Assembly: GCA_050298055.1 (NCBI GenBank)
Contig: JBNKTL010000002.1
Coordinates: forward strand, 64,001-128,000
Source of the DNA: Spirochaetota bacterium
GTDB lineage: Bacteria > Spirochaetota > UBA4802 > UBA5550
Reading direction: 5' to 3'
DNA: 64,000 nt
Positions 1 through 64,000 of the stretch are shown here, piece by piece. Positions within the stretch are counted from its first letter, which is position 1. Every line of letters begins with the position of its first letter. The notes beneath the pieces are model-generated. The model was not told where the DNA came from. It did not search any database and saw only the letters and a program-made list of their open reading frames with translations. The position numbers were made by a program, and so were the translations under genes.

Positions 1-449
1 GCGACTTCCAGCTTTACAACATTGGTGCAGTGGGGAAGTCCCATCATTTGGGCCATCATGGCTCCGGTAACTCCTGCCTGGTCATCTTCGGCCTGGACAC
101 CGGTAAGCACCAGGTCTACGTCTCCCATATCCTCCACCGCCTTAACCAGTGCGGATGCCACAACAGAGTTATCTCCCGATTCAACAACGGGATCATTTAT
201 ATGAACACCCCGGTCGGCACCCATTGCAAAGGCCTGCCGTATGTCCTTCACCGCCCTGTCAGGCCCTGACGTAACAATGACGACCTCCCCTCCGAACCTC
301 TCCTTCAGCTGAAGGGCCGCTTCAACGGCATAGTTATCGAAGTCGTTTATTTTGAAAGCCATTTGCGATTCATCAACGCTCTTTTCGTCAATGATCTTGA
401 ATTTTGATTCCATGTCGGGAACCTGCTTCAAACAAACTGCGATTTTCAT
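1..449 (-). CDS. etfB: Electron transfer flavoprotein subunit beta (3' end runs off the window)
   Basis: Absent from the ORF track. Manual translation from ATG at 449 gives MKIAVCLKQVPDMESK...INDFDNYAVEAALQLKE...AFAMGADRG...DLVLTGVQAEDDQAG, typical of ETF-beta. GGAGG RBS upstream. Confidence 0.93.
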   Translation of the reverse strand, partial: MKIAVCLKQVPDMESKFKIIDEKSVDESQMAFKINDFDNYAVEAALQLKERFGGEVVIVTSGPDRAVKDIRQAFAMGADRGVHINDPVVESGDNSVVASALVKAVEDMGDVDLVLTGVQAEDDQAGVTGAMMAQMMGLPHCTNVVKLEV

Positions 450-482
450 ATCTATCCTCCTCTCTAAAAAAAGTGTCGTTTG

Positions 483-1682
483 CTATTTAATATTTTCAAT
501 AAGGACGGCTGCTCCCATGCCGCCGCCCACGCAGAGGGTCGCGATACCATACTTCGAACCTCTTCGCTTCATTTCATATATCATCGAGAGAATAATCCGC
601 GCGCCGGTACATCCCACGGGATGACCCAGTGCGATCCCCGAACCGTTTACATTGACCCTCTCCCTGTTCAGCCCGAGCCCTTTCTCGCAGGCAAGGTACT
701 GGGCGGCAAATGCTTCATTCAGCTCCATGATATCAATATCATCCATTTTCATGCCGGTCTTTTTCAAAAGTTTTTCAACAGCGGGGACCGGTCCATATCC
801 CATGAGATGGGGCTCTACTCCCGCAACAGCATTGGCCACTATCCTCGCCAGGGGTTTTATCCCCGCCTTTTCGGCCTTCTCCATTGATGATATGACCAGG
901 GCGGCAGCCCCGTCATTTAAGCCGGAAGAGTTTCCCGCCGTAACGGTACCATCCTTTTTAAATACGGGCTTAAGCTTCGCAAGTGATTCAGGAGTCGCGT
1001 CCCGCCGGGGATGCTCGTCGGTATCAAAGAGAGTGACCTTCCCTTTACGGCCAACGATCTCAAAGGGGACTATCTCATCTCTGAACTTTCCCGCGTCTAT
1101 GGCTTCTACGGCTTTCCTGTTGCTCTCAAATGCAACCCGGTCCTGCTCCTCCCGGGAAATAGTGTACTTTTCCGCAAGGTTTTCCGCGGTCTGTCCCATG
1201 ATGTACGCCTCGCCCAGAAGGCCGCTTCCGGAATGGAGCATGTCCCACATGGAATCGGTCATCTCCGAGTGCTGGAGACGGGCGCCCCACCTGGCTTTTT
1301 TAAACACATAGGGCGCGTTGCTCATGGATTCCGTACCCCCCACAAGAACCAGTGACGAGTCACCGGCCTTTATCTGCTGGGACCCGAATATCAGCGCCTG
1401 CATCCCCGAGGCACACTGTCTCTGGATCGTGACCGCAGGGACCTCAATGGGGATCCCCGCTTTAAGGGCGGCAGTCCTTGCTGTGTTTGCCTCATCGCAC
1501 ACCTGCATACAGTCACCCATGATCACATCATCAAGTTCACCCGCATCTATTCCCGCCCTCTTCACGGATTCAGCAATAACCGCCGCTGCCAGTTCATACG
1601 CCCGCACATCCCTGAGAGTGCCGCCGAATGTCCCTATTGCCGTCCTGCTTCCTGAAAGTATTACTACATCTCTATTGCTCAT
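483..1682 (-). CDS. Thiolase (acetyl-CoA C-acetyl/acyltransferase)
   Basis: RQCASG catalytic Cys, [13 protein letters not shown] and CVGGGMG thiolase motifs. Confidence 0.95.
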
Positions 1683-1684
1683 AC

Positions 1685-3553
1685 CTACTCCTTAATTGCT
1701 CCTGTAAATACCGGCGCCGTCGCCTCTGTGACGGAACTGTCACCGGAAAGAATATACTCCGCCAGACTGAAAAAACTCCGGATCTCCGCTCCGAGAAAAA
1801 ACTGCCCGGAAAGGACCCTGCCCGTATAGAAGGCCGCCTCACTGTTCTCCTCGAGGAATGCCTCCAGGTCTTCGGGCTGTGAATCACCGAGCACTCTATC
1901 CCGCTCGGGAAGGGCCCTGGTCAGTCCCTTGAGGTGCATCCACCCGTACGTGAGTATGGCAAACGCCTTCTGAAGAGGGGTGGCATGGGCGAAGAGATGA
2001 CTGATATCCCCTTTGCCGAACCTCTCCCCTAAATGTTTAATGATCTCATCCATTTTTTCAAGCGCCCGGCTGATGACCGATATATATTTCTCGTCAACGA
2101 TTCCCTTTGCAGCCTCAATATCTTCCGTTATCTTCTTCTTATAAACTGAATAGTTATACTGGTTCTCATTCATAAGAAGCTTTCTCATTAAGAGATCAAT
2201 AGACTGTATTCCATTGGTACCCTCGTAGAGTGAGAGGATCTTCGCGTCCCGGGCATACTGCTCAACCGGGTACTCACTGATGTAACCGTATCCCCCGTAA
2301 ACCTGGATGGCATCGGCGGTAACCTCCCAGGCCTGGTCGGTATTTCCCGCCTTGCAGACAGGGATGAGAAAATCGAGAAGGCCTGCGGCTTCCTTCTTTT
2401 CATCATCATTACCCGCCCTCCGGAGATCCTGGAGAAATCCGCAGAAATAGGTAAGGGACCTCATTGCCTCGACCCTGGATTTCATGGAGAGGAGCATGCG
2501 CTTAATGTCAGGATGTTTCACAATGGCAACCGGGGAGGGATCCTGACCTCCCGCCATGTTTCTGCTCTGTACGCGGCTGCCGGCATAAGTGACCGCGTGC
2601 ATGTATGCGGCACTTGAGACAGCCATCCCCTGGAGGCCCACAAAGAGCCTGGCCTCGTTCATCATCTCAAACATGATTTTCATCCCCTGCCGCTCTTTGC
2701 CCATGAGGACTCCCCGGCACTTTTTATCATCCCCGAACATCAGGGTGCAGGTGGCGCTGCCGTGAATCCCCATCTTCTCCTCGATACCGGCACAGACAAC
2801 GTCATTGGTACTACCGGGAGAACCGCCCTCATCAATACTGAATTTCGGAACAACAAAGATGGATATTCCCTTTGTTCCGGGAGGGTCTCCCTCTATTCGC
2901 GCCAGCACCGGGTGGATGATATTCTTATAGTAGTTGTTATCTCCGTTGGAGATAAAGATCTTCTGACCGGTTATGGAATAATCTCCCTCTTCATTTATTA
3001 CCGCCTTTGTTTTCAGGGCCCCCACGTCCGAACCGGCCTCCGGCTCCGTGAGGCACATGGTACCTCCCCATTCCCCTGAAAGCATCTTTTCGATTATGGT
3101 GTCCCTGAGATTTCCCTCTTCAAGAAAGTGGACATACATATTAAGAGCACCTTTTGAGAGCATGGGGTACATCCCGAACGCGCAGCTTGCCGATGAAAAG
3201 TAATCGGTAACCACATTATCCAGCACAAAGGGCATTCCCATGCCACCCGCCTCCTGTTTGAAGTGAAGCCCCATGAAACCCGCCTCATGGTACGCGTCAA
3301 GCCCCTCCCTGTACGCTTCGGGGATCCTGACCTCTTTTGTTCCGGGATCGAATATGCAGTGCTCCCGGTCACCCTCCGCATTGGCAGGATAAACCTTATC
3401 CACGGCAATGGTCTCGGCAAGGTCTACAACATCTTCAAATGTTTCCCTGTCAAACTCGCTGTACATCGGGTATTCTGTAAGTTTTTGGACCCCCAGGACC
3501 TCAAAGAGTATAAACCTCACATCCCGTGAATCGACTATTGGGTTAAGTTTCAT
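1685..3553 (-). CDS. Acyl-CoA dehydrogenase (long, about 600-aa type)
   Basis: [41 protein letters not shown] and LYEGTNGIQ motifs. Confidence 0.95.
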
Positions 3554-3597
3554 TTACCAACTCCTGCACTTAATATATTTATCATTACAACTCTGCT

Positions 3598-4284
3598 CTA
3601 TGGTAAAATATCTGCCGGGCTGTCATTATCAGCCGCCACCTTGAGCCTGATGCGCGCGGACCTGTTAGATTTTCCGGCACCGAACATGGCCATATCATAA
3701 ATCCGGTCCGCGTATTCCAGGAGATCATCCTCCCTGTCTATTAAAAGCCACCTGATAACAATATGCTCAATTGTCCCGAGAATACCCGACCTGAGAAGCG
3801 CGGGATCAATATCCTTTTTGATTTCACCTGTTTCAATACCCTCCTTAATAATATCAACAAGCAGATTAAAGATGCATCGGATTATATCATGGGCTTCGGT
3901 CTCACTGAACTTCCTGTTATGTTTAAGGTTCAGGAGATACATTGAAGCATAGTGAGGATGGCTCATATAAAAGGATATGGTGAAGTAGATAAATGCCCTG
4001 ATCCTGCTTCCCGCGTCCCTTACAGACTTGAGATTAAACTCTATGAGCTCTTTAAATTTTCGTGTAGTTGCTACAGGTATGGAGAAGAGGAGTTCCTCTT
4101 TGGTGGAAAAATACTCGTAGATTGTGGTATCGGAGAGTCCGGCCTCCCGTGCAACATCTGAAATTGTTGCCTCCTGGTACCCTTTCTGGGCAAAAACCTT
4201 CTCAGCAGAATTCATAATATGCTCTTTCCGTAATTCCGCCTTGTTTGGAACAGCCCCCTCTTCTTTTCTTGAGTTATTATTCAT
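3598..4284 (-). CDS. TetR/AcrR-family regulator (FadR/YsiA-like) heading the beta-oxidation operon
   Basis: TetR HTH (AEKVFAQKGYQEATISDVAREAGLSDTTIYEYF); co-oriented directly upstream of ACAD-thiolase-etfB. Confidence 0.9.
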   Translation of the reverse strand: MNNNSRKEEGAVPNKAELRKEHIMNSAEKVFAQKGYQEATISDVAREAGLSDTTIYEYFSTKEELLFSIPVATTRKFKELIEFNLKSVRDAGSRIRAFIYFTISFYMSHPHYASMYLLNLKHNRKFSETEAHDIIRCIFNLLVDIIKEGIETGEIKKDIDPALLRSGILGTIEHIVIRWLLIDREDDLLEYADRIYDMAMFGAGKSNRSARIRLKVAADNDSPADILP

Positions 4285-4409
4285 TTTATCGCCTTTATTT
4301 TTGCTTTAACTACGAATTTATTTATATTTCCTTACTATATATGTAATTTAATACAATATATCAATGTACGTCAATTTATATTTTTGATTTTCCTTACTTT
4401 TTGCTGTTT

Positions 4410-4441
4410 TTTTTAAGACCATCAGTTTTTAAGACCATCAG
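4410..4441. repeat. Perfect 16-bp tandem direct repeat (TTTTTAAGACCATCAG x2)
   Basis: Read directly in the divergent TetR/hemE intergenic region. Confidence 0.85.
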
Positions 4442-4694
4442 GAAGAGTAAAAGAGTGTAAGAAAAGGAGATATGGGGATGGGGGGTTCTGTTTATCATTA
4501 AAAATAACTCATGATTTTTATTCACCGGATATTTTCTTTGTAGACAGTGATTTCAGGTAAATTTATTCTGACATAAAGGATGTTTCTGTTAATATTTTAA
4601 AGAATATCCGATGATCTGCAAAACCACGTCCTTGGCGGCATTTCCATGCATAAGACCGGGCAATAGGATAACATAATAAAACGGGGGTAACCGG

Positions 4695-5735
4695 ATGGGG
4701 AACAAACCAGGGGACTACAGGTTCCTGAAAGCATGCAGAAAGGAAGAGGTAGACTGCACTCCGGTCTGGATGATGAGACAGGCAGGCAGGTACCTGGAAA
4801 AATACAGAAAGGTGAGAGAGAAACACTCATTCCTGGAGATGTGCAAGACACCGGAACTGGCAGTTGAAGTCACACTGCAGCCCTTTGAGCTCATTGATCT
4901 TGATGCCGCCATCCTCTATTCCGATATTCTTATACCGGTTGAAGCCATGGGTATCGACCTGGAGTTCATTGAATCCAGAGGACCTGTTATCCACAACCCG
5001 GTGCGGACAGAGAAGGATGTCAAGGCACTGAAGGTCATCGATCCCGGGGAGAGTGTTCCCTTCGTCATGGAAGCCATAAAGCTTCTCAGGAAGGAGCTTG
5101 AAGGAAGGGCGCCCCTTATCGGTTTCAGCGGCGTTCCCTTTACCCTGGCAAGCTACATGATTGAAGGCGGAGGATCAAAGAACTACCTGGAAGCCAAAGG
5201 AATGATGTACAACGCACCTGAACTCTTCCATGAGCTGATGCAGAAGATAACAGACACTGTCATCGCATACCTGAACGCGCAGGTTGACGCAGGCGCCCAG
5301 GCCATCCAGGTTTTTGACAGCTGGGTGGGCGCCCTCTCACCGCTTGATTATAAAAATTTTGTTCTCCCCTACTCCAGGCAGGTACTTGAGGGCATCAGGG
5401 GAGATGTCCCAAAAATCCACTTCGGAACGGGAACAGCGGGCTTCCTTGATCTTCTGAAAGAAGCCGGCGGTGATATCATCGGTGTTGACTGGAGGATCGA
5501 CCTGGACAGGGCCTGGGATATCCTGGGTGATGATGTGGGAGTACAGGGAAATTTCGATTCATCAAAGCTCTTCGGCACAAAGGCGGTAATCGAGGAAGCG
5601 GTGAAGGACATTCTGGAAAGGGCGGGAAACAGGCCGGGACACATATTCAACCTTGGGCACGGGATACAGCCGAAGACCCCTCCTGAAAATGCCGCTTTCA
5701 TGGTGGATAAAGTTCACGAACTGAGCAGGAGATAA
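4695..5735 (+). CDS. hemE: Uroporphyrinogen decarboxylase
   Basis: PVWMMRQAGRYL, AAILYSDIL and HIFNLGHGI signatures. Confidence 0.96.
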   Translation: MGNKPGDYRFLKACRKEEVDCTPVWMMRQAGRYLEKYRKVREKHSFLEMCKTPELAVEVTLQPFELIDLDAAILYSDILIPVEAMGIDLEFIESRGPVIHNPVRTEKDVKALKVIDPGESVPFVMEAIKLLRKELEGRAPLIGFSGVPFTLASYMIEGGGSKNYLEAKGMMYNAPELFHELMQKITDTVIAYLNAQVDAGAQAIQVFDSWVGALSPLDYKNFVLPYSRQVLEGIRGDVPKIHFGTGTAGFLDLLKEAGGDIIGVDWRIDLDRAWDILGDDVGVQGNFDSSKLFGTKAVIEEAVKDILERAGNRPGHIFNLGHGIQPKTPPENAAFMVDKVHELSRR

Positions 5736-5741
5736 GTTTCC

Positions 5742-6656
5742 ATGATAGGCGTACTCTTAACCGGATACGGAGGGCCCGGGTCCCTTGATGACGTGGAACC
5801 TTTTCTCTCCAGCATTGCCGGAGGCAGACAGTTCTCCCCGGAACAGGTTGAAGGGACAAAAAGACGATACCGGCTCATCGGAGGAAGGTCCCCTCTCAAT
5901 GAGATAACCGGGAAACAGGCCCATGCCCTGAATACCCTTCTGAACAGGGATGAGAAAAGGTTCCAGGTTGAGATAGGAATGCTCCACCTCCCGCCTTTTA
6001 TTCCCCATGTGATTGAGAAGATGGCGGATACGGGGATCAGGAGACTGGCACTCCTTTCCCTGGCACCCTTCGATTCCCGGGTAAGCACCACGGCATATTT
6101 CAACAGGGCAAAGGAAGCTCTGGAAAAATACCGGGAGATTAAAACCGTTTTTATCTCCGGCTGGAATATCCATCCCGGCTACATCCGGGCGGTAGCCGAT
6201 AGTATCAACACAACCCTGTCCCGCTACTCCGGGGAGGGTCAGAGCTCCGCTGAGGTGATCTTCAGCATTCACAGCCTCCCGGTCAGTTATATTGAGGAGG
6301 GGGACAGATACCTTGATGAGATAAATGTAACCGTGAAGAAGGTACTGCCCCATATTAAAAGCGGGAACTGGCACCTTGCCTTCCAGAGCAGGGGACGGGG
6401 AAAAAACTGGCTGGAACCGGACACGGAGACGGTTATGCGAAAACTCAAAGGAGAAGGGAAAACCGATATTGTCATTGCGCCAATCGGCTTTATATCCGAT
6501 CATGTGGAAACGCTCTATGATATAGATATCACGTACAGAAAATTGGCGGAGGAGATGGGTATCCGTCTTGAAAGGGTCCCTTCCCTCAATGACTCGCCAT
6601 TTTTTATAGAAGCACTGGCAGATTCGGTGCGGCAGAAGACTTCTCACTGGACATAG
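5742..6656 (+). CDS. hemH: Ferrochelatase, probably coproporphyrin-type (CpfC-like)
   Basis: YGGP N-terminal motif, GGRSPL, FSIHSLP, WLEP and GFISDHVETLYDID. Confidence 0.92.
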   Translation: MIGVLLTGYGGPGSLDDVEPFLSSIAGGRQFSPEQVEGTKRRYRLIGGRSPLNEITGKQAHALNTLLNRDEKRFQVEIGMLHLPPFIPHVIEKMADTGIRRLALLSLAPFDSRVSTTAYFNRAKEALEKYREIKTVFISGWNIHPGYIRAVADSINTTLSRYSGEGQSSAEVIFSIHSLPVSYIEEGDRYLDEINVTVKKVLPHIKSGNWHLAFQSRGRGKNWLEPDTETVMRKLKGEGKTDIVIAPIGFISDHVETLYDIDITYRKLAEEMGIRLERVPSLNDSPFFIEALADSVRQKTSHWT

Positions 6657-6687
6657 GTCTTCTCAATCTTTTCACCGGGGGATTTAC

Positions 6688-8115
6688 TTGAAAAAAATTG
6701 TCATTATAGGCGGCGGAATATCGGGACTCACTACAATCTATTATCTCAGGAAGTATCTCAAAGAGAAGAACCTTTCCGCGGAAATACAGCTCATTGAAAA
6801 GAGTGACAGGTTTGGCGGACAGATTAAGACCGAACATGACGGGGAATTTATCTTCGAAGGCGGTACCGACTGCTTCATACGGGAGAAGCCGTGGGCCCTG
6901 CAGCTCTGCAAAGAACTGGGAATTGAAGAAAACCTGGTAAACACAAAGGATGAAAACAGCGGGACCTTCATCTACCGCAAAGGAAAACTTCATAAACTTC
7001 CCGAGGGGCTTATGCTCCTCGTTCCCACAAAGTTTCTCCCCTTCGCAACAACGGGATTGTTTTCACTCTGCGGCAAGCTCCGGATGGCCCTCGAGGTTTT
7101 CATCCCAAAGAAAAAAAATGATTCCGATGAGACCCTTGAGCGCTTCGTCATCCGAAGGTTCGGAAGGGAGCTCCTGGAGATGATTGCGGAACCGCTCATT
7201 GCGGGGATACACTCGGGAGACCCGGAGAAGATGAGCATACAGAGTTCCTTTCCCCGGTTCCACCAGATGGAGAAGGATTACGGGAGCCTCACACGGGCAA
7301 CCCTTGCGGCCCGGAAAAAAATGAACGAGATGCTGAAAAAGAGGGACCCCGGCGCACCCCAGAGGTCGTTCTTTATCTCCTTCAAAAACGGGATGTCCGA
7401 GTTCGTGGAGAAGATCCTTGAGCGGATAAAGGAGATAAGGATAGATACCGGCTGCGAGGTATCATCGGTAACAAAGAACGATTACGGAAGATTTACCATC
7501 CACCTGGCCGACGGAAACAGCGTCACCGCCGACTCGGTTGTGGTTACCACACCCGCTTACGTCTCATCAAAACTTCTGGAAGGGATCAACGGCCCCATGA
7601 GTGAAAGTATGAACAACATACCCTACATAAAGACGGGAATAATATCCATGGTCTATAAAAAGTCTGATATTGAGAAGGTCCTCCCCCGGGCATTCGGTTT
7701 CCTGGTCCCGCGGGTGGAAAAGAGAAAGATCATGGCGGCGACTTTCACTTCATTGAAGTGGCCAAACAGGTGTCCCGATGATTATATCATGCTCCGCTGC
7801 TTTGTGGGGGGAAAGGAGAACCAGCACCTTATAGAGCAGGATGATGAGACCCTGCTGAATACTGCAAGGAATGAACTTAAATCAATTATCGGCATAGATG
7901 CCGAGCCCGTAACCTGCAGGATATTCAGGTGGATAGACAACATGCCCCAGTACAACATCGGCCACCGGGAACTTATCGAGACCATAGACAGGGGGATAAT
8001 GGAGAACAGGGGGCTCTACGTAACCGGTTCGGCTTACAAAGGGATAGGTATCCCCGATTGCATTAACAATGCCGAGATTACCGCCCGGAGAATTGTGGAC
8101 GAAATCCTGAGCTGA
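6688..8115 (+). CDS. hemY: HemY-type protoporphyrinogen/coproporphyrinogen oxidase
   Basis: IIGGGISGL FAD motif, AFGFLVP, MPQY and GIGIPDCI; TTG start; follows hemE-hemH. Confidence 0.93.
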   Translation: MKKIVIIGGGISGLTTIYYLRKYLKEKNLSAEIQLIEKSDRFGGQIKTEHDGEFIFEGGTDCFIREKPWALQLCKELGIEENLVNTKDENSGTFIYRKGKLHKLPEGLMLLVPTKFLPFATTGLFSLCGKLRMALEVFIPKKKNDSDETLERFVIRRFGRELLEMIAEPLIAGIHSGDPEKMSIQSSFPRFHQMEKDYGSLTRATLAARKKMNEMLKKRDPGAPQRSFFISFKNGMSEFVEKILERIKEIRIDTGCEVSSVTKNDYGRFTIHLADGNSVTADSVVVTTPAYVSSKLLEGINGPMSESMNNIPYIKTGIISMVYKKSDIEKVLPRAFGFLVPRVEKRKIMAATFTSLKWPNRCPDDYIMLRCFVGGKENQHLIEQDDETLLNTARNELKSIIGIDAEPVTCRIFRWIDNMPQYNIGHRELIETIDRGIMENRGLYVTGSAYKGIGIPDCINNAEITARRIVDEILS

Positions 8116-8132
8116 GCAGGCTGTTCTCCCTC

Positions 8133-8807
8133 TTAACCCATAACTCCCGGCATAAACCTGCTGACCTTCCCCGTAAGGGAATACTCTTTAATTCCCTGAA
8201 GCAAAACTTCAATATAGACTTTCATTGACGGGGCAAAAAGAAGGGGATGAAAATCCTCCCTTCCCACTTCCCGTTTAACGGTTTTTTCTCCGTCATATCC
8301 CTCGATCAAAAACCTGATATCACGGGTAAAGATCTCTTCCAGTTTATCCAGCGGTACCGCATAGAGACCCGTTACCTCCCCGTCCATAAACCTGTACCGG
8401 TCAAGCTCACGGTTTTCCTCAAGTAAATAGATCCTCTGGAACTCCCTGTGAAAGTGGAAATTATTCCTTTCCTCATACCTGAAGTAACCGAGATCTATAA
8501 GTTCGCTTTCGTCCGGAGATATCCCTATCTCTTCATAGGCCTCTTTCTGTATTTTATTCTCATTCTCACCAAAAGGGACATGGCCCCCGACGGTAATATC
8601 AAGGCAGTCCGGGTAAAGGTCCTTGTCCGGCGCCCTCTGTTGAAACAGGACCTCTGTTACGGGCCCGCCGGTCCGTATCACCCAGAGATGGACTCCCTCA
8701 TGGGGTATCCCCTCCCTGTGTGATCTTTTTCTCTCAACTCTTTCCCCTGTGGGTTCACCGGTTTCCCAGTCCCAGTTCTCCAGATATTCTTCATTTTCTT
8801 TTTTCAT
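8133..8807 (-). CDS. NUDIX hydrolase (IDI-like subfamily)
   Basis: HEGVHLW, LFQQR, YPDCLDITVGGHVPFGE and KEAYEEIGI Nudix box. Start moved to the ATG at 8807, which has a GGGAG RBS. Confidence 0.85.
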   Translation of the reverse strand: MKKENEEYLENWDWETGEPTGERVERKRSHREGIPHEGVHLWVIRTGGPVTEVLFQQRAPDKDLYPDCLDITVGGHVPFGENENKIQKEAYEEIGISPDESELIDLGYFRYEERNNFHFHREFQRIYLLEENRELDRYRFMDGEVTGLYAVPLDKLEEIFTRDIRFLIEGYDGEKTVKREVGREDFHPLLFAPSMKVYIEVLLQGIKEYSLTGKVSRFMPGVMG

Positions 8808-8837
8808 AGTCTCCCGGCACATTTAGCTTAATAACTT

Positions 8838-8972
8838 GTAACAACACAGCTCTGTATTAAGAATAATATTCAATAAAAAAGATAACTGATATCCCCGCCG
8901 CCTTCGGCGGGGGGATATTTTGCTGATATTTTGGTAAATAAGTTTATTTTGGCCATATAGCAGAGAAGTTAC
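8838..8972 (+). mobile_element. MITE-like element, copy 1
   Basis: Ends GTAACAACACAGC...GCAGAGAAGTTAC; central hairpin ATATCCCCGCCGCC-TTC-GGCGGGGGGATAT; flanks AATAACTT/AATGATTT (6/8 match). Confidence 0.8.
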
Positions 8973-8981
8973 AATGATTTT

Positions 8982-9350
8982 TTATTTAACAAATTCAGAT
9001 ATCAGGTCAACAAAACTTTCTGGATTAATAGGTTTTTCGATATATCCTTCACAGCCTGAATGCAGAATCTCCTCCCTGTCCCCGGCCATTGCATAGGATG
9101 TGACGGCAACAAGGGGTATTTCCGCCGTTATTTCGTCGTCTTTTAACCTGCGGGCAACATCATAACCATCCATTTCCGGCAGTTGAATATCCAAAAGAAT
9201 AAGGTCCGGCACAACCTCAACAGCCTTGGCAATCCCCTCTTTCCCGTCACGGGCCTGGACAACGGTAAATCCATGCTTCTCCAGCAGGTAAGTGACCATG
9301 TAGATATTCTGCTCATTGTCTTCTATGACAAGGATTTTATTCTTTTTCAT
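8982..9350 (-). CDS. Single-domain response regulator (DivK-like)
   Basis: VIEDN, LILLDIQLPEMDG and YIEKPI; overlaps the stop of the upstream kinase. Confidence 0.93.
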   Translation of the reverse strand: MKKNKILVIEDNEQNIYMVTYLLEKHGFTVVQARDGKEGIAKAVEVVPDLILLDIQLPEMDGYDVARRLKDDEITAEIPLVAVTSYAMAGDREEILHSGCEGYIEKPINPESFVDLISEFVK

Positions 9351-12300
9351 TCACATCCTCCCTTACGATTGGAACAGCAAAACTGAAGGTACTTCCCCTG
9401 CCAGGCTGACTTTCAACCCATATTTCACCACCCATCATCTCAATGATACGCCTGCATATTGAGAGACCCAGTCCTGTACCCTCATACACCCTGTTCGTCC
9501 CGGCATCAAGCTGGTGAAAGGGCAGGAAGAGTTCCGGAATACTCTCTTCACTAATTCCAATACCGGTGTCCTTCACCACTATCTCAAGCCTGCTTCCGTT
9601 TTTTCTGCCTGATAAAGTTATTTCTCCCCGGCCGGTAAATTTTACCGCGTTATTCAGGAGATTAATCAATACCTGGCTTAAGCGGCGCCTGTCCCCGTTT
9701 ATTATTCCAATATCCCCGTCAACATAGGCGTTTATTTCAAGCCCCTTTTTTTCTGCCTGGGGTTTCAGTATCTCGATGACCTCATTTATTAATTTCTGCA
9801 CATCAAATGTCTCATTTATCAGTTTAAACTCTCCCGCCTCAATTTTTGAGATGTCAAGTACATCATTAATGAGATTGAGAAGATGCTGCGAACTTCCTTT
9901 TACGATCTTAAGCTGTTTCTTCTGTTCGAAGTTCAGGGGGCCTGCCATCTCCATAAGAAGAATACTGTTAAATCCCATAATGGAATTGAGGGGTGTTCTT
10001 AATTCATGGCTCATGGTTGCCAGAAAGGCACTTTTGGCACGGTTTGCGGTTTCCGCAGCATCCCTGGCTTTTACAAGCTCTTTATCAGCCTTGACCCGCT
10101 GTTCAATTTCCCGGGAAAGCCTCCGGTTCCAGTATATAACCAGAGAAAGGACAATAATTGAAGGAATAAGTATTTTCCAGAAAAGGGAATAATCAAAGCC
10201 ATGCTCATATTTAACCGATATCCACTTTTTATAAATCTCATTCTGCCGTGTCTCAGGTATTGCATCCAGGGCCTTCTGTAAAATACCGGCAAAAAGGGGC
10301 CAGTCTGACCGGACACCCATTGACAGCTTATATGTGTAGGGTGTCTCCCCGGAAACTTTAATTGTACCGAACTGAAGTTTTCCGAGATAGTAGCTCCCTA
10401 CAAGGATGCTCCCGATACAGGCATGAACTTCCCCTTTCTCAAGCTTTTCAAAAGCCTCCTCTATGGTCCCGGTTAAAACAAGTTTAATTTTCGGGAAATC
10501 ATCTGTAATCCACTCTTCAACTGCGTACTTTTTCACAACGGCAACCTTTCTGCCTTCCAGTTCATTCATACTTCCAATATAATTTATATCATTACGGGTA
10601 AAGATCACAACCGGCATTGAAATGTATGGCTGGGTAAACCTCAGAGAGTCTGAGCGTTGCGGTGTCTTCACTACGGACGTGACCAGATCTATCTCTTTTT
10701 TTCTTGCCCTGTTCATAATTTCCTGCCAGTTAAGGTCCCTGGCCGGTTCAAACCTGATGCCGAGCATCTTCTCCAGTATCTTCGTGTATTCAGCTGTGAT
10801 CCCTCCGGGATTGCCCTTCTTATCAATGAACTCAACAGGTGCCCACCCGGAATCACTGGCTGTTCTTATTGAGGGGTGGGTTTCCAGCCAGGACCATTCG
10901 CTGTCAGAAAGTGATACTCTTAATCTGCTGCCGTTTATTCCTGCAGGACCCGTAACTCCCGGAAGCCATTTTCTGAAAATTTCGATCTTCCTGTTTTCAG
11001 GGATTGAATCAAGGGCTTTTTCAAGAATCGATACCAGTTCAGGCCACTCTTTTCGGACCGCAAACCTGAGCCCCCTGGTCCTCATGTCGTAGTTACCGGC
11101 TACATTGAGATTGGTTATACCATATTTATTGCTGAGATAGACATTAACACCAAGGACTCCAACAAAGGCATCTGATTCACCGGTTGAGACTGACCTCAGC
11201 CCGTCAAGGGGAGTATCAACCATATATTTTTTTACACCGGGATGTTCACTTACAACACGGTCTGACAAGGGATCTCTCCTCACAAGGGCAACCCTGTTGC
11301 CATCCAGGTCTGCGGGGATACTGATTCTTCTTCCTCCGGTCCGCGTCATTATTACCAGGGGAGTGGGAATATAGATCCCGGTAAAGTCGAGGGACTTATT
11401 TCTTTCAGTTGTTTTATCAGCAGCGGCAAACAGATCAATTTTCCCCTTCCCTTTGTCATCCGGCATTTCGGACCGGCTCAAACCGGGCACTCTCTTCATT
11501 CTGATCCCGGTAATAATGCCCAGCTGCCTGACAAAATCCATTGCAATACCCTGGTATTCCCCATTACCGTTGATAAAGCTGTAAGGTGCAAAATTTTCAT
11601 TCACCCCGAGATTGATCTCACTGTGCCTTCTGAGCCAGATCCTCTCTCTCTGAGAAAGTTTTCTGTAGTAAAAATCCACATAAGAGGGCAGCTGGATATC
11701 CGCCATAAGCCAGCGTTTCCTTATTGATGCATGTTCCTGTTCCGTGAGAGAATCCAGGGCCCGGTTAATGAGCTTTACAAAGACAGGCCAGTCTTTTCTC
11801 ACTGCAAAGGCCAGGGGAAAGAGTTCGTCAGATGCATATCCTGCAACCTTAAGATTCGTAAGGGCCAGGTCCTGTATCAGCCTGGTTGATACGGCCATAT
11901 TACCGATGACGGCATCCATTTCTCCCCGTGAAAGCGCGATCATGGCTTCCCTGAAAGTCCCGAAAAGGACCGGTTTTATCTTTGTATTCTCTTTTATAAA
12001 TCCATGATGGGAACTGTTTATCTGGACTGCCACATTTTTTCTCCCCAGATCATCCAGGGACCTGGTAGCGGATTCTCTCCGGGTAATGATCACCCGGGGA
12101 AATGCGAGATAGGGTCTTGAATACTCAAAGAACTTTTTCCTCTCACCGGTAATTCCCACACAGGAGAGAGCATCTATCTTCCGTTTCTTTGCCCACTCAA
12201 TTGTCCTGCTCCAGTCAGGTGCGGTTACCGGGACCAGGGATATCCCCAGCCTGCTGCTTATGAGCCTCACATAATCAGCTGCTGCCCCCCTGTATATCCC

Positions 12301-13224
12301 ATCCTCCGAGCGAAACTCAAAGGGAGAAAACTCCGGGTCGATACCGATTTTCACAGCAGGGTGCTCCTCTATCCATTTCCTTTCCCTTTCCGACAGACGC
12401 ATCTTTTTCCGCTCTTTCTCATCACTGAGTCGTATCCCGTGACCGGGATGTCCCGAAAGGTAGATATCCATGATCCTGTAATAGATGGAGCTCTGGTCTT
12501 TTTTCATCTTCCGGATATGGGAATCAATCCTCCGGATATAGTATAAGTTTTTCCGGGAACCACCGGGGAGAGCAAACCGCAGGTGCCGGGGATTGAAAAT
12601 AACATTGGTCCCCTTGACCAGGTAGCGGCTCTCCATAACCGCACCGAACAGCCTGTTGACAATACCTGCATCTGCCGCTCCTCTCTGGAGAAGCTCAAAC
12701 ACCGATTTATAATCATCAACTTCCACGTAACTGCAGGGAATATCAAATTCACTCAGCAGGCTTCTGATTCCCTGATCTCCCACGGTGTGGATGCTCCCCT
12801 TCATCACCGCAATGGTTTTGTTCCTCAAATCAAAAAGCGAATCAACATCTATGCCCTTCCGTGTATAGACCTTTCCCCAGTTGATAAAGACATTCTCCCC
12901 GGTGAAGTCGAATTTCCTGTTCCGCTCTTCGGAAAATGCCACATCCACCATCAGGTCAAGCTCCCCGCCTTCAAGTTTTTCCAGGCACTCATTCCATGTA
13001 CAGGGTGTCCATAAAAGCACCCAGTTTTCGTTCCTGGCTATCTCTTCCAGAATGTCCGGAAATATTCCAACCACACGATTATTGTCATCAGTGTAGACCT
13101 TGGGAGGGTTCTCATACACGCCAACCCTGATCTTTTTATGCACATTCCCTGCGTAAACAGGGGAAACCCAGAATGATAATATCATGACCAGAAGGGGTAA
13201 ATGTTTAAGATTCTGTGTGGTCAA
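9337..13224 (-). CDS. Sensor histidine kinase with four tandem periplasmic solute-binding (BvgS-like VFT) domains
   Basis: Signal peptide, four SBP-family-3 repeats, one TM helix, HisKA (FLATMSHELRTPLN) and HATPase (NLLNNAVKFT, DTGIG, GTGLGL); no receiver domain. Confidence 0.92.
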   Translation of the reverse strand: MTTQNLKHLPLLVMILSFWVSPVYAGNVHKKIRVGVYENPPKVYTDDNNRVVGIFPDILEEIARNENWVLLWTPCTWNECLEKLEGGELDLMVDVAFSEERNRKFDFTGENVFINWGKVYTRKGIDVDSLFDLRNKTIAVMKGSIHTVGDQGIRSLLSEFDIPCSYVEVDDYKSVFELLQRGAADAGIVNRLFGAVMESRYLVKGTNVIFNPRHLRFALPGGSRKNLYYIRRIDSHIRKMKKDQSSIYYRIMDIYLSGHPGHGIRLSDEKERKKMRLSERERKWIEEHPAVKIGIDPEFSPFEFRSEDGIYRGAAADYVRLISSRLGISLVPVTAPDWSRTIEWAKKRKIDALSCVGITGERKKFFEYSRPYLAFPRVIITRRESATRSLDDLGRKNVAVQINSSHHGFIKENTKIKPVLFGTFREAMIALSRGEMDAVIGNMAVSTRLIQDLALTNLKVAGYASDELFPLAFAVRKDWPVFVKLINRALDSLTEQEHASIRKRWLMADIQLPSYVDFYYRKLSQRERIWLRRHSEINLGVNENFAPYSFINGNGEYQGIAMDFVRQLGIITGIRMKRVPGLSRSEMPDDKGKGKIDLFAAADKTTERNKSLDFTGIYIPTPLVIMTRTGGRRISIPADLDGNRVALVRRDPLSDRVVSEHPGVKKYMVDTPLDGLRSVSTGESDAFVGVLGVNVYLSNKYGITNLNVAGNYDMRTRGLRFAVRKEWPELVSILEKALDSIPENRKIEIFRKWLPGVTGPAGINGSRLRVSLSDSEWSWLETHPSIRTASDSGWAPVEFIDKKGNPGGITAEYTKILEKMLGIRFEPARDLNWQEIMNRARKKEIDLVTSVVKTPQRSDSLRFTQPYISMPVVIFTRNDINYIGSMNELEGRKVAVVKKYAVEEWITDDFPKIKLVLTGTIEEAFEKLEKGEVHACIGSILVGSYYLGKLQFGTIKVSGETPYTYKLSMGVRSDWPLFAGILQKALDAIPETRQNEIYKKWISVKYEHGFDYSLFWKILIPSIIVLSLVIYWNRRLSREIEQRVKADKELVKARDAAETANRAKSAFLATMSHELRTPLNSIMGFNSILLMEMAGPLNFEQKKQLKIVKGSSQHLLNLINDVLDISKIEAGEFKLINETFDVQKLINEVIEILKPQAEKKGLEINAYVDGDIGIINGDRRRLSQVLINLLNNAVKFTGRGEITLSGRKNGSRLEIVVKDTGIGISEESIPELFLPFHQLDAGTNRVYEGTGLGLSICRRIIEMMGGEIWVESQPGRGSTFSFAVPIVREDVNEKE

Positions 13225-13253
13225 TGTTTTATGCTCCCTCTTTCTCTAAAAAA

Positions 13254-13949
13254 TTAAAGACTCAGAGCAACTCTTACACCATACATGTCCCTGATATGCT
13301 CCCACTTATCATCCGATTTTGAGAGATCATACCTGTAATAAATGCCAAAGACTAATCCGTTGTATATATTTTCAAAAATCCCCGCGTGAAAACGGTGCAG
13401 GTTAACTTCCTCATAATAATGTTCATAGTAGAGTTCCCACCCTAAAAAGGGCCTGAAGGGGATTTGGGGGAGAGATATCTTCAGAAAGTTTTTAATCCGG
13501 AAATCATCCCATTCCGGTTTATAACGATACTCATAGCGGACCTGGTCAAATATAAGGATCATTTTCATTTGCAATCCTTTCTCAATATTTACCTGCGGTG
13601 CTTTCTCAAGAGACCAGCCGTTGTCATCATCCCGATAATATCCCTGCCTGTAGTAAACACTCAGGGCAAAACGCCGGGGAAATTTACATTTTACTCCAAC
13701 ACCTGTTTCATAGTAGTCATACCTTGAAATATCTTCCGTAAACTGTTCGAAGGAATAAAAATGAAAGGAAAAATAATCTGACAGCCTGCCGTTAAAATTC
13801 TGATGAATTCTCATTGCATTATCGGTTTTTGCGTTCAGGAAAATGGAAAAGAAGAAAAGAAAAAAGACAATAAAAACAGATTTATTAAGACAGGGGGATT
13901 TATTGCACAAGAGTGACTTTATGAAAAAACACATAACAAACTCACACAA
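13254..13949 (-). CDS. Putative outer-membrane beta-barrel protein (DUF2490-like); start uncertain
   Basis: Signal-peptide-like hydrophobic stretch, alternating aromatic beta strands, RYEYRY motif and a C-terminal beta strand. Confidence 0.6.
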   Translation of the reverse strand: MCEFVMCFFIKSLLCNKSPCLNKSVFIVFFLFFFSIFLNAKTDNAMRIHQNFNGRLSDYFSFHFYSFEQFTEDISRYDYYETGVGVKCKFPRRFALSVYYRQGYYRDDDNGWSLEKAPQVNIEKGLQMKMILIFDQVRYEYRYKPEWDDFRIKNFLKISLPQIPFRPFLGWELYYEHYYEEVNLHRFHAGIFENIYNGLVFGIYYRYDLSKSDDKWEHIRDMYGVRVALSL

Positions 13950-14194
13950 ACCACATAATATGCTATTGCAAGAAAACTAAATAATATACCCGTTTGAATA
14001 TTCAGTCAAGGAAATTACACTCTTTATGAGCATAAGCTTGTCCGGTTCCGAATTTCCCGTTGATAAAAGTTAAAAATTATATCTTATCCCCACATCCCCT
14101 CTTTATCCCCTTATCCCCCTTCTCTTTTCTTCTTTATCCGCTGAAAACTTTGCGTTGATTGTGTGTCTTTGCGGTTTAATATCATGCTTTCTTC

Positions 14195-14224
14195 TTGACA
14201 AACAGGAAAATGGAATTATATATA
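14195..14224 (+). promoter_or_regulatory. Putative sigma70 promoter for the WD40-caspase gene
   Basis: TTGACA at 14195-14200 followed 16-18 bp later by TATATA. Confidence 0.5.
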
Positions 14225-14247
14225 TTTTTAGCCATGAAACTTTACCG

Positions 14248-14387
14248 GGAACTACTCTGATATGCATAAGAATAACCATGTTCATAAAAAAAGAGAACTG
14301 ATATGTCCCCGCCGCCCAAGGCGGCAGGGACATATTGTTTATATTTTACTAAACAGGCTGATTATAGCCATATAGCTGAATAGATAC
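14248..14387 (+). mobile_element. MITE-like element, copy 2
   Basis: Ends GGAACTACTCTGATAT...ATAGCTGAATAGATAC; hairpin ATATGTCCCCGCCGCC-CAA-GGCGGCAGGGACATAT; flanks CTTTACCG/CTTTATAG (6/8). Confidence 0.85.
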
Positions 14388-14416
14388 CTTTATAGTTACT
14401 TTAAAAAGAAAATAAT

Positions 14417-17400
14417 ATGAAAACAGCACACAGGATTATCATATATATGATTCTGAGCTTTCTCCTGCTTATTGAGTGCGGAGGAGGTTTCGCAATAAAA
14501 GACGGAGGTGTGGATCTCGGTTCATATAATAAATACCGGAAAGAAAACGGTACCCTTGATTTCAGTAAAATCGAAGATTCCTCTCCCCTTGAAATTGTTC
14601 TGCAGCAGGCCCATACAAAACGAGTGGATGATATGGCGGTCTCCCCCGACGGTAAATTTGTTGTTACCGCGTCCTATGACAATACAATAAGAATCTGGGA
14701 CCTGAAAGGCACCCTTATCCGGAATATCAAACCTGATTTTCTCTATCCCCACGATATAAACCTGAAAATAACCCCTGACGGGAGCAGGATCATTGCGCGT
14801 CTCTTTAAAAGCTGGTTCAATAACAAAAAGAAGAAGAGCGAAAAAGAGGGCGTTATCTACGAATACAGCATGGGAGGCAAACTGATAAAGAAACTTGATC
14901 CCGTTGAAGAAAGAATCGGAAATTATAATATCAGCCCCGACGGAAAATATATTGTAAGCTATAACTGGAACACGAAAGACAGGAAGGACAATACCTGGTA
15001 TAACTATATTCACCTCAGGGACAGGAACTGGAAGATCATAAAGTCATTTAAAATGGGAAGCAGCTGGCCCCTCTATTTTGTTGATTTTACTCCTGACAGC
15101 AAGCATCTCATAGCATGCAGAACATATAAGAACCGTGACGGCTGGATGTCCTACGCCGGCATATGGGACTTTCAGGGAAGGCTTATAAAAGACCTGGAAC
15201 TGAAAAAACCCCTGGGGATCGGTGAATCGGAAGAGGACCGGGATTTTATCAAGAGTTCGGCACTGGTAAACTTCGATAAAACCGGCAGGATGCTTGCGAT
15301 TATCGGAATAAACGGCAGGATAAACATCAGGAGCATGGACGGGAAGCTCATAAGGAAGATGGAGACCCGGCTGGAAATGCCCCACTGGCAGAGAACCAAT
15401 CTCCTCAGTATCGGCTTTTCCCCCGATGGAAAGGATATCTGGATCGGTAGTAAAGGAAACATAGAAGTCCTGGACAGCCGCGGCATGAGGAAACAGAAAA
15501 TACGTTTGGGGGATGTCTGGCCAATCAGGTTTACCCCCGACAAAAAGCACATCATCGGCGCCACACCGGACGGTGACCTGAAAATATGGGACAGCAGGGG
15601 CATCCTGGAACAGGAAGTCTCAAACCCCAACCTGGAAATATCCGAGTTAACCGTATCACCGGACAGCAGGAGAATTATATGTGAATTTGAAAGGTCGAGA
15701 CAGACCAGCTACAAACGCTCCCTGATCTGGGATGTTGCGGAAAACAGCTTTAACTATATCGAAGGGGAAGCCGGCTTTGTTAAGGGCGACAGGGAATACA
15801 GAATAATCAACGGCAGGCTTGCCGCGGTGGACAGAAGGTTCATGCTCACTCAAAAAACAAAAGACCTGGACTACAACAGGTACTTCTTCATTCCTGACGG
15901 AAAGATCGCAAAAATTAAGGGAAGCATGCATCTTTACTACACCATCATGATCTATAATCCCGACGGTTCCCCTTACCAGACAATACATATCGGGCTTAAG
16001 TCTTCTGCGCAGAGGTTCAGGTTCAGTCCCGACGGAGAGTATTTTGCTCTTTATAAGGGTTCCGTCTACAGAAAATCCCTTGAGCTTTACAGCAGACCCA
16101 AGGGAAAAATCATAAAACAATTCACGTTTGACCATGAAAAAACCATCTATGGACTGGCAATTGGCCCCGAAAGTGAATATATTGCCGCCGGGTATGGCGG
16201 CGGGGATATTGATATCTGGGAGCGAAGCGGGGGAAAGCTCACCACACTCCGTGGCCACAATATGAGAGTGCTGGGTCTTGCATTTACATCTGACAGAAAA
16301 TTTCTCGTGTCCTCCTCCCAGGACAAAACAATCCGCGTGTGGAATATTAAAACCGGGGAATCTGTTACCATAATGGCATTTGATGCTGACAGATGGGTTG
16401 CCTACGACCGGGACGGCCGATTTGACTGTTCAACACGGGGACGGGACTATGTTAAATTCGTTAAAGGATTTTCAGTATTCAGTTTTCAACAGTTCTGGAA
16501 TGATTTCTATACCCCCGGGCTCATCGCACGATTCATGGGAGGCAGGAAGTTCCGGAAACTCAATATAATGAGAAAGGTCAATAACGCACCCCGTGTCACA
16601 GTTGAAACAGTGAAGAAAACCATCAGGGAATCGGAAGCCAAAACCGCAACAATCAAGGTATGCGCAGAGGCCCGGGATAACGGGATTGGCGAGATATTCC
16701 TCTTCCATAACGGGAGAGCTGTTGGTGAAAAGACACGGGGCCTTCAGGTTAAAGGGATTGGAGGATGTAAAAATTTTACCGTTCAGCTCTTACCCGGCGA
16801 AAACTCTTTTTCCGGCGCGGCATACGACAAAGAAAACCTCGTCTATGGCAGGAGCGGCGAAAAAAATATCCGCTTCATACCCCGCGAGATCAAAAAACCG
16901 AATATGTATATACTGGCAGCGGGAGTCAGCAGGTACAGGGACAGAAACCTGAATCTCGGTTCCCCGGCTGATGATGCAAACGCGGTATCCCGTACGTTCA
17001 GTTCAACCGCGTCCACCCTTTACGGGGAAGTAAAAGGGATAACTCTTGTCAACAGCAGAGCAACCGCCCGTAATATTAAAGCCGCAATGAATAAAATTGC
17101 CGAATCTGCGGAGAAATCGGATACGATTATACTCTTCTTCGCAGGCCACGGTGACACTGAGAAGGGCACCTATTACTACCTCCCCTACGATGCCGATATC
17201 ACAAACCTTGACAAAACATCTCTCTCAATTAATATAATCAACTCAGCTGTACGCAGGTTCCCGGCAAATAAAATTGCCATATTTTTTGATACATGTAAAA
17301 GCGGCGCCGCGACCAGGAGCCTGAGCATCATTGCCCTGGAGAGAGGTTACGAAGACAGAAAGATCATTGCGAACCTGGCCAAGGAGAGGGGAATTGTGGT

Positions 17401-17656
17401 ATTTTCCGCTTCAAGTAAAACAGAGTCCGCCTATGAAATAAAGAGCCTGAAACATGGGATATTCACATACTGCCTTCTTGACGCCCTCAACAACAGACGA
17501 TCTGAGATATCAAACGGAAACCTGATCAGCATTGGTAAACTCCTGAGTTTTGTAAACAGGGAAACACGGGAGATTGCTTTTAAACATCTGAAAATTGAAC
17601 AGACTCCCATCATCTACATATTCGGACATGATTTCAGTCTTGGAAGGATTGATTAA
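14417..17656 (+). CDS. WD40-repeat protein with C-terminal caspase-like (peptidase C14) domain; putative lipoprotein
   Basis: Many WD40 repeats (AHTKRV...SPDG...ASYDNTIRIWD; GHNMRV...SSSQDKTIRVWN); catalytic dyad motifs FFAGHG and FDTCKSG; HGIFT; signal sequence ending LLLIEC. Confidence 0.9.
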   Translation: MKTAHRIIIYMILSFLLLIECGGGFAIKDGGVDLGSYNKYRKENGTLDFSKIEDSSPLEIVLQQAHTKRVDDMAVSPDGKFVVTASYDNTIRIWDLKGTLIRNIKPDFLYPHDINLKITPDGSRIIARLFKSWFNNKKKKSEKEGVIYEYSMGGKLIKKLDPVEERIGNYNISPDGKYIVSYNWNTKDRKDNTWYNYIHLRDRNWKIIKSFKMGSSWPLYFVDFTPDSKHLIACRTYKNRDGWMSYAGIWDFQGRLIKDLELKKPLGIGESEEDRDFIKSSALVNFDKTGRMLAIIGINGRINIRSMDGKLIRKMETRLEMPHWQRTNLLSIGFSPDGKDIWIGSKGNIEVLDSRGMRKQKIRLGDVWPIRFTPDKKHIIGATPDGDLKIWDSRGILEQEVSNPNLEISELTVSPDSRRIICEFERSRQTSYKRSLIWDVAENSFNYIEGEAGFVKGDREYRIINGRLAAVDRRFMLTQKTKDLDYNRYFFIPDGKIAKIKGSMHLYYTIMIYNPDGSPYQTIHIGLKSSAQRFRFSPDGEYFALYKGSVYRKSLELYSRPKGKIIKQFTFDHEKTIYGLAIGPESEYIAAGYGGGDIDIWERSGGKLTTLRGHNMRVLGLAFTSDRKFLVSSSQDKTIRVWNIKTGESVTIMAFDADRWVAYDRDGRFDCSTRGRDYVKFVKGFSVFSFQQFWNDFYTPGLIARFMGGRKFRKLNIMRKVNNAPRVTVETVKKTIRESEAKTATIKVCAEARDNGIGEIFLFHNGRAVGEKTRGLQVKGIGGCKNFTVQLLPGENSFSGAAYDKENLVYGRSGEKNIRFIPREIKKPNMYILAAGVSRYRDRNLNLGSPADDANAVSRTFSSTASTLYGEVKGITLVNSRATARNIKAAMNKIAESAEKSDTIILFFAGHGDTEKGTYYYLPYDADITNLDKTSLSINIINSAVRRFPANKIAIFFDTCKSGAATRSLSIIALERGYEDRKIIANLAKERGIVVFSASSKTESAYEIKSLKHGIFTYCLLDALNNRRSEISNGNLISIGKLLSFVNRETREIAFKHLKIEQTPIIYIFGHDFSLGRID

Positions 17657-19305
17657 TCCGTAACCTCTTCTCCCCTGATATATTTAATTTTCTGAACGTA
17701 ATAGCTTACAATGAGCATCACTGTTCCTATACCGGTAAAGAGAAGAATCCTCCATATTGCATCAAGCTGTTTCATGTCATAAAAAAAGAGCTTCCCCACA
17801 ACCAGGAACATTGTAATCACAGAAAGTCTGCTGAGAAAGAGACTCCGGTACCTGAAACCAATAATATAGAGTATTACAACATAGAGGCTCCAGAGCAGGG
17901 TTACATATCCTCCGGTACCCGTTAACAGTAAGACACCCTCAAATATCCAGAGCATGAAAAGGAGATGGGTACTTGAAAAAAAGAGCCGGGCGTGGGTCCT
18001 GTTGGTAATGAACTTAACAGAGACCAGGAGCAGCAGAATGGAGAAAAAGTTTGCAAGAGTTTCAGACACTGCGGGAGAAATGTCAAAATATTCATATGTT
18101 ATAATCCTGACAAATATCCATACCCTTAAAATGACAAAAAGACAGTAAGAACCAAGGAGTATATCTCTCTCCCTGACGCGGTGTGTCAGGTAATGAAGTG
18201 CAAGTGCAACAAGGGAGAGCACAACAAGCAGAATGTTCCCTTCAAGATAAAAGAGCAGGGCCAGAACAAAAAGGAGCAGTGCCACCTTCCCCTGGGTCTT
18301 TATTATTTCGGGAATTTCCTTTTTTTTGTAATACACGACAAATATAAATCCGTGAAGAACTGCAAATATAAGTGAAATGGTGCCCCAGAGAGAGTCCGGA
18401 TAATTCCAGAGAAGCCGGGTAAGATAAAGGGAGATAAGCGGGGAAAAGACAAAAACAAGATGATGTCTGCCAGGCATGCTGAAATCATCCTTATTCCTGA
18501 TGGCCGGAACAAGAGGACCCAGCCAGAAAATGAAAAATGAAAGAGTTATACCGGACTGTAAGGCTATCCTGTTTGCAATGACAGGATCAAGTAAGACTCC
18601 CCTGATAAAGAGTATATAATAAATCAACCACCCCCCTGCCGCAGATGACCAGAGAAGAATGTACCATCGCCTGAAATTGAAGATGAGGATACTTCCCATG
18701 AGGATAAGCAGTGTATAGGTCACTACTGTTATAATATCCCCTATCCCCGTGTAGAGAAGAAAGGGTGTACCCAGCCCCCCTATTACAGCTGTTACCGAAA
18801 GTGCTTCCTCGCTGTAACGGATTGAAAGGAAAAACGAGTGAAGGGTTATCAAAACCATGAAAACAAAAGAGACCGCAAAAGGAAAGAGCTTCAACAGATA
18901 AAAGGATGCAAATACGGTTATGTAGAGAGTTGCAATTCCACCTCCGAACATCAGCTGGCTGAATCCCCGGTTTTTATCATAGGTCCTGTACCCGATAAAT
19001 GACAGAACAAAACCGAGGATGAAACCCATTGCGGATCTGACAACCGGTGTTATCCATCCCTGTTCAATTGAGTATTTGAAAAAATAAGCGACTCCAAAGA
19101 GGAGCAGGGATATTCCTATCCTGTTAAACCATCTATCTACACGGGAAAAACTTGAATCAGGTGATTTTACATCATCCAGCAGGATATTATCAAGCACCGT
19201 ATTTATCCTGCCCCGGGTATTCAGTTGACTGTTAAGACTCTCAACTTTTTCTTCAAGGTCATTAAGCCGCTCATTGAACTTTTTTAGCTGATCTTTATTC
19301 ATCAT
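17653..19305 (-). CDS. Polytopic membrane protein, DUF2339-like
   Basis: N-terminal coiled coil, WFNRIGI...GVAYFFKYSIEQGWITP, and C-terminal KLFFYDM...RILLFTGIG. Confidence 0.8.
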   Translation of the reverse strand: MMNKDQLKKFNERLNDLEEKVESLNSQLNTRGRINTVLDNILLDDVKSPDSSFSRVDRWFNRIGISLLLFGVAYFFKYSIEQGWITPVVRSAMGFILGFVLSFIGYRTYDKNRGFSQLMFGGGIATLYITVFASFYLLKLFPFAVSFVFMVLITLHSFFLSIRYSEEALSVTAVIGGLGTPFLLYTGIGDIITVVTYTLLILMGSILIFNFRRWYILLWSSAAGGWLIYYILFIRGVLLDPVIANRIALQSGITLSFFIFWLGPLVPAIRNKDDFSMPGRHHLVFVFSPLISLYLTRLLWNYPDSLWGTISLIFAVLHGFIFVVYYKKKEIPEIIKTQGKVALLLFVLALLFYLEGNILLVVLSLVALALHYLTHRVRERDILLGSYCLFVILRVWIFVRIITYEYFDISPAVSETLANFFSILLLLVSVKFITNRTHARLFFSSTHLLFMLWIFEGVLLLTGTGGYVTLLWSLYVVILYIIGFRYRSLFLSRLSVITMFLVVGKLFFYDMKQLDAIWRILLFTGIGTVMLIVSYYVQKIKYIRGEEVTD

Positions 19306-19366
19306 ATCCCCACAAATAACTCATTGCGAATAATTTCAACAATAGTAATAAATTACAAGAAATTTC

Positions 19367-19395
19367 TTGACACTATATACCGCTTGGTATATTTT
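19367..19395 (+). promoter_or_regulatory. Sigma70 promoter overlapped by palindromic operator ATATACC-GCTT-GGTATAT (19375-19392)
   Basis: TTGACA at 19367, TATTTT 17 bp later, and a perfect 7-bp-arm palindrome between them, directly upstream of a TetR gene. Confidence 0.7.
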
Positions 19396-19420
19396 ATTAA
19401 TATACCATCGTGAAACGAGA

Positions 19421-20020
19421 ATGAGAATGGGCAAATCCGAAGAAACGAGACAGTATATTATCGAAAAGGCATCACTCCTCTTCAACAAGCTCGGCTACGA
19501 GGGGACATCCCTCAATGATATAACCGAAGCCGTGGGAATGACCAAGGGTGCCATTTACGGGAACTTCAAAAACAAGGACGAGATCGCACTGGAATCCCTC
19601 AACTACAACATGAGGCAGATAACCGAACCAATAATCAGTGAGATAAAGAAACAGTATACAGCCATTGATAAACTCAAGGCCTATGCCGGGGCCTATAGCA
19701 AGTATTTTAATGAGATTGCGGCAATGGGAGGATGTCCCCTGCTTAATGCCGCAACAGACTCAGATGACGGTAACCCGCTCTTAAAGAAAAAGGTTCTTGA
19801 TTTTATAAAGATGTGGCATGAAACAGTCGTGCGGATCACAAAAAGGGGGATACGGAGAAAGGAGATACATGAAAAAACCGATCCGGAAAGTTTTGCATCA
19901 CTCTTTATCACACTGATCGAAGGCGGCATCATGCTTTCCAAGACAACCGGTGATAAAAAGCATGTAGAGGAAGCCATCAAGCATATCATTGACCATATCG
20001 AAAACCGGTTGAAGGTCTGA
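19421..20020 (+). CDS. TetR-family transcriptional regulator (LmrA/YxaF-like)
   Basis: HTH GYEGTSLNDITEAVGMTKGAIYGNFKNK and GGCPLLN motif. The ORF-track TTG start at 19367 is the -35 box; ATG at 19421 or 19427 is more likely. Confidence 0.9.
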   Translation: MRMGKSEETRQYIIEKASLLFNKLGYEGTSLNDITEAVGMTKGAIYGNFKNKDEIALESLNYNMRQITEPIISEIKKQYTAIDKLKAYAGAYSKYFNEIAAMGGCPLLNAATDSDDGNPLLKKKVLDFIKMWHETVVRITKRGIRRKEIHEKTDPESFASLFITLIEGGIMLSKTTGDKKHVEEAIKHIIDHIENRLKV

Positions 20021-20035
20021 TTTTTTGCAAATAAA

Positions 20036-20053
20036 ATATACCCGGTGGTAGAA
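20036..20053. promoter_or_regulatory. Second putative TetR operator, ATATACC-CGGT-GGTAGAA
   Basis: Near-copy of the 19375 palindrome, upstream of the 4Fe-4S gene. Confidence 0.55.
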
Positions 20054-20073
20054 AAAGATAAATTACAATTCAG

Positions 20074-20212
20074 GTTACTATTCAGTTATATGGCTATAAT
20101 CAACCTATTGACTAAAATATAAACAATATGTCCCCACCGCCGAAGACGGCGGGGACATGCCGGTTAGCTTTTTAATGAATATGATTGTTCTTAAACATAG
20201 TTGAGTAGTTAC
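20074..20212 (-). mobile_element. MITE-like element, copy 3 (reverse orientation)
   Basis: Ends GTTACTATTCAGTTAT...ATAGTTGAGTAGTTAC; hairpin ATGTCCCCACCGCC-GAA-GACGGCGGGGACAT; flanks CAATTCAG/CAATATAA (5/8). Confidence 0.85.
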
Positions 20213-20238
20213 CAATATAAAATAAGGAGATACTAATC

Positions 20239-21330
20239 ATGGAAAATATAAATGATGTATACAGGAAACTTCAGCAGCACCTTGACAAACTTCCCGTAGG
20301 ATACCCTGCCACAGAATCGGGAGTTGAGATCAGGCTGCTCAAACACCTCTTTGAACCCGGGGAAGCAGAGCTCGCGACCCGCTTATCCCTGATACCTGAA
20401 CCTCTTGAAAGCCTCTATCCGAAATTTGAGGGACTTGGCCTCAGCGAGGAGAAAGCGGAAGAGATGCTCAACAGGCTTTCGGAAAAAGGGGCCATAACAG
20501 GAACAAAAAATCACAGGACAGGCAGGATGGTCTACGCGAATGCCCTGCTTGCCGTGGGCATATTTGAATACCAGGTCGGCAGGCTGACCAAAGATTTCGC
20601 GAAAGATTTCCAGGAATATATGCACGGGGAATTTAAAGAAGAAGTTATAAGAACACCCCATCCCCAGATGAGAACCATCCCCATCGAAAAAAGCATTAAA
20701 GTCGACAACTTTATCGCCACATATGATGATATAAGAGAACTTATTAAATCCAGGGATTATTTTTCGGTAGCAAACTGCGTATGCAGAGAAAGTAATGAAC
20801 TGCTTGATAACAACTGCACACATCCCAGGGAAACATGCCTTCAGTTCGGGGGAGTAGCCAGGATGTATGTGGAAAAAGGCCTTGCGCGGGAAATAACAAA
20901 AGAGGAATCACTCGGCATTCTGGAGAGAGCACAGGAGGAGGGACTTGTTCTGCAGCCGACAAACTCAAAAAAACCCAATTATATCTGTTGCTGCTGCGGC
21001 TGCGCATGCGAGATACTCACAACGGCCAAAAGACTTCCCCGGCCTTCGGAATTCTTCGCCACCAACCATTTCTCATATGTTGACGCAGATTCCTGTACCG
21101 GCTGCGGTTCCTGTGTGGACATATGCCCCATGGAAGCACTGGAGATCGTTAATGACATATCTGTAGTTGACCTCCACAGGTGTATTGGCTGCGGCGTCTG
21201 TGTACCCGCCTGTCCTTCCGATGCAATCGAACTCAGGAAAAAGGGTGAAGAGAGAGTACCTCCTGAAAATACTGTGGACCTCTACATGAAGATAATGCAG
21301 GATAAAGCAAAACTGACAGACGGTAAATAA
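20239..21330 (+). CDS. 4Fe-4S dicluster (ferredoxin-domain) protein with N-terminal helical domain
   Basis: CTGCGSCVDICP and CIGCGVCVPACP, plus CVCR and ICCCCGCAC motifs; architecture common in anaerobes. Confidence 0.88.
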   Translation: MENINDVYRKLQQHLDKLPVGYPATESGVEIRLLKHLFEPGEAELATRLSLIPEPLESLYPKFEGLGLSEEKAEEMLNRLSEKGAITGTKNHRTGRMVYANALLAVGIFEYQVGRLTKDFAKDFQEYMHGEFKEEVIRTPHPQMRTIPIEKSIKVDNFIATYDDIRELIKSRDYFSVANCVCRESNELLDNNCTHPRETCLQFGGVARMYVEKGLAREITKEESLGILERAQEEGLVLQPTNSKKPNYICCCCGCACEILTTAKRLPRPSEFFATNHFSYVDADSCTGCGSCVDICPMEALEIVNDISVVDLHRCIGCGVCVPACPSDAIELRKKGEERVPPENTVDLYMKIMQDKAKLTDGK

Positions 21331-21435
21331 CGGGAATCTCCGCCAACTATTAATCATTTAATAAAATTTTCTTGACAAATTTTTAAAATGATTATTACTC
21401 TAACCTGAATCCATTACAACCAGCGGTCAATTCTG

Positions 21436-22308
21436 ATGAAATCAGAAATAGACAAACATGCGAAAAAAGTAGAAAAGTTCTACTCTACGGGTCACGGTGT
21501 TGCCGACCTGTCAGAGGATGAAAACCAAAAGGAGAATTCCGAATTCCTCTCTTTCGGCTACTGGTATAATAATACAAAATCTTATCATGACGCCGCCATC
21601 AACCTCATAGATTACGTTATCCACAGAAGCAAAATAACAAAACCGGACCGGATACTGAATGTTACCTGTGGTTATGGAGCGGAAACATTTTTATACTACA
21701 AAAAGATCAGGCCTGAGATAATTGACGGTATTGATATCACTAAAAAACATGTTGACTATGCCAATCAGAAAGCAAAGCGGCTGAAGCTGGATAAAAATGT
21801 CAGGTTCTTTTACGGAGATGCAGTCAAACTTAAATTTCCGGATAACATTTATTCACATATAATCGGTATTGAGGGCCCGGTACATTTCAGCTGCAGAAAC
21901 GAATTCTTCAAATCTTCTTTCAGGGTGCTAAAAAAAGGCGGGGAGCTTATACTAACAGATATTATTGGGAAAAACGAAAACAGCAACAAAAGCAAATATC
22001 TCTGCCTTCTTACCGATATGACAGCCCGGCTGTGGCAGGTCCCAAAATATAATTTAATAAGCGATTCTCAATACAGGGAGCAGCTCCGTAATGCAAATCT
22101 TGAGATTATTGACTTTCAAAGAATAGGGCAAAATGTTTTTCCCGGTTATTCAATGAATGTTTTTTGTATTAATACAATAAAAACCAGGATAAAACAAAGG
22201 GGATTTATTGCAACAATCGGGCTTTCCCTGATCTCTCTCGTTCTGAAACATCTTCATAAGAATGGAATGATAGACTATATATTTGTAAGGGCCGTGAAAA
22301 CAGGATGA
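21436..22308 (+). CDS. Class I SAM-dependent methyltransferase (McyJ/EryG/sterol-MT-like)
   Basis: FLSFGYW, variant motif I ILNVTCGYG, GDAVKLKF and FRVLKKGGELILTD. Confidence 0.82.
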   Translation: MKSEIDKHAKKVEKFYSTGHGVADLSEDENQKENSEFLSFGYWYNNTKSYHDAAINLIDYVIHRSKITKPDRILNVTCGYGAETFLYYKKIRPEIIDGIDITKKHVDYANQKAKRLKLDKNVRFFYGDAVKLKFPDNIYSHIIGIEGPVHFSCRNEFFKSSFRVLKKGGELILTDIIGKNENSNKSKYLCLLTDMTARLWQVPKYNLISDSQYREQLRNANLEIIDFQRIGQNVFPGYSMNVFCINTIKTRIKQRGFIATIGLSLISLVLKHLHKNGMIDYIFVRAVKTG

Positions 22309-22309
22309 T

Positions 22310-23338
22310 ATGAAAATAAACAGCATGAAATCAAAATATGAATGGCTGTACAGAGGATTGCAGGATTCTTTTCTGGTGGGAGAGATCAACGGAAGAACCC
22401 TGGTTCCGCCAATATACTTAAATGATAAGAAATTCGGAAAGTCATGGCAATGGCCCCTGGTTCTTGAGGTCGTTGTTAAAAAATGCGGTTTAATTTCCCT
22501 TAAAGCAAGCAGGTTATCAAAAAAAAGATTATTCAATACTGACAAATATAAAGGTAAATTTATATTAAATGTAAATTTCTCCTGCGGTTATCACAGGTTA
22601 AACGAAAGAAGTTCATACTGCGATCCTTTTTCACACTGGTTTAATGTTTTTTTTGGTTATTACCAGATTGACGTTCCAAAATCAAGATGGGACCGGCCTT
22701 TCGCTTATATGAGCAGCAAACCCGGCAGTAAAATAAACGGAGAGGATATGCACAGAATCGCAAAGGCTGATTGGAACTACTACTCCAACTATATGTATGG
22801 AGTCCCGGAAGAGAAGATACTCGAACACAACTGCAATTCCCTTGATGACAGCGGCTTCTCCTTTTACCAGGAGAAAAACCGAATAAAAATCGGGAAGAAG
22901 TACTGGGATTATGCGGAACTTAATAATTTCACTGTAATATCCGCATATCAGTCCCAACAGGGTGATGAACTGGTTGATAACAGCAAACTTTCACCAATCT
23001 GGAGAGATTGTTTTGGATTACCGAATCCCCGAAAAGAATTTCCGGAGAGTTTTTTCCCCACAAAGATGAAAACAGCGATGTATATGTCTTTCGATGAGAG
23101 ATATGACCCTGACCTCAAGGAAAAAGCATACAGTACATATGTATTCGGCGGATCAATAAACATCAATTACCCTGACTACATGACAATAAACAAAAACCTA
23201 TCCGGGGAAAAACTTAAAAAGAAAAAAAGAGAGCTTGAAAGGTTCAACAATGATTTTCTCAACCTGCAGTTAAAAAACACAAGAGAGCTTATTGAAGATG
23301 AATATGAAAACCTGGGATTTGATAATCCCGGAAAATAA
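22310..23338 (+). CDS. Hypothetical protein, aromatic-rich, translationally coupled to the methyltransferase
   Basis: 342-aa ORF starting 1 bp after the methyltransferase stop; no family recognised. Confidence 0.7.
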   Translation: MKINSMKSKYEWLYRGLQDSFLVGEINGRTLVPPIYLNDKKFGKSWQWPLVLEVVVKKCGLISLKASRLSKKRLFNTDKYKGKFILNVNFSCGYHRLNERSSYCDPFSHWFNVFFGYYQIDVPKSRWDRPFAYMSSKPGSKINGEDMHRIAKADWNYYSNYMYGVPEEKILEHNCNSLDDSGFSFYQEKNRIKIGKKYWDYAELNNFTVISAYQSQQGDELVDNSKLSPIWRDCFGLPNPRKEFPESFFPTKMKTAMYMSFDERYDPDLKEKAYSTYVFGGSININYPDYMTINKNLSGEKLKKKKRELERFNNDFLNLQLKNTRELIEDEYENLGFDNPGK

Positions 23339-23408
23339 TGACCTGCTATAAAAAAAAGCCTCCATTTATATCAATAACTCAAAACTCAATCATTAATCAG
23401 CTTTTTTA

Positions 23409-23437
23409 TTGACTTAGCCCTATTATCATAATAAAAT
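23409..23437 (+). promoter_or_regulatory. Putative sigma70 promoter for the cyclase-STAND gene
   Basis: TTGACT-17 bp-TAAAAT. Confidence 0.55.
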
Positions 23438-23494
23438 TCACAAAGCAGTTAAAATTCTACAGACGATAACTCAATAGACCAGCATATTGTATCC

Positions 23495-26400
23495 ATGAAT
23501 AAAAAAGAGAGCATTAAAAAAACCGGCAGTACAACAGTAATGTTTGCAAATTTTTCCGGTTTTAGCGCAATGTCCGGAAAAATATCACCTGACCGGATTA
23601 CTTCACTCATGAATGATTGTTTTTCTCGAATGGAAGAAATAATTAATCGGTATGGTGGAATCTCCGAAAAATTCATTGGTGATTCAATTATGGTCACATT
23701 TAATACAACGACCCGGGCTGAAGATTCCGCAAAAAAATCAATTATAGCTGCCCTTGAAATGAGAGAAGAGATATACAGATTTAACAAATATCATTCTTCT
23801 GAACATCCCCTGGAAATTCAGATCGGGATTGAATCGGGAGCATATCAAACGGGCAGTAAGAGAATTGGTGAAAAAGCAAAAAGTGATGCTGTCAACATGG
23901 CCCTGAAACTGGAAGAAACATCTATTAAAGGGCAAATACTGATTGGACCGTCGGCATACGAAACAACAAAAAAAAATATTATTTACCGAACCATAAACCC
24001 GGTTACTTACCAGGAGGAGAAAGATCCGGCAGCTGTATTTGAGGTTCTCACCACAAAGGAAAACCTGTCTCAATCAAAACCCCATTTTGAAAGATTGACA
24101 ACTTCAAGGATAATTGGAAGAAAACTTGAACTTGAAATTCTTGATAATGAAATTGAAAACACCATTAAGGGGACAGGTTCAATTATCATGATAATCGGTG
24201 AAGCGGGCATTGGCAAAACAAAACTCATAACAGAATTTAAAGATTCAAAGACAGTAAAAAAAGTCAAATGCCTGGAAGGAAAATCCATATCCATCGGACG
24301 AAACCTGAGTTTTCATCCTGTGCTGGAAATTATAAATAAATGGACCGGTATCGATGAAAATGATACCGATACAATTGCATTTAAAAAATTAGAATCCTCT
24401 GTCAATGAACTGTCATCGGAAAGTGGAGATGAAATATTACCCTTTATGTGTATGCTCCTGGGCATTAATCTTCCCCGGCAATACTCTGACAGAATAAAAA
24501 ACATTGAGGGTGAAGCCCTTGAAAAAATGATCATTAAAACAATTTCATCGATACTGATCAAAGGTTCAAGCAACAAACCCCTTGTGTTGATATTTGAAGA
24601 TATCCACTGGGCAGATAACAGTTCTCTGGGTCTTATCGAATCCCTTTTCTGGCTGGTAAAAAGTCATAAAATCACATTTATTCTCCTCACACGGCCGGGC
24701 TACCCTGATACCGGGGACAGGATTATCAGGAGATGCCGGGAACACTATCATGAAAATTACACAGAACTTGAACTTGCTCCCTTTAATAAAAAAGAATGCG
24801 AGCAAATGCTGAGCAACTTTATAGATATCAGGAATCTTGATAAAGTATGGCGGGAGCGGATTATCAGCAGATCCTCAGGACACCCATACTTCATTGAAGA
24901 AGTTATCAGGTCACTTATTGATTACAGGGCACTTGAATTCAGTAACAACATCTATGAAGTGACACAGAAAATCAATGAAATCAAAATACCCTATTCACTG
25001 AATGAACTGTTGCTGACAAGGATTGAACGTCTTGATGACGATACAAGGAACCTCTTAATAAATGCCTCGGTTATAGGGAAAAACTTCCTCTATAAAATAC
25101 TTAAGGAGATATCAAGCGGGATTGATAATATTGATACCCGCCTTAACCTCCTGAAAAAAGTTGAACTGATACTTGAAGACACAAGAAGTGAAGAAATTGA
25201 ATTTTTCTTCAAACACACACTGGCACAGGAAGCGGCATATGAATCAATCCTTGTTAATAGAAGGAAAAAGATCCACCTTGAAGTAGCTCAATCAATAGAA
25301 AAGATATTCAAGAACAGACTCCAGGACTTCTACGGAATGCTCGCCTATCATTACAGTAGTGCGGAAAAGCCTGATAAAGCCGAAGAATATATGATTAAAG
25401 CCGGCAATGAAGCTCTTAAATCATCAGCTTCCAGTGAGGCGATACACTATTTCCAGGAGGCCCTGAATATATACAACAGACTGAACAGGAAAAAGATTGA
25501 CCGGGAAAAAATTACTCTCGTTGAAAAAAATCTTGCAACTGCTTTTTTTAACAAAGGGCAGTATGAAAATTCACTGAAATACTTTGACCGGGTATTAAAA
25601 CAGTATGGTGATGAGATCCCCCAGAACAAATTTCTCATGTTATTAAAATTCCTGGTTAATATTGTCATACTTTTTCTTAATCTCTTCCTGCCCCTCAAGA
25701 GAAGCAACAGGGAGCCCGGTTCCAGGGAACAGGAAATTATCAGCATGTTTCACAAGAGGCTAACCATTCTTGCCGTTGTAGCTCCCCGGAGATTTTTTAT
25801 AGAATCAATATACCAGCAGAAAATGCTCATCAATTTTAATCTGAAAAAAATATTTAATGGTGTGGGAATGTTCTCTGCAACCAGCAACACATTTGCCTGG
25901 ACCGGGATCTCATACGGGATAAGTAAAAAAATACTCGATTACTGTAAAAACGATATTACAGAAGAGGATAAAAGATCAAAACTTCTGTATAATTTTTCCG
26001 TACTTTTGTTTAACTTTCTTACCGGGAAATGGGACCATAATATATATGATGATCAACTGATTAATGAGAACCTTAAAATCGGGGAACTTTTTTTTTCATC
26101 CGCAGTTGTGTTGTGGTTCGGATATTTTCAGGTCGAACAGGGTTACTATCAGAAAACAATGGAACTGGTAAATAAACTCAGCAGCACAGGGAATATATAC
26201 AGTCACGATTATACAATTGCATTAAAATACGAATTGCATAACAGGTTATTAATAAAATACGGGAAACTGGAGGAGGCAAAGGCAAATCTCGATGAGGGAA
26301 TTAATTTTACCAGAAGTACAGATATTCTCAACGTATGTTTTGTACTGCTCACACTTCAAGTCAGAGCCCACGCACTTCTGCAGCAACCGGACGAAGCTGA

Positions 26401-26908
26401 AATCTACCTGAGATCGGCAGATGAAATTAAGGAAGCCATATACCCAGTTCCCTTCCATATTAATTACTATATGATCAGCAAGTTCATTTATTTTTCTTAC
26501 CGGCTAAAGAAAGCACTGGATGAGAAAGTGAAAAAATCAATCCCCGAATTATTAAGAGAACTGAAAGTCATAAAAAAATATCTTCTCTCAGGTGCCCGCA
26601 AAACAGCATCTGATAGAGTTGAGGCGTACCGCCTGGTATTCACTTTCTACCATTTAACCGGCAAACAGACAAAAGCCTTCAAGTATATCAGGAAGAGTAT
26701 AATTGAAGGGGAAAATTTGAATGCCCGCGTTGAACTTGCAAGGACATACCTGGATGCCGGTAAATTTTTATTATCAAACGATAATAATTATAAAGAAATC
26801 AATGGAATTAACGGGATGACGTATATAAAAAAGTCCGAAGAACTTTTCGAAAAAACAGGGATAAAGTATGATCCAAATGAATTTGAAAATGAAACACCTG
26901 CTCCATAA
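23495..26908 (+). CDS. Class III nucleotidyl-cyclase-like domain + AAA/STAND ATPase + TPR protein (cyclase degenerate)
   Basis: TVMFANFSGFS, EKFIGDSIM, DAVNMALKLE; Walker A GEAGIGKT; Walker B LIFEDIHWAD; SGHPYFIEE; FKHTLAQEAAY; TPR-like C-terminus. Confidence 0.88.
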   Translation: MNKKESIKKTGSTTVMFANFSGFSAMSGKISPDRITSLMNDCFSRMEEIINRYGGISEKFIGDSIMVTFNTTTRAEDSAKKSIIAALEMREEIYRFNKYHSSEHPLEIQIGIESGAYQTGSKRIGEKAKSDAVNMALKLEETSIKGQILIGPSAYETTKKNIIYRTINPVTYQEEKDPAAVFEVLTTKENLSQSKPHFERLTTSRIIGRKLELEILDNEIENTIKGTGSIIMIIGEAGIGKTKLITEFKDSKTVKKVKCLEGKSISIGRNLSFHPVLEIINKWTGIDENDTDTIAFKKLESSVNELSSESGDEILPFMCMLLGINLPRQYSDRIKNIEGEALEKMIIKTISSILIKGSSNKPLVLIFEDIHWADNSSLGLIESLFWLVKSHKITFILLTRPGYPDTGDRIIRRCREHYHENYTELELAPFNKKECEQMLSNFIDIRNLDKVWRERIISRSSGHPYFIEEVIRSLIDYRALEFSNNIYEVTQKINEIKIPYSLNELLLTRIERLDDDTRNLLINASVIGKNFLYKILKEISSGIDNIDTRLNLLKKVELILEDTRSEEIEFFFKHTLAQEAAYESILVNRRKKIHLEVAQSIEKIFKNRLQDFYGMLAYHYSSAEKPDKAEEYMIKAGNEALKSSASSEAIHYFQEALNIYNRLNRKKIDREKITLVEKNLATAFFNKGQYENSLKYFDRVLKQYGDEIPQNKFLMLLKFLVNIVILFLNLFLPLKRSNREPGSREQEIISMFHKRLTILAVVAPRRFFIESIYQQKMLINFNLKKIFNGVGMFSATSNTFAWTGISYGISKKILDYCKNDITEEDKRSKLLYNFSVLLFNFLTGKWDHNIYDDQLINENLKIGELFFSSAVVLWFGYFQVEQGYYQKTMELVNKLSSTGNIYSHDYTIALKYELHNRLLIKYGKLEEAKANLDEGINFTRSTDILNVCFVLLTLQVRAHALLQQPDEAEIYLRSADEIKEAIYPVPFHINYYMISKFIYFSYRLKKALDEKVKKSIPELLRELKVIKKYLLSGARKTASDRVEAYRLVFTFYHLTGKQTKAFKYIRKSIIEGENLNARVELARTYLDAGKFLLSNDNNYKEINGINGMTYIKKSEELFEKTGIKYDPNEFENETPAP

Positions 26909-26922
26909 GGGAAACGAAATTT

Positions 26923-28380
26923 CTACCTGACGTTAAGAGAACTCAGGTTGAATCTTATTACAGTTTCCACACCTCCCTCATCCCTGTTGGAAATCTCCAG
27001 GTCTGAAAATTCATAATAGTAGTGCAAACGGTCCCTGATGTTCCCGAGACTCCTGTCAAACAGGTCTTTCTCTTTCAGAGCTGTCCCATTATCAATAACA
27101 CTGATACTTACATTATCTCCCACCCTTTCGGCCCTGACATCGATAAATCCCATTCCGGACCTCTGTCTGATTCCATGTTTTATTGAATTTTCTACCAGTG
27201 GTTGAATGGTCATGGGGGGAATCATAACTTTTTCGAAATCACCGTTTTTCCGGGTTTCATATTCTAATACATCAGGGAAACGGATCATTTCAAATTCAAG
27301 AAAATTCATCATAAATGTCCACTCTTCATGAAATAAAACCATAGACTCAAAGGATCTGTCTGTCAAAAAATGGAATATCTCAGAAAGCTTAATTGTTGCA
27401 AGATCAGCTTTATCCGGGTTCTTGTGGATCAATGCGTGTATAGTATGAATTGCATTATAAATAAAGTGGGGATTCATTCTCTCCTGAAGAGTCATATACC
27501 GGGCATCCTCAAAACGCTGCAGAAGTTTATCCCTGATAACGGCCATTCGTTTCAGCTTTTCAATGTAATTCTCCTGTTCCCTGTTTATCCTGACAAGATC
27601 ATCAGATAGCTGGTTGACCCTGCTGTATGCTTTCTTTGTTCTCTCTGTGAGTTCTCTGAGATAGACATATCCAAACAGGGGAATTGCCAGAATATAGAGA
27701 TTATTCCCCAGGGGAACCAGGTTATTCATAAAGTTTAATTTATGAAAATATACAGAAATCGAAATAACTTCATTAATAAAATAAAACAGCAATGCTGCTA
27801 CAATTGCTCTCCTTTTCCATCCTATATCGTGCTGTATTATTACTGAGACCGGGTATAAGAGTATCAAAGATATTATTACGTGTGACAGAAGGTGATGCCA
27901 TGAATAGCAAAAACCTGTAGTACAGAGTTCTGAAAAATTATCAATCCATAAAAAAACAGATAGGATAAACGAGAGCACAACAAGGATTCCACCGATGTTC
28001 AAGTAGAGAATAAGCTGTTTCAGATCACCTACAATAAAAAACATGAAAGCCGATGAAACAACCAGGAGAGTCAGGTTGGAAAGAAAAAGATCAAAAGGTG
28101 AAATAACCCCCAGGATGATATTAAAATCAATTAAACCTAACACAGCAACAGATGTTATTATAAACATTATGGACTGATGCACCAGGCCTATTGAGAACCC
28201 CCAGACAAGGATCTTTTCCCTGGGATTTTTATCTATCCTGAGCCTGTTTACTGTTACAAGAAGAATAATTGTCCAGAAGACACTTGCCAGACCAAAACGG
28301 ACCAGTTCATTCTTTAAATCACCCCTTCCTCCGCCGAATTGAGAAAAAAGATCCAGTAAAAAAGTCGCAAAAGTTTCCAT
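26923..28380 (-). CDS. LytS/YehU-type sensor histidine kinase with about 7 N-terminal TM helices
   Basis: H-box RMNPHFIYNAIHTI, IQPLVENSIKHG and DNG; hydrophobic N-terminal half. Confidence 0.9.
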   Translation of the reverse strand: METFATFLLDLFSQFGGGRGDLKNELVRFGLASVFWTIILLVTVNRLRIDKNPREKILVWGFSIGLVHQSIMFIITSVAVLGLIDFNIILGVISPFDLFLSNLTLLVVSSAFMFFIVGDLKQLILYLNIGGILVVLSFILSVFLWIDNFSELCTTGFCYSWHHLLSHVIISLILLYPVSVIIQHDIGWKRRAIVAALLFYFINEVISISVYFHKLNFMNNLVPLGNNLYILAIPLFGYVYLRELTERTKKAYSRVNQLSDDLVRINREQENYIEKLKRMAVIRDKLLQRFEDARYMTLQERMNPHFIYNAIHTIHALIHKNPDKADLATIKLSEIFHFLTDRSFESMVLFHEEWTFMMNFLEFEMIRFPDVLEYETRKNGDFEKVMIPPMTIQPLVENSIKHGIRQRSGMGFIDVRAERVGDNVSISVIDNGTALKEKDLFDRSLGNIRDRLHYYYEFSDLEISNRDEGGVETVIRFNLSSLNVR

Positions 28381-28393
28381 ATATAAATTATTG

Positions 28394-28466
28394 GTTTCTA
28401 CTCAGCTATTTGGCACAAACAAACATATTAAAAAAATATCAACAATATCTCCCCGCTAAAGATATT
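28394..28466 (-). mobile_element. Truncated, degenerate copy of the MITE-like element
   Basis: GTTTCTACTCAGCTATTTGGC...AAAATATCAACAATATCTCCCCGC aligns with the first half of copy 3. The hairpin is collapsed and the second terminus is not seen. Confidence 0.6.
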
Positions 28467-28523
28467 TTTTAATTGCATTAATATAAAAATGAAAGTATTT
28501 TTTTAAAATAAAGGAAAAAAATC

Positions 28524-29381
28524 ATGCTCAGTAAATTCCTTGAAAATAATATTCTGATTCACCTGCCAGAGGGTGCGGGAATTCAACCGGGCACTGTTGT
28601 GATACGAAAGGGCAGCGCCAAGGAACAGCAGGGGTGCTTTTCACATTATGATGAGAAGAACCTTGTTCTCATTAATGTTCTGGACCTGAAAGAGAAAAGT
28701 TACATTGCAAGGGAGGGAGTCCTTAAACCGGAAGATGACGACAGGATATTTGCGTATACGACTTCATTCAGGAAAAATCCAAATTCCGGGAAGGCGCTGG
28801 ACATCGTCAGGGACTGGTCTTTATTTAAACAAAATGAATTCATACAGGAAGATATTCTCCGTTTTGTGAAAACCACATACGTTCCGGAGCAGATCCTGGA
28901 GCTTGAGACGCTGGATGATCTGGCAATCCTTTTTGTACCCATTCAGCAGGTTTTTCGTATCGGCAGGTTCAAAGAAAGACGTGACGGCGTCAGGGTCTGT
29001 ACTGACAGGTTCAGACAGTGGCTTGAATCACTCAACAAGGGAGACCATATAACATATCTGGCAAAAGTCATAACAGGAAGCGGCCACAGACCCCTGTTCT
29101 ACTCGATCGGGACTAAGCCCCACCAGGAGATAGAGAAATATCTCAGGAGTGAGGAGTTCAACTTCATGCCAACACATGGAGGTCATATTAAGTGTATCGG
29201 AGTAAAGGGAAATAAGAAAGAATTCCAGATAGACGCAGGATCAGACTATATCGGCCGCGGTATTAAGACAATGCTCAATGTGGCAGATGAGGTCGCAAGG
29301 GGACTGAGCCGGGTTTATCCGTCATATCTCTTTATTCCCCTGGAGGGAAGGGGTGCTTTCGGGACTGATCAGAGTTACTGA
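28524..29381 (+). CDS. Hypothetical protein; C-terminal half resembles the Janus/Ocnus (PHPT1) phosphohistidine phosphatase fold
   Basis: 285-aa ORF with RBS. Motif series TYLAKV...PHQEI...HGGHI...KEFQIDAGSDYIG...YPSY. The ORF is solid; the fold call is inference. Confidence 0.6.
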   Translation: MLSKFLENNILIHLPEGAGIQPGTVVIRKGSAKEQQGCFSHYDEKNLVLINVLDLKEKSYIAREGVLKPEDDDRIFAYTTSFRKNPNSGKALDIVRDWSLFKQNEFIQEDILRFVKTTYVPEQILELETLDDLAILFVPIQQVFRIGRFKERRDGVRVCTDRFRQWLESLNKGDHITYLAKVITGSGHRPLFYSIGTKPHQEIEKYLRSEEFNFMPTHGGHIKCIGVKGNKKEFQIDAGSDYIGRGIKTMLNVADEVARGLSRVYPSYLFIPLEGRGAFGTDQSY

Positions 29382-29461
29382 TCAAGAATACCTTAAAACC
29401 GGCAGCTGTACATCAAATCCGATTAATATTAATTCCCTGGAGGGAACGCAGTTTGAATCCC

Positions 29462-30166
29462 TTATTTGAGATAATCGCACATTGCCTCAAAATATGAGGG
29501 AAGAACATCCCAGGGATTGGGATCAAGGCTATCATCAGTATGGCAGACCCATCCGGCATTGTTAGCCGCAGCATGCTCTGAGAAGACCCTGTAGTCGCCC
29601 ACCGGTGTTTCAAGTGTCAGTACGCAGAAATTGTCACTCTCATGGTTAAAGACCCATGCCGGTGCTTCCCATTCAAGATAGCCTTTTTCATTTTCAAAGA
29701 TGCATATAACATCCATGACCCGTTTGCCGTTGTTAAAAAGATACGTTTCGGAGGGAGTAATCCCCGGATTTCCCACAACAAGTGCAGCGGGACTCTTCGC
29801 CTTTATAGAGTTTCTGATCTCAAGGTAGTGGTCTTCATAACCGGGATTGATGGCCTGCTCATCCAGGAAAATCCCATCGATATCGTAAAAGCTGTACCAG
29901 CTGTGGATATCAGCCTTTATATCATCAATATTCCTACTGCCATAAAGTGTATAGACATAACCCAGAACCCTTCCGCCACTGCTGCGAAGATTATCGATTG
30001 CAGCGGTATAGCCGGCATCAACTCCCGGTCCCGGACCATTTTCGGGATTGACAATAGCGAAGATCCTGTCCGGCATCTCAGCTGCCTTCAGGGCAATCCG
30101 GTTCCAATCACCGGGACTTCTCAGGGGATTAAAATATGCAGGCACAAGGACTTTCATATGTTTCAT
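29462..30166 (-). CDS. Spherulin-4 / GH135 (Sph3-like) glycoside hydrolase family protein
   Basis: LVPAYFNP, AIVNPENGPG, VLGYVYTLYG, IDGIFLDE, GNPG and IFE. Start placed at ATG 30166 or 30157. Confidence 0.85.
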   Translation of the reverse strand: MKHMKVLVPAYFNPLRSPGDWNRIALKAAEMPDRIFAIVNPENGPGPGVDAGYTAAIDNLRSSGGRVLGYVYTLYGSRNIDDIKADIHSWYSFYDIDGIFLDEQAINPGYEDHYLEIRNSIKAKSPAALVVGNPGITPSETYLFNNGKRVMDVICIFENEKGYLEWEAPAWVFNHESDNFCVLTLETPVGDYRVFSEHAAANNAGWVCHTDDSLDPNPWDVLPSYFEAMCDYLK

Positions 30167-30179
30167 TCCCTGAACTTCA

Positions 30180-30614
30180 TTATGAGCAGCGCACCATGTC
30201 TTCAATTCTCTTCCTGAGCCTGTCTGCCAGGACCAGGGCAATATTTTTATAGAGCTTAGCCTGAATTTCGATTTTCAGGTCATCAGCCCTTTCCACATCT
30301 ATATCCAGGAGAACCGTATCAGCATCTGATTCAATGGTTGCCGAGCGGTTGATATCTGACAGGGCACCCATCTCGCCGAAACACTCACCTGCCCTGAGGA
30401 CATCAATGGTTTTCCCTTCTTTCCTTATAATCACAGATCCGGTAACCAGGATGAAAAAATCACTCCCCTTTGTACCTTCCTTCAAGATAATCTCACCCCT
30501 TTTAAATGACCTGCTTTTGCAGATCCTGAGCAGATCGAAGACCTCTTCCTCGGTAAATGTTTTAAAAATTCTGCTGTCCTGCATAAGTATCGTAACGATC
30601 TTTTTTATATCCAT
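30180..30614 (-). CDS. Stand-alone cyclic-nucleotide-binding domain protein
   Basis: GEIILKEG...FFILVTG...GECFGEMGAL...RSATI; intact phosphate-binding cassette; no HTH. Confidence 0.9.
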   Translation of the reverse strand: MDIKKIVTILMQDSRIFKTFTEEEVFDLLRICKSRSFKRGEIILKEGTKGSDFFILVTGSVIIRKEGKTIDVLRAGECFGEMGALSDINRSATIESDADTVLLDIDVERADDLKIEIQAKLYKNIALVLADRLRKRIEDMVRCS

Positions 30615-30623
30615 TATACCTCC

Positions 30624-32939
30624 CTATTCATTATCAAGGACCCTGGTGATCTCATTATACAGCTCTTTGAGAAGAAAGGGTTTTGTCACGTGCCCTGAAA
30701 ATCCATAATCCCTGAAATTGGATATCACCGGGTCTGTGGAGTAACCACTTGATACAATACACTTTACATGAGGATACTCACCTTTTATCTTCTTTACTGC
30801 TTCCTTTCCTCCCATACCTCCCTGTATTGTGAGATCCATAATAACAATATCATAAGCCATACCCTCTTCATACATTTTTTTGTATTCCTCTATTGCCTTA
30901 ACTCCGTCATTTACACACTTAGAGTTGCACCCGATCTCCTGGAGCATATCTTCGATCACATTTACAATGACCGGGTCATCATCCATTACGAGCACCCTGG
31001 CGTCCAGTGGGGGCAGAGAATCCGGTTTGTCATCGGCTGTAACTCCTTCATCCCGGTTTTGAATCGATGTGGGGATATAGAGTGTAAAAGTTGTCCCTTC
31101 ACCCGGTTCAGAGTTGACTGTAACCAGTCCTTTATGTTTATTAATGATCGACAATACAGTTGCCAGGCCGAGCCCGCTCCCATCCTGTTTGGTTGAAAAA
31201 TAGGGATCAAATATCTTTTCAAGGTATTTTCGGGGGATTCCGATTCCCTCATCCCTTACAGTTATTTTAACATAACTGATTCTCTCAAGAACAGGCATCT
31301 CCTTTTCTGAATTATCATAATTATATGCGGATATCCGGATTCTCCCGCCATCTGGCATGGCCTGTTTCGAATTTATGACAAGATTGGATATCACCTGGCT
31401 TATCTGTCCCGTGTCAACTTCTGCTCTCATAAGGTTTTCCGGGAAATCAAGTTCCAGTCGGACACTGCTGCCCCTGAGGGCCAGCCGTGTTGACTCTTCG
31501 ATTATTTTTCTGATATCTGCAACCTCCATTACCGGCTTGCCGCCCCTGGAAAATGCCAGAAGCTGTTTTGTGAGGTCGGATGCCCTCTCATAGACTTTTT
31601 CAGCAGATTCAATATTTTTAAAAGCCCTGCTCTGGGGATCAATTCTCTTCTTGGCCAGTGATATATTTCCAAAGATACCTGCAAGAAGATTGTTGAAGTC
31701 ATGTGCAATCCCTCCGGCAAGTAAACCAAGGGACTCAAGTTTTGCGATCTTCAGAAGTTCTTGTTCCGACTTTATCCTTCCGGTTACATCACGAAAAACA
31801 AGCACCACCCCTTTCAGAGTCCCTTCCGAATCCATAATTGGAGCAGCACTGTCAGCAATGTTGTATTCCGAGCCATTTTTTGATTTCAGAATAACATTTT
31901 CAGAAAGGAGCATCATCTTCCCGGTCCTGATCACTCTTGTCACCGGTGTTTCAACTTTGACCCTGGTTTTTTCATCAATTAAATGAAAAATCTCACTTAT
32001 GGGTCTGCCAGCGGCTTCCTCTGAACTCCATCCTGTAAGCTCTTCACTGATATAATTGAGGAACTCCACCCTCTCCCGGATATCCGTCGCAATAACACCA
32101 TCACCTATACTTCTCAATGTAATAGCAAATTTCTCCCGATCTTCATCTGCTTTTTTCTCTGACTCCTTTCTCTGAGTGATATCCCTTACTGTTGCTAAAA
32201 CAGCATCTCTTCTTTCATAGAGTATTTTGTTAAGGTTTATCTCAATATCAAAAGTTGACCTGTCCCCCGGCCTCATGGCTAGCCACTCAAGCTCATGGGG
32301 ATTATCATCCAGGACACTTCTCCATATTTCATCCATTTTATCAAACCGGTTTTCGGGAGATGAAAAAGACCGGATATCCCCCTTAAGCGCTTCATCCCGG
32401 GTAACTCCAAACATTTTGAGCATTGTTTTGTTTACATCAAGTATCCTGCCATCCACATCAAAGATAAATATTGCGTGGTGACCCGAATTAAAGATATTTC
32501 TGAATTTATCCTGGCTTATTTTGTATTCGTTTTCCGCACTTTTTCTCCTCTGGATTTCATCGGTAAGACTTCCAATTTTTTCATTAACAGCATCCCGCAT
32601 ATAAGAAAATCCCCTTTCGAGAACACCGATCTCATCATCTTTTACCACCTCAACAGGAACATCCATATTCTGATCAGTAAAAGCTTCTACTGCCTCATTA
32701 AGCCGGGAAATCCGTTTGAAAATCATCTTTTCAAAAAGTTTCCTGATGATAATAATTAAAACAATACCGAGCACTCCCAGAATAAAGAAGATCTTCGATT
32801 CAAGAGAGCTCCTCTCTTCACTGCTTATCACCAGATATCCGATAAAAACAATAAAGAGGATAATAAAGAAAATTATCCAGCGAATAAATACATTTTCAAT
32901 TCTTTTGAGTGGTGCTCTGTTAAATTTCATGTGAGTCAC
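30624..32939 (-). CDS. Hybrid histidine kinase (2TM-HAMP-PAS-PAS-HisKA-HATPase-REC; CckA-like)
   Basis: DDEIGVL HAMP, two PAS domains (RDIT, RDVT), AGGIAHDFNN, FSTK..GSGLGL and receiver VMDDD...IMDLT...KPF. Confidence 0.93.
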   Translation of the reverse strand: MTHMKFNRAPLKRIENVFIRWIIFFIILFIVFIGYLVISSEERSSLESKIFFILGVLGIVLIIIIRKLFEKMIFKRISRLNEAVEAFTDQNMDVPVEVVKDDEIGVLERGFSYMRDAVNEKIGSLTDEIQRRKSAENEYKISQDKFRNIFNSGHHAIFIFDVDGRILDVNKTMLKMFGVTRDEALKGDIRSFSSPENRFDKMDEIWRSVLDDNPHELEWLAMRPGDRSTFDIEINLNKILYERRDAVLATVRDITQRKESEKKADEDREKFAITLRSIGDGVIATDIRERVEFLNYISEELTGWSSEEAAGRPISEIFHLIDEKTRVKVETPVTRVIRTGKMMLLSENVILKSKNGSEYNIADSAAPIMDSEGTLKGVVLVFRDVTGRIKSEQELLKIAKLESLGLLAGGIAHDFNNLLAGIFGNISLAKKRIDPQSRAFKNIESAEKVYERASDLTKQLLAFSRGGKPVMEVADIRKIIEESTRLALRGSSVRLELDFPENLMRAEVDTGQISQVISNLVINSKQAMPDGGRIRISAYNYDNSEKEMPVLERISYVKITVRDEGIGIPRKYLEKIFDPYFSTKQDGSGLGLATVLSIINKHKGLVTVNSEPGEGTTFTLYIPTSIQNRDEGVTADDKPDSLPPLDARVLVMDDDPVIVNVIEDMLQEIGCNSKCVNDGVKAIEEYKKMYEEGMAYDIVIMDLTIQGGMGGKEAVKKIKGEYPHVKCIVSSGYSTDPVISNFRDYGFSGHVTKPFLLKELYNEITRVLDNE

Positions 32940-33253
32940 TGATGATATCCCATAGGAAATATGTACAGCAATACTTCTTACTACATTTTAATTATAGACC
33001 AAAATTTGCGTTAGTGTCAATTATATTAAGTACGGGAATGGGCCGGCTCTCATTCCTCCTCCGAGAGGAGAATGGGAAGGGACCGAATGAATAAATTCAA
33101 TTTTTTTAAAAAAGATTCTTACCTCACTTGCAATTTTAAAAAAAATAATTATAATTATGAATAATTTATCGGCCAGGCATGATTCCGGATTATGTCTCAT
33201 ATGACATCAGGTTAAGAGTTCATTCAATTTTAACAAACACCGAGGTAAAAAAA

Positions 33254-33982
33254 ATGAAATCAAAATTCACTTCTCTCTTTCTTATTCTATTCCTTTCAAT
33301 AGTTATCATACCTGACAATTCTTATTCAGCAAAAATGAAAAATGCCATCAAATCGGGTTCCTATATCCCGGGAGACATTGTCTCAATAGAGAGTCTCAGG
33401 TTTCTCCCTGTACCATCTACAAGCAATAACTACAACATATTTCAATCAATTGGAAACATCAGCAATATTATTATTGGAAGGTTTGACGCTGTACCGCAGA
33501 GAATTACTCTTATCCAGGACACGAACGCCGACGGCAAGGTTGATGTTGCAGCACACTGGCTTATTACGGACAAAAAAATCCAGAAAGAAAAAGACCCGGG
33601 AAAATTCTGCAGTGCAGAGAAATTCAGGGAATACAAGGAGAGCATTCTGAAAGGCAACTCGAGCTTTGAAAAGATTGACACCCTAAATCTTTTTGATTAT
33701 CTTCTTAAAGATAAAACAAATATTCGCAGGCAAAAAAACGGTTTCAGAGTCGTCCTGGCAGACATCGACAGCAGGAAAAGAGAAAGGATAATATACTATT
33801 TTGCTAATAATGGGATAAATGGATACGACCTTGTCCTGGAAGTTAAATATTTTAAAAGAAACAGGAGCAGGATAAATCCTCTGATCAGCCACTATGCCTA
33901 CTGTAGGGGAAGCAGGGACTCCTATGTGAAGGAGTTTGTGGACAGGCTGTTAACAAAAACAAATAAAGCATTAAACAGGTAA
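33254..33982 (+). CDS. Secreted hypothetical protein
   Basis: Signal peptide after MKSKF (GAGG RBS); one DxNxDG (DTNADGKVD) Ca-binding-like loop. Confidence 0.65.
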   Translation: MKSKFTSLFLILFLSIVIIPDNSYSAKMKNAIKSGSYIPGDIVSIESLRFLPVPSTSNNYNIFQSIGNISNIIIGRFDAVPQRITLIQDTNADGKVDVAAHWLITDKKIQKEKDPGKFCSAEKFREYKESILKGNSSFEKIDTLNLFDYLLKDKTNIRRQKNGFRVVLADIDSRKRERIIYYFANNGINGYDLVLEVKYFKRNRSRINPLISHYAYCRGSRDSYVKEFVDRLLTKTNKALNR

Positions 33983-34274
33983 TCAGTTTCCGGTAAAAAA
34001 TTATAAGGGGACCTAAAAAAATAATTTTTCAGGGATACCTGTAATCCTGTACAAAAATATTATTATTTCCACTTTTTTTTGCTTTACTTATTTCGCTGTT
34101 ATCAATCCCATTGCAGATAACTTTTTAAGGGAGAAAGAGAACCGTTTTAAATCTAAATATTCAATTTTTTTCAGGGAAAACCAAGAGAGAAAAACATAAT
34201 TTATTAATTGTAACTTAACAATCCGTTTTTACTCTCCTAATAAAATAACCGATTAAATCAATACAAGAACCGAT

Positions 34275-34394
34275 GTGACGACTTAAGCACAGCAGAGATA
34301 TTTCTAATCACTCCCCTCTGCCTTCACCGGAGGAGACAAGTTATTAATATTTTTATCGGGATGTGTGTTTTTAACCATACTACTGAGTTGTCAC
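34275..34394 (+). mobile_element. MITE-like element, copy 4 (diverged)
   Basis: Ends GTGACGACTT...GAGTTGTCAC; decayed hairpin CTCCCCTCTGCC-TTC-ACCGGAGGAG; flanks GAACCGAT/AAACCGAT (7/8). Confidence 0.7.
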
Positions 34395-34420
34395 AAACCG
34401 ATCTGAAACGAAACTATTAA

Positions 34421-35611
34421 ATGTTTTTTATTATTTCATTTGTAATACTGATACTCATGTACGGCTATGTAGGATGGAAAATTATTCCCCTGGCAAGCCT
34501 CGATTATCCGTATAACTATATTGCCTGGTTGTCACTGCTGCTGATGATAGTTGTGCTCTACCTCCCCCTTTTAATGAGAACAAGAAAAAAAGAATCATTC
34601 TTTTCGGATATTCTCTCCTGGGTAGGATATATGACATTCGGATTTATATCCCTGCTCTTTCTTTACCTTTTTGCAAGGGACCTGATACTGGTAATCGGAT
34701 CAACAGGAACCCGGCTTGCCGGCATTGTCAGAGATATAATGACAAACTCTGCAAGCGGAGTCAATGAATTTGGTGCAACCAGAAGAGAAGCCCTGGTCAG
34801 GGGTTTCAATCACGGTGTCATGTCTTTTACATCACTTCTTTCCGTGTATGGTGTTCATGAGACACGGAAGGTACCGGAAATCAGAGAAATTGAAATACCC
34901 ATAGAGAACCTTCATGATGAGCTTCATGGATTCAGGATCGTTCAGGTTTCCGATATACATGCGGGGCCAACGGTTAAAAAAGAATTCGTGGAGAAGATTG
35001 CAGACAGGGTAAACAGCCTTGACCCTGATATATTTGTCAATACCGGGGATATGATCGACGGGACCGTGGAATATTTACAAAATGATGTCAGGCCACTGGA
35101 AAAGATCCGTTCACGGTATGGTAACTACTTTGTAACCGGAAATCATGAATATTACAACGGTGTTCATGAATGGGTAGAGATGGCGGAAAACCTCGGGATG
35201 AAAACACTTCTCAATGAAAGCGCCAGAATAAAGAAAGGAAATGGCGAGCTTCTCCTGGCAGGGGTCCCCGATTATTCAGGGGAAAAATTCTTTAAAAACC
35301 ACAGGGCCGATCCCGCCCTGGCAATAAAACAGGAAAAAGGGAACGAGATAAAGATCCTCCTTTCTCATCAACCCCGGGCCATATCGGATGCGGCGGCTGC
35401 AGGATATCACCTGCAGATTTCCGGTCATACCCACGGCGGACAATACTTTCCCTGGAACTACCTGGTAAAAAGGGAACAGTCCTACCTGAGGGGACTGCAC
35501 AGGATTGGAAACACCTGGCTCTACGTGAGCAAGGGCACGGGATACTGGGGACCGTTAACGAGAATGGGCGCGCAATCAGAGATAACCCTCATTAAACTCG
35601 TTAAAGCCTGA
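34421..35611 (+). CDS. Membrane-anchored calcineurin-like metallophosphoesterase (YkuE/YaeI-like)
   Basis: SDIH, TGDMID, GNHE, LSHQP and SGHTHGGQ; N-terminal TM helices. Confidence 0.9.
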   Translation: MFFIISFVILILMYGYVGWKIIPLASLDYPYNYIAWLSLLLMIVVLYLPLLMRTRKKESFFSDILSWVGYMTFGFISLLFLYLFARDLILVIGSTGTRLAGIVRDIMTNSASGVNEFGATRREALVRGFNHGVMSFTSLLSVYGVHETRKVPEIREIEIPIENLHDELHGFRIVQVSDIHAGPTVKKEFVEKIADRVNSLDPDIFVNTGDMIDGTVEYLQNDVRPLEKIRSRYGNYFVTGNHEYYNGVHEWVEMAENLGMKTLLNESARIKKGNGELLLAGVPDYSGEKFFKNHRADPALAIKQEKGNEIKILLSHQPRAISDAAAAGYHLQISGHTHGGQYFPWNYLVKREQSYLRGLHRIGNTWLYVSKGTGYWGPLTRMGAQSEITLIKLVKA

Positions 35612-35676
35612 TTGCTCAACAAAGAATTCAATTATCAATTGAATAGTACATACTCTATTCTATAATTTTCTTAAAA

Positions 35677-36735
35677 TCAGTTAAAGGTCGCGGTAAATGC
35701 AATCCCCCAGCTTCTGCTTTCAACCTTGTACTTTTCACTCATGACCGGATCATCAATATCCAGTTTTTCCTGATAGTAGTAGAGAGATATCCCCAGCCCC
35801 CAGTTATTCGAAACCCACCACTCTTTACCGATTGAAACAAAATAGCCGATACCGGAGACATCCTGTGTGTCAATAAGATCACCCTTGAATTCTGAAACAA
35901 CAGCACAAACACTCAGCGCAATATAAAAATTAGACGGCATCAGGTAATAGGAAATTCCTAAGCCTAACTGGGAGGAAAAATACTCTGTATTAGCATTTTC
36001 CATTTTTATATCACCCCATGTAACCTCTGATTCAGTAACAGTGATTCCCGCATAATCAAGAAACAGATTTATACTGTTGCCAAAGGAATATCCGAACTGG
36101 GTCCTTATCATTCCGTTGATACCTTTCAAGTGCAAATCACTGCCAATATAATCATCAACTGTAACTTCACCGCCGCCATAACCCCATATCAATCTGAACA
36201 GAAACCCGTCATGTTCATGCGCTCCTTTTGCAGCCTGGCTTCCCTTATTAAGTTTCTTCCTTTTACTCCCCCCCGATCCGGAAGTAGTTACGAAAATGAC
36301 CTTCCCGTTTTTATAGGCTATCTTGCTGACCTGGCCCCGGGGCAGCAGGTCCTTCAGCTGCTTACCTTCGGGTACATATTCGATATATTCACTTGTCATT
36401 CTCACAACAGCACCTCTGAAGACCCTGCCGTCCAGGAGGTATATCTCATCAAATTTCCTCTCCGTCTGCCTGCTTTCTGTTAATTTCTCCGGATCTGCAG
36501 ATTTGCCGTCACCGGAAATAACAACCTCCAGGCCGCTATCATACTTGAGTTTGCTGACACTTTTTCGTTTTAAAATATTAAAGGGAATTTCACCTTCGGG
36601 ATCATATTCGACGCTATTTTCGGTGACCCTGATTATCCTGCCTTTAATTATTTTTCCACTATTGAGATGGATTTCATCTGCATACAGAGTCTGGAGAGAA
36701 AAAAATACCAGTAAGAGAAGAACTGCTTTTTTCAT
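35677..36735 (-). CDS. Outer-membrane beta-barrel protein with duplicated N-terminal small beta domain
   Basis: Signal peptide; two repeats DEIHLNSGKIIKGRII / DEIYLLDGRVFRGAVV; HEHDGF...GKEWWVSNNWGLG...ATFN barrel. Start at ATG 36735 with AGGAG RBS. Confidence 0.75.
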   Translation of the reverse strand: MKKAVLLLLVFFSLQTLYADEIHLNSGKIIKGRIIRVTENSVEYDPEGEIPFNILKRKSVSKLKYDSGLEVVISGDGKSADPEKLTESRQTERKFDEIYLLDGRVFRGAVVRMTSEYIEYVPEGKQLKDLLPRGQVSKIAYKNGKVIFVTTSGSGGSKRKKLNKGSQAAKGAHEHDGFLFRLIWGYGGGEVTVDDYIGSDLHLKGINGMIRTQFGYSFGNSINLFLDYAGITVTESEVTWGDIKMENANTEYFSSQLGLGISYYLMPSNFYIALSVCAVVSEFKGDLIDTQDVSGIGYFVSIGKEWWVSNNWGLGISLYYYQEKLDIDDPVMSEKYKVESRSWGIAFTATFN

Positions 36736-36746
36736 TATGGATACTC

Positions 36747-37022
36747 CTAGTTTCCGGAACAGTATTTTTTTCCGAATGAACCTTCTACACACCTGCCGGA
36801 ACCTATACAGTCCGCATCAATATTACACGGCTTTCCTGTTTTGCCCGATCCGCCGAAATCCCACTCCTTCTTTTTAACGCATACGCCGTCACTGCATTCA
36901 AGCTGTGAACCGCACTCCGCATTATTAACACATTTCTCCCCTTTGCCCTTCCAGCCGGCATTTGAAGATGTAGATATAATCATTATGGAAATGATAAATA
37001 GTGCACATAAGATTTTGTTCAT
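36747..37022 (-). CDS. Small secreted cysteine-rich protein with two 4-Cys repeats
   Basis: Signal peptide then G..C.....C.....C..G.C twice; strong RBS. Confidence 0.75.
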   Translation of the reverse strand: MNKILCALFIISIMIISTSSNAGWKGKGEKCVNNAECGSQLECSDGVCVKKKEWDFGGSGKTGKPCNIDADCIGSGRCVEGSFGKKYCSGN

Positions 37023-37259
37023 TATACTCCCCCTTATAAATTTAGTGCTGATGCTGATAAATTATGCCCTTCCAAACATCCTGCTGTTTTCATATAACAA
37101 GAGGTCCCTTGAAATAGGAAAAAAGTGAATGAATACCAGGTATCATGAGTTTTTCTTGAACAGGTTTTATATATTTTAAGAGAGGAAAAATAGTCAACCG
37201 AAAACAAATTATAAAGAAGAAATTAAGGAGATGCCCCTTAATCACAGGTTTTTGTCATA

Positions 37260-37859
37260 TTACAACCTGAATGTTATTCCTCCACTGAGAGTGCAAAAAA
37301 CATCTCCAAACTCAAGAAAGGCGCCAATTTTATCCGTTATAAAATAACGAGCTCCCCCGTAAATCCCCCAGATTGAGTAATTGCCTTTTTCTCTGTCATT
37401 CACCGAGGGAGCACCATCCGGTTCATTAACTTCGGCCTCTGTTATCACATAACCCAGAAAGACTCCCGCGTATGTATCCAGGTCCTTCACCCTGATGAAT
37501 GGCGTAAAATGATAGGCTACACGCGCTCCCAGCAAATAGTATGAGTAAGAATACTCCCATACATAAGTTCCATCGGCAGGCACATTGACTCTGACTCTGT
37601 CCTCATTCCCCGCATAGCCCAAAACTCCTCCGAAGGAGAGGGGTACTTTCGGTTCTTTCTGTATGTTATATTCAACGCTTCCCCATATGAGGGGGATAGT
37701 TATATCACCTGTTGTTTTTCTCAGGTCATCGCCAATACCAAGCTGAACGGTAAAAGAATTGTCCTTGAAAGCGGTGCTGCCGGTATTCCCTGCTTTTAAT
37801 TCTGAAAAGGAATTTAAGGATACAAGAGAGACAACTGTAATGATGAATGTTTTATACAT
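37260..37859 (-). CDS. Small outer-membrane beta-barrel protein
   Basis: Signal peptide from MYKTF; GARVAYHF, DTYAG and GARYF motifs; C-terminal GITFRL. Confidence 0.75.
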   Translation of the reverse strand: MYKTFIITVVSLVSLNSFSELKAGNTGSTAFKDNSFTVQLGIGDDLRKTTGDITIPLIWGSVEYNIQKEPKVPLSFGGVLGYAGNEDRVRVNVPADGTYVWEYSYSYYLLGARVAYHFTPFIRVKDLDTYAGVFLGYVITEAEVNEPDGAPSVNDREKGNYSIWGIYGGARYFITDKIGAFLEFGDVFCTLSGGITFRL

Positions 37860-37875
37860 AATAATTAACCTGCTA

Positions 37876-39594
37876 TCAATACCATTTATTTTTTTTGCAC
37901 TGCCCGGTGAAGTTTTTTGCAGTTTTGTATAGTTTACCTTTAAATTTCGCGCGCCTGTAGGCCCTGTATGCAAGTTCAAAGTGCCGGCACGCAGTTTTTC
38001 TCTCCTTAATGTTATAGTAGAGGACTCCTGTATTCAGGAGAAGGTTCCCGTAGGATGATGTATTCTGTAATCCGAGTTTCTCCATGAGTTTTCTTGACTG
38101 CTTGTAGTATGAGAGTCCCTTTTCTCTCTGCTTATTTGACCTGTAGGCGGTCCCCAGGTTCATGAGAAGTTTTGCAAAAGACCGCGTTTCGGTAAGCCCC
38201 AGCTCCCTCCAGATCTTCTCCGATTTCCTGAAAAGGGGTACGGCTTTGTCATACTTTTTCTTCCGCGCGTAAACATTGGCAATATTCATGAGAACAGATC
38301 CATACTCACTGGTTTTGTTCAGCCCCAGCCTCTCCAGAAGTTTTTTTACCTGGAGATAGATCTCCAGGGCCTTGTCTAAATTATTCAGGCTGAAAAAACT
38401 TGTGGCAATGTTGTTAAGGACAAGAGTATAATTATTTGTCCGGGTCATCCCCTGCCTGTCTTTTATCTCTTTTGATTTCATATAGAACTCTAACGCTCTC
38501 CTGTACTTCCCCTTATAAGCATAGGCGATTCCGATGTTGTTCATCAGGGCTGAATAGGCGTTTGAATCCGCTATCTTTAAAAGCTCCATGAGGTCCTTTG
38601 ACCTGAAGTAATAATCAAGGGCCTCGTCAATATCCCCGATATAGCTGTACTGCTGTCCGAGATAAGTAAGGAGTATGGAATAGTCCACACTCTCATTCAG
38701 TTTCAGTTTTTCATAGAGTTCCCGGGACCGGTGGTAATAATTCAAAGCCTCCTTATGTTTTCCCTTTTTCGTTGAAACAGTACCGTATATCCTCAGCATA
38801 TAGGCGTACTTCGCGGAATGAACTTCACCCCGTTTTTTCAATACTTTATCTGCTCTTTTGAGGAATCCAAGGGCTTCTGAAAACCTGTCAAGGGTACTTC
38901 CCGATACATAGGCCGCTTTCAGCAGAGCATCCGTGTAATTGCCGTCAATACCGATGGCTTTTCTGAAAAATGTCATGGCCTTATCAGATTCAACATATCT
39001 GGCCTCAAGCCCCCTGCAATACCACTGGTAAGCCGTAAAAGCGGGTTTATATTTTTTTCTTATTCTCCCGATCTCTTCATTTTTAATGTCAACGGGATCA
39101 ACATTTTTAATTTTTATCTTTTTCGATTCTGTCAGTAACGCCAGTACGACCTGATCCTGCAGGAGAAAGATCTCCCTGAGTTTTCCCCGGAGGGAAATTT
39201 TCTTTTTCAATTCCCCGGTTTTGACCTGGATCAGCTTCACATCGACCCTGACGTCTTCACCGGAGACACGGTAATCACCGGAAAAGACAAGATCAGATCC
39301 TGTAAGACTTCCGATTTTAACCATTACCGCCTCTTGTAAAACACCGGTCTGGCCAAGTTCCATCTCCTTCATGGCTTTTTCTCTGTCTTCATCGGATATC
39401 ACATTGATGCCTCTGATGGAATTGAGGTCAGATATAACCGTATCGGATATTCCATGCGCTATCCAGGAGTAGCTGTCGCTGCCCCTGTTCCGAAAGGGAT
39501 TTACAAGTATATTCAGTTTTTTTGCATGGAGAACTTCCGTTCCGGCAATGAGAAAAAGTGCAAGAATAACCAACACCGAAGATTTTTTTTTCAA
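37876..39594 (-). CDS. Secreted protein: TolB-N/CsgG/FlgO-like domain + 42-aa TPR repeats
   Basis: Signal peptide; ILVNPFRN...WIAHGISDTVISDL domain; about 7 regular 42-aa TPRs; TTG start. Confidence 0.82.
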   Translation of the reverse strand: MKKKSSVLVILALFLIAGTEVLHAKKLNILVNPFRNRGSDSYSWIAHGISDTVISDLNSIRGINVISDEDREKAMKEMELGQTGVLQEAVMVKIGSLTGSDLVFSGDYRVSGEDVRVDVKLIQVKTGELKKKISLRGKLREIFLLQDQVVLALLTESKKIKIKNVDPVDIKNEEIGRIRKKYKPAFTAYQWYCRGLEARYVESDKAMTFFRKAIGIDGNYTDALLKAAYVSGSTLDRFSEALGFLKRADKVLKKRGEVHSAKYAYMLRIYGTVSTKKGKHKEALNYYHRSRELYEKLKLNESVDYSILLTYLGQQYSYIGDIDEALDYYFRSKDLMELLKIADSNAYSALMNNIGIAYAYKGKYRRALEFYMKSKEIKDRQGMTRTNNYTLVLNNIATSFFSLNNLDKALEIYLQVKKLLERLGLNKTSEYGSVLMNIANVYARKKKYDKAVPLFRKSEKIWRELGLTETRSFAKLLMNLGTAYRSNKQREKGLSYYKQSRKLMEKLGLQNTSSYGNLLLNTGVLYYNIKERKTACRHFELAYRAYRRAKFKGKLYKTAKNFTGQCKKNKWY

Positions 39595-39780
39595 CGGGTT
39601 TCCTCCCCCTTGTGAGATCTCAAGATCCCTACCCTTTCACCCTTTTCATATTAAATCAAGAGTAATTTACACCGGTCAGGTGATTTTTCTGTTTTTTCCT
39701 CATGAGGAATTGTTATTGACGGATAGGTATTTAGTGACTCTCCTATTACCGGCTTCCAATATTTTCGTCCGGGGTATAAC

Positions 39781-41271
39781 ATGAAAAGCATAAAAAAACT
39801 CCTCCTCCATACATCATTGATGATCATGGCCTTCATGGCCTTTTCAACGGGTCTGTCTGCTGCAAAAAAAGTCAACCTGCTTGTTTACCCTTTTGAGTAC
39901 AAAGGACCAAAAAACTATAACTGGCTGACCCGGGGGTTCACGGAAACAGTTCTTTCCGATCTCATGAAGATAAAGAGTTTTAATGTCTTTTCCGAAGCAG
40001 ACAGAAAAAATGCTGTCCGGGAACTTGAGCTCAGCATGGCAGGAGCCCTGGAGGAGAAAGATATTGCGAAAGTAGGAAGTCTTGTGGGAGCAGATATCAT
40101 ATTCACCGGCAGTCTGCAGGTATCGGGGAAAAGGGTAAGGATATCCGCACGTCTTGTAGACGTGAAAAGCGCTCAGCTTGTTAAATCTCTCAAACTGGAT
40201 GGGGCGGTAAAAAATATACTGGATCTGCAGAACAGGATAATTATCGAACTGCTCCGCGGGAAAAAGAAGATCGATATTGCAGATCTCCCCCCCCTGGTTA
40301 TATCCGAAAAAGAAGAGAGAAGCTTACGTAATAAACCGGCAAGGAAGTTCACTGCATACCAGTACTACTCCCTGGGGCTTGAAAACCGGATAACAGACAG
40401 AGTGAAAGCCCTTGAGAATTTCAAAAAAGCCTTCGGGCTGGATCCCCATTACTTTGAAGCCTACCTTGAAGCAAGCCAGACCGCGGGACGGCTCTCGGAA
40501 GAGTATAAAAAAAAGAAAAAAGAGTACACAAAGCTTGAAGAGAATTATCTGGAGGAGGCGGGGGAAATACTCAAAAAAATTAAAAAATGCGAATACAAAT
40601 ACGCATATATCATTATGATGAAGGGAATTGCTCTGGGGAAGCAGCACAGGATAGAGAGAGCACGGAAACTTCTCTTCAAGGCCGGGGAAATATTGAAATG
40701 CCTCGGACAGGAGAGAACAACTAACTATGCCGCTCTTATGCTGAACCTGGGCAACACCTATTTCATGAAGAATAACTATAAAAAAAGCCTCACCTTCTAT
40801 AACAGGTCGAAGGCAATATACAACGAGCTCGGCCTTGAGGAATCCATAGGCTATACCGACACAATGGTAAATATCGGGAATGTTTACTCTGACCGAAAAC
40901 AATACCGAAAGGGACTTGAGTTTTACCGGGAAGCCCACAGGATCATACGCATGCTCCGGAAAAGAAACCCGGAACTCTATGATTCAAGCTATGTGAACAT
41001 CGGAACCATCTACAGGATGATGGACAACTATCCCGAAGCCCTGAAAAATTACAGGAAAGCCGAGGAGATGATCCGGGAGCTTGACAGGGAAGATACCTAT
41101 AAACACGCAACACTTCTGATCAACTTTGCGGCATATCACGAAGAGACGGGGAACAGAAAAAAAGCCGCGAGGATGTACAGAAAGGCATATGCCATTTACA
41201 CGGAACTGGGTTACAGGGGCCCCTTAAAAAAACTTGCCCGGGAGAGAGCGCGGATGAACGAAAGACGGTGA
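39781..41271 (+). CDS. Secreted protein: TolB-N/CsgG/FlgO-like domain + TPR repeats (paralogue of the divergent gene)
   Basis: LLVYPFEY...WLTRGFTETVLSDL; shared FTAYQ.Y..GLE motif; TPRs. Confidence 0.82.
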   Translation: MKSIKKLLLHTSLMIMAFMAFSTGLSAAKKVNLLVYPFEYKGPKNYNWLTRGFTETVLSDLMKIKSFNVFSEADRKNAVRELELSMAGALEEKDIAKVGSLVGADIIFTGSLQVSGKRVRISARLVDVKSAQLVKSLKLDGAVKNILDLQNRIIIELLRGKKKIDIADLPPLVISEKEERSLRNKPARKFTAYQYYSLGLENRITDRVKALENFKKAFGLDPHYFEAYLEASQTAGRLSEEYKKKKKEYTKLEENYLEEAGEILKKIKKCEYKYAYIIMMKGIALGKQHRIERARKLLFKAGEILKCLGQERTTNYAALMLNLGNTYFMKNNYKKSLTFYNRSKAIYNELGLEESIGYTDTMVNIGNVYSDRKQYRKGLEFYREAHRIIRMLRKRNPELYDSSYVNIGTIYRMMDNYPEALKNYRKAEEMIRELDREDTYKHATLLINFAAYHEETGNRKKAARMYRKAYAIYTELGYRGPLKKLARERARMNERR

Positions 41272-41310
41272 CAAAGCAACCCGGGATAAAGATCTCGGTG
41301 AGCAGATGAT

Positions 41311-42222
41311 CTAAGAGCTTCCCTTTTTCAGAGAATACCGGTTGACCAGTATTATTGAGACAACAATAAAGAACATCCCTGCCACAGGGAGGAGTTCGGG
41401 ATTTTCCCCGGGCAGTATCAGCCAGCTGAGACCCGCGCCACTTATGGGAATAATAAACTTCCAGATATTTAATTCGGAAACCTTGACCCCCGGCGTTGAG
41501 AGGAGAACAAACCAGATTGAAAATGCCGTGGCCGAAATAAACACAAGCCACGCGAGAGCAAAATAAAAATTCTGACTATGTATTAAAACCGGCCTCCCTT
41601 CAAAAATAATCGAAAGAACAAACAGGAGAAACCCGCCGATAAAAATCTGGGCCGCGTTAAGAACCAGAGGGTTTACCTTTTTGTCCTTTGCCACAATAAT
41701 ATTTCCCATTGCCGAAGAGACTGAACCCACAAGGAGAAACAGCATCCCCGCAAACTCCTTCAACCCGTGTCCTGTCCACGGTTTCCTGCTTATACTCAGT
41801 ATGACCACACCGATAATACCGATGGAAAGGAAGAGTGTCTTTCTGAGGTCCATCTCGTCATCGTCCATTGCATAGTGTGAAGTGATTGCTGTAATCAGCG
41901 GTGCCGAACCAATGAGTATGGCCGCCAGGGCACCGGATATGAATGTCATGGTATAGAAAAAAATGCCGTAAAGCACGAATGTCTGCAGAAAGCCCAGGAT
42001 CAGTATCAGCCTTATATTTGAGGAAACTGTTTTAATAAAGGAAAATAAATTTCCGCAGAACGGGAGAAGCACCAGTCCCGAAAGCATGAACCTGAGCCCT
42101 GAGAAATAAAAGGGGTTCGAGTATTTCAAACCGATTTTTACCGCAACAAAGGCTGTTGACCAGAGAAAACATGCCGCTATTGCCAGGGACGTTATCTTAA
42201 TAAACGACTTTTGCTTCATCAC
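41311..42222 (-). CDS. DMT/EamA-family transporter
   Basis: About 10 TM helices; LWSTAFVAVKIGL...GLRF motif. Confidence 0.9.
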   Translation of the reverse strand: MMKQKSFIKITSLAIAACFLWSTAFVAVKIGLKYSNPFYFSGLRFMLSGLVLLPFCGNLFSFIKTVSSNIRLILILGFLQTFVLYGIFFYTMTFISGALAAILIGSAPLITAITSHYAMDDDEMDLRKTLFLSIGIIGVVILSISRKPWTGHGLKEFAGMLFLLVGSVSSAMGNIIVAKDKKVNPLVLNAAQIFIGGFLLFVLSIIFEGRPVLIHSQNFYFALAWLVFISATAFSIWFVLLSTPGVKVSELNIWKFIIPISGAGLSWLILPGENPELLPVAGMFFIVVSIILVNRYSLKKGSS

Positions 42223-42728
42223 TTAAAAAGAAATTTTCTTAAAATTGCATCACCGGGAAGCACCTTGTGGGCCGTGAGATCAAAGAGATGCCGGCTGTAT
42301 TTCATCTCTTCCAGGTAGTCATCGATAAGCTTTTTTATCTCGTTCCTGTAGAGCTTTCTGAAGGCAATGCCGTCGGTCAGTTCCAGCGTGAAACCAAAAA
42401 AGATGAAAAGGATAAGCCCGGTAATTGCCGAGAGAACGATGGGTTTAATGGCAGTAAGGAAGAGACTTGAATAGAAAAAGTATGAAGCAACTGCCATGAC
42501 AGCCAGCAGGAAAAAGACGACACCCTGTATCCAGGACTTGCCCTCAACGGCTTTGAACTTTCCTTCCACTGCCCCGATAAATGCTTCGAGGTTCTCACTC
42601 TCCTTTTCTGATAGGTCAGAGGATTTGATGACCGGGGTGTTGCAGTATCTGCACACTGCATCAGAATGGCCAATTGAGGCACCGCAATTACCGCAGTTTA
42701 CTTCACTCTCTTTTTTCCCGATTTTCAC
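42219..42728 (-). CDS. Zinc-ribbon, two-TM membrane protein
   Basis: CGNCGA...CRYC; two TM helices. GTG start at 42728 suggested. Confidence 0.7.
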   Translation of the reverse strand: MKIGKKESEVNCGNCGASIGHSDAVCRYCNTPVIKSSDLSEKESENLEAFIGAVEGKFKAVEGKSWIQGVVFFLLAVMAVASYFFYSSLFLTAIKPIVLSAITGLILFIFFGFTLELTDGIAFRKLYRNEIKKLIDDYLEEMKYSRHLFDLTAHKVLPGDAILRKFLFK

Positions 42729-42912
42729 AGCTCTTATCCTGCTCCTAACCTGTTTCCCTGCAGGCAGAAAATACACGGTAATATTATTTTGTCAAGTACC
42801 TGGTGAATCCTGGAACAATTTAATCGTATTAAAATATTTTTTTTAGTCATTAAAAAATATTTGATTTTATTCATTATTACTGTGAGGTTATGGATAAAAA
42901 AGAGAAAACACC

Positions 42913-43755
42913 ATGAAAATTACAACCCTTATTGAAAATACCCTGGCTGATAAATTACTGAAAGCGCAGCATGGTATCAGCCTCTTCATTGAATATAACG
43001 GCAATAATATTCTCTTCGATACCGGCTCAAGCGATCTCTTCCTGAGAAACAGTCAAAAAATCAACATCAGCCTCTCAACCGTTGATTCTGTTATCATATC
43101 CCATGCTCATTACGATCACGGAGGAGGCCTAAAAGCTTTTTTTTCAATCAACAGCAGAGCGCAGATTTTTGTCTCAAAATATGCTGAAACTGCATGTTAT
43201 GCGAAGGCGGCCCCGATGCTCTACAAGTATATAGGTCTGGAAAAAGGCATCCTGAAAAAATATGAAGACCGGGTAACCTATATTGAAGAAAAGATAAGCC
43301 CCGTTCAGGGAATTACACTTCTGAAAAACAGCTGTGACACCTACCCCCGGCCTGCGGGGAACCGAAGGCTTTTCCTGAAGAAAGAGGGAAAGAACTTCCC
43401 CGATACCTTCAACCACGAACTGATCACTGTTTTTGAAAATCGTGACGGGACCATAACACTTCTGACCGGCTGTTCACACAACGGCATTCTCAATATGATA
43501 ACCTCCGCAGAAGAGGCCTTCCCCGGGAAAAAAATAAGAAGCATAATCGGCGGCTTTCACCTCATGAACCCCATTACCAAAAATCTCTCTGAGAAAAGAG
43601 AAAATGTGGAAGAGATAGCTGATTTTATCGCTGCAAGGAACATCGAAAAAATCTATACCGGCCACTGTACCGGGGAGAGAGCCTTTGATATCATGAAATC
43701 CAGGCTGGGAGAGCATCTCGATAAATTTCAAACGGGAACTGTTATTGAATTATAA
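42913..43755 (+). CDS. MBL-fold metallo-hydrolase
   Basis: HGISL, LFDTG, SHAHYDHGGG, GCSHNG, GGFHL and GHCTG. Confidence 0.9.
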   Translation: MKITTLIENTLADKLLKAQHGISLFIEYNGNNILFDTGSSDLFLRNSQKINISLSTVDSVIISHAHYDHGGGLKAFFSINSRAQIFVSKYAETACYAKAAPMLYKYIGLEKGILKKYEDRVTYIEEKISPVQGITLLKNSCDTYPRPAGNRRLFLKKEGKNFPDTFNHELITVFENRDGTITLLTGCSHNGILNMITSAEEAFPGKKIRSIIGGFHLMNPITKNLSEKRENVEEIADFIAARNIEKIYTGHCTGERAFDIMKSRLGEHLDKFQTGTVIEL

Positions 43756-43763
43756 CATCTATT

Positions 43764-43901
43764 CTAACTACTCAGCTATGTTTAAAAATAATCATTAATC
43801 AAAAAATAAAACTGATATGTCACCGCCGCCGAAGGCGGCTATGACATATTGCTGGTATTTTAGTAAATAGGTTAATAATAGCAATATTGCCGAGTAGTTA
43901 C
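43764..43901 (+). mobile_element. MITE-like element, copy 5 (perfect 8-bp target duplication)
   Basis: Ends CTAACTACTCAGC...GCCGAGTAGTTAC; CATCTATT at 43756-43763 and 43902-43909; hairpin ATATGTCACCGCCGCC-GAA-GGCGGCTATGACATAT. Confidence 0.9.
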
Positions 43902-43904
43902 CAT

Positions 43905-44789
43905 CTATTTCTTTTTTGGCTCTTTATTAAAATTGTTTATAAGGGCGGTGAAACGCTTACCCAGCCCGTTTATTTCATTTCCTTTTGCAGTCAGATCCAT
44001 AAGAATTTTATGGGATGTCATTCCGGGGCCCGCCCAGAACCCGCCCTTTTCCCCTGCCTCCCTCCTGAAATCTTCCGCAATACCGGTCATCTCTCTGTTT
44101 TTTACTTTTATCTGTTTCATGAGATCTTCCATCTGAACAAGGAGTCCCCTCTTTTCATTTATTACTTTTTTATTGTATCCCTTTGCTTCAAGATCCCTGA
44201 GATTTGCATAAGCATTTTTAATGTTTTTTCCCGAATCCGACAAAATCTTTAAAACCTGTTTATTAAACTGGTCTATCTTTCCGCTGATTTTTGCGCTGTT
44301 TATCTTTGTTATCTTATATTTTTCTGCAGTGGATGCAAATGCTTTCGATGCTGCGCTGTATTCCCCGGATTCTTTTACGAACATTTTAACATCATTTTCA
44401 AACCTTTTGTTCAGGTCATGGTACTTCTTCCACGCAGGATTGTTGGACTGAATCTTTTTCCTTGGGCCTGCAATTCTGTTAAATTCCTTTTTCTGTCCAT
44501 GAAAGACGGCCCTTCTCCCTTTCATTTTATCCAGGGCCTTTTTCATATTATCCAGATGATTTTGAAGAAGCGGATAAGGCTGATTTTTCCTGTCAACATA
44601 GGGGACAATGGAGCCGTAGACCTCCTTCTTGCTGTTATAATCACCGGCAGCTTTTTTAATACTGATGTTTGATTGCTTAATAACCTTATTAAATCTGCCC
44701 CTTATATCAGAAGATTTATAATAGCGAACACACCCGTTCGGTCCGGCTATCAAGAGAACGAAGAAAGCAAGTATCAATTTTCTGTTCAT
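43905..44789 (-). CDS. Coiled-coil putative lipoprotein, function unknown
   Basis: MNRKLILAFFVLLIAGPNGC lipoprotein-like signal; GAGGAGG RBS; Lys-rich helical body. Confidence 0.7.
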   Translation of the reverse strand: MNRKLILAFFVLLIAGPNGCVRYYKSSDIRGRFNKVIKQSNISIKKAAGDYNSKKEVYGSIVPYVDRKNQPYPLLQNHLDNMKKALDKMKGRRAVFHGQKKEFNRIAGPRKKIQSNNPAWKKYHDLNKRFENDVKMFVKESGEYSAASKAFASTAEKYKITKINSAKISGKIDQFNKQVLKILSDSGKNIKNAYANLRDLEAKGYNKKVINEKRGLLVQMEDLMKQIKVKNREMTGIAEDFRREAGEKGGFWAGPGMTSHKILMDLTAKGNEINGLGKRFTALINNFNKEPKKK

Positions 44790-44882
44790 TTCTGCCTCCT
44801 CATGTTGACACCTGTTACAAAGTCGTTTTCTGATTGTAGTGAAAAAACAGAACGTTGTCAACTGAATAGATCAACCTCATAA

Positions 44883-45254
<372 letters not shown>

Positions 45255-45264
45255 TAAATCCGGA

Positions 45265-45293
45265 TCTCTGTCAATGATATTCATTGACAGAGA
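45265..45293. promoter_or_regulatory. Perfect 13-bp inverted repeat containing TTGACA on both strands
   Basis: TCTCTGTCAATGA-TAT-TCATTGACAGAGA between the DUF6122 and HAD genes. Confidence 0.6.
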
Positions 45294-45332
45294 AGTGTAT
45301 TAAAGATTAATAAAAGCAAACAGGAGATAACT

Positions 45333-46019
45333 ATCAAAGCTGTACTTTTCGACATAGACGGAACAATTCTCAACTGCCGCGGTGCCGGGAAAAGCTCATT
45401 CCTTCAGGCTACACAGGAGGTCTACGGATCATCCGGAAATATGGAGAATATAAGCTTCCAGGGCAAAACAGATCAACTTATCCTGAGGGAATCTCTTCTC
45501 AGTGAAGGTTTCACTCTGGAAGAGATAGAGCTGAATCTTGAGATCTTTAAGGAGAGGTATTTCAGTATACTGGAAAATCTCATAAGCAGGGAAACCGTTC
45601 TCATATTACCCGGTGTTAAAGAAGTCATAGAAAAGTTAAATGAAAAGAGTGACATTATTCTCGGTCTTCTCACCGGGAACTTCAGGAAGAGTGCAGAGAT
45701 CAAGCTCCAGTCACACTCTCTTTACGGGAACTTCAGGTTTGGCGTTTACGGTTCGGATACCTGGGACAGGAACATGATGCCTGCAATTGCCCGTCGAAGG
45801 CTGCTGGACACTTTCTCCCTGGATATTGACTTCAGCAGGATGGTTATTATCGGCGATACGGTCCATGATATTGCCTGCTCCAAAAACTCGGGGAGTATTT
45901 CAATTTCAGTGGGAACTGGCTGGACAGAGAAGGAAGTCCTCCTGGAAGAAGAACCTGATTATTTCTTCGATGATATGGGAGATGTGGAGAATATCCTTAA
46001 TACCATAATCAACTGTTGA
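45333..46019 (+). CDS. HAD-superfamily hydrolase (phosphoglycolate-phosphatase-like) with apparent non-AUG start
   Basis: Motif I (IKAVLFDIDGTIL) lies in frame upstream of the ORF-track ATG at 45441; also LLTGN and IIGDTVHDI. AGGAG RBS 6 nt before ATC at 45333. Confidence 0.85.
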   Translation: MKAVLFDIDGTILNCRGAGKSSFLQATQEVYGSSGNMENISFQGKTDQLILRESLLSEGFTLEEIELNLEIFKERYFSILENLISRETVLILPGVKEVIEKLNEKSDIILGLLTGNFRKSAEIKLQSHSLYGNFRFGVYGSDTWDRNMMPAIARRRLLDTFSLDIDFSRMVIIGDTVHDIACSKNSGSISISVGTGWTEKEVLLEEEPDYFFDDMGDVENILNTIINC

Positions 46020-46031
46020 ATCTTTCTGTCT

Positions 46032-47609
46032 TCATCTCTTTTTTCTGCGCAACCTTTTGTAAAGATAGACAGCCTCATCTGCTTTCATCAACAGGCTGGC
46101 AGCCAAATAGCTTATCCCGCCCCCTGCAACCATGAGAACAAGAACACCTGCTTTAACCGGCAGTGAGCTCCCCCCCCAGTCCGCAGTGATTGCAATACTC
46201 CTCACCGCATAAGCCATTACCATTCCCGAAACAAGAAATTTAAAGAAGGATCTGAGTACCGGGAAAAGCCTGATACCTCCGGCAAGTCTGTTCAGCCATA
46301 TGAGGAGAAGGAACATCTGTGCGGTTGCCGCCAGGGAACCTGCAAGTGCCAGGCCCGCATGTTTCAGTGAGGTCTGCATAAGGAAAGCACCCGATACAAC
46401 ATAGACCAAAAGTGCCGCTGCTGCGGAGAGTGCGGGTTTCTTCGATTCCTTGAGTGAAAAAAAAGCCGGAATGGTAATCCTGTTTACAGATATGGCCGAT
46501 ATCCCAATACTGGCGTAAAAAAGAGCCTTTGCAGTCAACTTTGCTTCTGTATGAGCAAATTCGCCCCGCATGAAGAGTACCGATATTATGGGAAAACCTA
46601 TTGTCATGAGCGCAAGAGATGCCGGTACCGCCAGGTAGAGTGCTGATTTCAGCGAACGCGTATAGAGTTCCCTGAACCTCTCCATATTATCAGACGCAGT
46701 CAACCGGGACATCTCGGGAAGGATCACATTGCCGATGGATATAATAAATACACCCAGTACAATCTCGGTCAGCCTGTCTGCATAGTAGAGATAGGAAATA
46801 CTTCCCGAATCCAGCGTTGAGGCCATTACTGTTCCTATGAGTATGTTTATCTGTATTATTCCGTTGGCGAAAAAAGCCGGCGCCAGCAGCCTGTAGATCT
46901 TTTTAAGCTGGGGGTGGCTGAAATTAATACTTACCTTCAGCCTGAAGCCGGACTTAACCAGATAAGGGATCTGAAGAATTAATTGGAATAATCCGCCAAA
47001 GAGAACACCTGCCGAAACCCCGTAGAGCGGCTCATCAAAAAAACGGCTGAAAACCAGGATCCCGGATATCATTCCCACATTGAGAAGCACAGGGGAAAAG
47101 GCAGGTGCGAAGAAATAGCCGTGAGAATTGAGGATTCCCATGGAGAATGCCACAAATCCCACAAAAAAAAGATAGGGAAACATGACCCTGTTCAGGTCCA
47201 CGGCAAGACCAAAGGATTCACTTCCCCTGAAACCGTAACCAATGACGCCGATAATTTCAGGTGAAAATATTATTCCCAGGTATATAAGCGCGGCAATAAC
47301 CAGCATCTGCAGAGTCAATGCCCGTGAAGCAAGATCCCCGGCTTCCTTCTCACCGTCATTCATAAGCACTTCGGTGTAAACCGGGATAAAGGATATTGTG
47401 AGTGTCCCCTCGGCAACAAACCTTCTCAGCATATTGGGGATCCTGAACGCAACAAAAAACGCATCTGTGGCCCCACTTGCACCGAAGACCGCAGCCATAA
47501 GCATGTCCCGGATAAAACCGAGTACCCTGCTGGCAAGTGTTGATGCGGCAACAACACCTGTTGACCTGACCACACTGGATGATTTCTTAATTCCCGTTGA
47601 CTTATCCAT
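46032..47609 (-). CDS. murJ: Lipid II flippase MurJ (MviN)
   Basis: SRVLGFIRD, DAFFVAFRIPNMLRRFVAEG and YYADRL; many TM helices. Confidence 0.95.
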   Translation of the reverse strand: MDKSTGIKKSSSVVRSTGVVAASTLASRVLGFIRDMLMAAVFGASGATDAFFVAFRIPNMLRRFVAEGTLTISFIPVYTEVLMNDGEKEAGDLASRALTLQMLVIAALIYLGIIFSPEIIGVIGYGFRGSESFGLAVDLNRVMFPYLFFVGFVAFSMGILNSHGYFFAPAFSPVLLNVGMISGILVFSRFFDEPLYGVSAGVLFGGLFQLILQIPYLVKSGFRLKVSINFSHPQLKKIYRLLAPAFFANGIIQINILIGTVMASTLDSGSISYLYYADRLTEIVLGVFIISIGNVILPEMSRLTASDNMERFRELYTRSLKSALYLAVPASLALMTIGFPIISVLFMRGEFAHTEAKLTAKALFYASIGISAISVNRITIPAFFSLKESKKPALSAAAALLVYVVSGAFLMQTSLKHAGLALAGSLAATAQMFLLLIWLNRLAGGIRLFPVLRSFFKFLVSGMVMAYAVRSIAITADWGGSSLPVKAGVLVLMVAGGGISYLAASLLMKADEAVYLYKRLRRKKR

Positions 47610-47840
47610 TTAAGCTCATTCCTGTTAAAAACCTGAAATGTCCCGTTCACAACACTATTTCCCGGCATCCTGTAGTCAAACAATTATTCAATTACAACCC
47701 TGTGCTGTTTACGGTAAATATTAATCTAATATATCTTGACAAATGGCACCATTAACGGGAAACTTCAAAATCACGGTTTTCCGGTATATATTGCTCTCAT
47801 GCAGAGAATCCTCAAAAAATCTGGTACTATTTAATTAAAT

Positions 47841-49391
47841 ATGAACAAAAATAAATTGAAAATTATCCTGGCTTTCTTTCTTCTCATCTTCCCCCTGGTG
47901 TCCCTGCACGCAGGATATTACAACAGGGGCAGGACACAGTTTGTCTACAAAAACTATGATAAGGCTAAGGAGATGTTCCTGAAGGCGGTAGAAAAACATG
48001 AACATGGAGATTCCTACTACTTCCTTGGTGAGATCGAAAAGCTGCAGAAAAATTATAAACAGGCAATGGAATATTACCAGAAAGCCGCAACGCTGCATAC
48101 GACGAAGAAATATAAAAAGAACGCTTTCTGGAACCTCATTGTCCTTGCGGAGATGAGCGGAGACTATGATAACCTGGTAAAAACGAGCCTCTATCTCTGG
48201 AAAAAGCTCAAGGACAACGGCGCCAGGAAAAAAATTGAGGGTATTATCAACAAGTCACTCTGGACAGACAACCCGGAAGCAGTGGCAAAATATAAAGCCG
48301 GAATAAGACTAAAAAAAAGAAAAAAATTTGACGAAGCAGAAGTTAAATTTCGTGAAGCAGTATCAATTGAGCCTGCATTCCTTGCTCCAAAATTTGAACT
48401 GGGCATGTCTGCATACAAAAAAGGGGAAACCTCAACGGCCCTGAACTACCTGGAGGATATTTCCAATAAGATCCCCTTTTACGCGGAGGTCCATATGATA
48501 ATGGCCGATATCTATTTCAATAACAGGAATTATGAAAAAGCGGCATGGCACTTTGACAGGGCCATAGAATACGGTTTCATAAAGGGGAAAACCAGGTACC
48601 TGCTCAGGCTCAAGAGAGGAACATCCTACTATAACACGGGGAACCTGGAAAAGGCCAGGGAGGATATCGACTACGCAGTTAATTATCATAAAAAGTCCCT
48701 GGAGCCCCTGCTGCTTCTCTCAGCTATAAACATCAAGCTCAATGACTATGATGGGGCACTCAGGGCCCTTTTGAAAGCATCGAAAATTGACAACAACAAC
48801 CCGGTCATCATATACAAAATCGGGAGTATCTACTACAAGAAGGATGACTGGCGGTCTGTTTCCTATTTTGACCGGTTATTCGATATGACAGTCAAGGGAG
48901 ATAAAAAGTCGAACAGCAGGTATTTAAGGGCCTTTGAGATACTGGCAGAAAAACACTTTGCCCGAAAAAACTACGGCAGAGTTCTGGAGATCACCGGTTC
49001 ACTGAAGGATGAGCTGAACAATTACAAAATACTCCTCATAAAAGCAAAATCATATTTTTATACCGCACAGTATGATCACGCAGTGGATATTTTTGAAAAG
49101 CTCTCACTTGATAATGAGAACAGGTTTATGCTCTGCAAGGCTTATTACCTGAGCAAAAGAAAAGAGAAGGCGGAAGAACTCCTGAAGTCTTTAATAAACC
49201 ATGACGAATATTATAAAAAGGCAAAAGAACACAGCTTTCTTTCAAAGCTTGTAAAAAAAATTGAAAAAGAGAAGCTTGATAAAGAACTGAGAGAAAAGGC
49301 CGAGTTAGAAAAGAACAGGCTGGAGAATACAGCTCCCCGGGAGAAGAGTACCGGGGAACAGGAAAAGAGTCATACCAGTGAGAGGAGATAA
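47841..49391 (+). CDS. Secreted TPR-repeat protein
   Basis: Signal peptide and multiple 34-aa TPR-like repeats. Confidence 0.8.
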   Translation: MNKNKLKIILAFFLLIFPLVSLHAGYYNRGRTQFVYKNYDKAKEMFLKAVEKHEHGDSYYFLGEIEKLQKNYKQAMEYYQKAATLHTTKKYKKNAFWNLIVLAEMSGDYDNLVKTSLYLWKKLKDNGARKKIEGIINKSLWTDNPEAVAKYKAGIRLKKRKKFDEAEVKFREAVSIEPAFLAPKFELGMSAYKKGETSTALNYLEDISNKIPFYAEVHMIMADIYFNNRNYEKAAWHFDRAIEYGFIKGKTRYLLRLKRGTSYYNTGNLEKAREDIDYAVNYHKKSLEPLLLLSAINIKLNDYDGALRALLKASKIDNNNPVIIYKIGSIYYKKDDWRSVSYFDRLFDMTVKGDKKSNSRYLRAFEILAEKHFARKNYGRVLEITGSLKDELNNYKILLIKAKSYFYTAQYDHAVDIFEKLSLDNENRFMLCKAYYLSKRKEKAEELLKSLINHDEYYKKAKEHSFLSKLVKKIEKEKLDKELREKAELEKNRLENTAPREKSTGEQEKSHTSERR

Positions 49392-49394
49392 TGC

Positions 49395-50297
49395 TTGAGC
49401 AGAGAAGTGAACAAATATGTTAAGCACAGTCCCCGTAATTCTGTTATCGCATTAATACTCCTCGCTGCAGCGTACATTATTAATTATACATTTCATGCAG
49501 GTCCGGTACTCCTGCTCCTCTATTCACTGGGTTCCCTCTTTTATGTTATCTATATAAAAATCAACAGTATCGGTTACAGGTATAACTCCGATTATATACA
49601 GTCAGGAGAAGCATCTGTTGCTCTGCTGGCAATAATTGCCGTAAGCAGCCGGTTATCTGAAAACCTCTCTCTTCTCTTCCCTGCCGTGGTCCTCATTGTT
49701 TTTCTGTCTGATATTTTTTTCAACAGGGTGCTTATCAAAAAGGGATCCGAAGCATGCACAGCGGGTATCTATATAAATATCTTTTCCGCAGTACTCCTTG
49801 TTTTCTCAGTTTTCAAAATACCCGGTTTTAACAGCAGTCTTATTACAAAAGTCCTTCTGGGATATTTGACTCTGCCGAATCCCGAACCTCTCTTTCTGGT
49901 CATCCCGGCAACACTTGCTTTGCTTTCTGCACTGCTTTACCTCATTCTGAAACCCGAACTTCTTTTATTTTCCCACGGCCCCGCCTATTTCAGGTCTGTG
50001 AGAATAAACTACACAGGGCTCAGGCTCATTGTGACATTCTTCAGATCCGTAGTGTTTACAGCGGCATTTTTCCTTACCGGAATTGCCGGGGGTACGGCAC
50101 TCTATTACCACAGGCCCGGAAAGGAGGGCCTGTACCAGCTGGAGTTTATAATGATAACCCTTGCCTATACACAGCTTATTGTGATGGTTTCACTTTTTTA
50201 TGGGAAAGTACCGGCATCTGCGCTCTCCATAGCAGCATCATACATTCTCTACTTACTCTTAATGAGAAGAAGGATTTACCTCTATGATAGAAATTAA
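49395..50297 (+). CDS. Polytopic membrane protein, possibly a divergent FecCD-type ABC permease
   Basis: About 9 TM helices; coupled to the downstream ABC ATPase; only weak FecCD resemblance. Confidence 0.55.
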   Translation: MSREVNKYVKHSPRNSVIALILLAAAYIINYTFHAGPVLLLLYSLGSLFYVIYIKINSIGYRYNSDYIQSGEASVALLAIIAVSSRLSENLSLLFPAVVLIVFLSDIFFNRVLIKKGSEACTAGIYINIFSAVLLVFSVFKIPGFNSSLITKVLLGYLTLPNPEPLFLVIPATLALLSALLYLILKPELLLFSHGPAYFRSVRINYTGLRLIVTFFRSVVFTAAFFLTGIAGGTALYYHRPGKEGLYQLEFIMITLAYTQLIVMVSLFYGKVPASALSIAASYILYLLLMRRRIYLYDRN

Positions 50298-51057
50298 AAA
50301 CCTCAATTTCACTTACAATGACAGGCATCTGTTGAAAAACATTAACCTCGCACTCAACGACGGTGAGATTATCGGTATCACCGGGAGGGGGGGCTGCGGA
50401 AAGAGTCTCCTCTTAAAGATACTGGCAGCCGTCATTAAAGAATACCAGGGCGAAGTCCTGCACAACGGCAGGAAACTGATCTCATATATGAGAAGCGATC
50501 TGCAGAAGATCATTTCATATATGGACGGGAAAACACCGGACAATCCCGATGACTCGGTCTATAATTTTTCTCTCCTTTCACGGATCACCTACAAGAGCAT
50601 GCTCAAGCCCTTTTCTGATTACGACATACAGGTTACCGAAGATTATCTCAAGGCCCTTGATCTTGAATCCATAGGTGACAGGAAACTGGGAACACTCTCT
50701 GACAGCCTGATGAAATCCGTAAGACTTGCACACTCATTTATCAGGGAAGGAGAAGTCCTTGTTCTGGATGATCCCACGGAAAGTTTAAGCATCTATACAA
50801 CCGCCCTCATAAGGAAACTCATATTAAAATACACACTCAACGGGGACAGGATCGTGGTAATGGCTTCCCACGATCTCAACTTTCTTCTGCAGACTGCCGA
50901 CAGGATAATCATTATGGACGAGGGAACCGTTTACGAAGACGGCCCCCCCCATATGGTTGATGCCGATTGCGTGAAGAAGTATTTCGGGGCTGATGTTCTG
51001 ATCTCCAGAAATATCTATAACGGGAAACCGGAGGTGCATATTTTCCCGGAAGATTAA
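50284..51057 (+). CDS. ABC ATP-binding protein, FepC/FecE-like, with degenerate motifs
   Basis: Walker A GRGGCGKS, Walker B VLVLDDP, H-loop ASHDLN; signature reads LSDSL. Confidence 0.85.
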   Translation: MIEIKNLNFTYNDRHLLKNINLALNDGEIIGITGRGGCGKSLLLKILAAVIKEYQGEVLHNGRKLISYMRSDLQKIISYMDGKTPDNPDDSVYNFSLLSRITYKSMLKPFSDYDIQVTEDYLKALDLESIGDRKLGTLSDSLMKSVRLAHSFIREGEVLVLDDPTESLSIYTTALIRKLILKYTLNGDRIVVMASHDLNFLLQTADRIIIMDEGTVYEDGPPHMVDADCVKKYFGADVLISRNIYNGKPEVHIFPED

Positions 51058-51070
51058 CCGGCGGGACGTT

Positions 51071-51421
51071 TTACTCCGCGTAGTGTTTAATCTTTGTTAT
51101 ACCCTCTTCGGGACTGTCGGCAAAGATAAGGGCTGAATACGCTTCAAGAGTATCGGTAAGATTAATAAGTTCATCACTGGGCCACATAATGATAAGTCTC
51201 TCCCCGTTCTCCTTGGCAAAATAGGAAAGATCAATAAGGGATGTAATCCCGGCTGTGGTGATCATAACCACATTAGACATATTGAGTATCAGGCTCTCTT
51301 TGTCTATTATTGATTTTACTGCAATTTCAAAACCGCTGATAGTGTTTGAATTGAGGTTCCCCGCGAGGTCCATTATCTTTATTCCGCCATAGTCCCGCAT
51401 TGTATAATTAATGACATTCAT
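51071..51421 (-). CDS. STAS-domain protein (anti-sigma-factor antagonist-like)
   Basis: MDLAGNLN...LILNMSNVVMITTAGITSL. Confidence 0.8.
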   Translation of the reverse strand: MNVINYTMRDYGGIKIMDLAGNLNSNTISGFEIAVKSIIDKESLILNMSNVVMITTAGITSLIDLSYFAKENGERLIIMWPSDELINLTDTLEAYSALIFADSPEEGITKIKHYAE

Positions 51422-51433
51422 AATAATAAATTC

Positions 51434-51564
51434 CTGACTACTCAGATATGACTCATTATCTCAATTAAAAAAACTAACCGATATATCCCCGCCGCCTTCG
51501 GCGGCGGGGATATATTGTTGATCTTTTATAAGATAAGTAAATTTTAGCCATATTAAATAGATAC
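51434..51564 (+). mobile_element. MITE-like element, copy 6
   Basis: Ends CTGACTACTCAGATAT...AAATAGATAC; perfect 16-bp stem ATATATCCCCGCCGCC-TTC-GGCGGCGGGGATATAT; flanks ATAAATTC/AATAATTC (6/8). Confidence 0.85.
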
Positions 51565-51570
51565 AATAAT

Positions 51571-52647
51571 TCAGGCGAAGAGACCTGAAAGGACCTCTTT
51601 TAATAATTTTTCATCAACCTCAATATTGAATTCCGGGTGAAACATTCCCCTGAGTAAGACAAATTTTATCTTTCCCCCGTAGTTTTTCTTGTCAAATTTC
51701 ATATGGTCAATAAGCTTCTCCGGATCAAGCCTGTCGATTCTATTGAACAACCGGTACTTTTCAACAAGTTTTTCCGCAAATTCAATATCAGCCTCTTTGA
51801 TCCATCCCATTCTTCCGGATATCTTCATTGCCGCAACAATCCCCATTGCCACTGCCCGTCCATGGGAGATACCGCTGTATTCCATAAGAGATTCCACTGA
51901 ATGGGCAGTAGTATGCCCGAAGTTCAGTATCGCCCTCCTGCCGCTCTCCTTTTCATCACCGGAAACAACAGATGCCTTGAATGCCACATTTCTTTCTACA
52001 AGCTCTTCCATCACGGATGTATTAAGAATACTCTCAAGATCATGATCAGCAAGAATGTTGAGAGTCCTCTCTTCACCCAGAAGACCATGTTTCAGGACTT
52101 CGGAAAGCCCGTTTTTAAGTTCATCTTCAGGGAGGGTTTCCAGAAACCTCATGTCGCTTGCAACCATTACCGGCTGATGGAAAGCACCGGCCATGTTCTT
52201 CCCATGGGAAAGGTTGACTGCGACCTTGCCTCCTATGCTTGAATCGACCATGGCAAGCAGAGTTGTGGGAACCTGGATTACGGAAATACCCCTCATAAAG
52301 AGGGCCGCAAGATATCCCGCAAAATCTCCCACAACACCTCCGCCTATGGCAACAACAAGCGACTTTCTGCTGAGGCCGCTTTCAATAAACTTCTCCAGAA
52401 AGCCGCCGGCATAGCCGTAATTTTTATTTTTTTCAGAATCATCCATGAGAAAGGTGGTGCATTCTCCGAAAAAATCCAGGGAATCCTCAATATAATCCCT
52501 GTGCAGAGAAAAGACCCGTGAGCTTCCAACCAGTACAATCCTGTCAGGAGTAAGTTTGTCAACAATAGCATTTACCCGGTTAAGTGATGATTCTCCGATG
52601 ACCGCACTGTAACTCTTTTCACCTGTTGAGACAACAAGTTCTTTCAC
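51571..52647 (-). CDS. aroB: 3-dehydroquinate synthase
   Basis: GGGVVGDFAG, PTTLLAMVDSSIGGK, KNMAGAFHQP and LNFGHT. Confidence 0.95.
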   Translation of the reverse strand: MKELVVSTGEKSYSAVIGESSLNRVNAIVDKLTPDRIVLVGSSRVFSLHRDYIEDSLDFFGECTTFLMDDSEKNKNYGYAGGFLEKFIESGLSRKSLVVAIGGGVVGDFAGYLAALFMRGISVIQVPTTLLAMVDSSIGGKVAVNLSHGKNMAGAFHQPVMVASDMRFLETLPEDELKNGLSEVLKHGLLGEERTLNILADHDLESILNTSVMEELVERNVAFKASVVSGDEKESGRRAILNFGHTTAHSVESLMEYSGISHGRAVAMGIVAAMKISGRMGWIKEADIEFAEKLVEKYRLFNRIDRLDPEKLIDHMKFDKKNYGGKIKFVLLRGMFHPEFNIEVDEKLLKEVLSGLFA

Positions 52648-53093
52648 TTACGCCACATTTTTCCAATATAAATTTCGCATTCTTTGCCGTCCATTATTGA
52701 AATCAGCTCGTTATTAACCGGGGGAAAGATCTTTATTTTTTCTATCTCCTTCCTGGTGAAAAACTCATACCCCAGAAGTCTCTCCTCCTGCCCGATGGAA
52801 TAATCTCCCCTGTTATATGAGCAGTGGAAAAATATATTGATAATATGTCTCTCGCCGGTAGGATCTATTGAATCGCAGATAAATGCCGGCCGGTGAACAT
52901 TAATTGTTATGTTGAGCTCTTCCTTGAACTCCCTGACGAGAGCTTCCTCCAGAGATTCGCCAAAATCCACTCCCCCTCCGGGAAGCAGCCAGTAAATATC
53001 CGGTCCTTTTTTATGGGATATAAGCAGCAGCCTGTTATCATCCACAATAATGCCGGCTACCCTGACCCTGACATTTTTTCCATTCTCATTCAA
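52644..53093 (-). CDS. NUDIX hydrolase
   Basis: WLLPGGGVDFGESLEEALVREFKEEL Nudix box. Confidence 0.9.
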   Translation of the reverse strand: MNENGKNVRVRVAGIIVDDNRLLLISHKKGPDIYWLLPGGGVDFGESLEEALVREFKEELNITINVHRPAFICDSIDPTGERHIINIFFHCSYNRGDYSIGQEERLLGYEFFTRKEIEKIKIFPPVNNELISIMDGKECEIYIGKMWRK

Positions 53094-53851
53094 AAGCTGT
53101 TCGTATCCTTATCAATATTTTCAAGGGCATCCCTCGCCGCTTTCATCTCGGCTTTCCTCTTGCTGCCCCCCCTGCCATTGGAGACCTCCCTGCCGTTTAT
53201 GAGAAGCCTTACGATAAATTCTTTACTATGCGCCGGCCCAATTTCATCGGTAACTTCGTATACGGGGCTTTTCTTATATTTTTTCTGGACATACTCCTGG
53301 AGCCGGGTCTTGGGATCAGTAAGGGTCGCCTGGTTGCTTACATTATCAATCTTCTTCTTGAAATGCTTGAGTATGAACTTTCTGCTCTGTTTGAGTCCCT
53401 GGTCCAGGTATATGGCACCAATGAGGGACTCAAGTGTATTTGCAAGTATGGATATTCTCTCTCTGCCTCCACTGTGCTCTTCACCCTTGCCCATAAGGAT
53501 AAACCCGCCAATATTGAGATTTGAGGAGACGACTGCCAGAGATTCATCGGAAACGATTACCGATTTCATCTTTGCCAGGTTCCCTTCCTGGTACTCAAGA
53601 AATCTCTTGAAAAGATATTCACTTATAATAAATCCGAGCACTGAGTCTCCCAGGTGTTCAAGTCTTTCATTGTCCTTTACATCATTCCCCGTTTCATTGA
53701 TGAATGACCTGTGAGTAAGCGCCGTATTCAATATGCGTTTGTCATTGAACTTGATATTAAGGATGCTTTCAAGTTTTGAAAGCTGCCGGGACCGGCTCTT
53801 TCGCGCCTTCTCTTTCTGTTTTTTCGGGCTGGACTTATCTTCTTTTGACAT
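53090..53851 (-). CDS. rnc: Ribonuclease III
   Basis: ALTHRS, NERLEHLGDSVL and dsRBD DPKTRLQE...GPAH. Confidence 0.96.
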   Translation of the reverse strand: MSKEDKSSPKKQKEKARKSRSRQLSKLESILNIKFNDKRILNTALTHRSFINETGNDVKDNERLEHLGDSVLGFIISEYLFKRFLEYQEGNLAKMKSVIVSDESLAVVSSNLNIGGFILMGKGEEHSGGRERISILANTLESLIGAIYLDQGLKQSRKFILKHFKKKIDNVSNQATLTDPKTRLQEYVQKKYKKSPVYEVTDEIGPAHSKEFIVRLLINGREVSNGRGGSKRKAEMKAARDALENIDKDTNSF

Positions 53852-54029
53852 TACCAGGATTTCCCAGTGTTCTTTTAATCTGTAATTTATGTATCATATA
53901 CTGCCTTCAATTATTATCGACTGTTATAAACTGTCAAGTTATAAGAAAACCTCTGTCAATTATTTTTATTAAGTTCCCCGGCGTGGCTAAGAATAATCAG
54001 TAGAGCTGAGTAGCCATATTCAATAAACT

Positions 54030-54056
54030 AAAAAAGGATGCTGTCACCAGCATCCC
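54030..54056 (-). terminator. Rho-independent terminator after rpmF
   Basis: GGATGCTG-GTGA-CAGCATCC followed by a T-tract on the minus strand. Confidence 0.8.
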
Positions 54057-54080
54057 TCTTACATGAAATTGATTTAAGAA

Positions 54081-54272
54081 TCAGTCTTTTATCTTCATCT
54101 TTTTCTCTACGACCAGCTGCCCCTTGTAGTAGCCGCACTCCGGGCATACCCTGTGGGGCATGACGTATGCATTACACTTGGGACATGGCCTTAAAGAAGG
54201 CACTCCAATAGCATCATGAGACCTTCTCATTCTTGATTTTGATTTTGATTTTCTTCTCTTTGGTACTGCCAC
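54081..54272 (-). CDS. rpmF: 50S ribosomal protein L32 (Zn-binding type)
   Basis: [11 protein letters not shown]...CPKC...[13 protein letters not shown]. Confidence 0.96.
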
Positions 54273-54387
54273 GTCTATCTCCCGTTCGTTTAATAATAAT
54301 TAGTGATGTTCAAAATCATATCCGGATATGTCAACAAAATTTTTCAGGATATTCTAATAATGTTCACCAGTGTAAAATTAATAGGTT

Positions 54388-55074
54388 TTAAAGCCCTACA
54401 AGGAAAAGCCGCTTTCTTGCCTTTTCAGCAAAGGCTGATCGAGGGAAGAGTGAAATAACACGATTAAAATAGATGACCGCATCTTCTTTTCTCTTTTGCA
54501 TTGAATAGAGCCTTCCCATATTATAAAATGCCTGGTCGGCAATGACGCTGTCACTGTAATCAGCCTCTATCTTTTTGTAAATGCTCAATGCCCCTTTTAA
54601 ATCACCACCCTCTTCCAGGGCAACCGCCGCCTTGTTAAGGGCAACAGAAGCAAGCAGTTCAGATCCGGTCGTATCGGAAAATTTGACCAGGAATTTGTGC
54701 GCTTCCTTATAATTCTTTTCTGAATAGTAGAGGTTCCCGATGTGATAATTGACAATATCATCAACAAACCCAAACTTTACAGAACCTGAAAGTGTCTTGA
54801 GGTCCTCAAGGGTTTTCTTTGTAATTTCCGGGTCCTTCTCTCTGTTCTTTTCATAGTTGTCCATGATCTTTTCATAGATAGCAAGATGTTTCTCAAGATG
54901 GTTTGAATAGTAGAGCAGCCCGATAATCAATGCTACCACAAGAACTCCCACCGCAATTAGTATATTTACAGTTTTTTTCCTGTTATCCTTAATGAAATCC
55001 CGGGCATTCATAATTGTCCTTTCAACGGGATTTCTTTCTATTTCTATGTCTTTTCTGACTTTTATCTTTGCCAT
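54388..55074 (-). CDS. Single-TM TPR protein (YfgM-like)
   Basis: N-terminal TM helix followed by TPRs. Confidence 0.75.
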   Translation of the reverse strand: MAKIKVRKDIEIERNPVERTIMNARDFIKDNRKKTVNILIAVGVLVVALIIGLLYYSNHLEKHLAIYEKIMDNYEKNREKDPEITKKTLEDLKTLSGSVKFGFVDDIVNYHIGNLYYSEKNYKEAHKFLVKFSDTTGSELLASVALNKAAVALEEGGDLKGALSIYKKIEADYSDSVIADQAFYNMGRLYSMQKRKEDAVIYFNRVISLFPRSAFAEKARKRLFLVGL

Positions 55075-55076
55075 AC

Positions 55077-56756
55077 CTATTCTTTATCTTCCAGTTTAAT
55101 ATCTACAAAATCGCCAAGAGTGGCCTTTCGTGATCCTGTGTTATCCAGTATCTTTTTAAGCTCTTCCTTCTCCGATTTTATTTCGAACTGTTTGATGCTC
55201 AATGAAAGCCTTTTCTTCTCAACATCAACACCGAGAACTGTTGCCTGCAGGCTCTCACCTTCCTTAAAATGATCTTCCAGGTTCTCTATCCTCGATGTTG
55301 ATACCTCGGATACGTGAACAAGCCCTTCTACATTCTCCTCAAGCTTGAGGAAGATACCGAACTGGGTTATACCTGAGATAACTCCGTCAACAATAGTCCC
55401 GGGCCTGTACTTTTCACTGATAACTTCCCAGGGTGACTTGGTAAGCTGCTTGATACCGCAGGAGATCCTCATCTCGGATTTGTTGATGTCAAGTATCTTG
55501 ACTTCAACCTCATCGTTAACCTTATAGAGGTCCGCGGCATCTTTCTTTTCATCACTCCAGGAGAGATCAGATACATGCACAAGTCCGTCAATATCATTTT
55601 CAAGCTCAACAAACATACCGAACTTAACGATCTTTTTGACCTTCTTTTTATGCACCGAACCAACCGGGAATTTCTCTTCAATTGTATCCCAGGGATTTTC
55701 AAGAAGCTGCTTCATTCCAAGAAGTATTCTCTTCTCCTCTTTGTTTACTTCGAGAATAGTAAGCTCCGCCATTTCTCCCTTTTTAAAGTAATCAAAAGCA
55801 TTGGGATTGTTCTTTGTCCAGGAAATATCAGAACTCCTTACAAATCCGTCTATGTCTTCATCAACCTCAATAAAGGCACCTGTATTGATAATGGTTATCA
55901 CCTTTCCGGAAATCCTGTCACCCACCTTATATCTTTCATCTATGTTCAGCCAGGGATCTTCCTTAAGCTGCTTGAGGCCAAGGGATATCTTGTGATCGGC
56001 TTCATTGATATCCAGAATTAAAAATTCCCTCTCCTCACCAAGCTTGAGGATTTTCCTCTGCTTAAAAACATTCTTCCATGACATGTCATTCCTGTGAAGA
56101 AGAGCATCGATCCCCTCAATCCTGATAAAAGCACCAAACTCCACAAACTTTACCGGCTCGCCCTTTATCCTGTCACCCGCCTTGTAATTTGCCAGGAAGT
56201 TATCCCAGACCTCCTTATTTCTTGAATCCAGGAAGTCCTTTCTCGAGAGAATGACCGATTTTTTCTTGGGATTTATACTGTTGATAATGAATTCATATTC
56301 TTCTTCTGATGAAGAGATTTTTTTGAGATCAGCGGCCAGTGAATAAGGAAGAAACGCCGTAAGATTTTCACATTCAACTATTTTCCCTTTTTTCGTAGCA
56401 CTGCTTATTTTTCCCTTAATTGCGTGAGCATCTTCTTTATATGTTTCAAGGAAACTCTGCCAGCGTTTCTCGGTATCAGCTGCGATCTTTGAAAACTGGT
56501 AAACTCCGTCCACAAGTCTTCTGCTCTGCAGCATGACATCGATCACATCCCCCACCTGAGGTTTCTCATCGAACTCCTCAAGTGAAATGCCGCCATCAGA
56601 TTTAATTCCAACATTTACATAAGCATATTCTGAATCAATTGTTACAATCTCGCCCCTTACTATCTTACCGGGCTGAATGCTATCCAAAGCAGAGTCTGCA
56701 ACATGTTCCATATTTATTGCATCAACCGCTTCACTGTTTTCTTCTCTATGGTCCAT
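55077..56756 (-). CDS. rpsA: 30S ribosomal protein S1
   Basis: Repeated S1 domains (FGAFI, DGLVHVSDLSW, SLGLKQL..DPW); downstream of cmk. Confidence 0.95.
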   Translation of the reverse strand: MDHREENSEAVDAINMEHVADSALDSIQPGKIVRGEIVTIDSEYAYVNVGIKSDGGISLEEFDEKPQVGDVIDVMLQSRRLVDGVYQFSKIAADTEKRWQSFLETYKEDAHAIKGKISSATKKGKIVECENLTAFLPYSLAADLKKISSSEEEYEFIINSINPKKKSVILSRKDFLDSRNKEVWDNFLANYKAGDRIKGEPVKFVEFGAFIRIEGIDALLHRNDMSWKNVFKQRKILKLGEEREFLILDINEADHKISLGLKQLKEDPWLNIDERYKVGDRISGKVITIINTGAFIEVDEDIDGFVRSSDISWTKNNPNAFDYFKKGEMAELTILEVNKEEKRILLGMKQLLENPWDTIEEKFPVGSVHKKKVKKIVKFGMFVELENDIDGLVHVSDLSWSDEKKDAADLYKVNDEVEVKILDINKSEMRISCGIKQLTKSPWEVISEKYRPGTIVDGVISGITQFGIFLKLEENVEGLVHVSEVSTSRIENLEDHFKEGESLQATVLGVDVEKKRLSLSIKQFEIKSEKEELKKILDNTGSRKATLGDFVDIKLEDKE

Positions 56757-56788
56757 AACCAACCATCCCTAAAATATTAACTTTTTTT

Positions 56789-56830
56789 GTAACTACTCCG
56801 CTATCAGCAAGAATATATCTAAGTAGTTAC
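56789..56830 (+). mobile_element. 42-bp internally deleted mini-copy of the MITE family in the rpsA leader
   Basis: GTAACTACTCCGCTAT...TATATCTAAGTAGTTAC; flanks CTTTTTTT/ATTTTTTT. Confidence 0.7.
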
Positions 56831-56957
56831 ATTTTTTTTTATGAACAGCCGCCTTTTTACAGGAGACTTGAAAAATGCGACTTTAAACGTTTTATTGACA
56901 GGCTGCATGAAAAATGTTTTACTTCAATAGCAATCCTTTTGTCATTCTGATCAGTTT

Positions 56958-57635
56958 TTACCTGTTTATAAGATCGGATATCAGGGAATTTAATTTTTCA
57001 ATAACACTTTCCTTGCTCATGTGAGAAGTATCAATATAGATGACATCCTTGGCCTGCTGAAGTTTTCCGAATACTCTTGACATGTCTTCCTTATCTCTCA
57101 GTATAATTTGTTTTTTCACTTCATTTTCGTCAAGATTTTTTCCCATTTCCCTGTATTCTTTAATTCTTCTCATTGCCCGCGCCTCTACATCAGCGTCCAG
57201 GTATATCTTCATTTCGGCATGGGGGAAAACAACGGTGCCAATATCCCTTCCGTCCATTATTATTGATTCATCTTCGGCCCAGTTCCTCAGGGTCCTGTTC
57301 ACAAAGTTTCTTATATCAATATTATCAGAAATAATACCGATATTTTTCGCAATATTTTCATTTCTTATTTTTCCGGAAACATCATCACCATTTACAAATG
57401 TGGAACACCCCCCGTCCCTGAATTCCTGGGTTATCACAATCCCCGGGAGGTCACGGGAAAAGTCCGTCTCTTTTTCCACTTTCCCGTAGAGTGAAAGGAA
57501 ATACCAGGTAAGCGACCTGTAGAGGGCCCCGGAATCGATATACTTAAGCCCAAGCGCCGATGCGACCTCTTTGGAAACACTGCTCTTCCCGGAACCGGCC
57601 GGACCGTCAACTGCTACTGTGATTCTCCTTCTCAT
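56958..57635 (-). CDS. cmk: Cytidylate kinase
   Basis: VAVDGPAGSGKSS, IDSGALYR and MDGRDIGTVVFP. Confidence 0.95.
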   Translation of the reverse strand: MRRRITVAVDGPAGSGKSSVSKEVASALGLKYIDSGALYRSLTWYFLSLYGKVEKETDFSRDLPGIVITQEFRDGGCSTFVNGDDVSGKIRNENIAKNIGIISDNIDIRNFVNRTLRNWAEDESIIMDGRDIGTVVFPHAEMKIYLDADVEARAMRRIKEYREMGKNLDENEVKKQIILRDKEDMSRVFGKLQQAKDVIYIDTSHMSKESVIEKLNSLISDLINR

Positions 57636-58525
57636 TTCAAACCGTCTCTGAACTCTTTTATCCTGTGGAAAAAATCTTCAATTTCATCCGGTTCAACTCC
57701 TTCCCGTTGAATAAGTTCCCTGAAGTTTTCAAGGGCCTTTATCATCTCTTCTATTGATTCAGAGAGAAACCGGCGGTTCATCACTGAGATGTCCCTCCAC
57801 ATAACCGGTGAACCGGAAGAAATCCTTGTCATATCGTTGAATCCCCTGCCGATAAAATCCGAAATACTGTTTTCACTACTCTTTTTATCGAGAAATTCCC
57901 TGAGGACTTCCACGAGGCTGCAGGAAACAACATGGGGAAGGTGACTTGTCACGGCAACCGTGATGTCATGAGACCGTGGTGTTTCAATACATGTCTCTGC
58001 GCCCAGGAGCCTCCAGAAATCCTCAACCCTCCTTACCTGCCGGGGACTATTCTTCTCTGCAGGTGTAATTATCACCGAGGCGCCTTTATAGAGATCCGGT
58101 GAACTTGAGCCGTACCCGCTCTCTTCGGAACCGGCCATGGGATGGCACCCAATGAATTGCCCGCTCTTCCCGCATCCTGAAACCTTCTCGATAATGGGAG
58201 TCTTCACGCTGCCCACATCAATAACAATGGTCTCCTTCTCAAGATCATCCCTGTGCAATATATCTTCGATGATGTTCACGGATGTTACAACCGGGGTGGC
58301 CACAATAATAAAATCAAGTCCCTTAAGATCAAGCCTCTCAAGGAGTTCAATCCTGTCTACTGCTCCGTCATCGTTTGCCCGGGAAAGCCTGTTTATGTCC
58401 CTGCCGTAACCGGAGATCTCAATTTTCGGATTTACCTGTTTGAGGGATTTGCAGACAGATCCGCCCAGGAGCCCCAAACCGATAACGGCAATTTTCTCTA
58501 TCCTGTTTGTGCTGTTACTGTTCAT
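57632..58525 (-). CDS. tyrA: Prephenate/arogenate dehydrogenase
   Basis: IGLGLLGGS, DVGSVK, HPMAGSE and SHLPH. Confidence 0.93.
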   Translation of the reverse strand: MNSNSTNRIEKIAVIGLGLLGGSVCKSLKQVNPKIEISGYGRDINRLSRANDDGAVDRIELLERLDLKGLDFIIVATPVVTSVNIIEDILHRDDLEKETIVIDVGSVKTPIIEKVSGCGKSGQFIGCHPMAGSEESGYGSSSPDLYKGASVIITPAEKNSPRQVRRVEDFWRLLGAETCIETPRSHDITVAVTSHLPHVVSCSLVEVLREFLDKKSSENSISDFIGRGFNDMTRISSGSPVMWRDISVMNRRFLSESIEEMIKALENFRELIQREGVEPDEIEDFFHRIKEFRDGLK

Positions 58526-58581
58526 ATGCAGGTTCTCTCTATTGATATCCGATATGCCGCAAAACAGAGAGCCAAAAAGAT

Positions 58582-59643
58582 CTATTGTTCAGTTCCAACC
58601 GGGTATGAACCAAGTATTTTTAAAAATACCGTCTTACTCTTCATATCCTGCAGGGCATCAACAACAATCCTGTCATTTTTATGCCCGGTGAAGTCAATAA
58701 AAAAATTGTACTCCCACATTCTTTTCTTATTTGGTCTCGATTCAATTTTTGTCATGTTGATCCTGTGGCTGCTTAAAGGCTTCAGGAGATCAAGAAGCGC
58801 GCCGGGCTGATCCGTGATTGCGCAGACAATGGATGTCTTGTCATTTCCGGTGGGTGAACTCTCCTCCCTTCCTATGGCAAAAAACCTGGTATAGTTCTGT
58901 CTCAGGTCCTCAATTCTCTCTGCAAGGCTGTTCAGTCCGAATATTTCACCTGCAGCTACAGATGAAATGGCAGCACTCTTCTTCTCGCCGGATGAGATCT
59001 CCGCAGCCCGGGACGTTGAGTCTACGGGGACAATTTCAGCGTTGGGAAGGTTCTTTCTCAGCCACTCCTTGCACTGCCCCAGCGGCTGTGGGTGTGAATA
59101 GACCCTGTGAATATCCTTTAAATGCTTCTCCCGGGAAAAGAGAGAGTAGGATATCTTTATGTTTTTCTCAGCCACAATGCAGAGATCGGTTTCAATCAGT
59201 TCATCCAGAGTAAAAGTCACGCCGCCTTCCGTGCTGTTTTCCACGGGCACAACACCGTAATGGGCATTCCCCGATTCCACTTCCCTGAAAATATCGGTTA
59301 TGGTCTTGACCGGGAGCTTGTCAACAGAATCGCCAAAAATCTCATTCATTGCCATATGGGTAAATGTGCCCTCAGGTCCCAGGAACGCAACCCGCACAGG
59401 CAGTACCAGGGAATATGATCCCGAGAGAATCTCCCTGTATGCGTTCATTAAAATTCTTTTCAGATCCCTTTCTTTTTCCAGTGATTCAATAAAGTCCTGA
59501 AGAGCTTTTTTCTCTTCCAGGAGTGACGGGGTTTCTTCCTGTCCTGATCTTCTTGTGCTGATATAGGCGTCTATGCGTTCTTCAAAGAGCCTGATAATTT
59601 CACTGTCTATTTCCCTGATATCCCTTCCCATGGTTTCACTCAT
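58582..59643 (-). CDS. pheA: Prephenate dehydratase with N-terminal (apparently degenerate) chorismate-mutase-like domain
   Basis: AFLGPEGTF, PVENSTEG, NYTRF and ACT domain NMTKIESRP. Confidence 0.92.
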   Translation of the reverse strand: MSETMGRDIREIDSEIIRLFEERIDAYISTRRSGQEETPSLLEEKKALQDFIESLEKERDLKRILMNAYREILSGSYSLVLPVRVAFLGPEGTFTHMAMNEIFGDSVDKLPVKTITDIFREVESGNAHYGVVPVENSTEGGVTFTLDELIETDLCIVAEKNIKISYSLFSREKHLKDIHRVYSHPQPLGQCKEWLRKNLPNAEIVPVDSTSRAAEISSGEKKSAAISSVAAGEIFGLNSLAERIEDLRQNYTRFFAIGREESSPTGNDKTSIVCAITDQPGALLDLLKPLSSHRINMTKIESRPNKKRMWEYNFFIDFTGHKNDRIVVDALQDMKSKTVFLKILGSYPVGTEQ

Positions 59644-60256
59644 TATCAATGGAGAATTCTTTAATCTCTGATAGTTTGGGAAGGTCTGAAAGCCTGTTGA
59701 GCCCGAAGTATTCGAGGAATTTATCCGTAGTACCGTAGGAGAGGGGCCTGCCCGGAAGGTTTACCCGGCCCATGGGTTTAATCAGGTTTTTTTTCATCAG
59801 GTTAGCAACCATCATACGAGAAGAGACTCCCCGCAGTTCATCAATATCGGCAAGCACAATGGGTTGTTTATACGCAATAATTGAGAGTGTTTCCAGCATT
59901 CCCTTTGAGAGTCTGTCCCTGCTCTTCATGCCCAGGGACTGGCGAAGCTGTTTTGAATACCGTGAATGAGATACAAACTGATAGCCCTTTGCTACTTCTA
60001 TAAGGATAATGCCGCCGTCACGTTCACTGTACTCATCCAGCAGTGAACCGAGAATAATCTTTGCATGTGTGGGATCTACCGAAAAGTTTTTAACAAAAAA
60101 AGATACAGGAAGAGGATCATTGCTTAAGAAGAGAGCTGCTTCAAAGAGTCCTCCCAGGTCAGATTCCTGTAATGAGGGAGACTCATCTTCAGAATCATCC
60201 ATATGCTCCTTTTCAACAACACCCTGGTCCATCTCACTGATACTCCTGTCTTCCAT
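59636..60256 (-). CDS. scpB: SMC-Scp complex subunit ScpB
   Basis: LETLSIIAYKQPI...RGV...GRP..YGTT..FLEYFGL. Confidence 0.94.
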   Translation of the reverse strand: MEDRSISEMDQGVVEKEHMDDSEDESPSLQESDLGGLFEAALFLSNDPLPVSFFVKNFSVDPTHAKIILGSLLDEYSERDGGIILIEVAKGYQFVSHSRYSKQLRQSLGMKSRDRLSKGMLETLSIIAYKQPIVLADIDELRGVSSRMMVANLMKKNLIKPMGRVNLPGRPLSYGTTDKFLEYFGLNRLSDLPKLSEIKEFSIDNE

Positions 60257-60260
60257 GCTA

Positions 60261-61025
60261 TTAAGAAAGCTCCTCGGGCTTAAATCTCCTCTTGATTCTT
60301 ATTTCACCGAATACCCTGTGCTGCACTATTTTTATTAACCTGATCCTGGTCATTTCAAGTATTGCAAGAAAGGATGTCAATATCTCGATACGGTTATTAG
60401 CTGATTTGTAAATATCTGTAAAAAGAATCAACTCTTTTTTTGAGAGAATTTCCTTAATATACTCAATCTTATCACTCACCTGGATTTCATCAAATACAAC
60501 TTCATCCTCTTCAATAACAACCTGAGATTCCAGGGCAGTTGCAAATGCTTTGAGAAGGTCAAAGAGCGAAATCTCAAGATAATCCTCTTCATCCTCCAGA
60601 GAATCAATGCTGCATACCCTCTCAAACATCTCCGATCGGAATTCATAGAGTTCTTTTAAATTTTCAGAGCTTTTCTGATACTTTTTATATTCCAGGAGTT
60701 TATTAATCAGTTCGGGAGGAAGAGGAGGAACAAAAAACTCATCATCAAGCTCCTCTGCAGGGAGGAGGGCCTTACTCTTGTAATAGAGAAGCTCAGATGC
60801 CATCCAGATGAACTCAGAAGCAATCTGCACATTGATTTCTTCCATAAGTTTGAGGTACTGGAGGTATTGTTCTGTGATACCGGAGAGGGAAATCTCGGTA
60901 ATATCAATTTTGGATTTTTTTATCAGGTCCCAGAGAAGATCAAGGGGACCGTCAAAGTTCTCTATGTGAATAGTGTGTTTTTTTAATTCACCGGATTCAT
61001 CACTATTAATATGCTGGTTGTCCAT
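60261..61025 (-). CDS. scpA: Segregation and condensation protein ScpA
   Basis: FDGPLDLL..LI, ASEFIWMASEL..KSKALLP and FLAILE. Confidence 0.94.
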   Translation of the reverse strand: MDNQHINSDESGELKKHTIHIENFDGPLDLLWDLIKKSKIDITEISLSGITEQYLQYLKLMEEINVQIASEFIWMASELLYYKSKALLPAEELDDEFFVPPLPPELINKLLEYKKYQKSSENLKELYEFRSEMFERVCSIDSLEDEEDYLEISLFDLLKAFATALESQVVIEEDEVVFDEIQVSDKIEYIKEILSKKELILFTDIYKSANNRIEILTSFLAILEMTRIRLIKIVQHRVFGEIRIKRRFKPEELS

Positions 61026-61079
61026 CTCTCATTTTACCGGATAGAATAATATCGCTGGTTTCAGTTTTTTTTAAATACT

Positions 61080-61120
61080 AAAAAATTCCCCTCTTGAGTA
61101 AAAGATACAAAAGAGGGGAA
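61080..61120 (-). terminator. Probable intrinsic terminator after cheY
   Basis: 10-bp stem TTCCCCTCTT/AAGAGGGGAA with 15-nt loop, then a T-run on the minus strand. Confidence 0.6.
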
Positions 61121-61150
61121 CCTTATGTCGCTCTATAAAATTACGTGTAT

Positions 61151-61510
61151 TCAGGCAAGTGCTTTTTCAGCTGCCTTCTGGAGTCTTTCAGGGGGAAAGG
61201 GTTTTACAACAAAATCCTTTACACCAAGCTTAATCGCTTTGGTCAGCAGGTTCTCCTGTCCAAGAGCTGTCACCATAATTATTCTTGCCTGGGGATTTAT
61301 CTGGAGAATCTCCTCGGCAGCTTCTATCCCGTCTTTTTCCCGCATTGTTATATCCATTGTTACAAGATCCGGATTCAGTTTCTTATAAAGATCTACTGCT
61401 TCATTTCCGTTTTCAGCTTCGCCAATAATTTCATGACCACTGGGTACCAGCGCGTCTTTCACAAGGGTCCTCATGAACTTGGCATCATCAACGATTAATA
61501 TTTTAGCCAT
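61151..61510 (-). CDS. cheY: Chemotaxis response regulator CheY
   Basis: ILIVDDAKFMR, LVTMDITM and FVVKPF; downstream of cheB. Confidence 0.88.
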   Translation of the reverse strand: MAKILIVDDAKFMRTLVKDALVPSGHEIIGEAENGNEAVDLYKKLNPDLVTMDITMREKDGIEAAEEILQINPQARIIMVTALGQENLLTKAIKLGVKDFVVKPFPPERLQKAAEKALA

Positions 61511-61774
61511 TAATAATCTCCAAAATATGTAATTTCATGTATATTCTAATATAATTAACGAATAATATCAAGGTTTAATATAAAAAAAATAAAAAAACCG
61601 GTACTCTGTTGAACTGATCCACAGGTAAAAGCAACAATTCATATCCGGCATTTAATGACAAAATAGTGTAAATTAAAATTAAATCAATTAAAATATTATT
61701 TATTTGATAAAATTCTTTTCACGAGAACCCGGTGATGTCTCACCATAAATCGATTGTTATATATAGTACAGATA

Positions 61775-62857
61775 CTATACATGTTCAACTATTTTTTTTG
61801 TTATTTCATGCAGTGGTACAATCTCTACAACACCGCCCATTTCAACTGCCACCCTGTTCATACCAAAAACAACTGAGGTTTCCTCATCCTGGGCAATTGT
61901 ATATCCACCGCGGTTCCTGATCTCCCTTGTTCCTTCAGCACCGTCTCTTCCCATCCCTGTCATGATGACACCAACGGTTTCAGCCCCGGAATTACCGGCA
62001 AGAGATTCAAAAAGTATATCAATGGAAGGGCGGTGCCCGGACCTTTTGTCCCCCCTGTCCAGCCTGACCCTGTATTTGCCAGGGTTACCTTCAAGTTTTA
62101 TATGGGAATGCCCCGGTGCTATCAGCGCATGTCCCGGCAGGACCTGGTCATTGTCCTCTGCTTCCTTTACAATCAGCTTCGATGAATCATTCAGCCTTTC
62201 AGCAAATGCCCGGGTAAAACCTTCAGGCATATGCTGAACAACAAGAAGCGGAGAGGGGAAGTTATCCGGGAATCCCCTGAAGAGTTTCAGAAGGGCGGCA
62301 GGCCCCCCGGTTGAAGTACCGATCCCAACGACTTTACTGCTTGCATCCCCCGGATTGAATAATCTATCAGATATTTTAACCGGTTCGGCAATTCTCTCCC
62401 TGTTTTTTACAGGTAATATCGGTTCGGTCCTTTTCTGTTCTGTTTTTGGAAATTTAATATTACAGACTGATTTGACTTTTGATATAAGGATATCTCCGAA
62501 CTCATCCAGTGTAAGCGAAAGGACCGATGAAGGTTTTGGGACAAAATCAACTGCCCCAAGATCAAGGGCCCTGAAAGTTGCTTCCGCACCATGCTTCGTA
62601 AGCACACTGAGCATGATAACCGGTTTCGGATTGGTTGTCATGATCTCTTTCAGTGCTGAAAGACCATCGAGTATGGGCATTTCTATGTCCAGGGTGATGA
62701 CATCCGGTTCAAGCTCATTGTTGCGGTATATTGCCGTCTTCCCATTATTCGCCGAACCTATAACGTTAATCCGGGGATCACTTTCAAGAATATCAGTAAT
62801 TATTTTCCTTACAAGGGACGAGTCGTCAACTACGAGGACATTGATTTTATCCGACAT
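61775..62857 (-). CDS. cheB: Chemotaxis protein-glutamate methylesterase CheB
   Basis: Receiver domain plus GTSTGGP, VQHMP, HRPSID and MTGMGRDG. Confidence 0.96.
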   Translation of the reverse strand: MSDKINVLVVDDSSLVRKIITDILESDPRINVIGSANNGKTAIYRNNELEPDVITLDIEMPILDGLSALKEIMTTNPKPVIMLSVLTKHGAEATFRALDLGAVDFVPKPSSVLSLTLDEFGDILISKVKSVCNIKFPKTEQKRTEPILPVKNRERIAEPVKISDRLFNPGDASSKVVGIGTSTGGPAALLKLFRGFPDNFPSPLLVVQHMPEGFTRAFAERLNDSSKLIVKEAEDNDQVLPGHALIAPGHSHIKLEGNPGKYRVRLDRGDKRSGHRPSIDILFESLAGNSGAETVGVIMTGMGRDGAEGTREIRNRGGYTIAQDEETSVVFGMNRVAVEMGGVVEIVPLHEITKKIVEHV

Positions 62858-64000
62858 TTGAATGCAACCCTTCAATAAGAGTTTTCATAGATTCTGCTTC
62901 CGGGAAAATAAGAAGATTGCCGAGAAGCTTATCATCCTGGAGAAAGAAAGCCGTGTCCATAACAACCGCATAGTCGTTTTGAACATTCTGCACAACCAGG
63001 ATGGAATCAATTATGGATTGCATGTAGTCGTGTACAATAAGAGGAACATCCGGTTTTATCATCAGGCCGGTTTTTTCAACCATTGTGTTTATCATAGATG
63101 AACCGATTATATTGGTAATCTCCTGAAGTGCCGATTCACCGTCTTCATTAAGTGTCTTTGTTTCACTGCTGTTCGTCCCATACAGAAGATCAATAAGTTC
63201 GAAGCCAACATCATCTTTCAGAATATAGAGTATGGTACCCTTAACATCACCGTTCATTGGGAGCATTACGCCAATATAAGTACTGTCAATTTCTCCGATG
63301 TACTCGGGGATCTTTTCATTGGGTTTTAATGCAACGAGGGGTATTGAAAGGTCAATTCTCTTATCCACAATTTTTGAGAGAGATTCAGCCGCAACCGTTG
63401 CACCCACATTTGCGACCATCTGCAATTCATTCAGGTCTTCCCTGCTCAGCTGGAGCGAGGCCTCCATATGGTCTCCCGGTTCACCCGTTCCCAGTGTCTG
63501 GCTGATATTATCCTTAAGCTCACTCTTAAAATCATCAAGCGCCTTTTTTACTTCAGGATCCACATCCCCGCTTTTTTCACTTGCAAATGTCTGCCCGACG
63601 CCTGTAAGCTTTTCGCCGGTTTCAGCTTTTATCTTTTCTTCTTCAATTATTTCAACAGGACCGGATTCCTTCATTATCTCATCTTCATCCAGTTCTATTA
63701 TATCAAACTCTTCGTCTCTTTCCTGAGTTACCGTATCAAATTTTTTCTCTGCTTCTTCAACTGCCGGGATGTCCCGGGTAATTTTCTCCTCAAATACTTC
63801 AGTTTTCTCATCAACCAGGTCCGCCAGGGGCTCAGCCTTTACCGCCTGTTCAGTAAGCAGGGAAGATTCACTCACCTCCTCCACAGCAAGCTTTTCGGCA
63901 CGGTCTTCTATTTTACTCATGACTTCCTGTTTCTGGATTGTGCTGATCTTATCCTGCTCTGTTATGACCTTATTGATCATGGTGGCAATGTCGAGGATAA
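62847..64000 (-). CDS. 3' part of a chemotaxis protein ending in a CheC-like domain, probably a CheA-CheC fusion (5' end outside the window)
   Basis: The frame is open to the window edge (ILDIATMINKV, resembling the end of a CheW/P5 domain), then an acidic linker, then a CheC fold with SALQEITNII. Confidence 0.7.
   Translation of the reverse strand, partial: ILDIATMINKVITEQDKISTIQKQEVMSKIEDRAEKLAVEEVSESSLLTEQAVKAEPLADLVDEKTEVFEEKITRDIPAVEEAEKKFDTVTQERDEEFDIIELDEDEIMKESGPVEIIEEEKIKAETGEKLTGVGQTFASEKSGDVDPEVKKALDDFKSELKDNISQTLGTGEPGDHMEASLQLSREDLNELQMVANVGATVAAESLSKIVDKRIDLSIPLVALKPNEKIPEYIGEIDSTYIGVMLPMNGDVKGTILYILKDDVGFELIDLLYGTNSSETKTLNEDGESALQEITNIIGSSMINTMVEKTGLMIKPDVPLIVHDYMQSIIDSILVVQNVQNDYAVVMDTAFFLQDDKLLGNLLIFPEAESMKTLIEGLHSNVG

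Follow-up and report, generated by a model that had tools for sequence, protein, structure and literature searches.

The window, the whole 64,000-nucleotide stretch of DNA analysed here, contains eight copies of a short, gene-less element that carries the termini of the ISBst12 group of IS66 insertion sequences and, in most copies, a GC-rich central hairpin. About 415 non-overlapping copies are present genome-wide. Our preferred reading, to which we assign a probability of about 0.75, is that an IS66 transposase mobilised these elements, that the hairpin is an older, captured passenger, and that template switching has acted on it after insertion.

The family makes up 1.0% of the genome's DNA, and the genome-wide count that an earlier note on this DNA had proposed gave 415 matches against 0 in the reversed genome. 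The elements are short (~140 bp), lack coding capacity, and end in terminal inverted repeats, and so belong with the MITEs. The earlier note had also expected an excess of 8-bp flanking repeats, which is present: among 74 intact copies, 36 have flanks that match at 7-8 of 8 positions (0.7 expected from shuffled flanks), mean flank identity at 8 bp is 0.78 (0.39 shuffled), and the peak is sharp, with only 4/74 copies at 7 bp and 2/74 at 9 bp. Nearest-neighbour identity among copies has a median of 84% and a maximum of 95%. Together with the termini, the 8-bp duplications, and the hairpin, this divergence supports the earlier description of an old, heavily expanded, non-autonomous element of DDE type. 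Only 10 of the 415 copy centres lie inside ORFs (by crude ORF calls). Per AT-rich site, insertion is equal in tandem and divergent intergenic regions, whereas convergent regions are poor in copies (12 of the 385 classed; 3.2 vs 6.9 per 1000 AT-rich sites). In tandem regions the copies lie a median of 69 bp ahead of the next gene start. An apparent preference for promoter regions was mostly gone once AT-rich sites were normalised for, and a promoter scan at the 43764 copy found 1 site vs 1.1 in shuffles.

Table 1. Copies of the element, and features of selected copies, in the 64-kb window
Feature	Position	Strand	Flank match	Score
Full copy, 135 bp; loop TTC	8838..8972	+	6/8	E 6.9e-29
Full copy, 140 bp	14248..14387	+	6/8	E 1e-36
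Full copy, 139 bp; opposite orientation	20074..20212	-	5/8	E 3.2e-35
Right half only (model 77-139); break at hairpin centre	28394..28456	-		E 1.7e-7
Decayed copy, 120 bp; opposite orientation, without hairpin	34275..34394	-	7/8	E 6.7e-7
Target duplication CATCTATT, 8 bp, left of 43764 copy	43756..43763	+		
Full copy, 138 bp; loop GAA, convergent genes either side	43764..43901	+	8/8	E 8.1e-31
Central hairpin of 43764 copy; differs from the common form by one paired change and a 2x2 internal mismatch	43815..43849	.		
Target duplication CATCTATT, 8 bp, right of 43764 copy	43902..43909	+		
Full copy, 131 bp; eroded right terminus	51434..51564	+	6/8	E 3.3e-25
Hairpin of 51434 copy; perfect 16 pairs, loop TTC, one outer-stem paired change	51481..51515	.		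z -6.3
Mini copy, 42 bp; two termini without interior, rpsA downstream	56789..56830	.	7/8, within T run	

All eight items of the earlier note were recovered where it had placed them (Table 1), as were the 8-bp repeats around the full copies, perfect at 43764 and matching at 5-7/8 in the other five. Five copies have the strong hairpin it described (folding against shuffles, z -2.9 to -6.3), and the hairpin is decayed at 34275 (z -0.43). Two details did not stand: the 12-bp terminus core that it gave matches no window terminus exactly, and position 8 of its terminus consensus is C, not Y, in the genome-wide consensus. Copies aligned by their arms differ in the hairpin loop, which is GAA in some of them and TTC in others. 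The window had been described as free of transposases, and none occurs among the 29 of its 95 ORFs that were scanned; genome-wide matches to IS66, Y1, and IS4 all lie on contigs other than the window's. An Rfam scan of the window gave no match, nor did a blastn search of a plasmid collection with the 43764 copy as query. A terminus-like match at 2157, inside an ORF and lacking a partner terminus, was set aside as chance. In four DNA sequencing runs covering 33500-52500, no contig bridges any copy, which carries little weight because X1 is possibly the source itself and X1-X3 belong to one study. Neither an empty orthologous site nor a transposition event was seen in the material covered. Runs X2 and X3 have a loose contig end at 43899.

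The 16-bp terminus of the element, GTAACTACTCAGCTAT, also forms both ends of a multicopy, single-ORF IS66 element (ISBst12 group) in the same genome. The earlier note had left the terminus without an IS family and suggested a search for a transposase ORF bounded by the same ends; the IS66 pieces of this genome start with the element's 16-mer, and the terminus is assigned, from end identity, to the single-ORF ISBst12 group. These pieces comprise left ends on contigs C74, C75, and C91 and right ends on C43 and C73; every one of them lies at a contig break, they are 100% identical to one another, and the 8-bp flank AAAAATTA is common to the left end on C75 and the right end on C43. Both IS66 pieces are open frames with IS66 matches, and the middle of the IS, where its catalytic aspartates would lie, is absent from the assembly. 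Each is 76% identical to L032, a complete 1510-bp IS66 element with the same ends and a single 471-aa ORF, which scores 301.8 bits against NF033517 (cut-off 180). The partner's ORF begins 79 bp from the left end, and there are no accessory genes. The three-gene IS66 elements L001 and L002 were rejected as partners because their ends differ (GTAAGCGTC and GTAACCGTC).

The described ISBst12-group element ISDge4 (PMC12898284) is bounded by GTGACTACTCAGCA and GTAACTGCTCAGCA, carries a single ORF of 449 aa, and has an 8-bp repeat. Against each of these two ends, the element's terminus matches at 12 of 14 bases; ISBst12-group ends of the type GTAACTRCTCAGC, as in ISDge4, are present on it, and 13 of its first 13-14 bases match related elements in databases. 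The 8-bp duplication and the single-ORF partner (~470 aa in 1.5 kb) are further likenesses to the group as described there. In contrast to ISs of this group, the window element lacks a transposase, is 140 bp long, and is present in ~415 copies. Its interior is unrelated to that of the IS, which sets it apart from the internal-deletion forms found at C6:102525 and in genome G021. Mobilisation was likely effected in trans by the putative IS66 partner, mostly long ago. Since the copies are old (closest pair 95%) and the IS copies identical, today's IS66 may be only a relative of the original mobiliser.

The hairpin has a wider distribution than the IS66 ends. Its exact core, CCGCCGCC-GAA-GGCGGCGG, is present in 28 of 63 other genomes of the family; of 96 occurrences fetched, 41 lie within IS4-type ends, 17 within IS5-type, and 6 within IS66-type, 7 have one end, and 25 have no end that was recognised. 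Duplications around these shells peak at 9 bp (IS4-type), 3 bp (IS5-type), and 8 bp (IS66-type), the 3-bp signal being weak (0.81 vs 0.67 shuffled, maximum 0.79; 14 copies). Each of the three end types matches an autonomous IS. The IS4-type partner, L389 (163 bits, cut-off 115; 9-bp duplication), was obtained with profile NF033592 across 122 genomes; profile PF01609 in five relatives did not recover it, and an exact-match scan of metagenomes with the IS4-type terminus returned three MITEs beside mostly chance matches, and inspection by eye showed no transposase. The IS5-like shell is matched by L409, a DDE_Tnp_4 element with a 3-bp duplication, whose only profile matches are PF13359, PF13613, and, below cut-off, IS5; ISL2 is a tentative label for it. 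Long pairs of termini considered as ISs (four in G011, two in G013/G004) proved to be neighbouring MITEs.

Inside the IS4-type shell the arms are homologous (per-arm z 3.8-7.8), and inside the IS5-type shell they mostly are (z 1.6-7.1). Between shells, homology is not clear (one pair reaches z 3.0/2.9), nor could homology be detected among IS66-type arms from different genera. Two or three core-bearing shell types occur within single genomes, nested insertions are visible in relatives, and a single locus, L432, is a possible two-shell hybrid. The composite element of the earlier note stands in part, in another way: the hairpin is a module common to MITEs of two other IS families, whereas a REP/HUH component is unsupported by the 36 Y1/RAYT loci examined. 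In related bacteria the hairpin recurs within mini-transposons that belong to two unrelated families of transposase, where it is likely to be a passenger that was captured.

Conservation at G/C sites is 90% in the inner stem, 82% in the termini, and 72% in the arms, and this holds in 135 copies picked by their ends only; the stem is conserved to the same degree whether the neighbouring genes are divergent or in tandem. Pairing in the main core extends down to its foot. In the inner stem the sequence itself is conserved between genera and paired changes are few, whereas the outer stem varies between genera and keeps pairing alone. Transversion-type paired changes in the outer stem number 31 vs 2.9 expected (termini, 52 vs 42.9), where the counts are of copies rather than events and include some inherited variants. 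The loop (TTC in 68 copies, GAA in 54) requires 37 changes on the arm tree vs 40.2 when shuffled; a stem variant requires 15 vs 24.9. In young IS4-type shells loop orientation is almost fixed (29/31). Copies without a hairpin have breakpoints scattered as for deletions rather than a single empty junction. The lasting stem, the paired changes, and the ancestry-independent loop flips fit DNA template switching, a mechanism described in PMC8794818, better than RNA selection, but the inner stem changes so little that template switching alone is insufficient as an explanation.

In the course of events that we propose, an IS66 transposase, acting in trans, would likely have copied ~140-bp elements into AT-rich intergenic sites, leaving 8-bp duplications. 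The central hairpin would be a passenger older than the IS66 shell. It probably passed among IS66, IS4, and IS5-like ends as elements inserted into one another's AT-rich arms, after which deletions would have trimmed the nested composites. Following insertion, replication template switching across the palindrome would likely keep the stem paired and flip the 3-base loop, and may sometimes delete the hairpin.

The hairpin might instead be a mobile REP-like unit that a RAYT/HUH enzyme or another small nuclease put, either way round, into the centre of pre-existing MITE shells. The two loop orientations and the recurrence of the core in three shells without clear arm homology are in keeping with this; other REP-like interiors, among them CGTC-type dimers, occur in the IS66 shell as well, and REP dimers inserted into long palindromes are described in Anabaena and Halothiobacillus (PMC3733652). 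The genome has seven Y1 genes, and a palindrome next to one of them (L006) shares the 10-mer CCGAAGGCGG. The REP/HUH link made in the earlier note is nevertheless unsupported, since the core was not found at any of the 36 Y1/RAYT loci examined (which include the genome's own 7 and are 36 of ~290 family matches) and neither a GTAG nor a CGTC tag accompanies the main core. TGTC-tagged units occur only in a minor subfamily, and the 16 copies with CGTC-type cargo have flanks that match at only 1-5/8. Absence of target duplication and enrichment downstream of genes, both REP traits, are not what is seen here, given the 8-bp duplication and the few copies between convergent genes. In this genome 198 of 243 cores are tied to an IS66 terminus at the expected distance (4/243 in a shifted control), and this, the scattered breakpoints, and the near-fixed loop orientation in young IS4-type shells leave independent movement of the hairpin unlikely.

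Retention of the hairpin for transposition or DNA binding is a little less likely again. Here a cruciform, a bend, or a bound dimeric protein would join ends 100-140 bp apart; by letting close ends meet, it would lead unrelated transposases each to amplify those variants in which it had been captured. All three shells have the core at their centre, and their lengths (~98, 120, and 141 bp) are roughly two helical turns apart, although these are three values noticed post hoc, and the sequence-conserved inner stem, the pairing-only outer stem, and the indifference of stem conservation to transcription context also point this way. Yet good duplications also flank IS66 shells of many lengths (68 to 526 bp) that enclose a different interior or lack one, and help in transposition leaves conservation after insertion unexplained. 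A speculative reading, to which we allow a minor chance, makes the 19-bp GAA-tipped palindrome a hitch-hiking cis-element, independently adopted by the ends of three unrelated DDE families within one order, that would promote the transposition of very short elements or bind a specific protein. REP-type repeats and whole small-nuclease cassettes are gathered by the same IS ends as well. If so, REPs without a transposase of their own (CGTC type) would gain a DDE route of spread. It is very unlikely that host-domesticated copies are under RNA selection as terminators or mRNA stabilisers. In its favour, conservation is higher in the stem than in the termini, copies lie close ahead of genes in tandem regions, and MITE hairpins acting on mRNA are cited in PMC3733652. 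But on the transcribed strand stem G-U mismatches are not in excess over A-C (123 vs 105, P 0.26), loop orientation is random with respect to transcription (46 vs 41), a terminator pattern (U tract) was not found at the 43764 copy, convergent gene pairs are poor in copies, and the stem is conserved just as well between divergent genes.

Taken by itself, the element is mobile DNA of an unremarkable sort, and its transposase family has now been assigned. It resembles the prokaryotic MITEs ERIC (up to 711 copies per genome), Correia, QMITE2 (which includes a GTAG REP), and Chunjie in being short and intergenic, with termini, a duplication, high copy number, and many truncated copies (PMC10969869); IS66 is nowhere mentioned in that review. 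The less ordinary part is one GC-rich hairpin within IS66, IS4, and IS5-like ends, and no report of a core common to shells of three IS families was found in that review or in the literature searched. Because each of these ends has its own duplication length and autonomous partner, the sequences argue that capture of a foreign interior is one way in which bacterial MITEs can originate, besides internal deletion of an IS. The shared core is also a simple test case for whether an interior hairpin aids the movement of short elements. As a caution, strong paired changes in a hairpin can originate at the DNA level and do not necessarily imply a functional RNA.

As in the Anabaena GTAG-15 and Halothiobacillus CGTC-1 families, REP dimers inside long palindromes (PMC3733652), a palindromic unit here lies regularly within a longer inverted repeat, and the minor subfamily, a TGTC-tagged dimer with CCA-like tails, fits the CGTC type as described in the text of that paper. 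Unlike those dimers, the main core is a single hairpin without a GTAG or CGTC tag, and the enclosing repeats can be assigned to named IS families through their autonomous partners and their duplications. What moves CGTC repeats is a question raised and left in PMC3733652; the present family touches on it, with CGTC-cargo copies that lack clear duplications. Passenger DNA between IS66 ends also recalls the transporter ISs (tIS), described as confined to IS1595 and IS66 (TnCentral, 10.1101/2021.05.26.445724), from which the window element differs in being gene-less. A 505-bp element in genome G004, with the same IS66 ends and a 7/8 duplication, has no transposase, also unlike a tIS, and encloses a complete PDDEXK_3 (PF13366) nuclease gene together with the repeats that flank it.

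The IS66-type MITE of this genome (G000) is real and well supported, and it is ordinary as a shell (i.e., termini and arms enclosing an interior); its new aspect is a self-correcting core, the central 19-bp hairpin, common to the shells of three transposase families. A search of the openly accessible literature, ISfinder apart, turned up no publication that places a single core inside the shells of three IS families. The available text of a 2024 MITE review (PMC10969869) has no mention of IS66, nor has that of the main article of a 183,232-genome census, whose supplements may list the family and which describes spirochaete genomes as MITE-rich (PMC11602168). Transporter ISs are described for IS66 in the TnCentral preprint (10.1101/2021.05.26.445724).

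All eight items claimed for the window, G000:C2:64001-128000, are present. Five hairpins fold with z-scores of -2.9 to -6.3, and the one at 34275, described as decayed, does not. Flanking 8-bp duplications had been claimed for the six full copies; these match at 6, 6, 5, 7, 8, and 6 of 8 positions, and a single one is perfect. A profile search of the assembly (4.7 Mb, 199 contigs) recovers 415 non-overlapping copies, or 1.0% of the DNA, versus none in the reversed genome. The family is heavily expanded, as the earlier note supposed; it is also old, with a median identity to consensus of 82% and a closest pair at 95%. Termini are scorable in 408 copies, and the duplication test used the 74 in which both lie within 3 mismatches. 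Flank identity at 8 bp is 0.78 in this set (0.39 shuffled), and 36 of the 74 match at 7–8 of 8 positions versus 0.7 shuffled, the excess that had been predicted; 7 or 9 bp gives little signal. Duplicated sites are AT-rich, without consensus. One contig in each of two sequencing runs (X2, X3) diverges to unrelated sequence just before window base 43899, within the right terminus, possibly through another insertion in a sister strain.

Copy centres fall within crudely called ORFs in 10 of 415 cases; by context, 207 are tandem, 166 divergent, 12 convergent, and 20 at contig edges. Density is 6.9 copies per 1000 AT-rich sites in both tandem and divergent regions (convergent, half), and thus target preference accounts for most of the promoter-region bias.

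Element copies, shells, and associated features
Feature	Position	Details
Truncated copy	window 28394	right half of element
Mini copy	window 56789	42-bp pair of termini
Gene adjoining 14248 copy	window 14417-17656	1079-aa protein; C-terminal caspase-like domain, below NCBIfam cut-off
Gene	window 23495-26908	1137-aa protein; partial kinase/cyclase fusion protein match, below cut-off
Fused termini	G000 C13:68578-68609	32-bp palindrome; perfect 8-bp duplication
Internal-deletion relic	G000 C6:102525-102705	181 bp; older ISBst12-type element, 80% identical to current left end
TGTC-dimer subfamily	G000 C29:23416, C58:26855, C28:39405, C66:5034, C21:3486	
IS4-type shell		120 bp, ending CAGTATTTATTCCT; 41/96 contexts
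IS5-type shell		98 bp, ending AGACTTGTTGCA; 17/96 contexts
IS66-type shell		142 bp; 6/96 contexts
Nuclease carrier	L275:1501-2005 (G004:C1:2008-2512)	505 bp; IS66-type ends, 7/8 duplication

The element terminus also occurs outside the 415 copies, among other places as identical left ends on C74, C75, and C91 and identical right ends on C43 and C73, all five running into contig breaks. An ORF begins 79 bp into the left end, and the right end closes an ORF. A search for a transposase ORF bounded by element ends had been proposed earlier; both pieces match the IS66 model, scoring below its cut-off as fragments would, and each is 76% identical to L032, a complete 1510-bp element with the same ends and one 471-aa ORF (301.8 bits; cut-off 180). 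The middle of the G000 IS66 is missing from the assembly, and the element is known from its end pieces only; C75-left and C43-right are flanked by a common 8-bp sequence and are therefore likely the two ends of one insertion. Among five other complete elements, duplications of 7–8/8 flank three but not the remaining two. Spirochaetes assemblies contain several close relatives of the transposase, and the host is probably an uncultured spirochaete. The single-ORF ISBst12 group of IS66 includes ISDge4, whose published ends are GTGACTACTCAGCA and GTAACTGCTCAGCA, with an ORF of 449 aa and a repeat of 8 bp (PMC12898284). Since it resembles this group in ends, 8-bp repeat, and single-ORF partner, the MITE is, judged by sequence, a non-autonomous derivative of the ISBst12 group, and its termini, once considered unassignable to any IS family, are placed there through the partner IS and ISDge4. 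We infer mobilisation by IS66 transposase; an IS66/ISBst12 enzyme would most likely have copied the element in trans, a strongly supported reading. Among four DNA sequencing runs aligned to window 33500-52500, no contig bridged a copy, and no empty orthologous site was found. The two three-gene IS66 elements of G000 are ruled out as partners, as their ends differ.

Among 63 further genomes of the family, 28 carry the exact core. In a sample of 401 genomes from the phylum, part of them with bases withheld, 17 have a 23-bp version; these 17 all belong to the order, and the 321 genomes outside it have none. The 96 distinct core contexts of relatives, a non-random sample, comprise the three shells of the table, 7 with one end, and 25 with no recognised end. 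Duplications peak at 9 bp for the IS4-type shell (31 copies; 0.84 vs 0.46), weakly at 3 bp for the IS5-type (14 copies; 0.81 vs 0.67), and at 8 bp for the IS66-type (6 copies). Each shell has an autonomous partner. For the IS4-type this is L389 (1232 bp; 163 bits vs cut-off 115), an IS4-family element whose ends match those of the shell and whose 9-bp duplication is perfect; at its site in G053:C69 it seems to have entered an arm of an IS5-type shell that has decayed; L387 carries the exact left end of the IS4-type shell. The IS5-type partner is L409, a 958-bp frameshifted DDE_Tnp_4 element with a 3-bp duplication, matched by the shell ends at 16/17 and 17/17 positions. Shells coexist in G052 (IS66-type, IS5-type, and one IS4-like copy) and G012 (IS66-type and IS4-type). 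Arms align across genera within the IS4-type shell and within the IS5-type; arm alignments reveal no clear homology between shells, or between IS66-type shells of different genera. Core and IS4-type arms also form short tandem arrays of 70–180-bp units in G001 (L059, L113-L115, L424-L426).

Conservation in 328 near-full G000 copies is 89–90% in the inner stem, 78% in the termini, and 78–79% in the arms. In 135 copies selected by ends alone, conservation at G/C sites falls from 90% for the stem to 82% for the termini and 72% for the arms, so detection bias does not account for the high stem value. The stem shows 181 paired changes (46.6 expected) and the termini 128 (106 expected). Transversion-type pairs, for which G-U is no possible intermediate, reach 31 in the outer stem (2.9 expected) and 9 in the inner stem (3.1 expected). 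All these figures are numbers of copies, and some of the variants are inherited. Relative to the arms, the loop reads TTC in 68 copies and GAA in 54. On an arm and terminus tree, loop orientation changes 37 times (40.2 with shuffled labels; P 0.17) and one stem variant 15 times (24.9 shuffled); the two are independent of each other. The signature described for template switching during replication (PMC8794818) consists of paired changes, an extended stem, and inverted loops; this process would keep the hairpin paired and flip its loop. Template switching by itself would predict more change in the inner stem than is seen in total, and a bound protein or another form of selection may also act there.

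That the hairpin aids synapsis or binds a protein might also fit the shell lengths (~98, 120, and 141 bp), which step by about two helical turns, three points noticed after the fact that may be coincidence. REP dimers have been described within long palindromes, with the mover of CGTC repeats left open (PMC3733652), and the earlier note had linked the hairpin to REP/HUH systems. Insertion of a REP by an HUH enzyme is not supported: the core is present at 0 of the 36 Y1 loci examined, out of about 290 family matches, and an IS66 terminus lies at the right distance from 198 of 243 cores. Seven Y1/RAYT-like genes (L005-L011) have their own flanking repeats, of the GCTCTGACCC type and two palindromic types. 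A domesticated RNA element would be under RNA selection, but a G-U strand excess is absent (123 vs 105), loop orientation is random relative to transcription, stem conservation is equal between divergent genes, and the 43764 copy shows no terminator pattern.

Most likely the hairpin is a passenger that IS ends of different kinds acquired as elements nested in one another and deletions followed, a route we infer from its end products. Nested insertions are seen in shell arms and at the hairpin tip; miniature elements lie in these positions in IS4-type and IS66-type shells (L234-L240 in G011 and G004; L284 in G011). L432 (G053:C22), which combines an IS4-like left end with an IS5-type right arm, has the appearance of a two-shell hybrid. 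In hairpin-less copies (~90–105 bp) the breakpoints are scattered, the pattern expected of deletions. Another IS4-family element (L254, G013:C103) starts directly at the stem foot, so the hairpin may also serve as an insertion target.

Other interiors occur within the same termini. In a minor G000 subfamily, a REP-like dimer with TGTC tags lies between the termini and outer arms of the element, at a fixed 34–37 bp from the left terminus and a variable distance from the right; a terminus lies near 12 of the 16 TGTC-tagged dimers of G000, yet the flanks match at 1–5 of 8 positions only. In G009, G053, and G017, repeats of further types lie between IS66-type ends. The nuclease carrier of G004 lacks a transposase and holds a whole PF13366 nuclease gene, which we take to be of the GxxExxY type, with its flanking repeats; shorter derivatives occur in G004 (L305) and G050 (L274).
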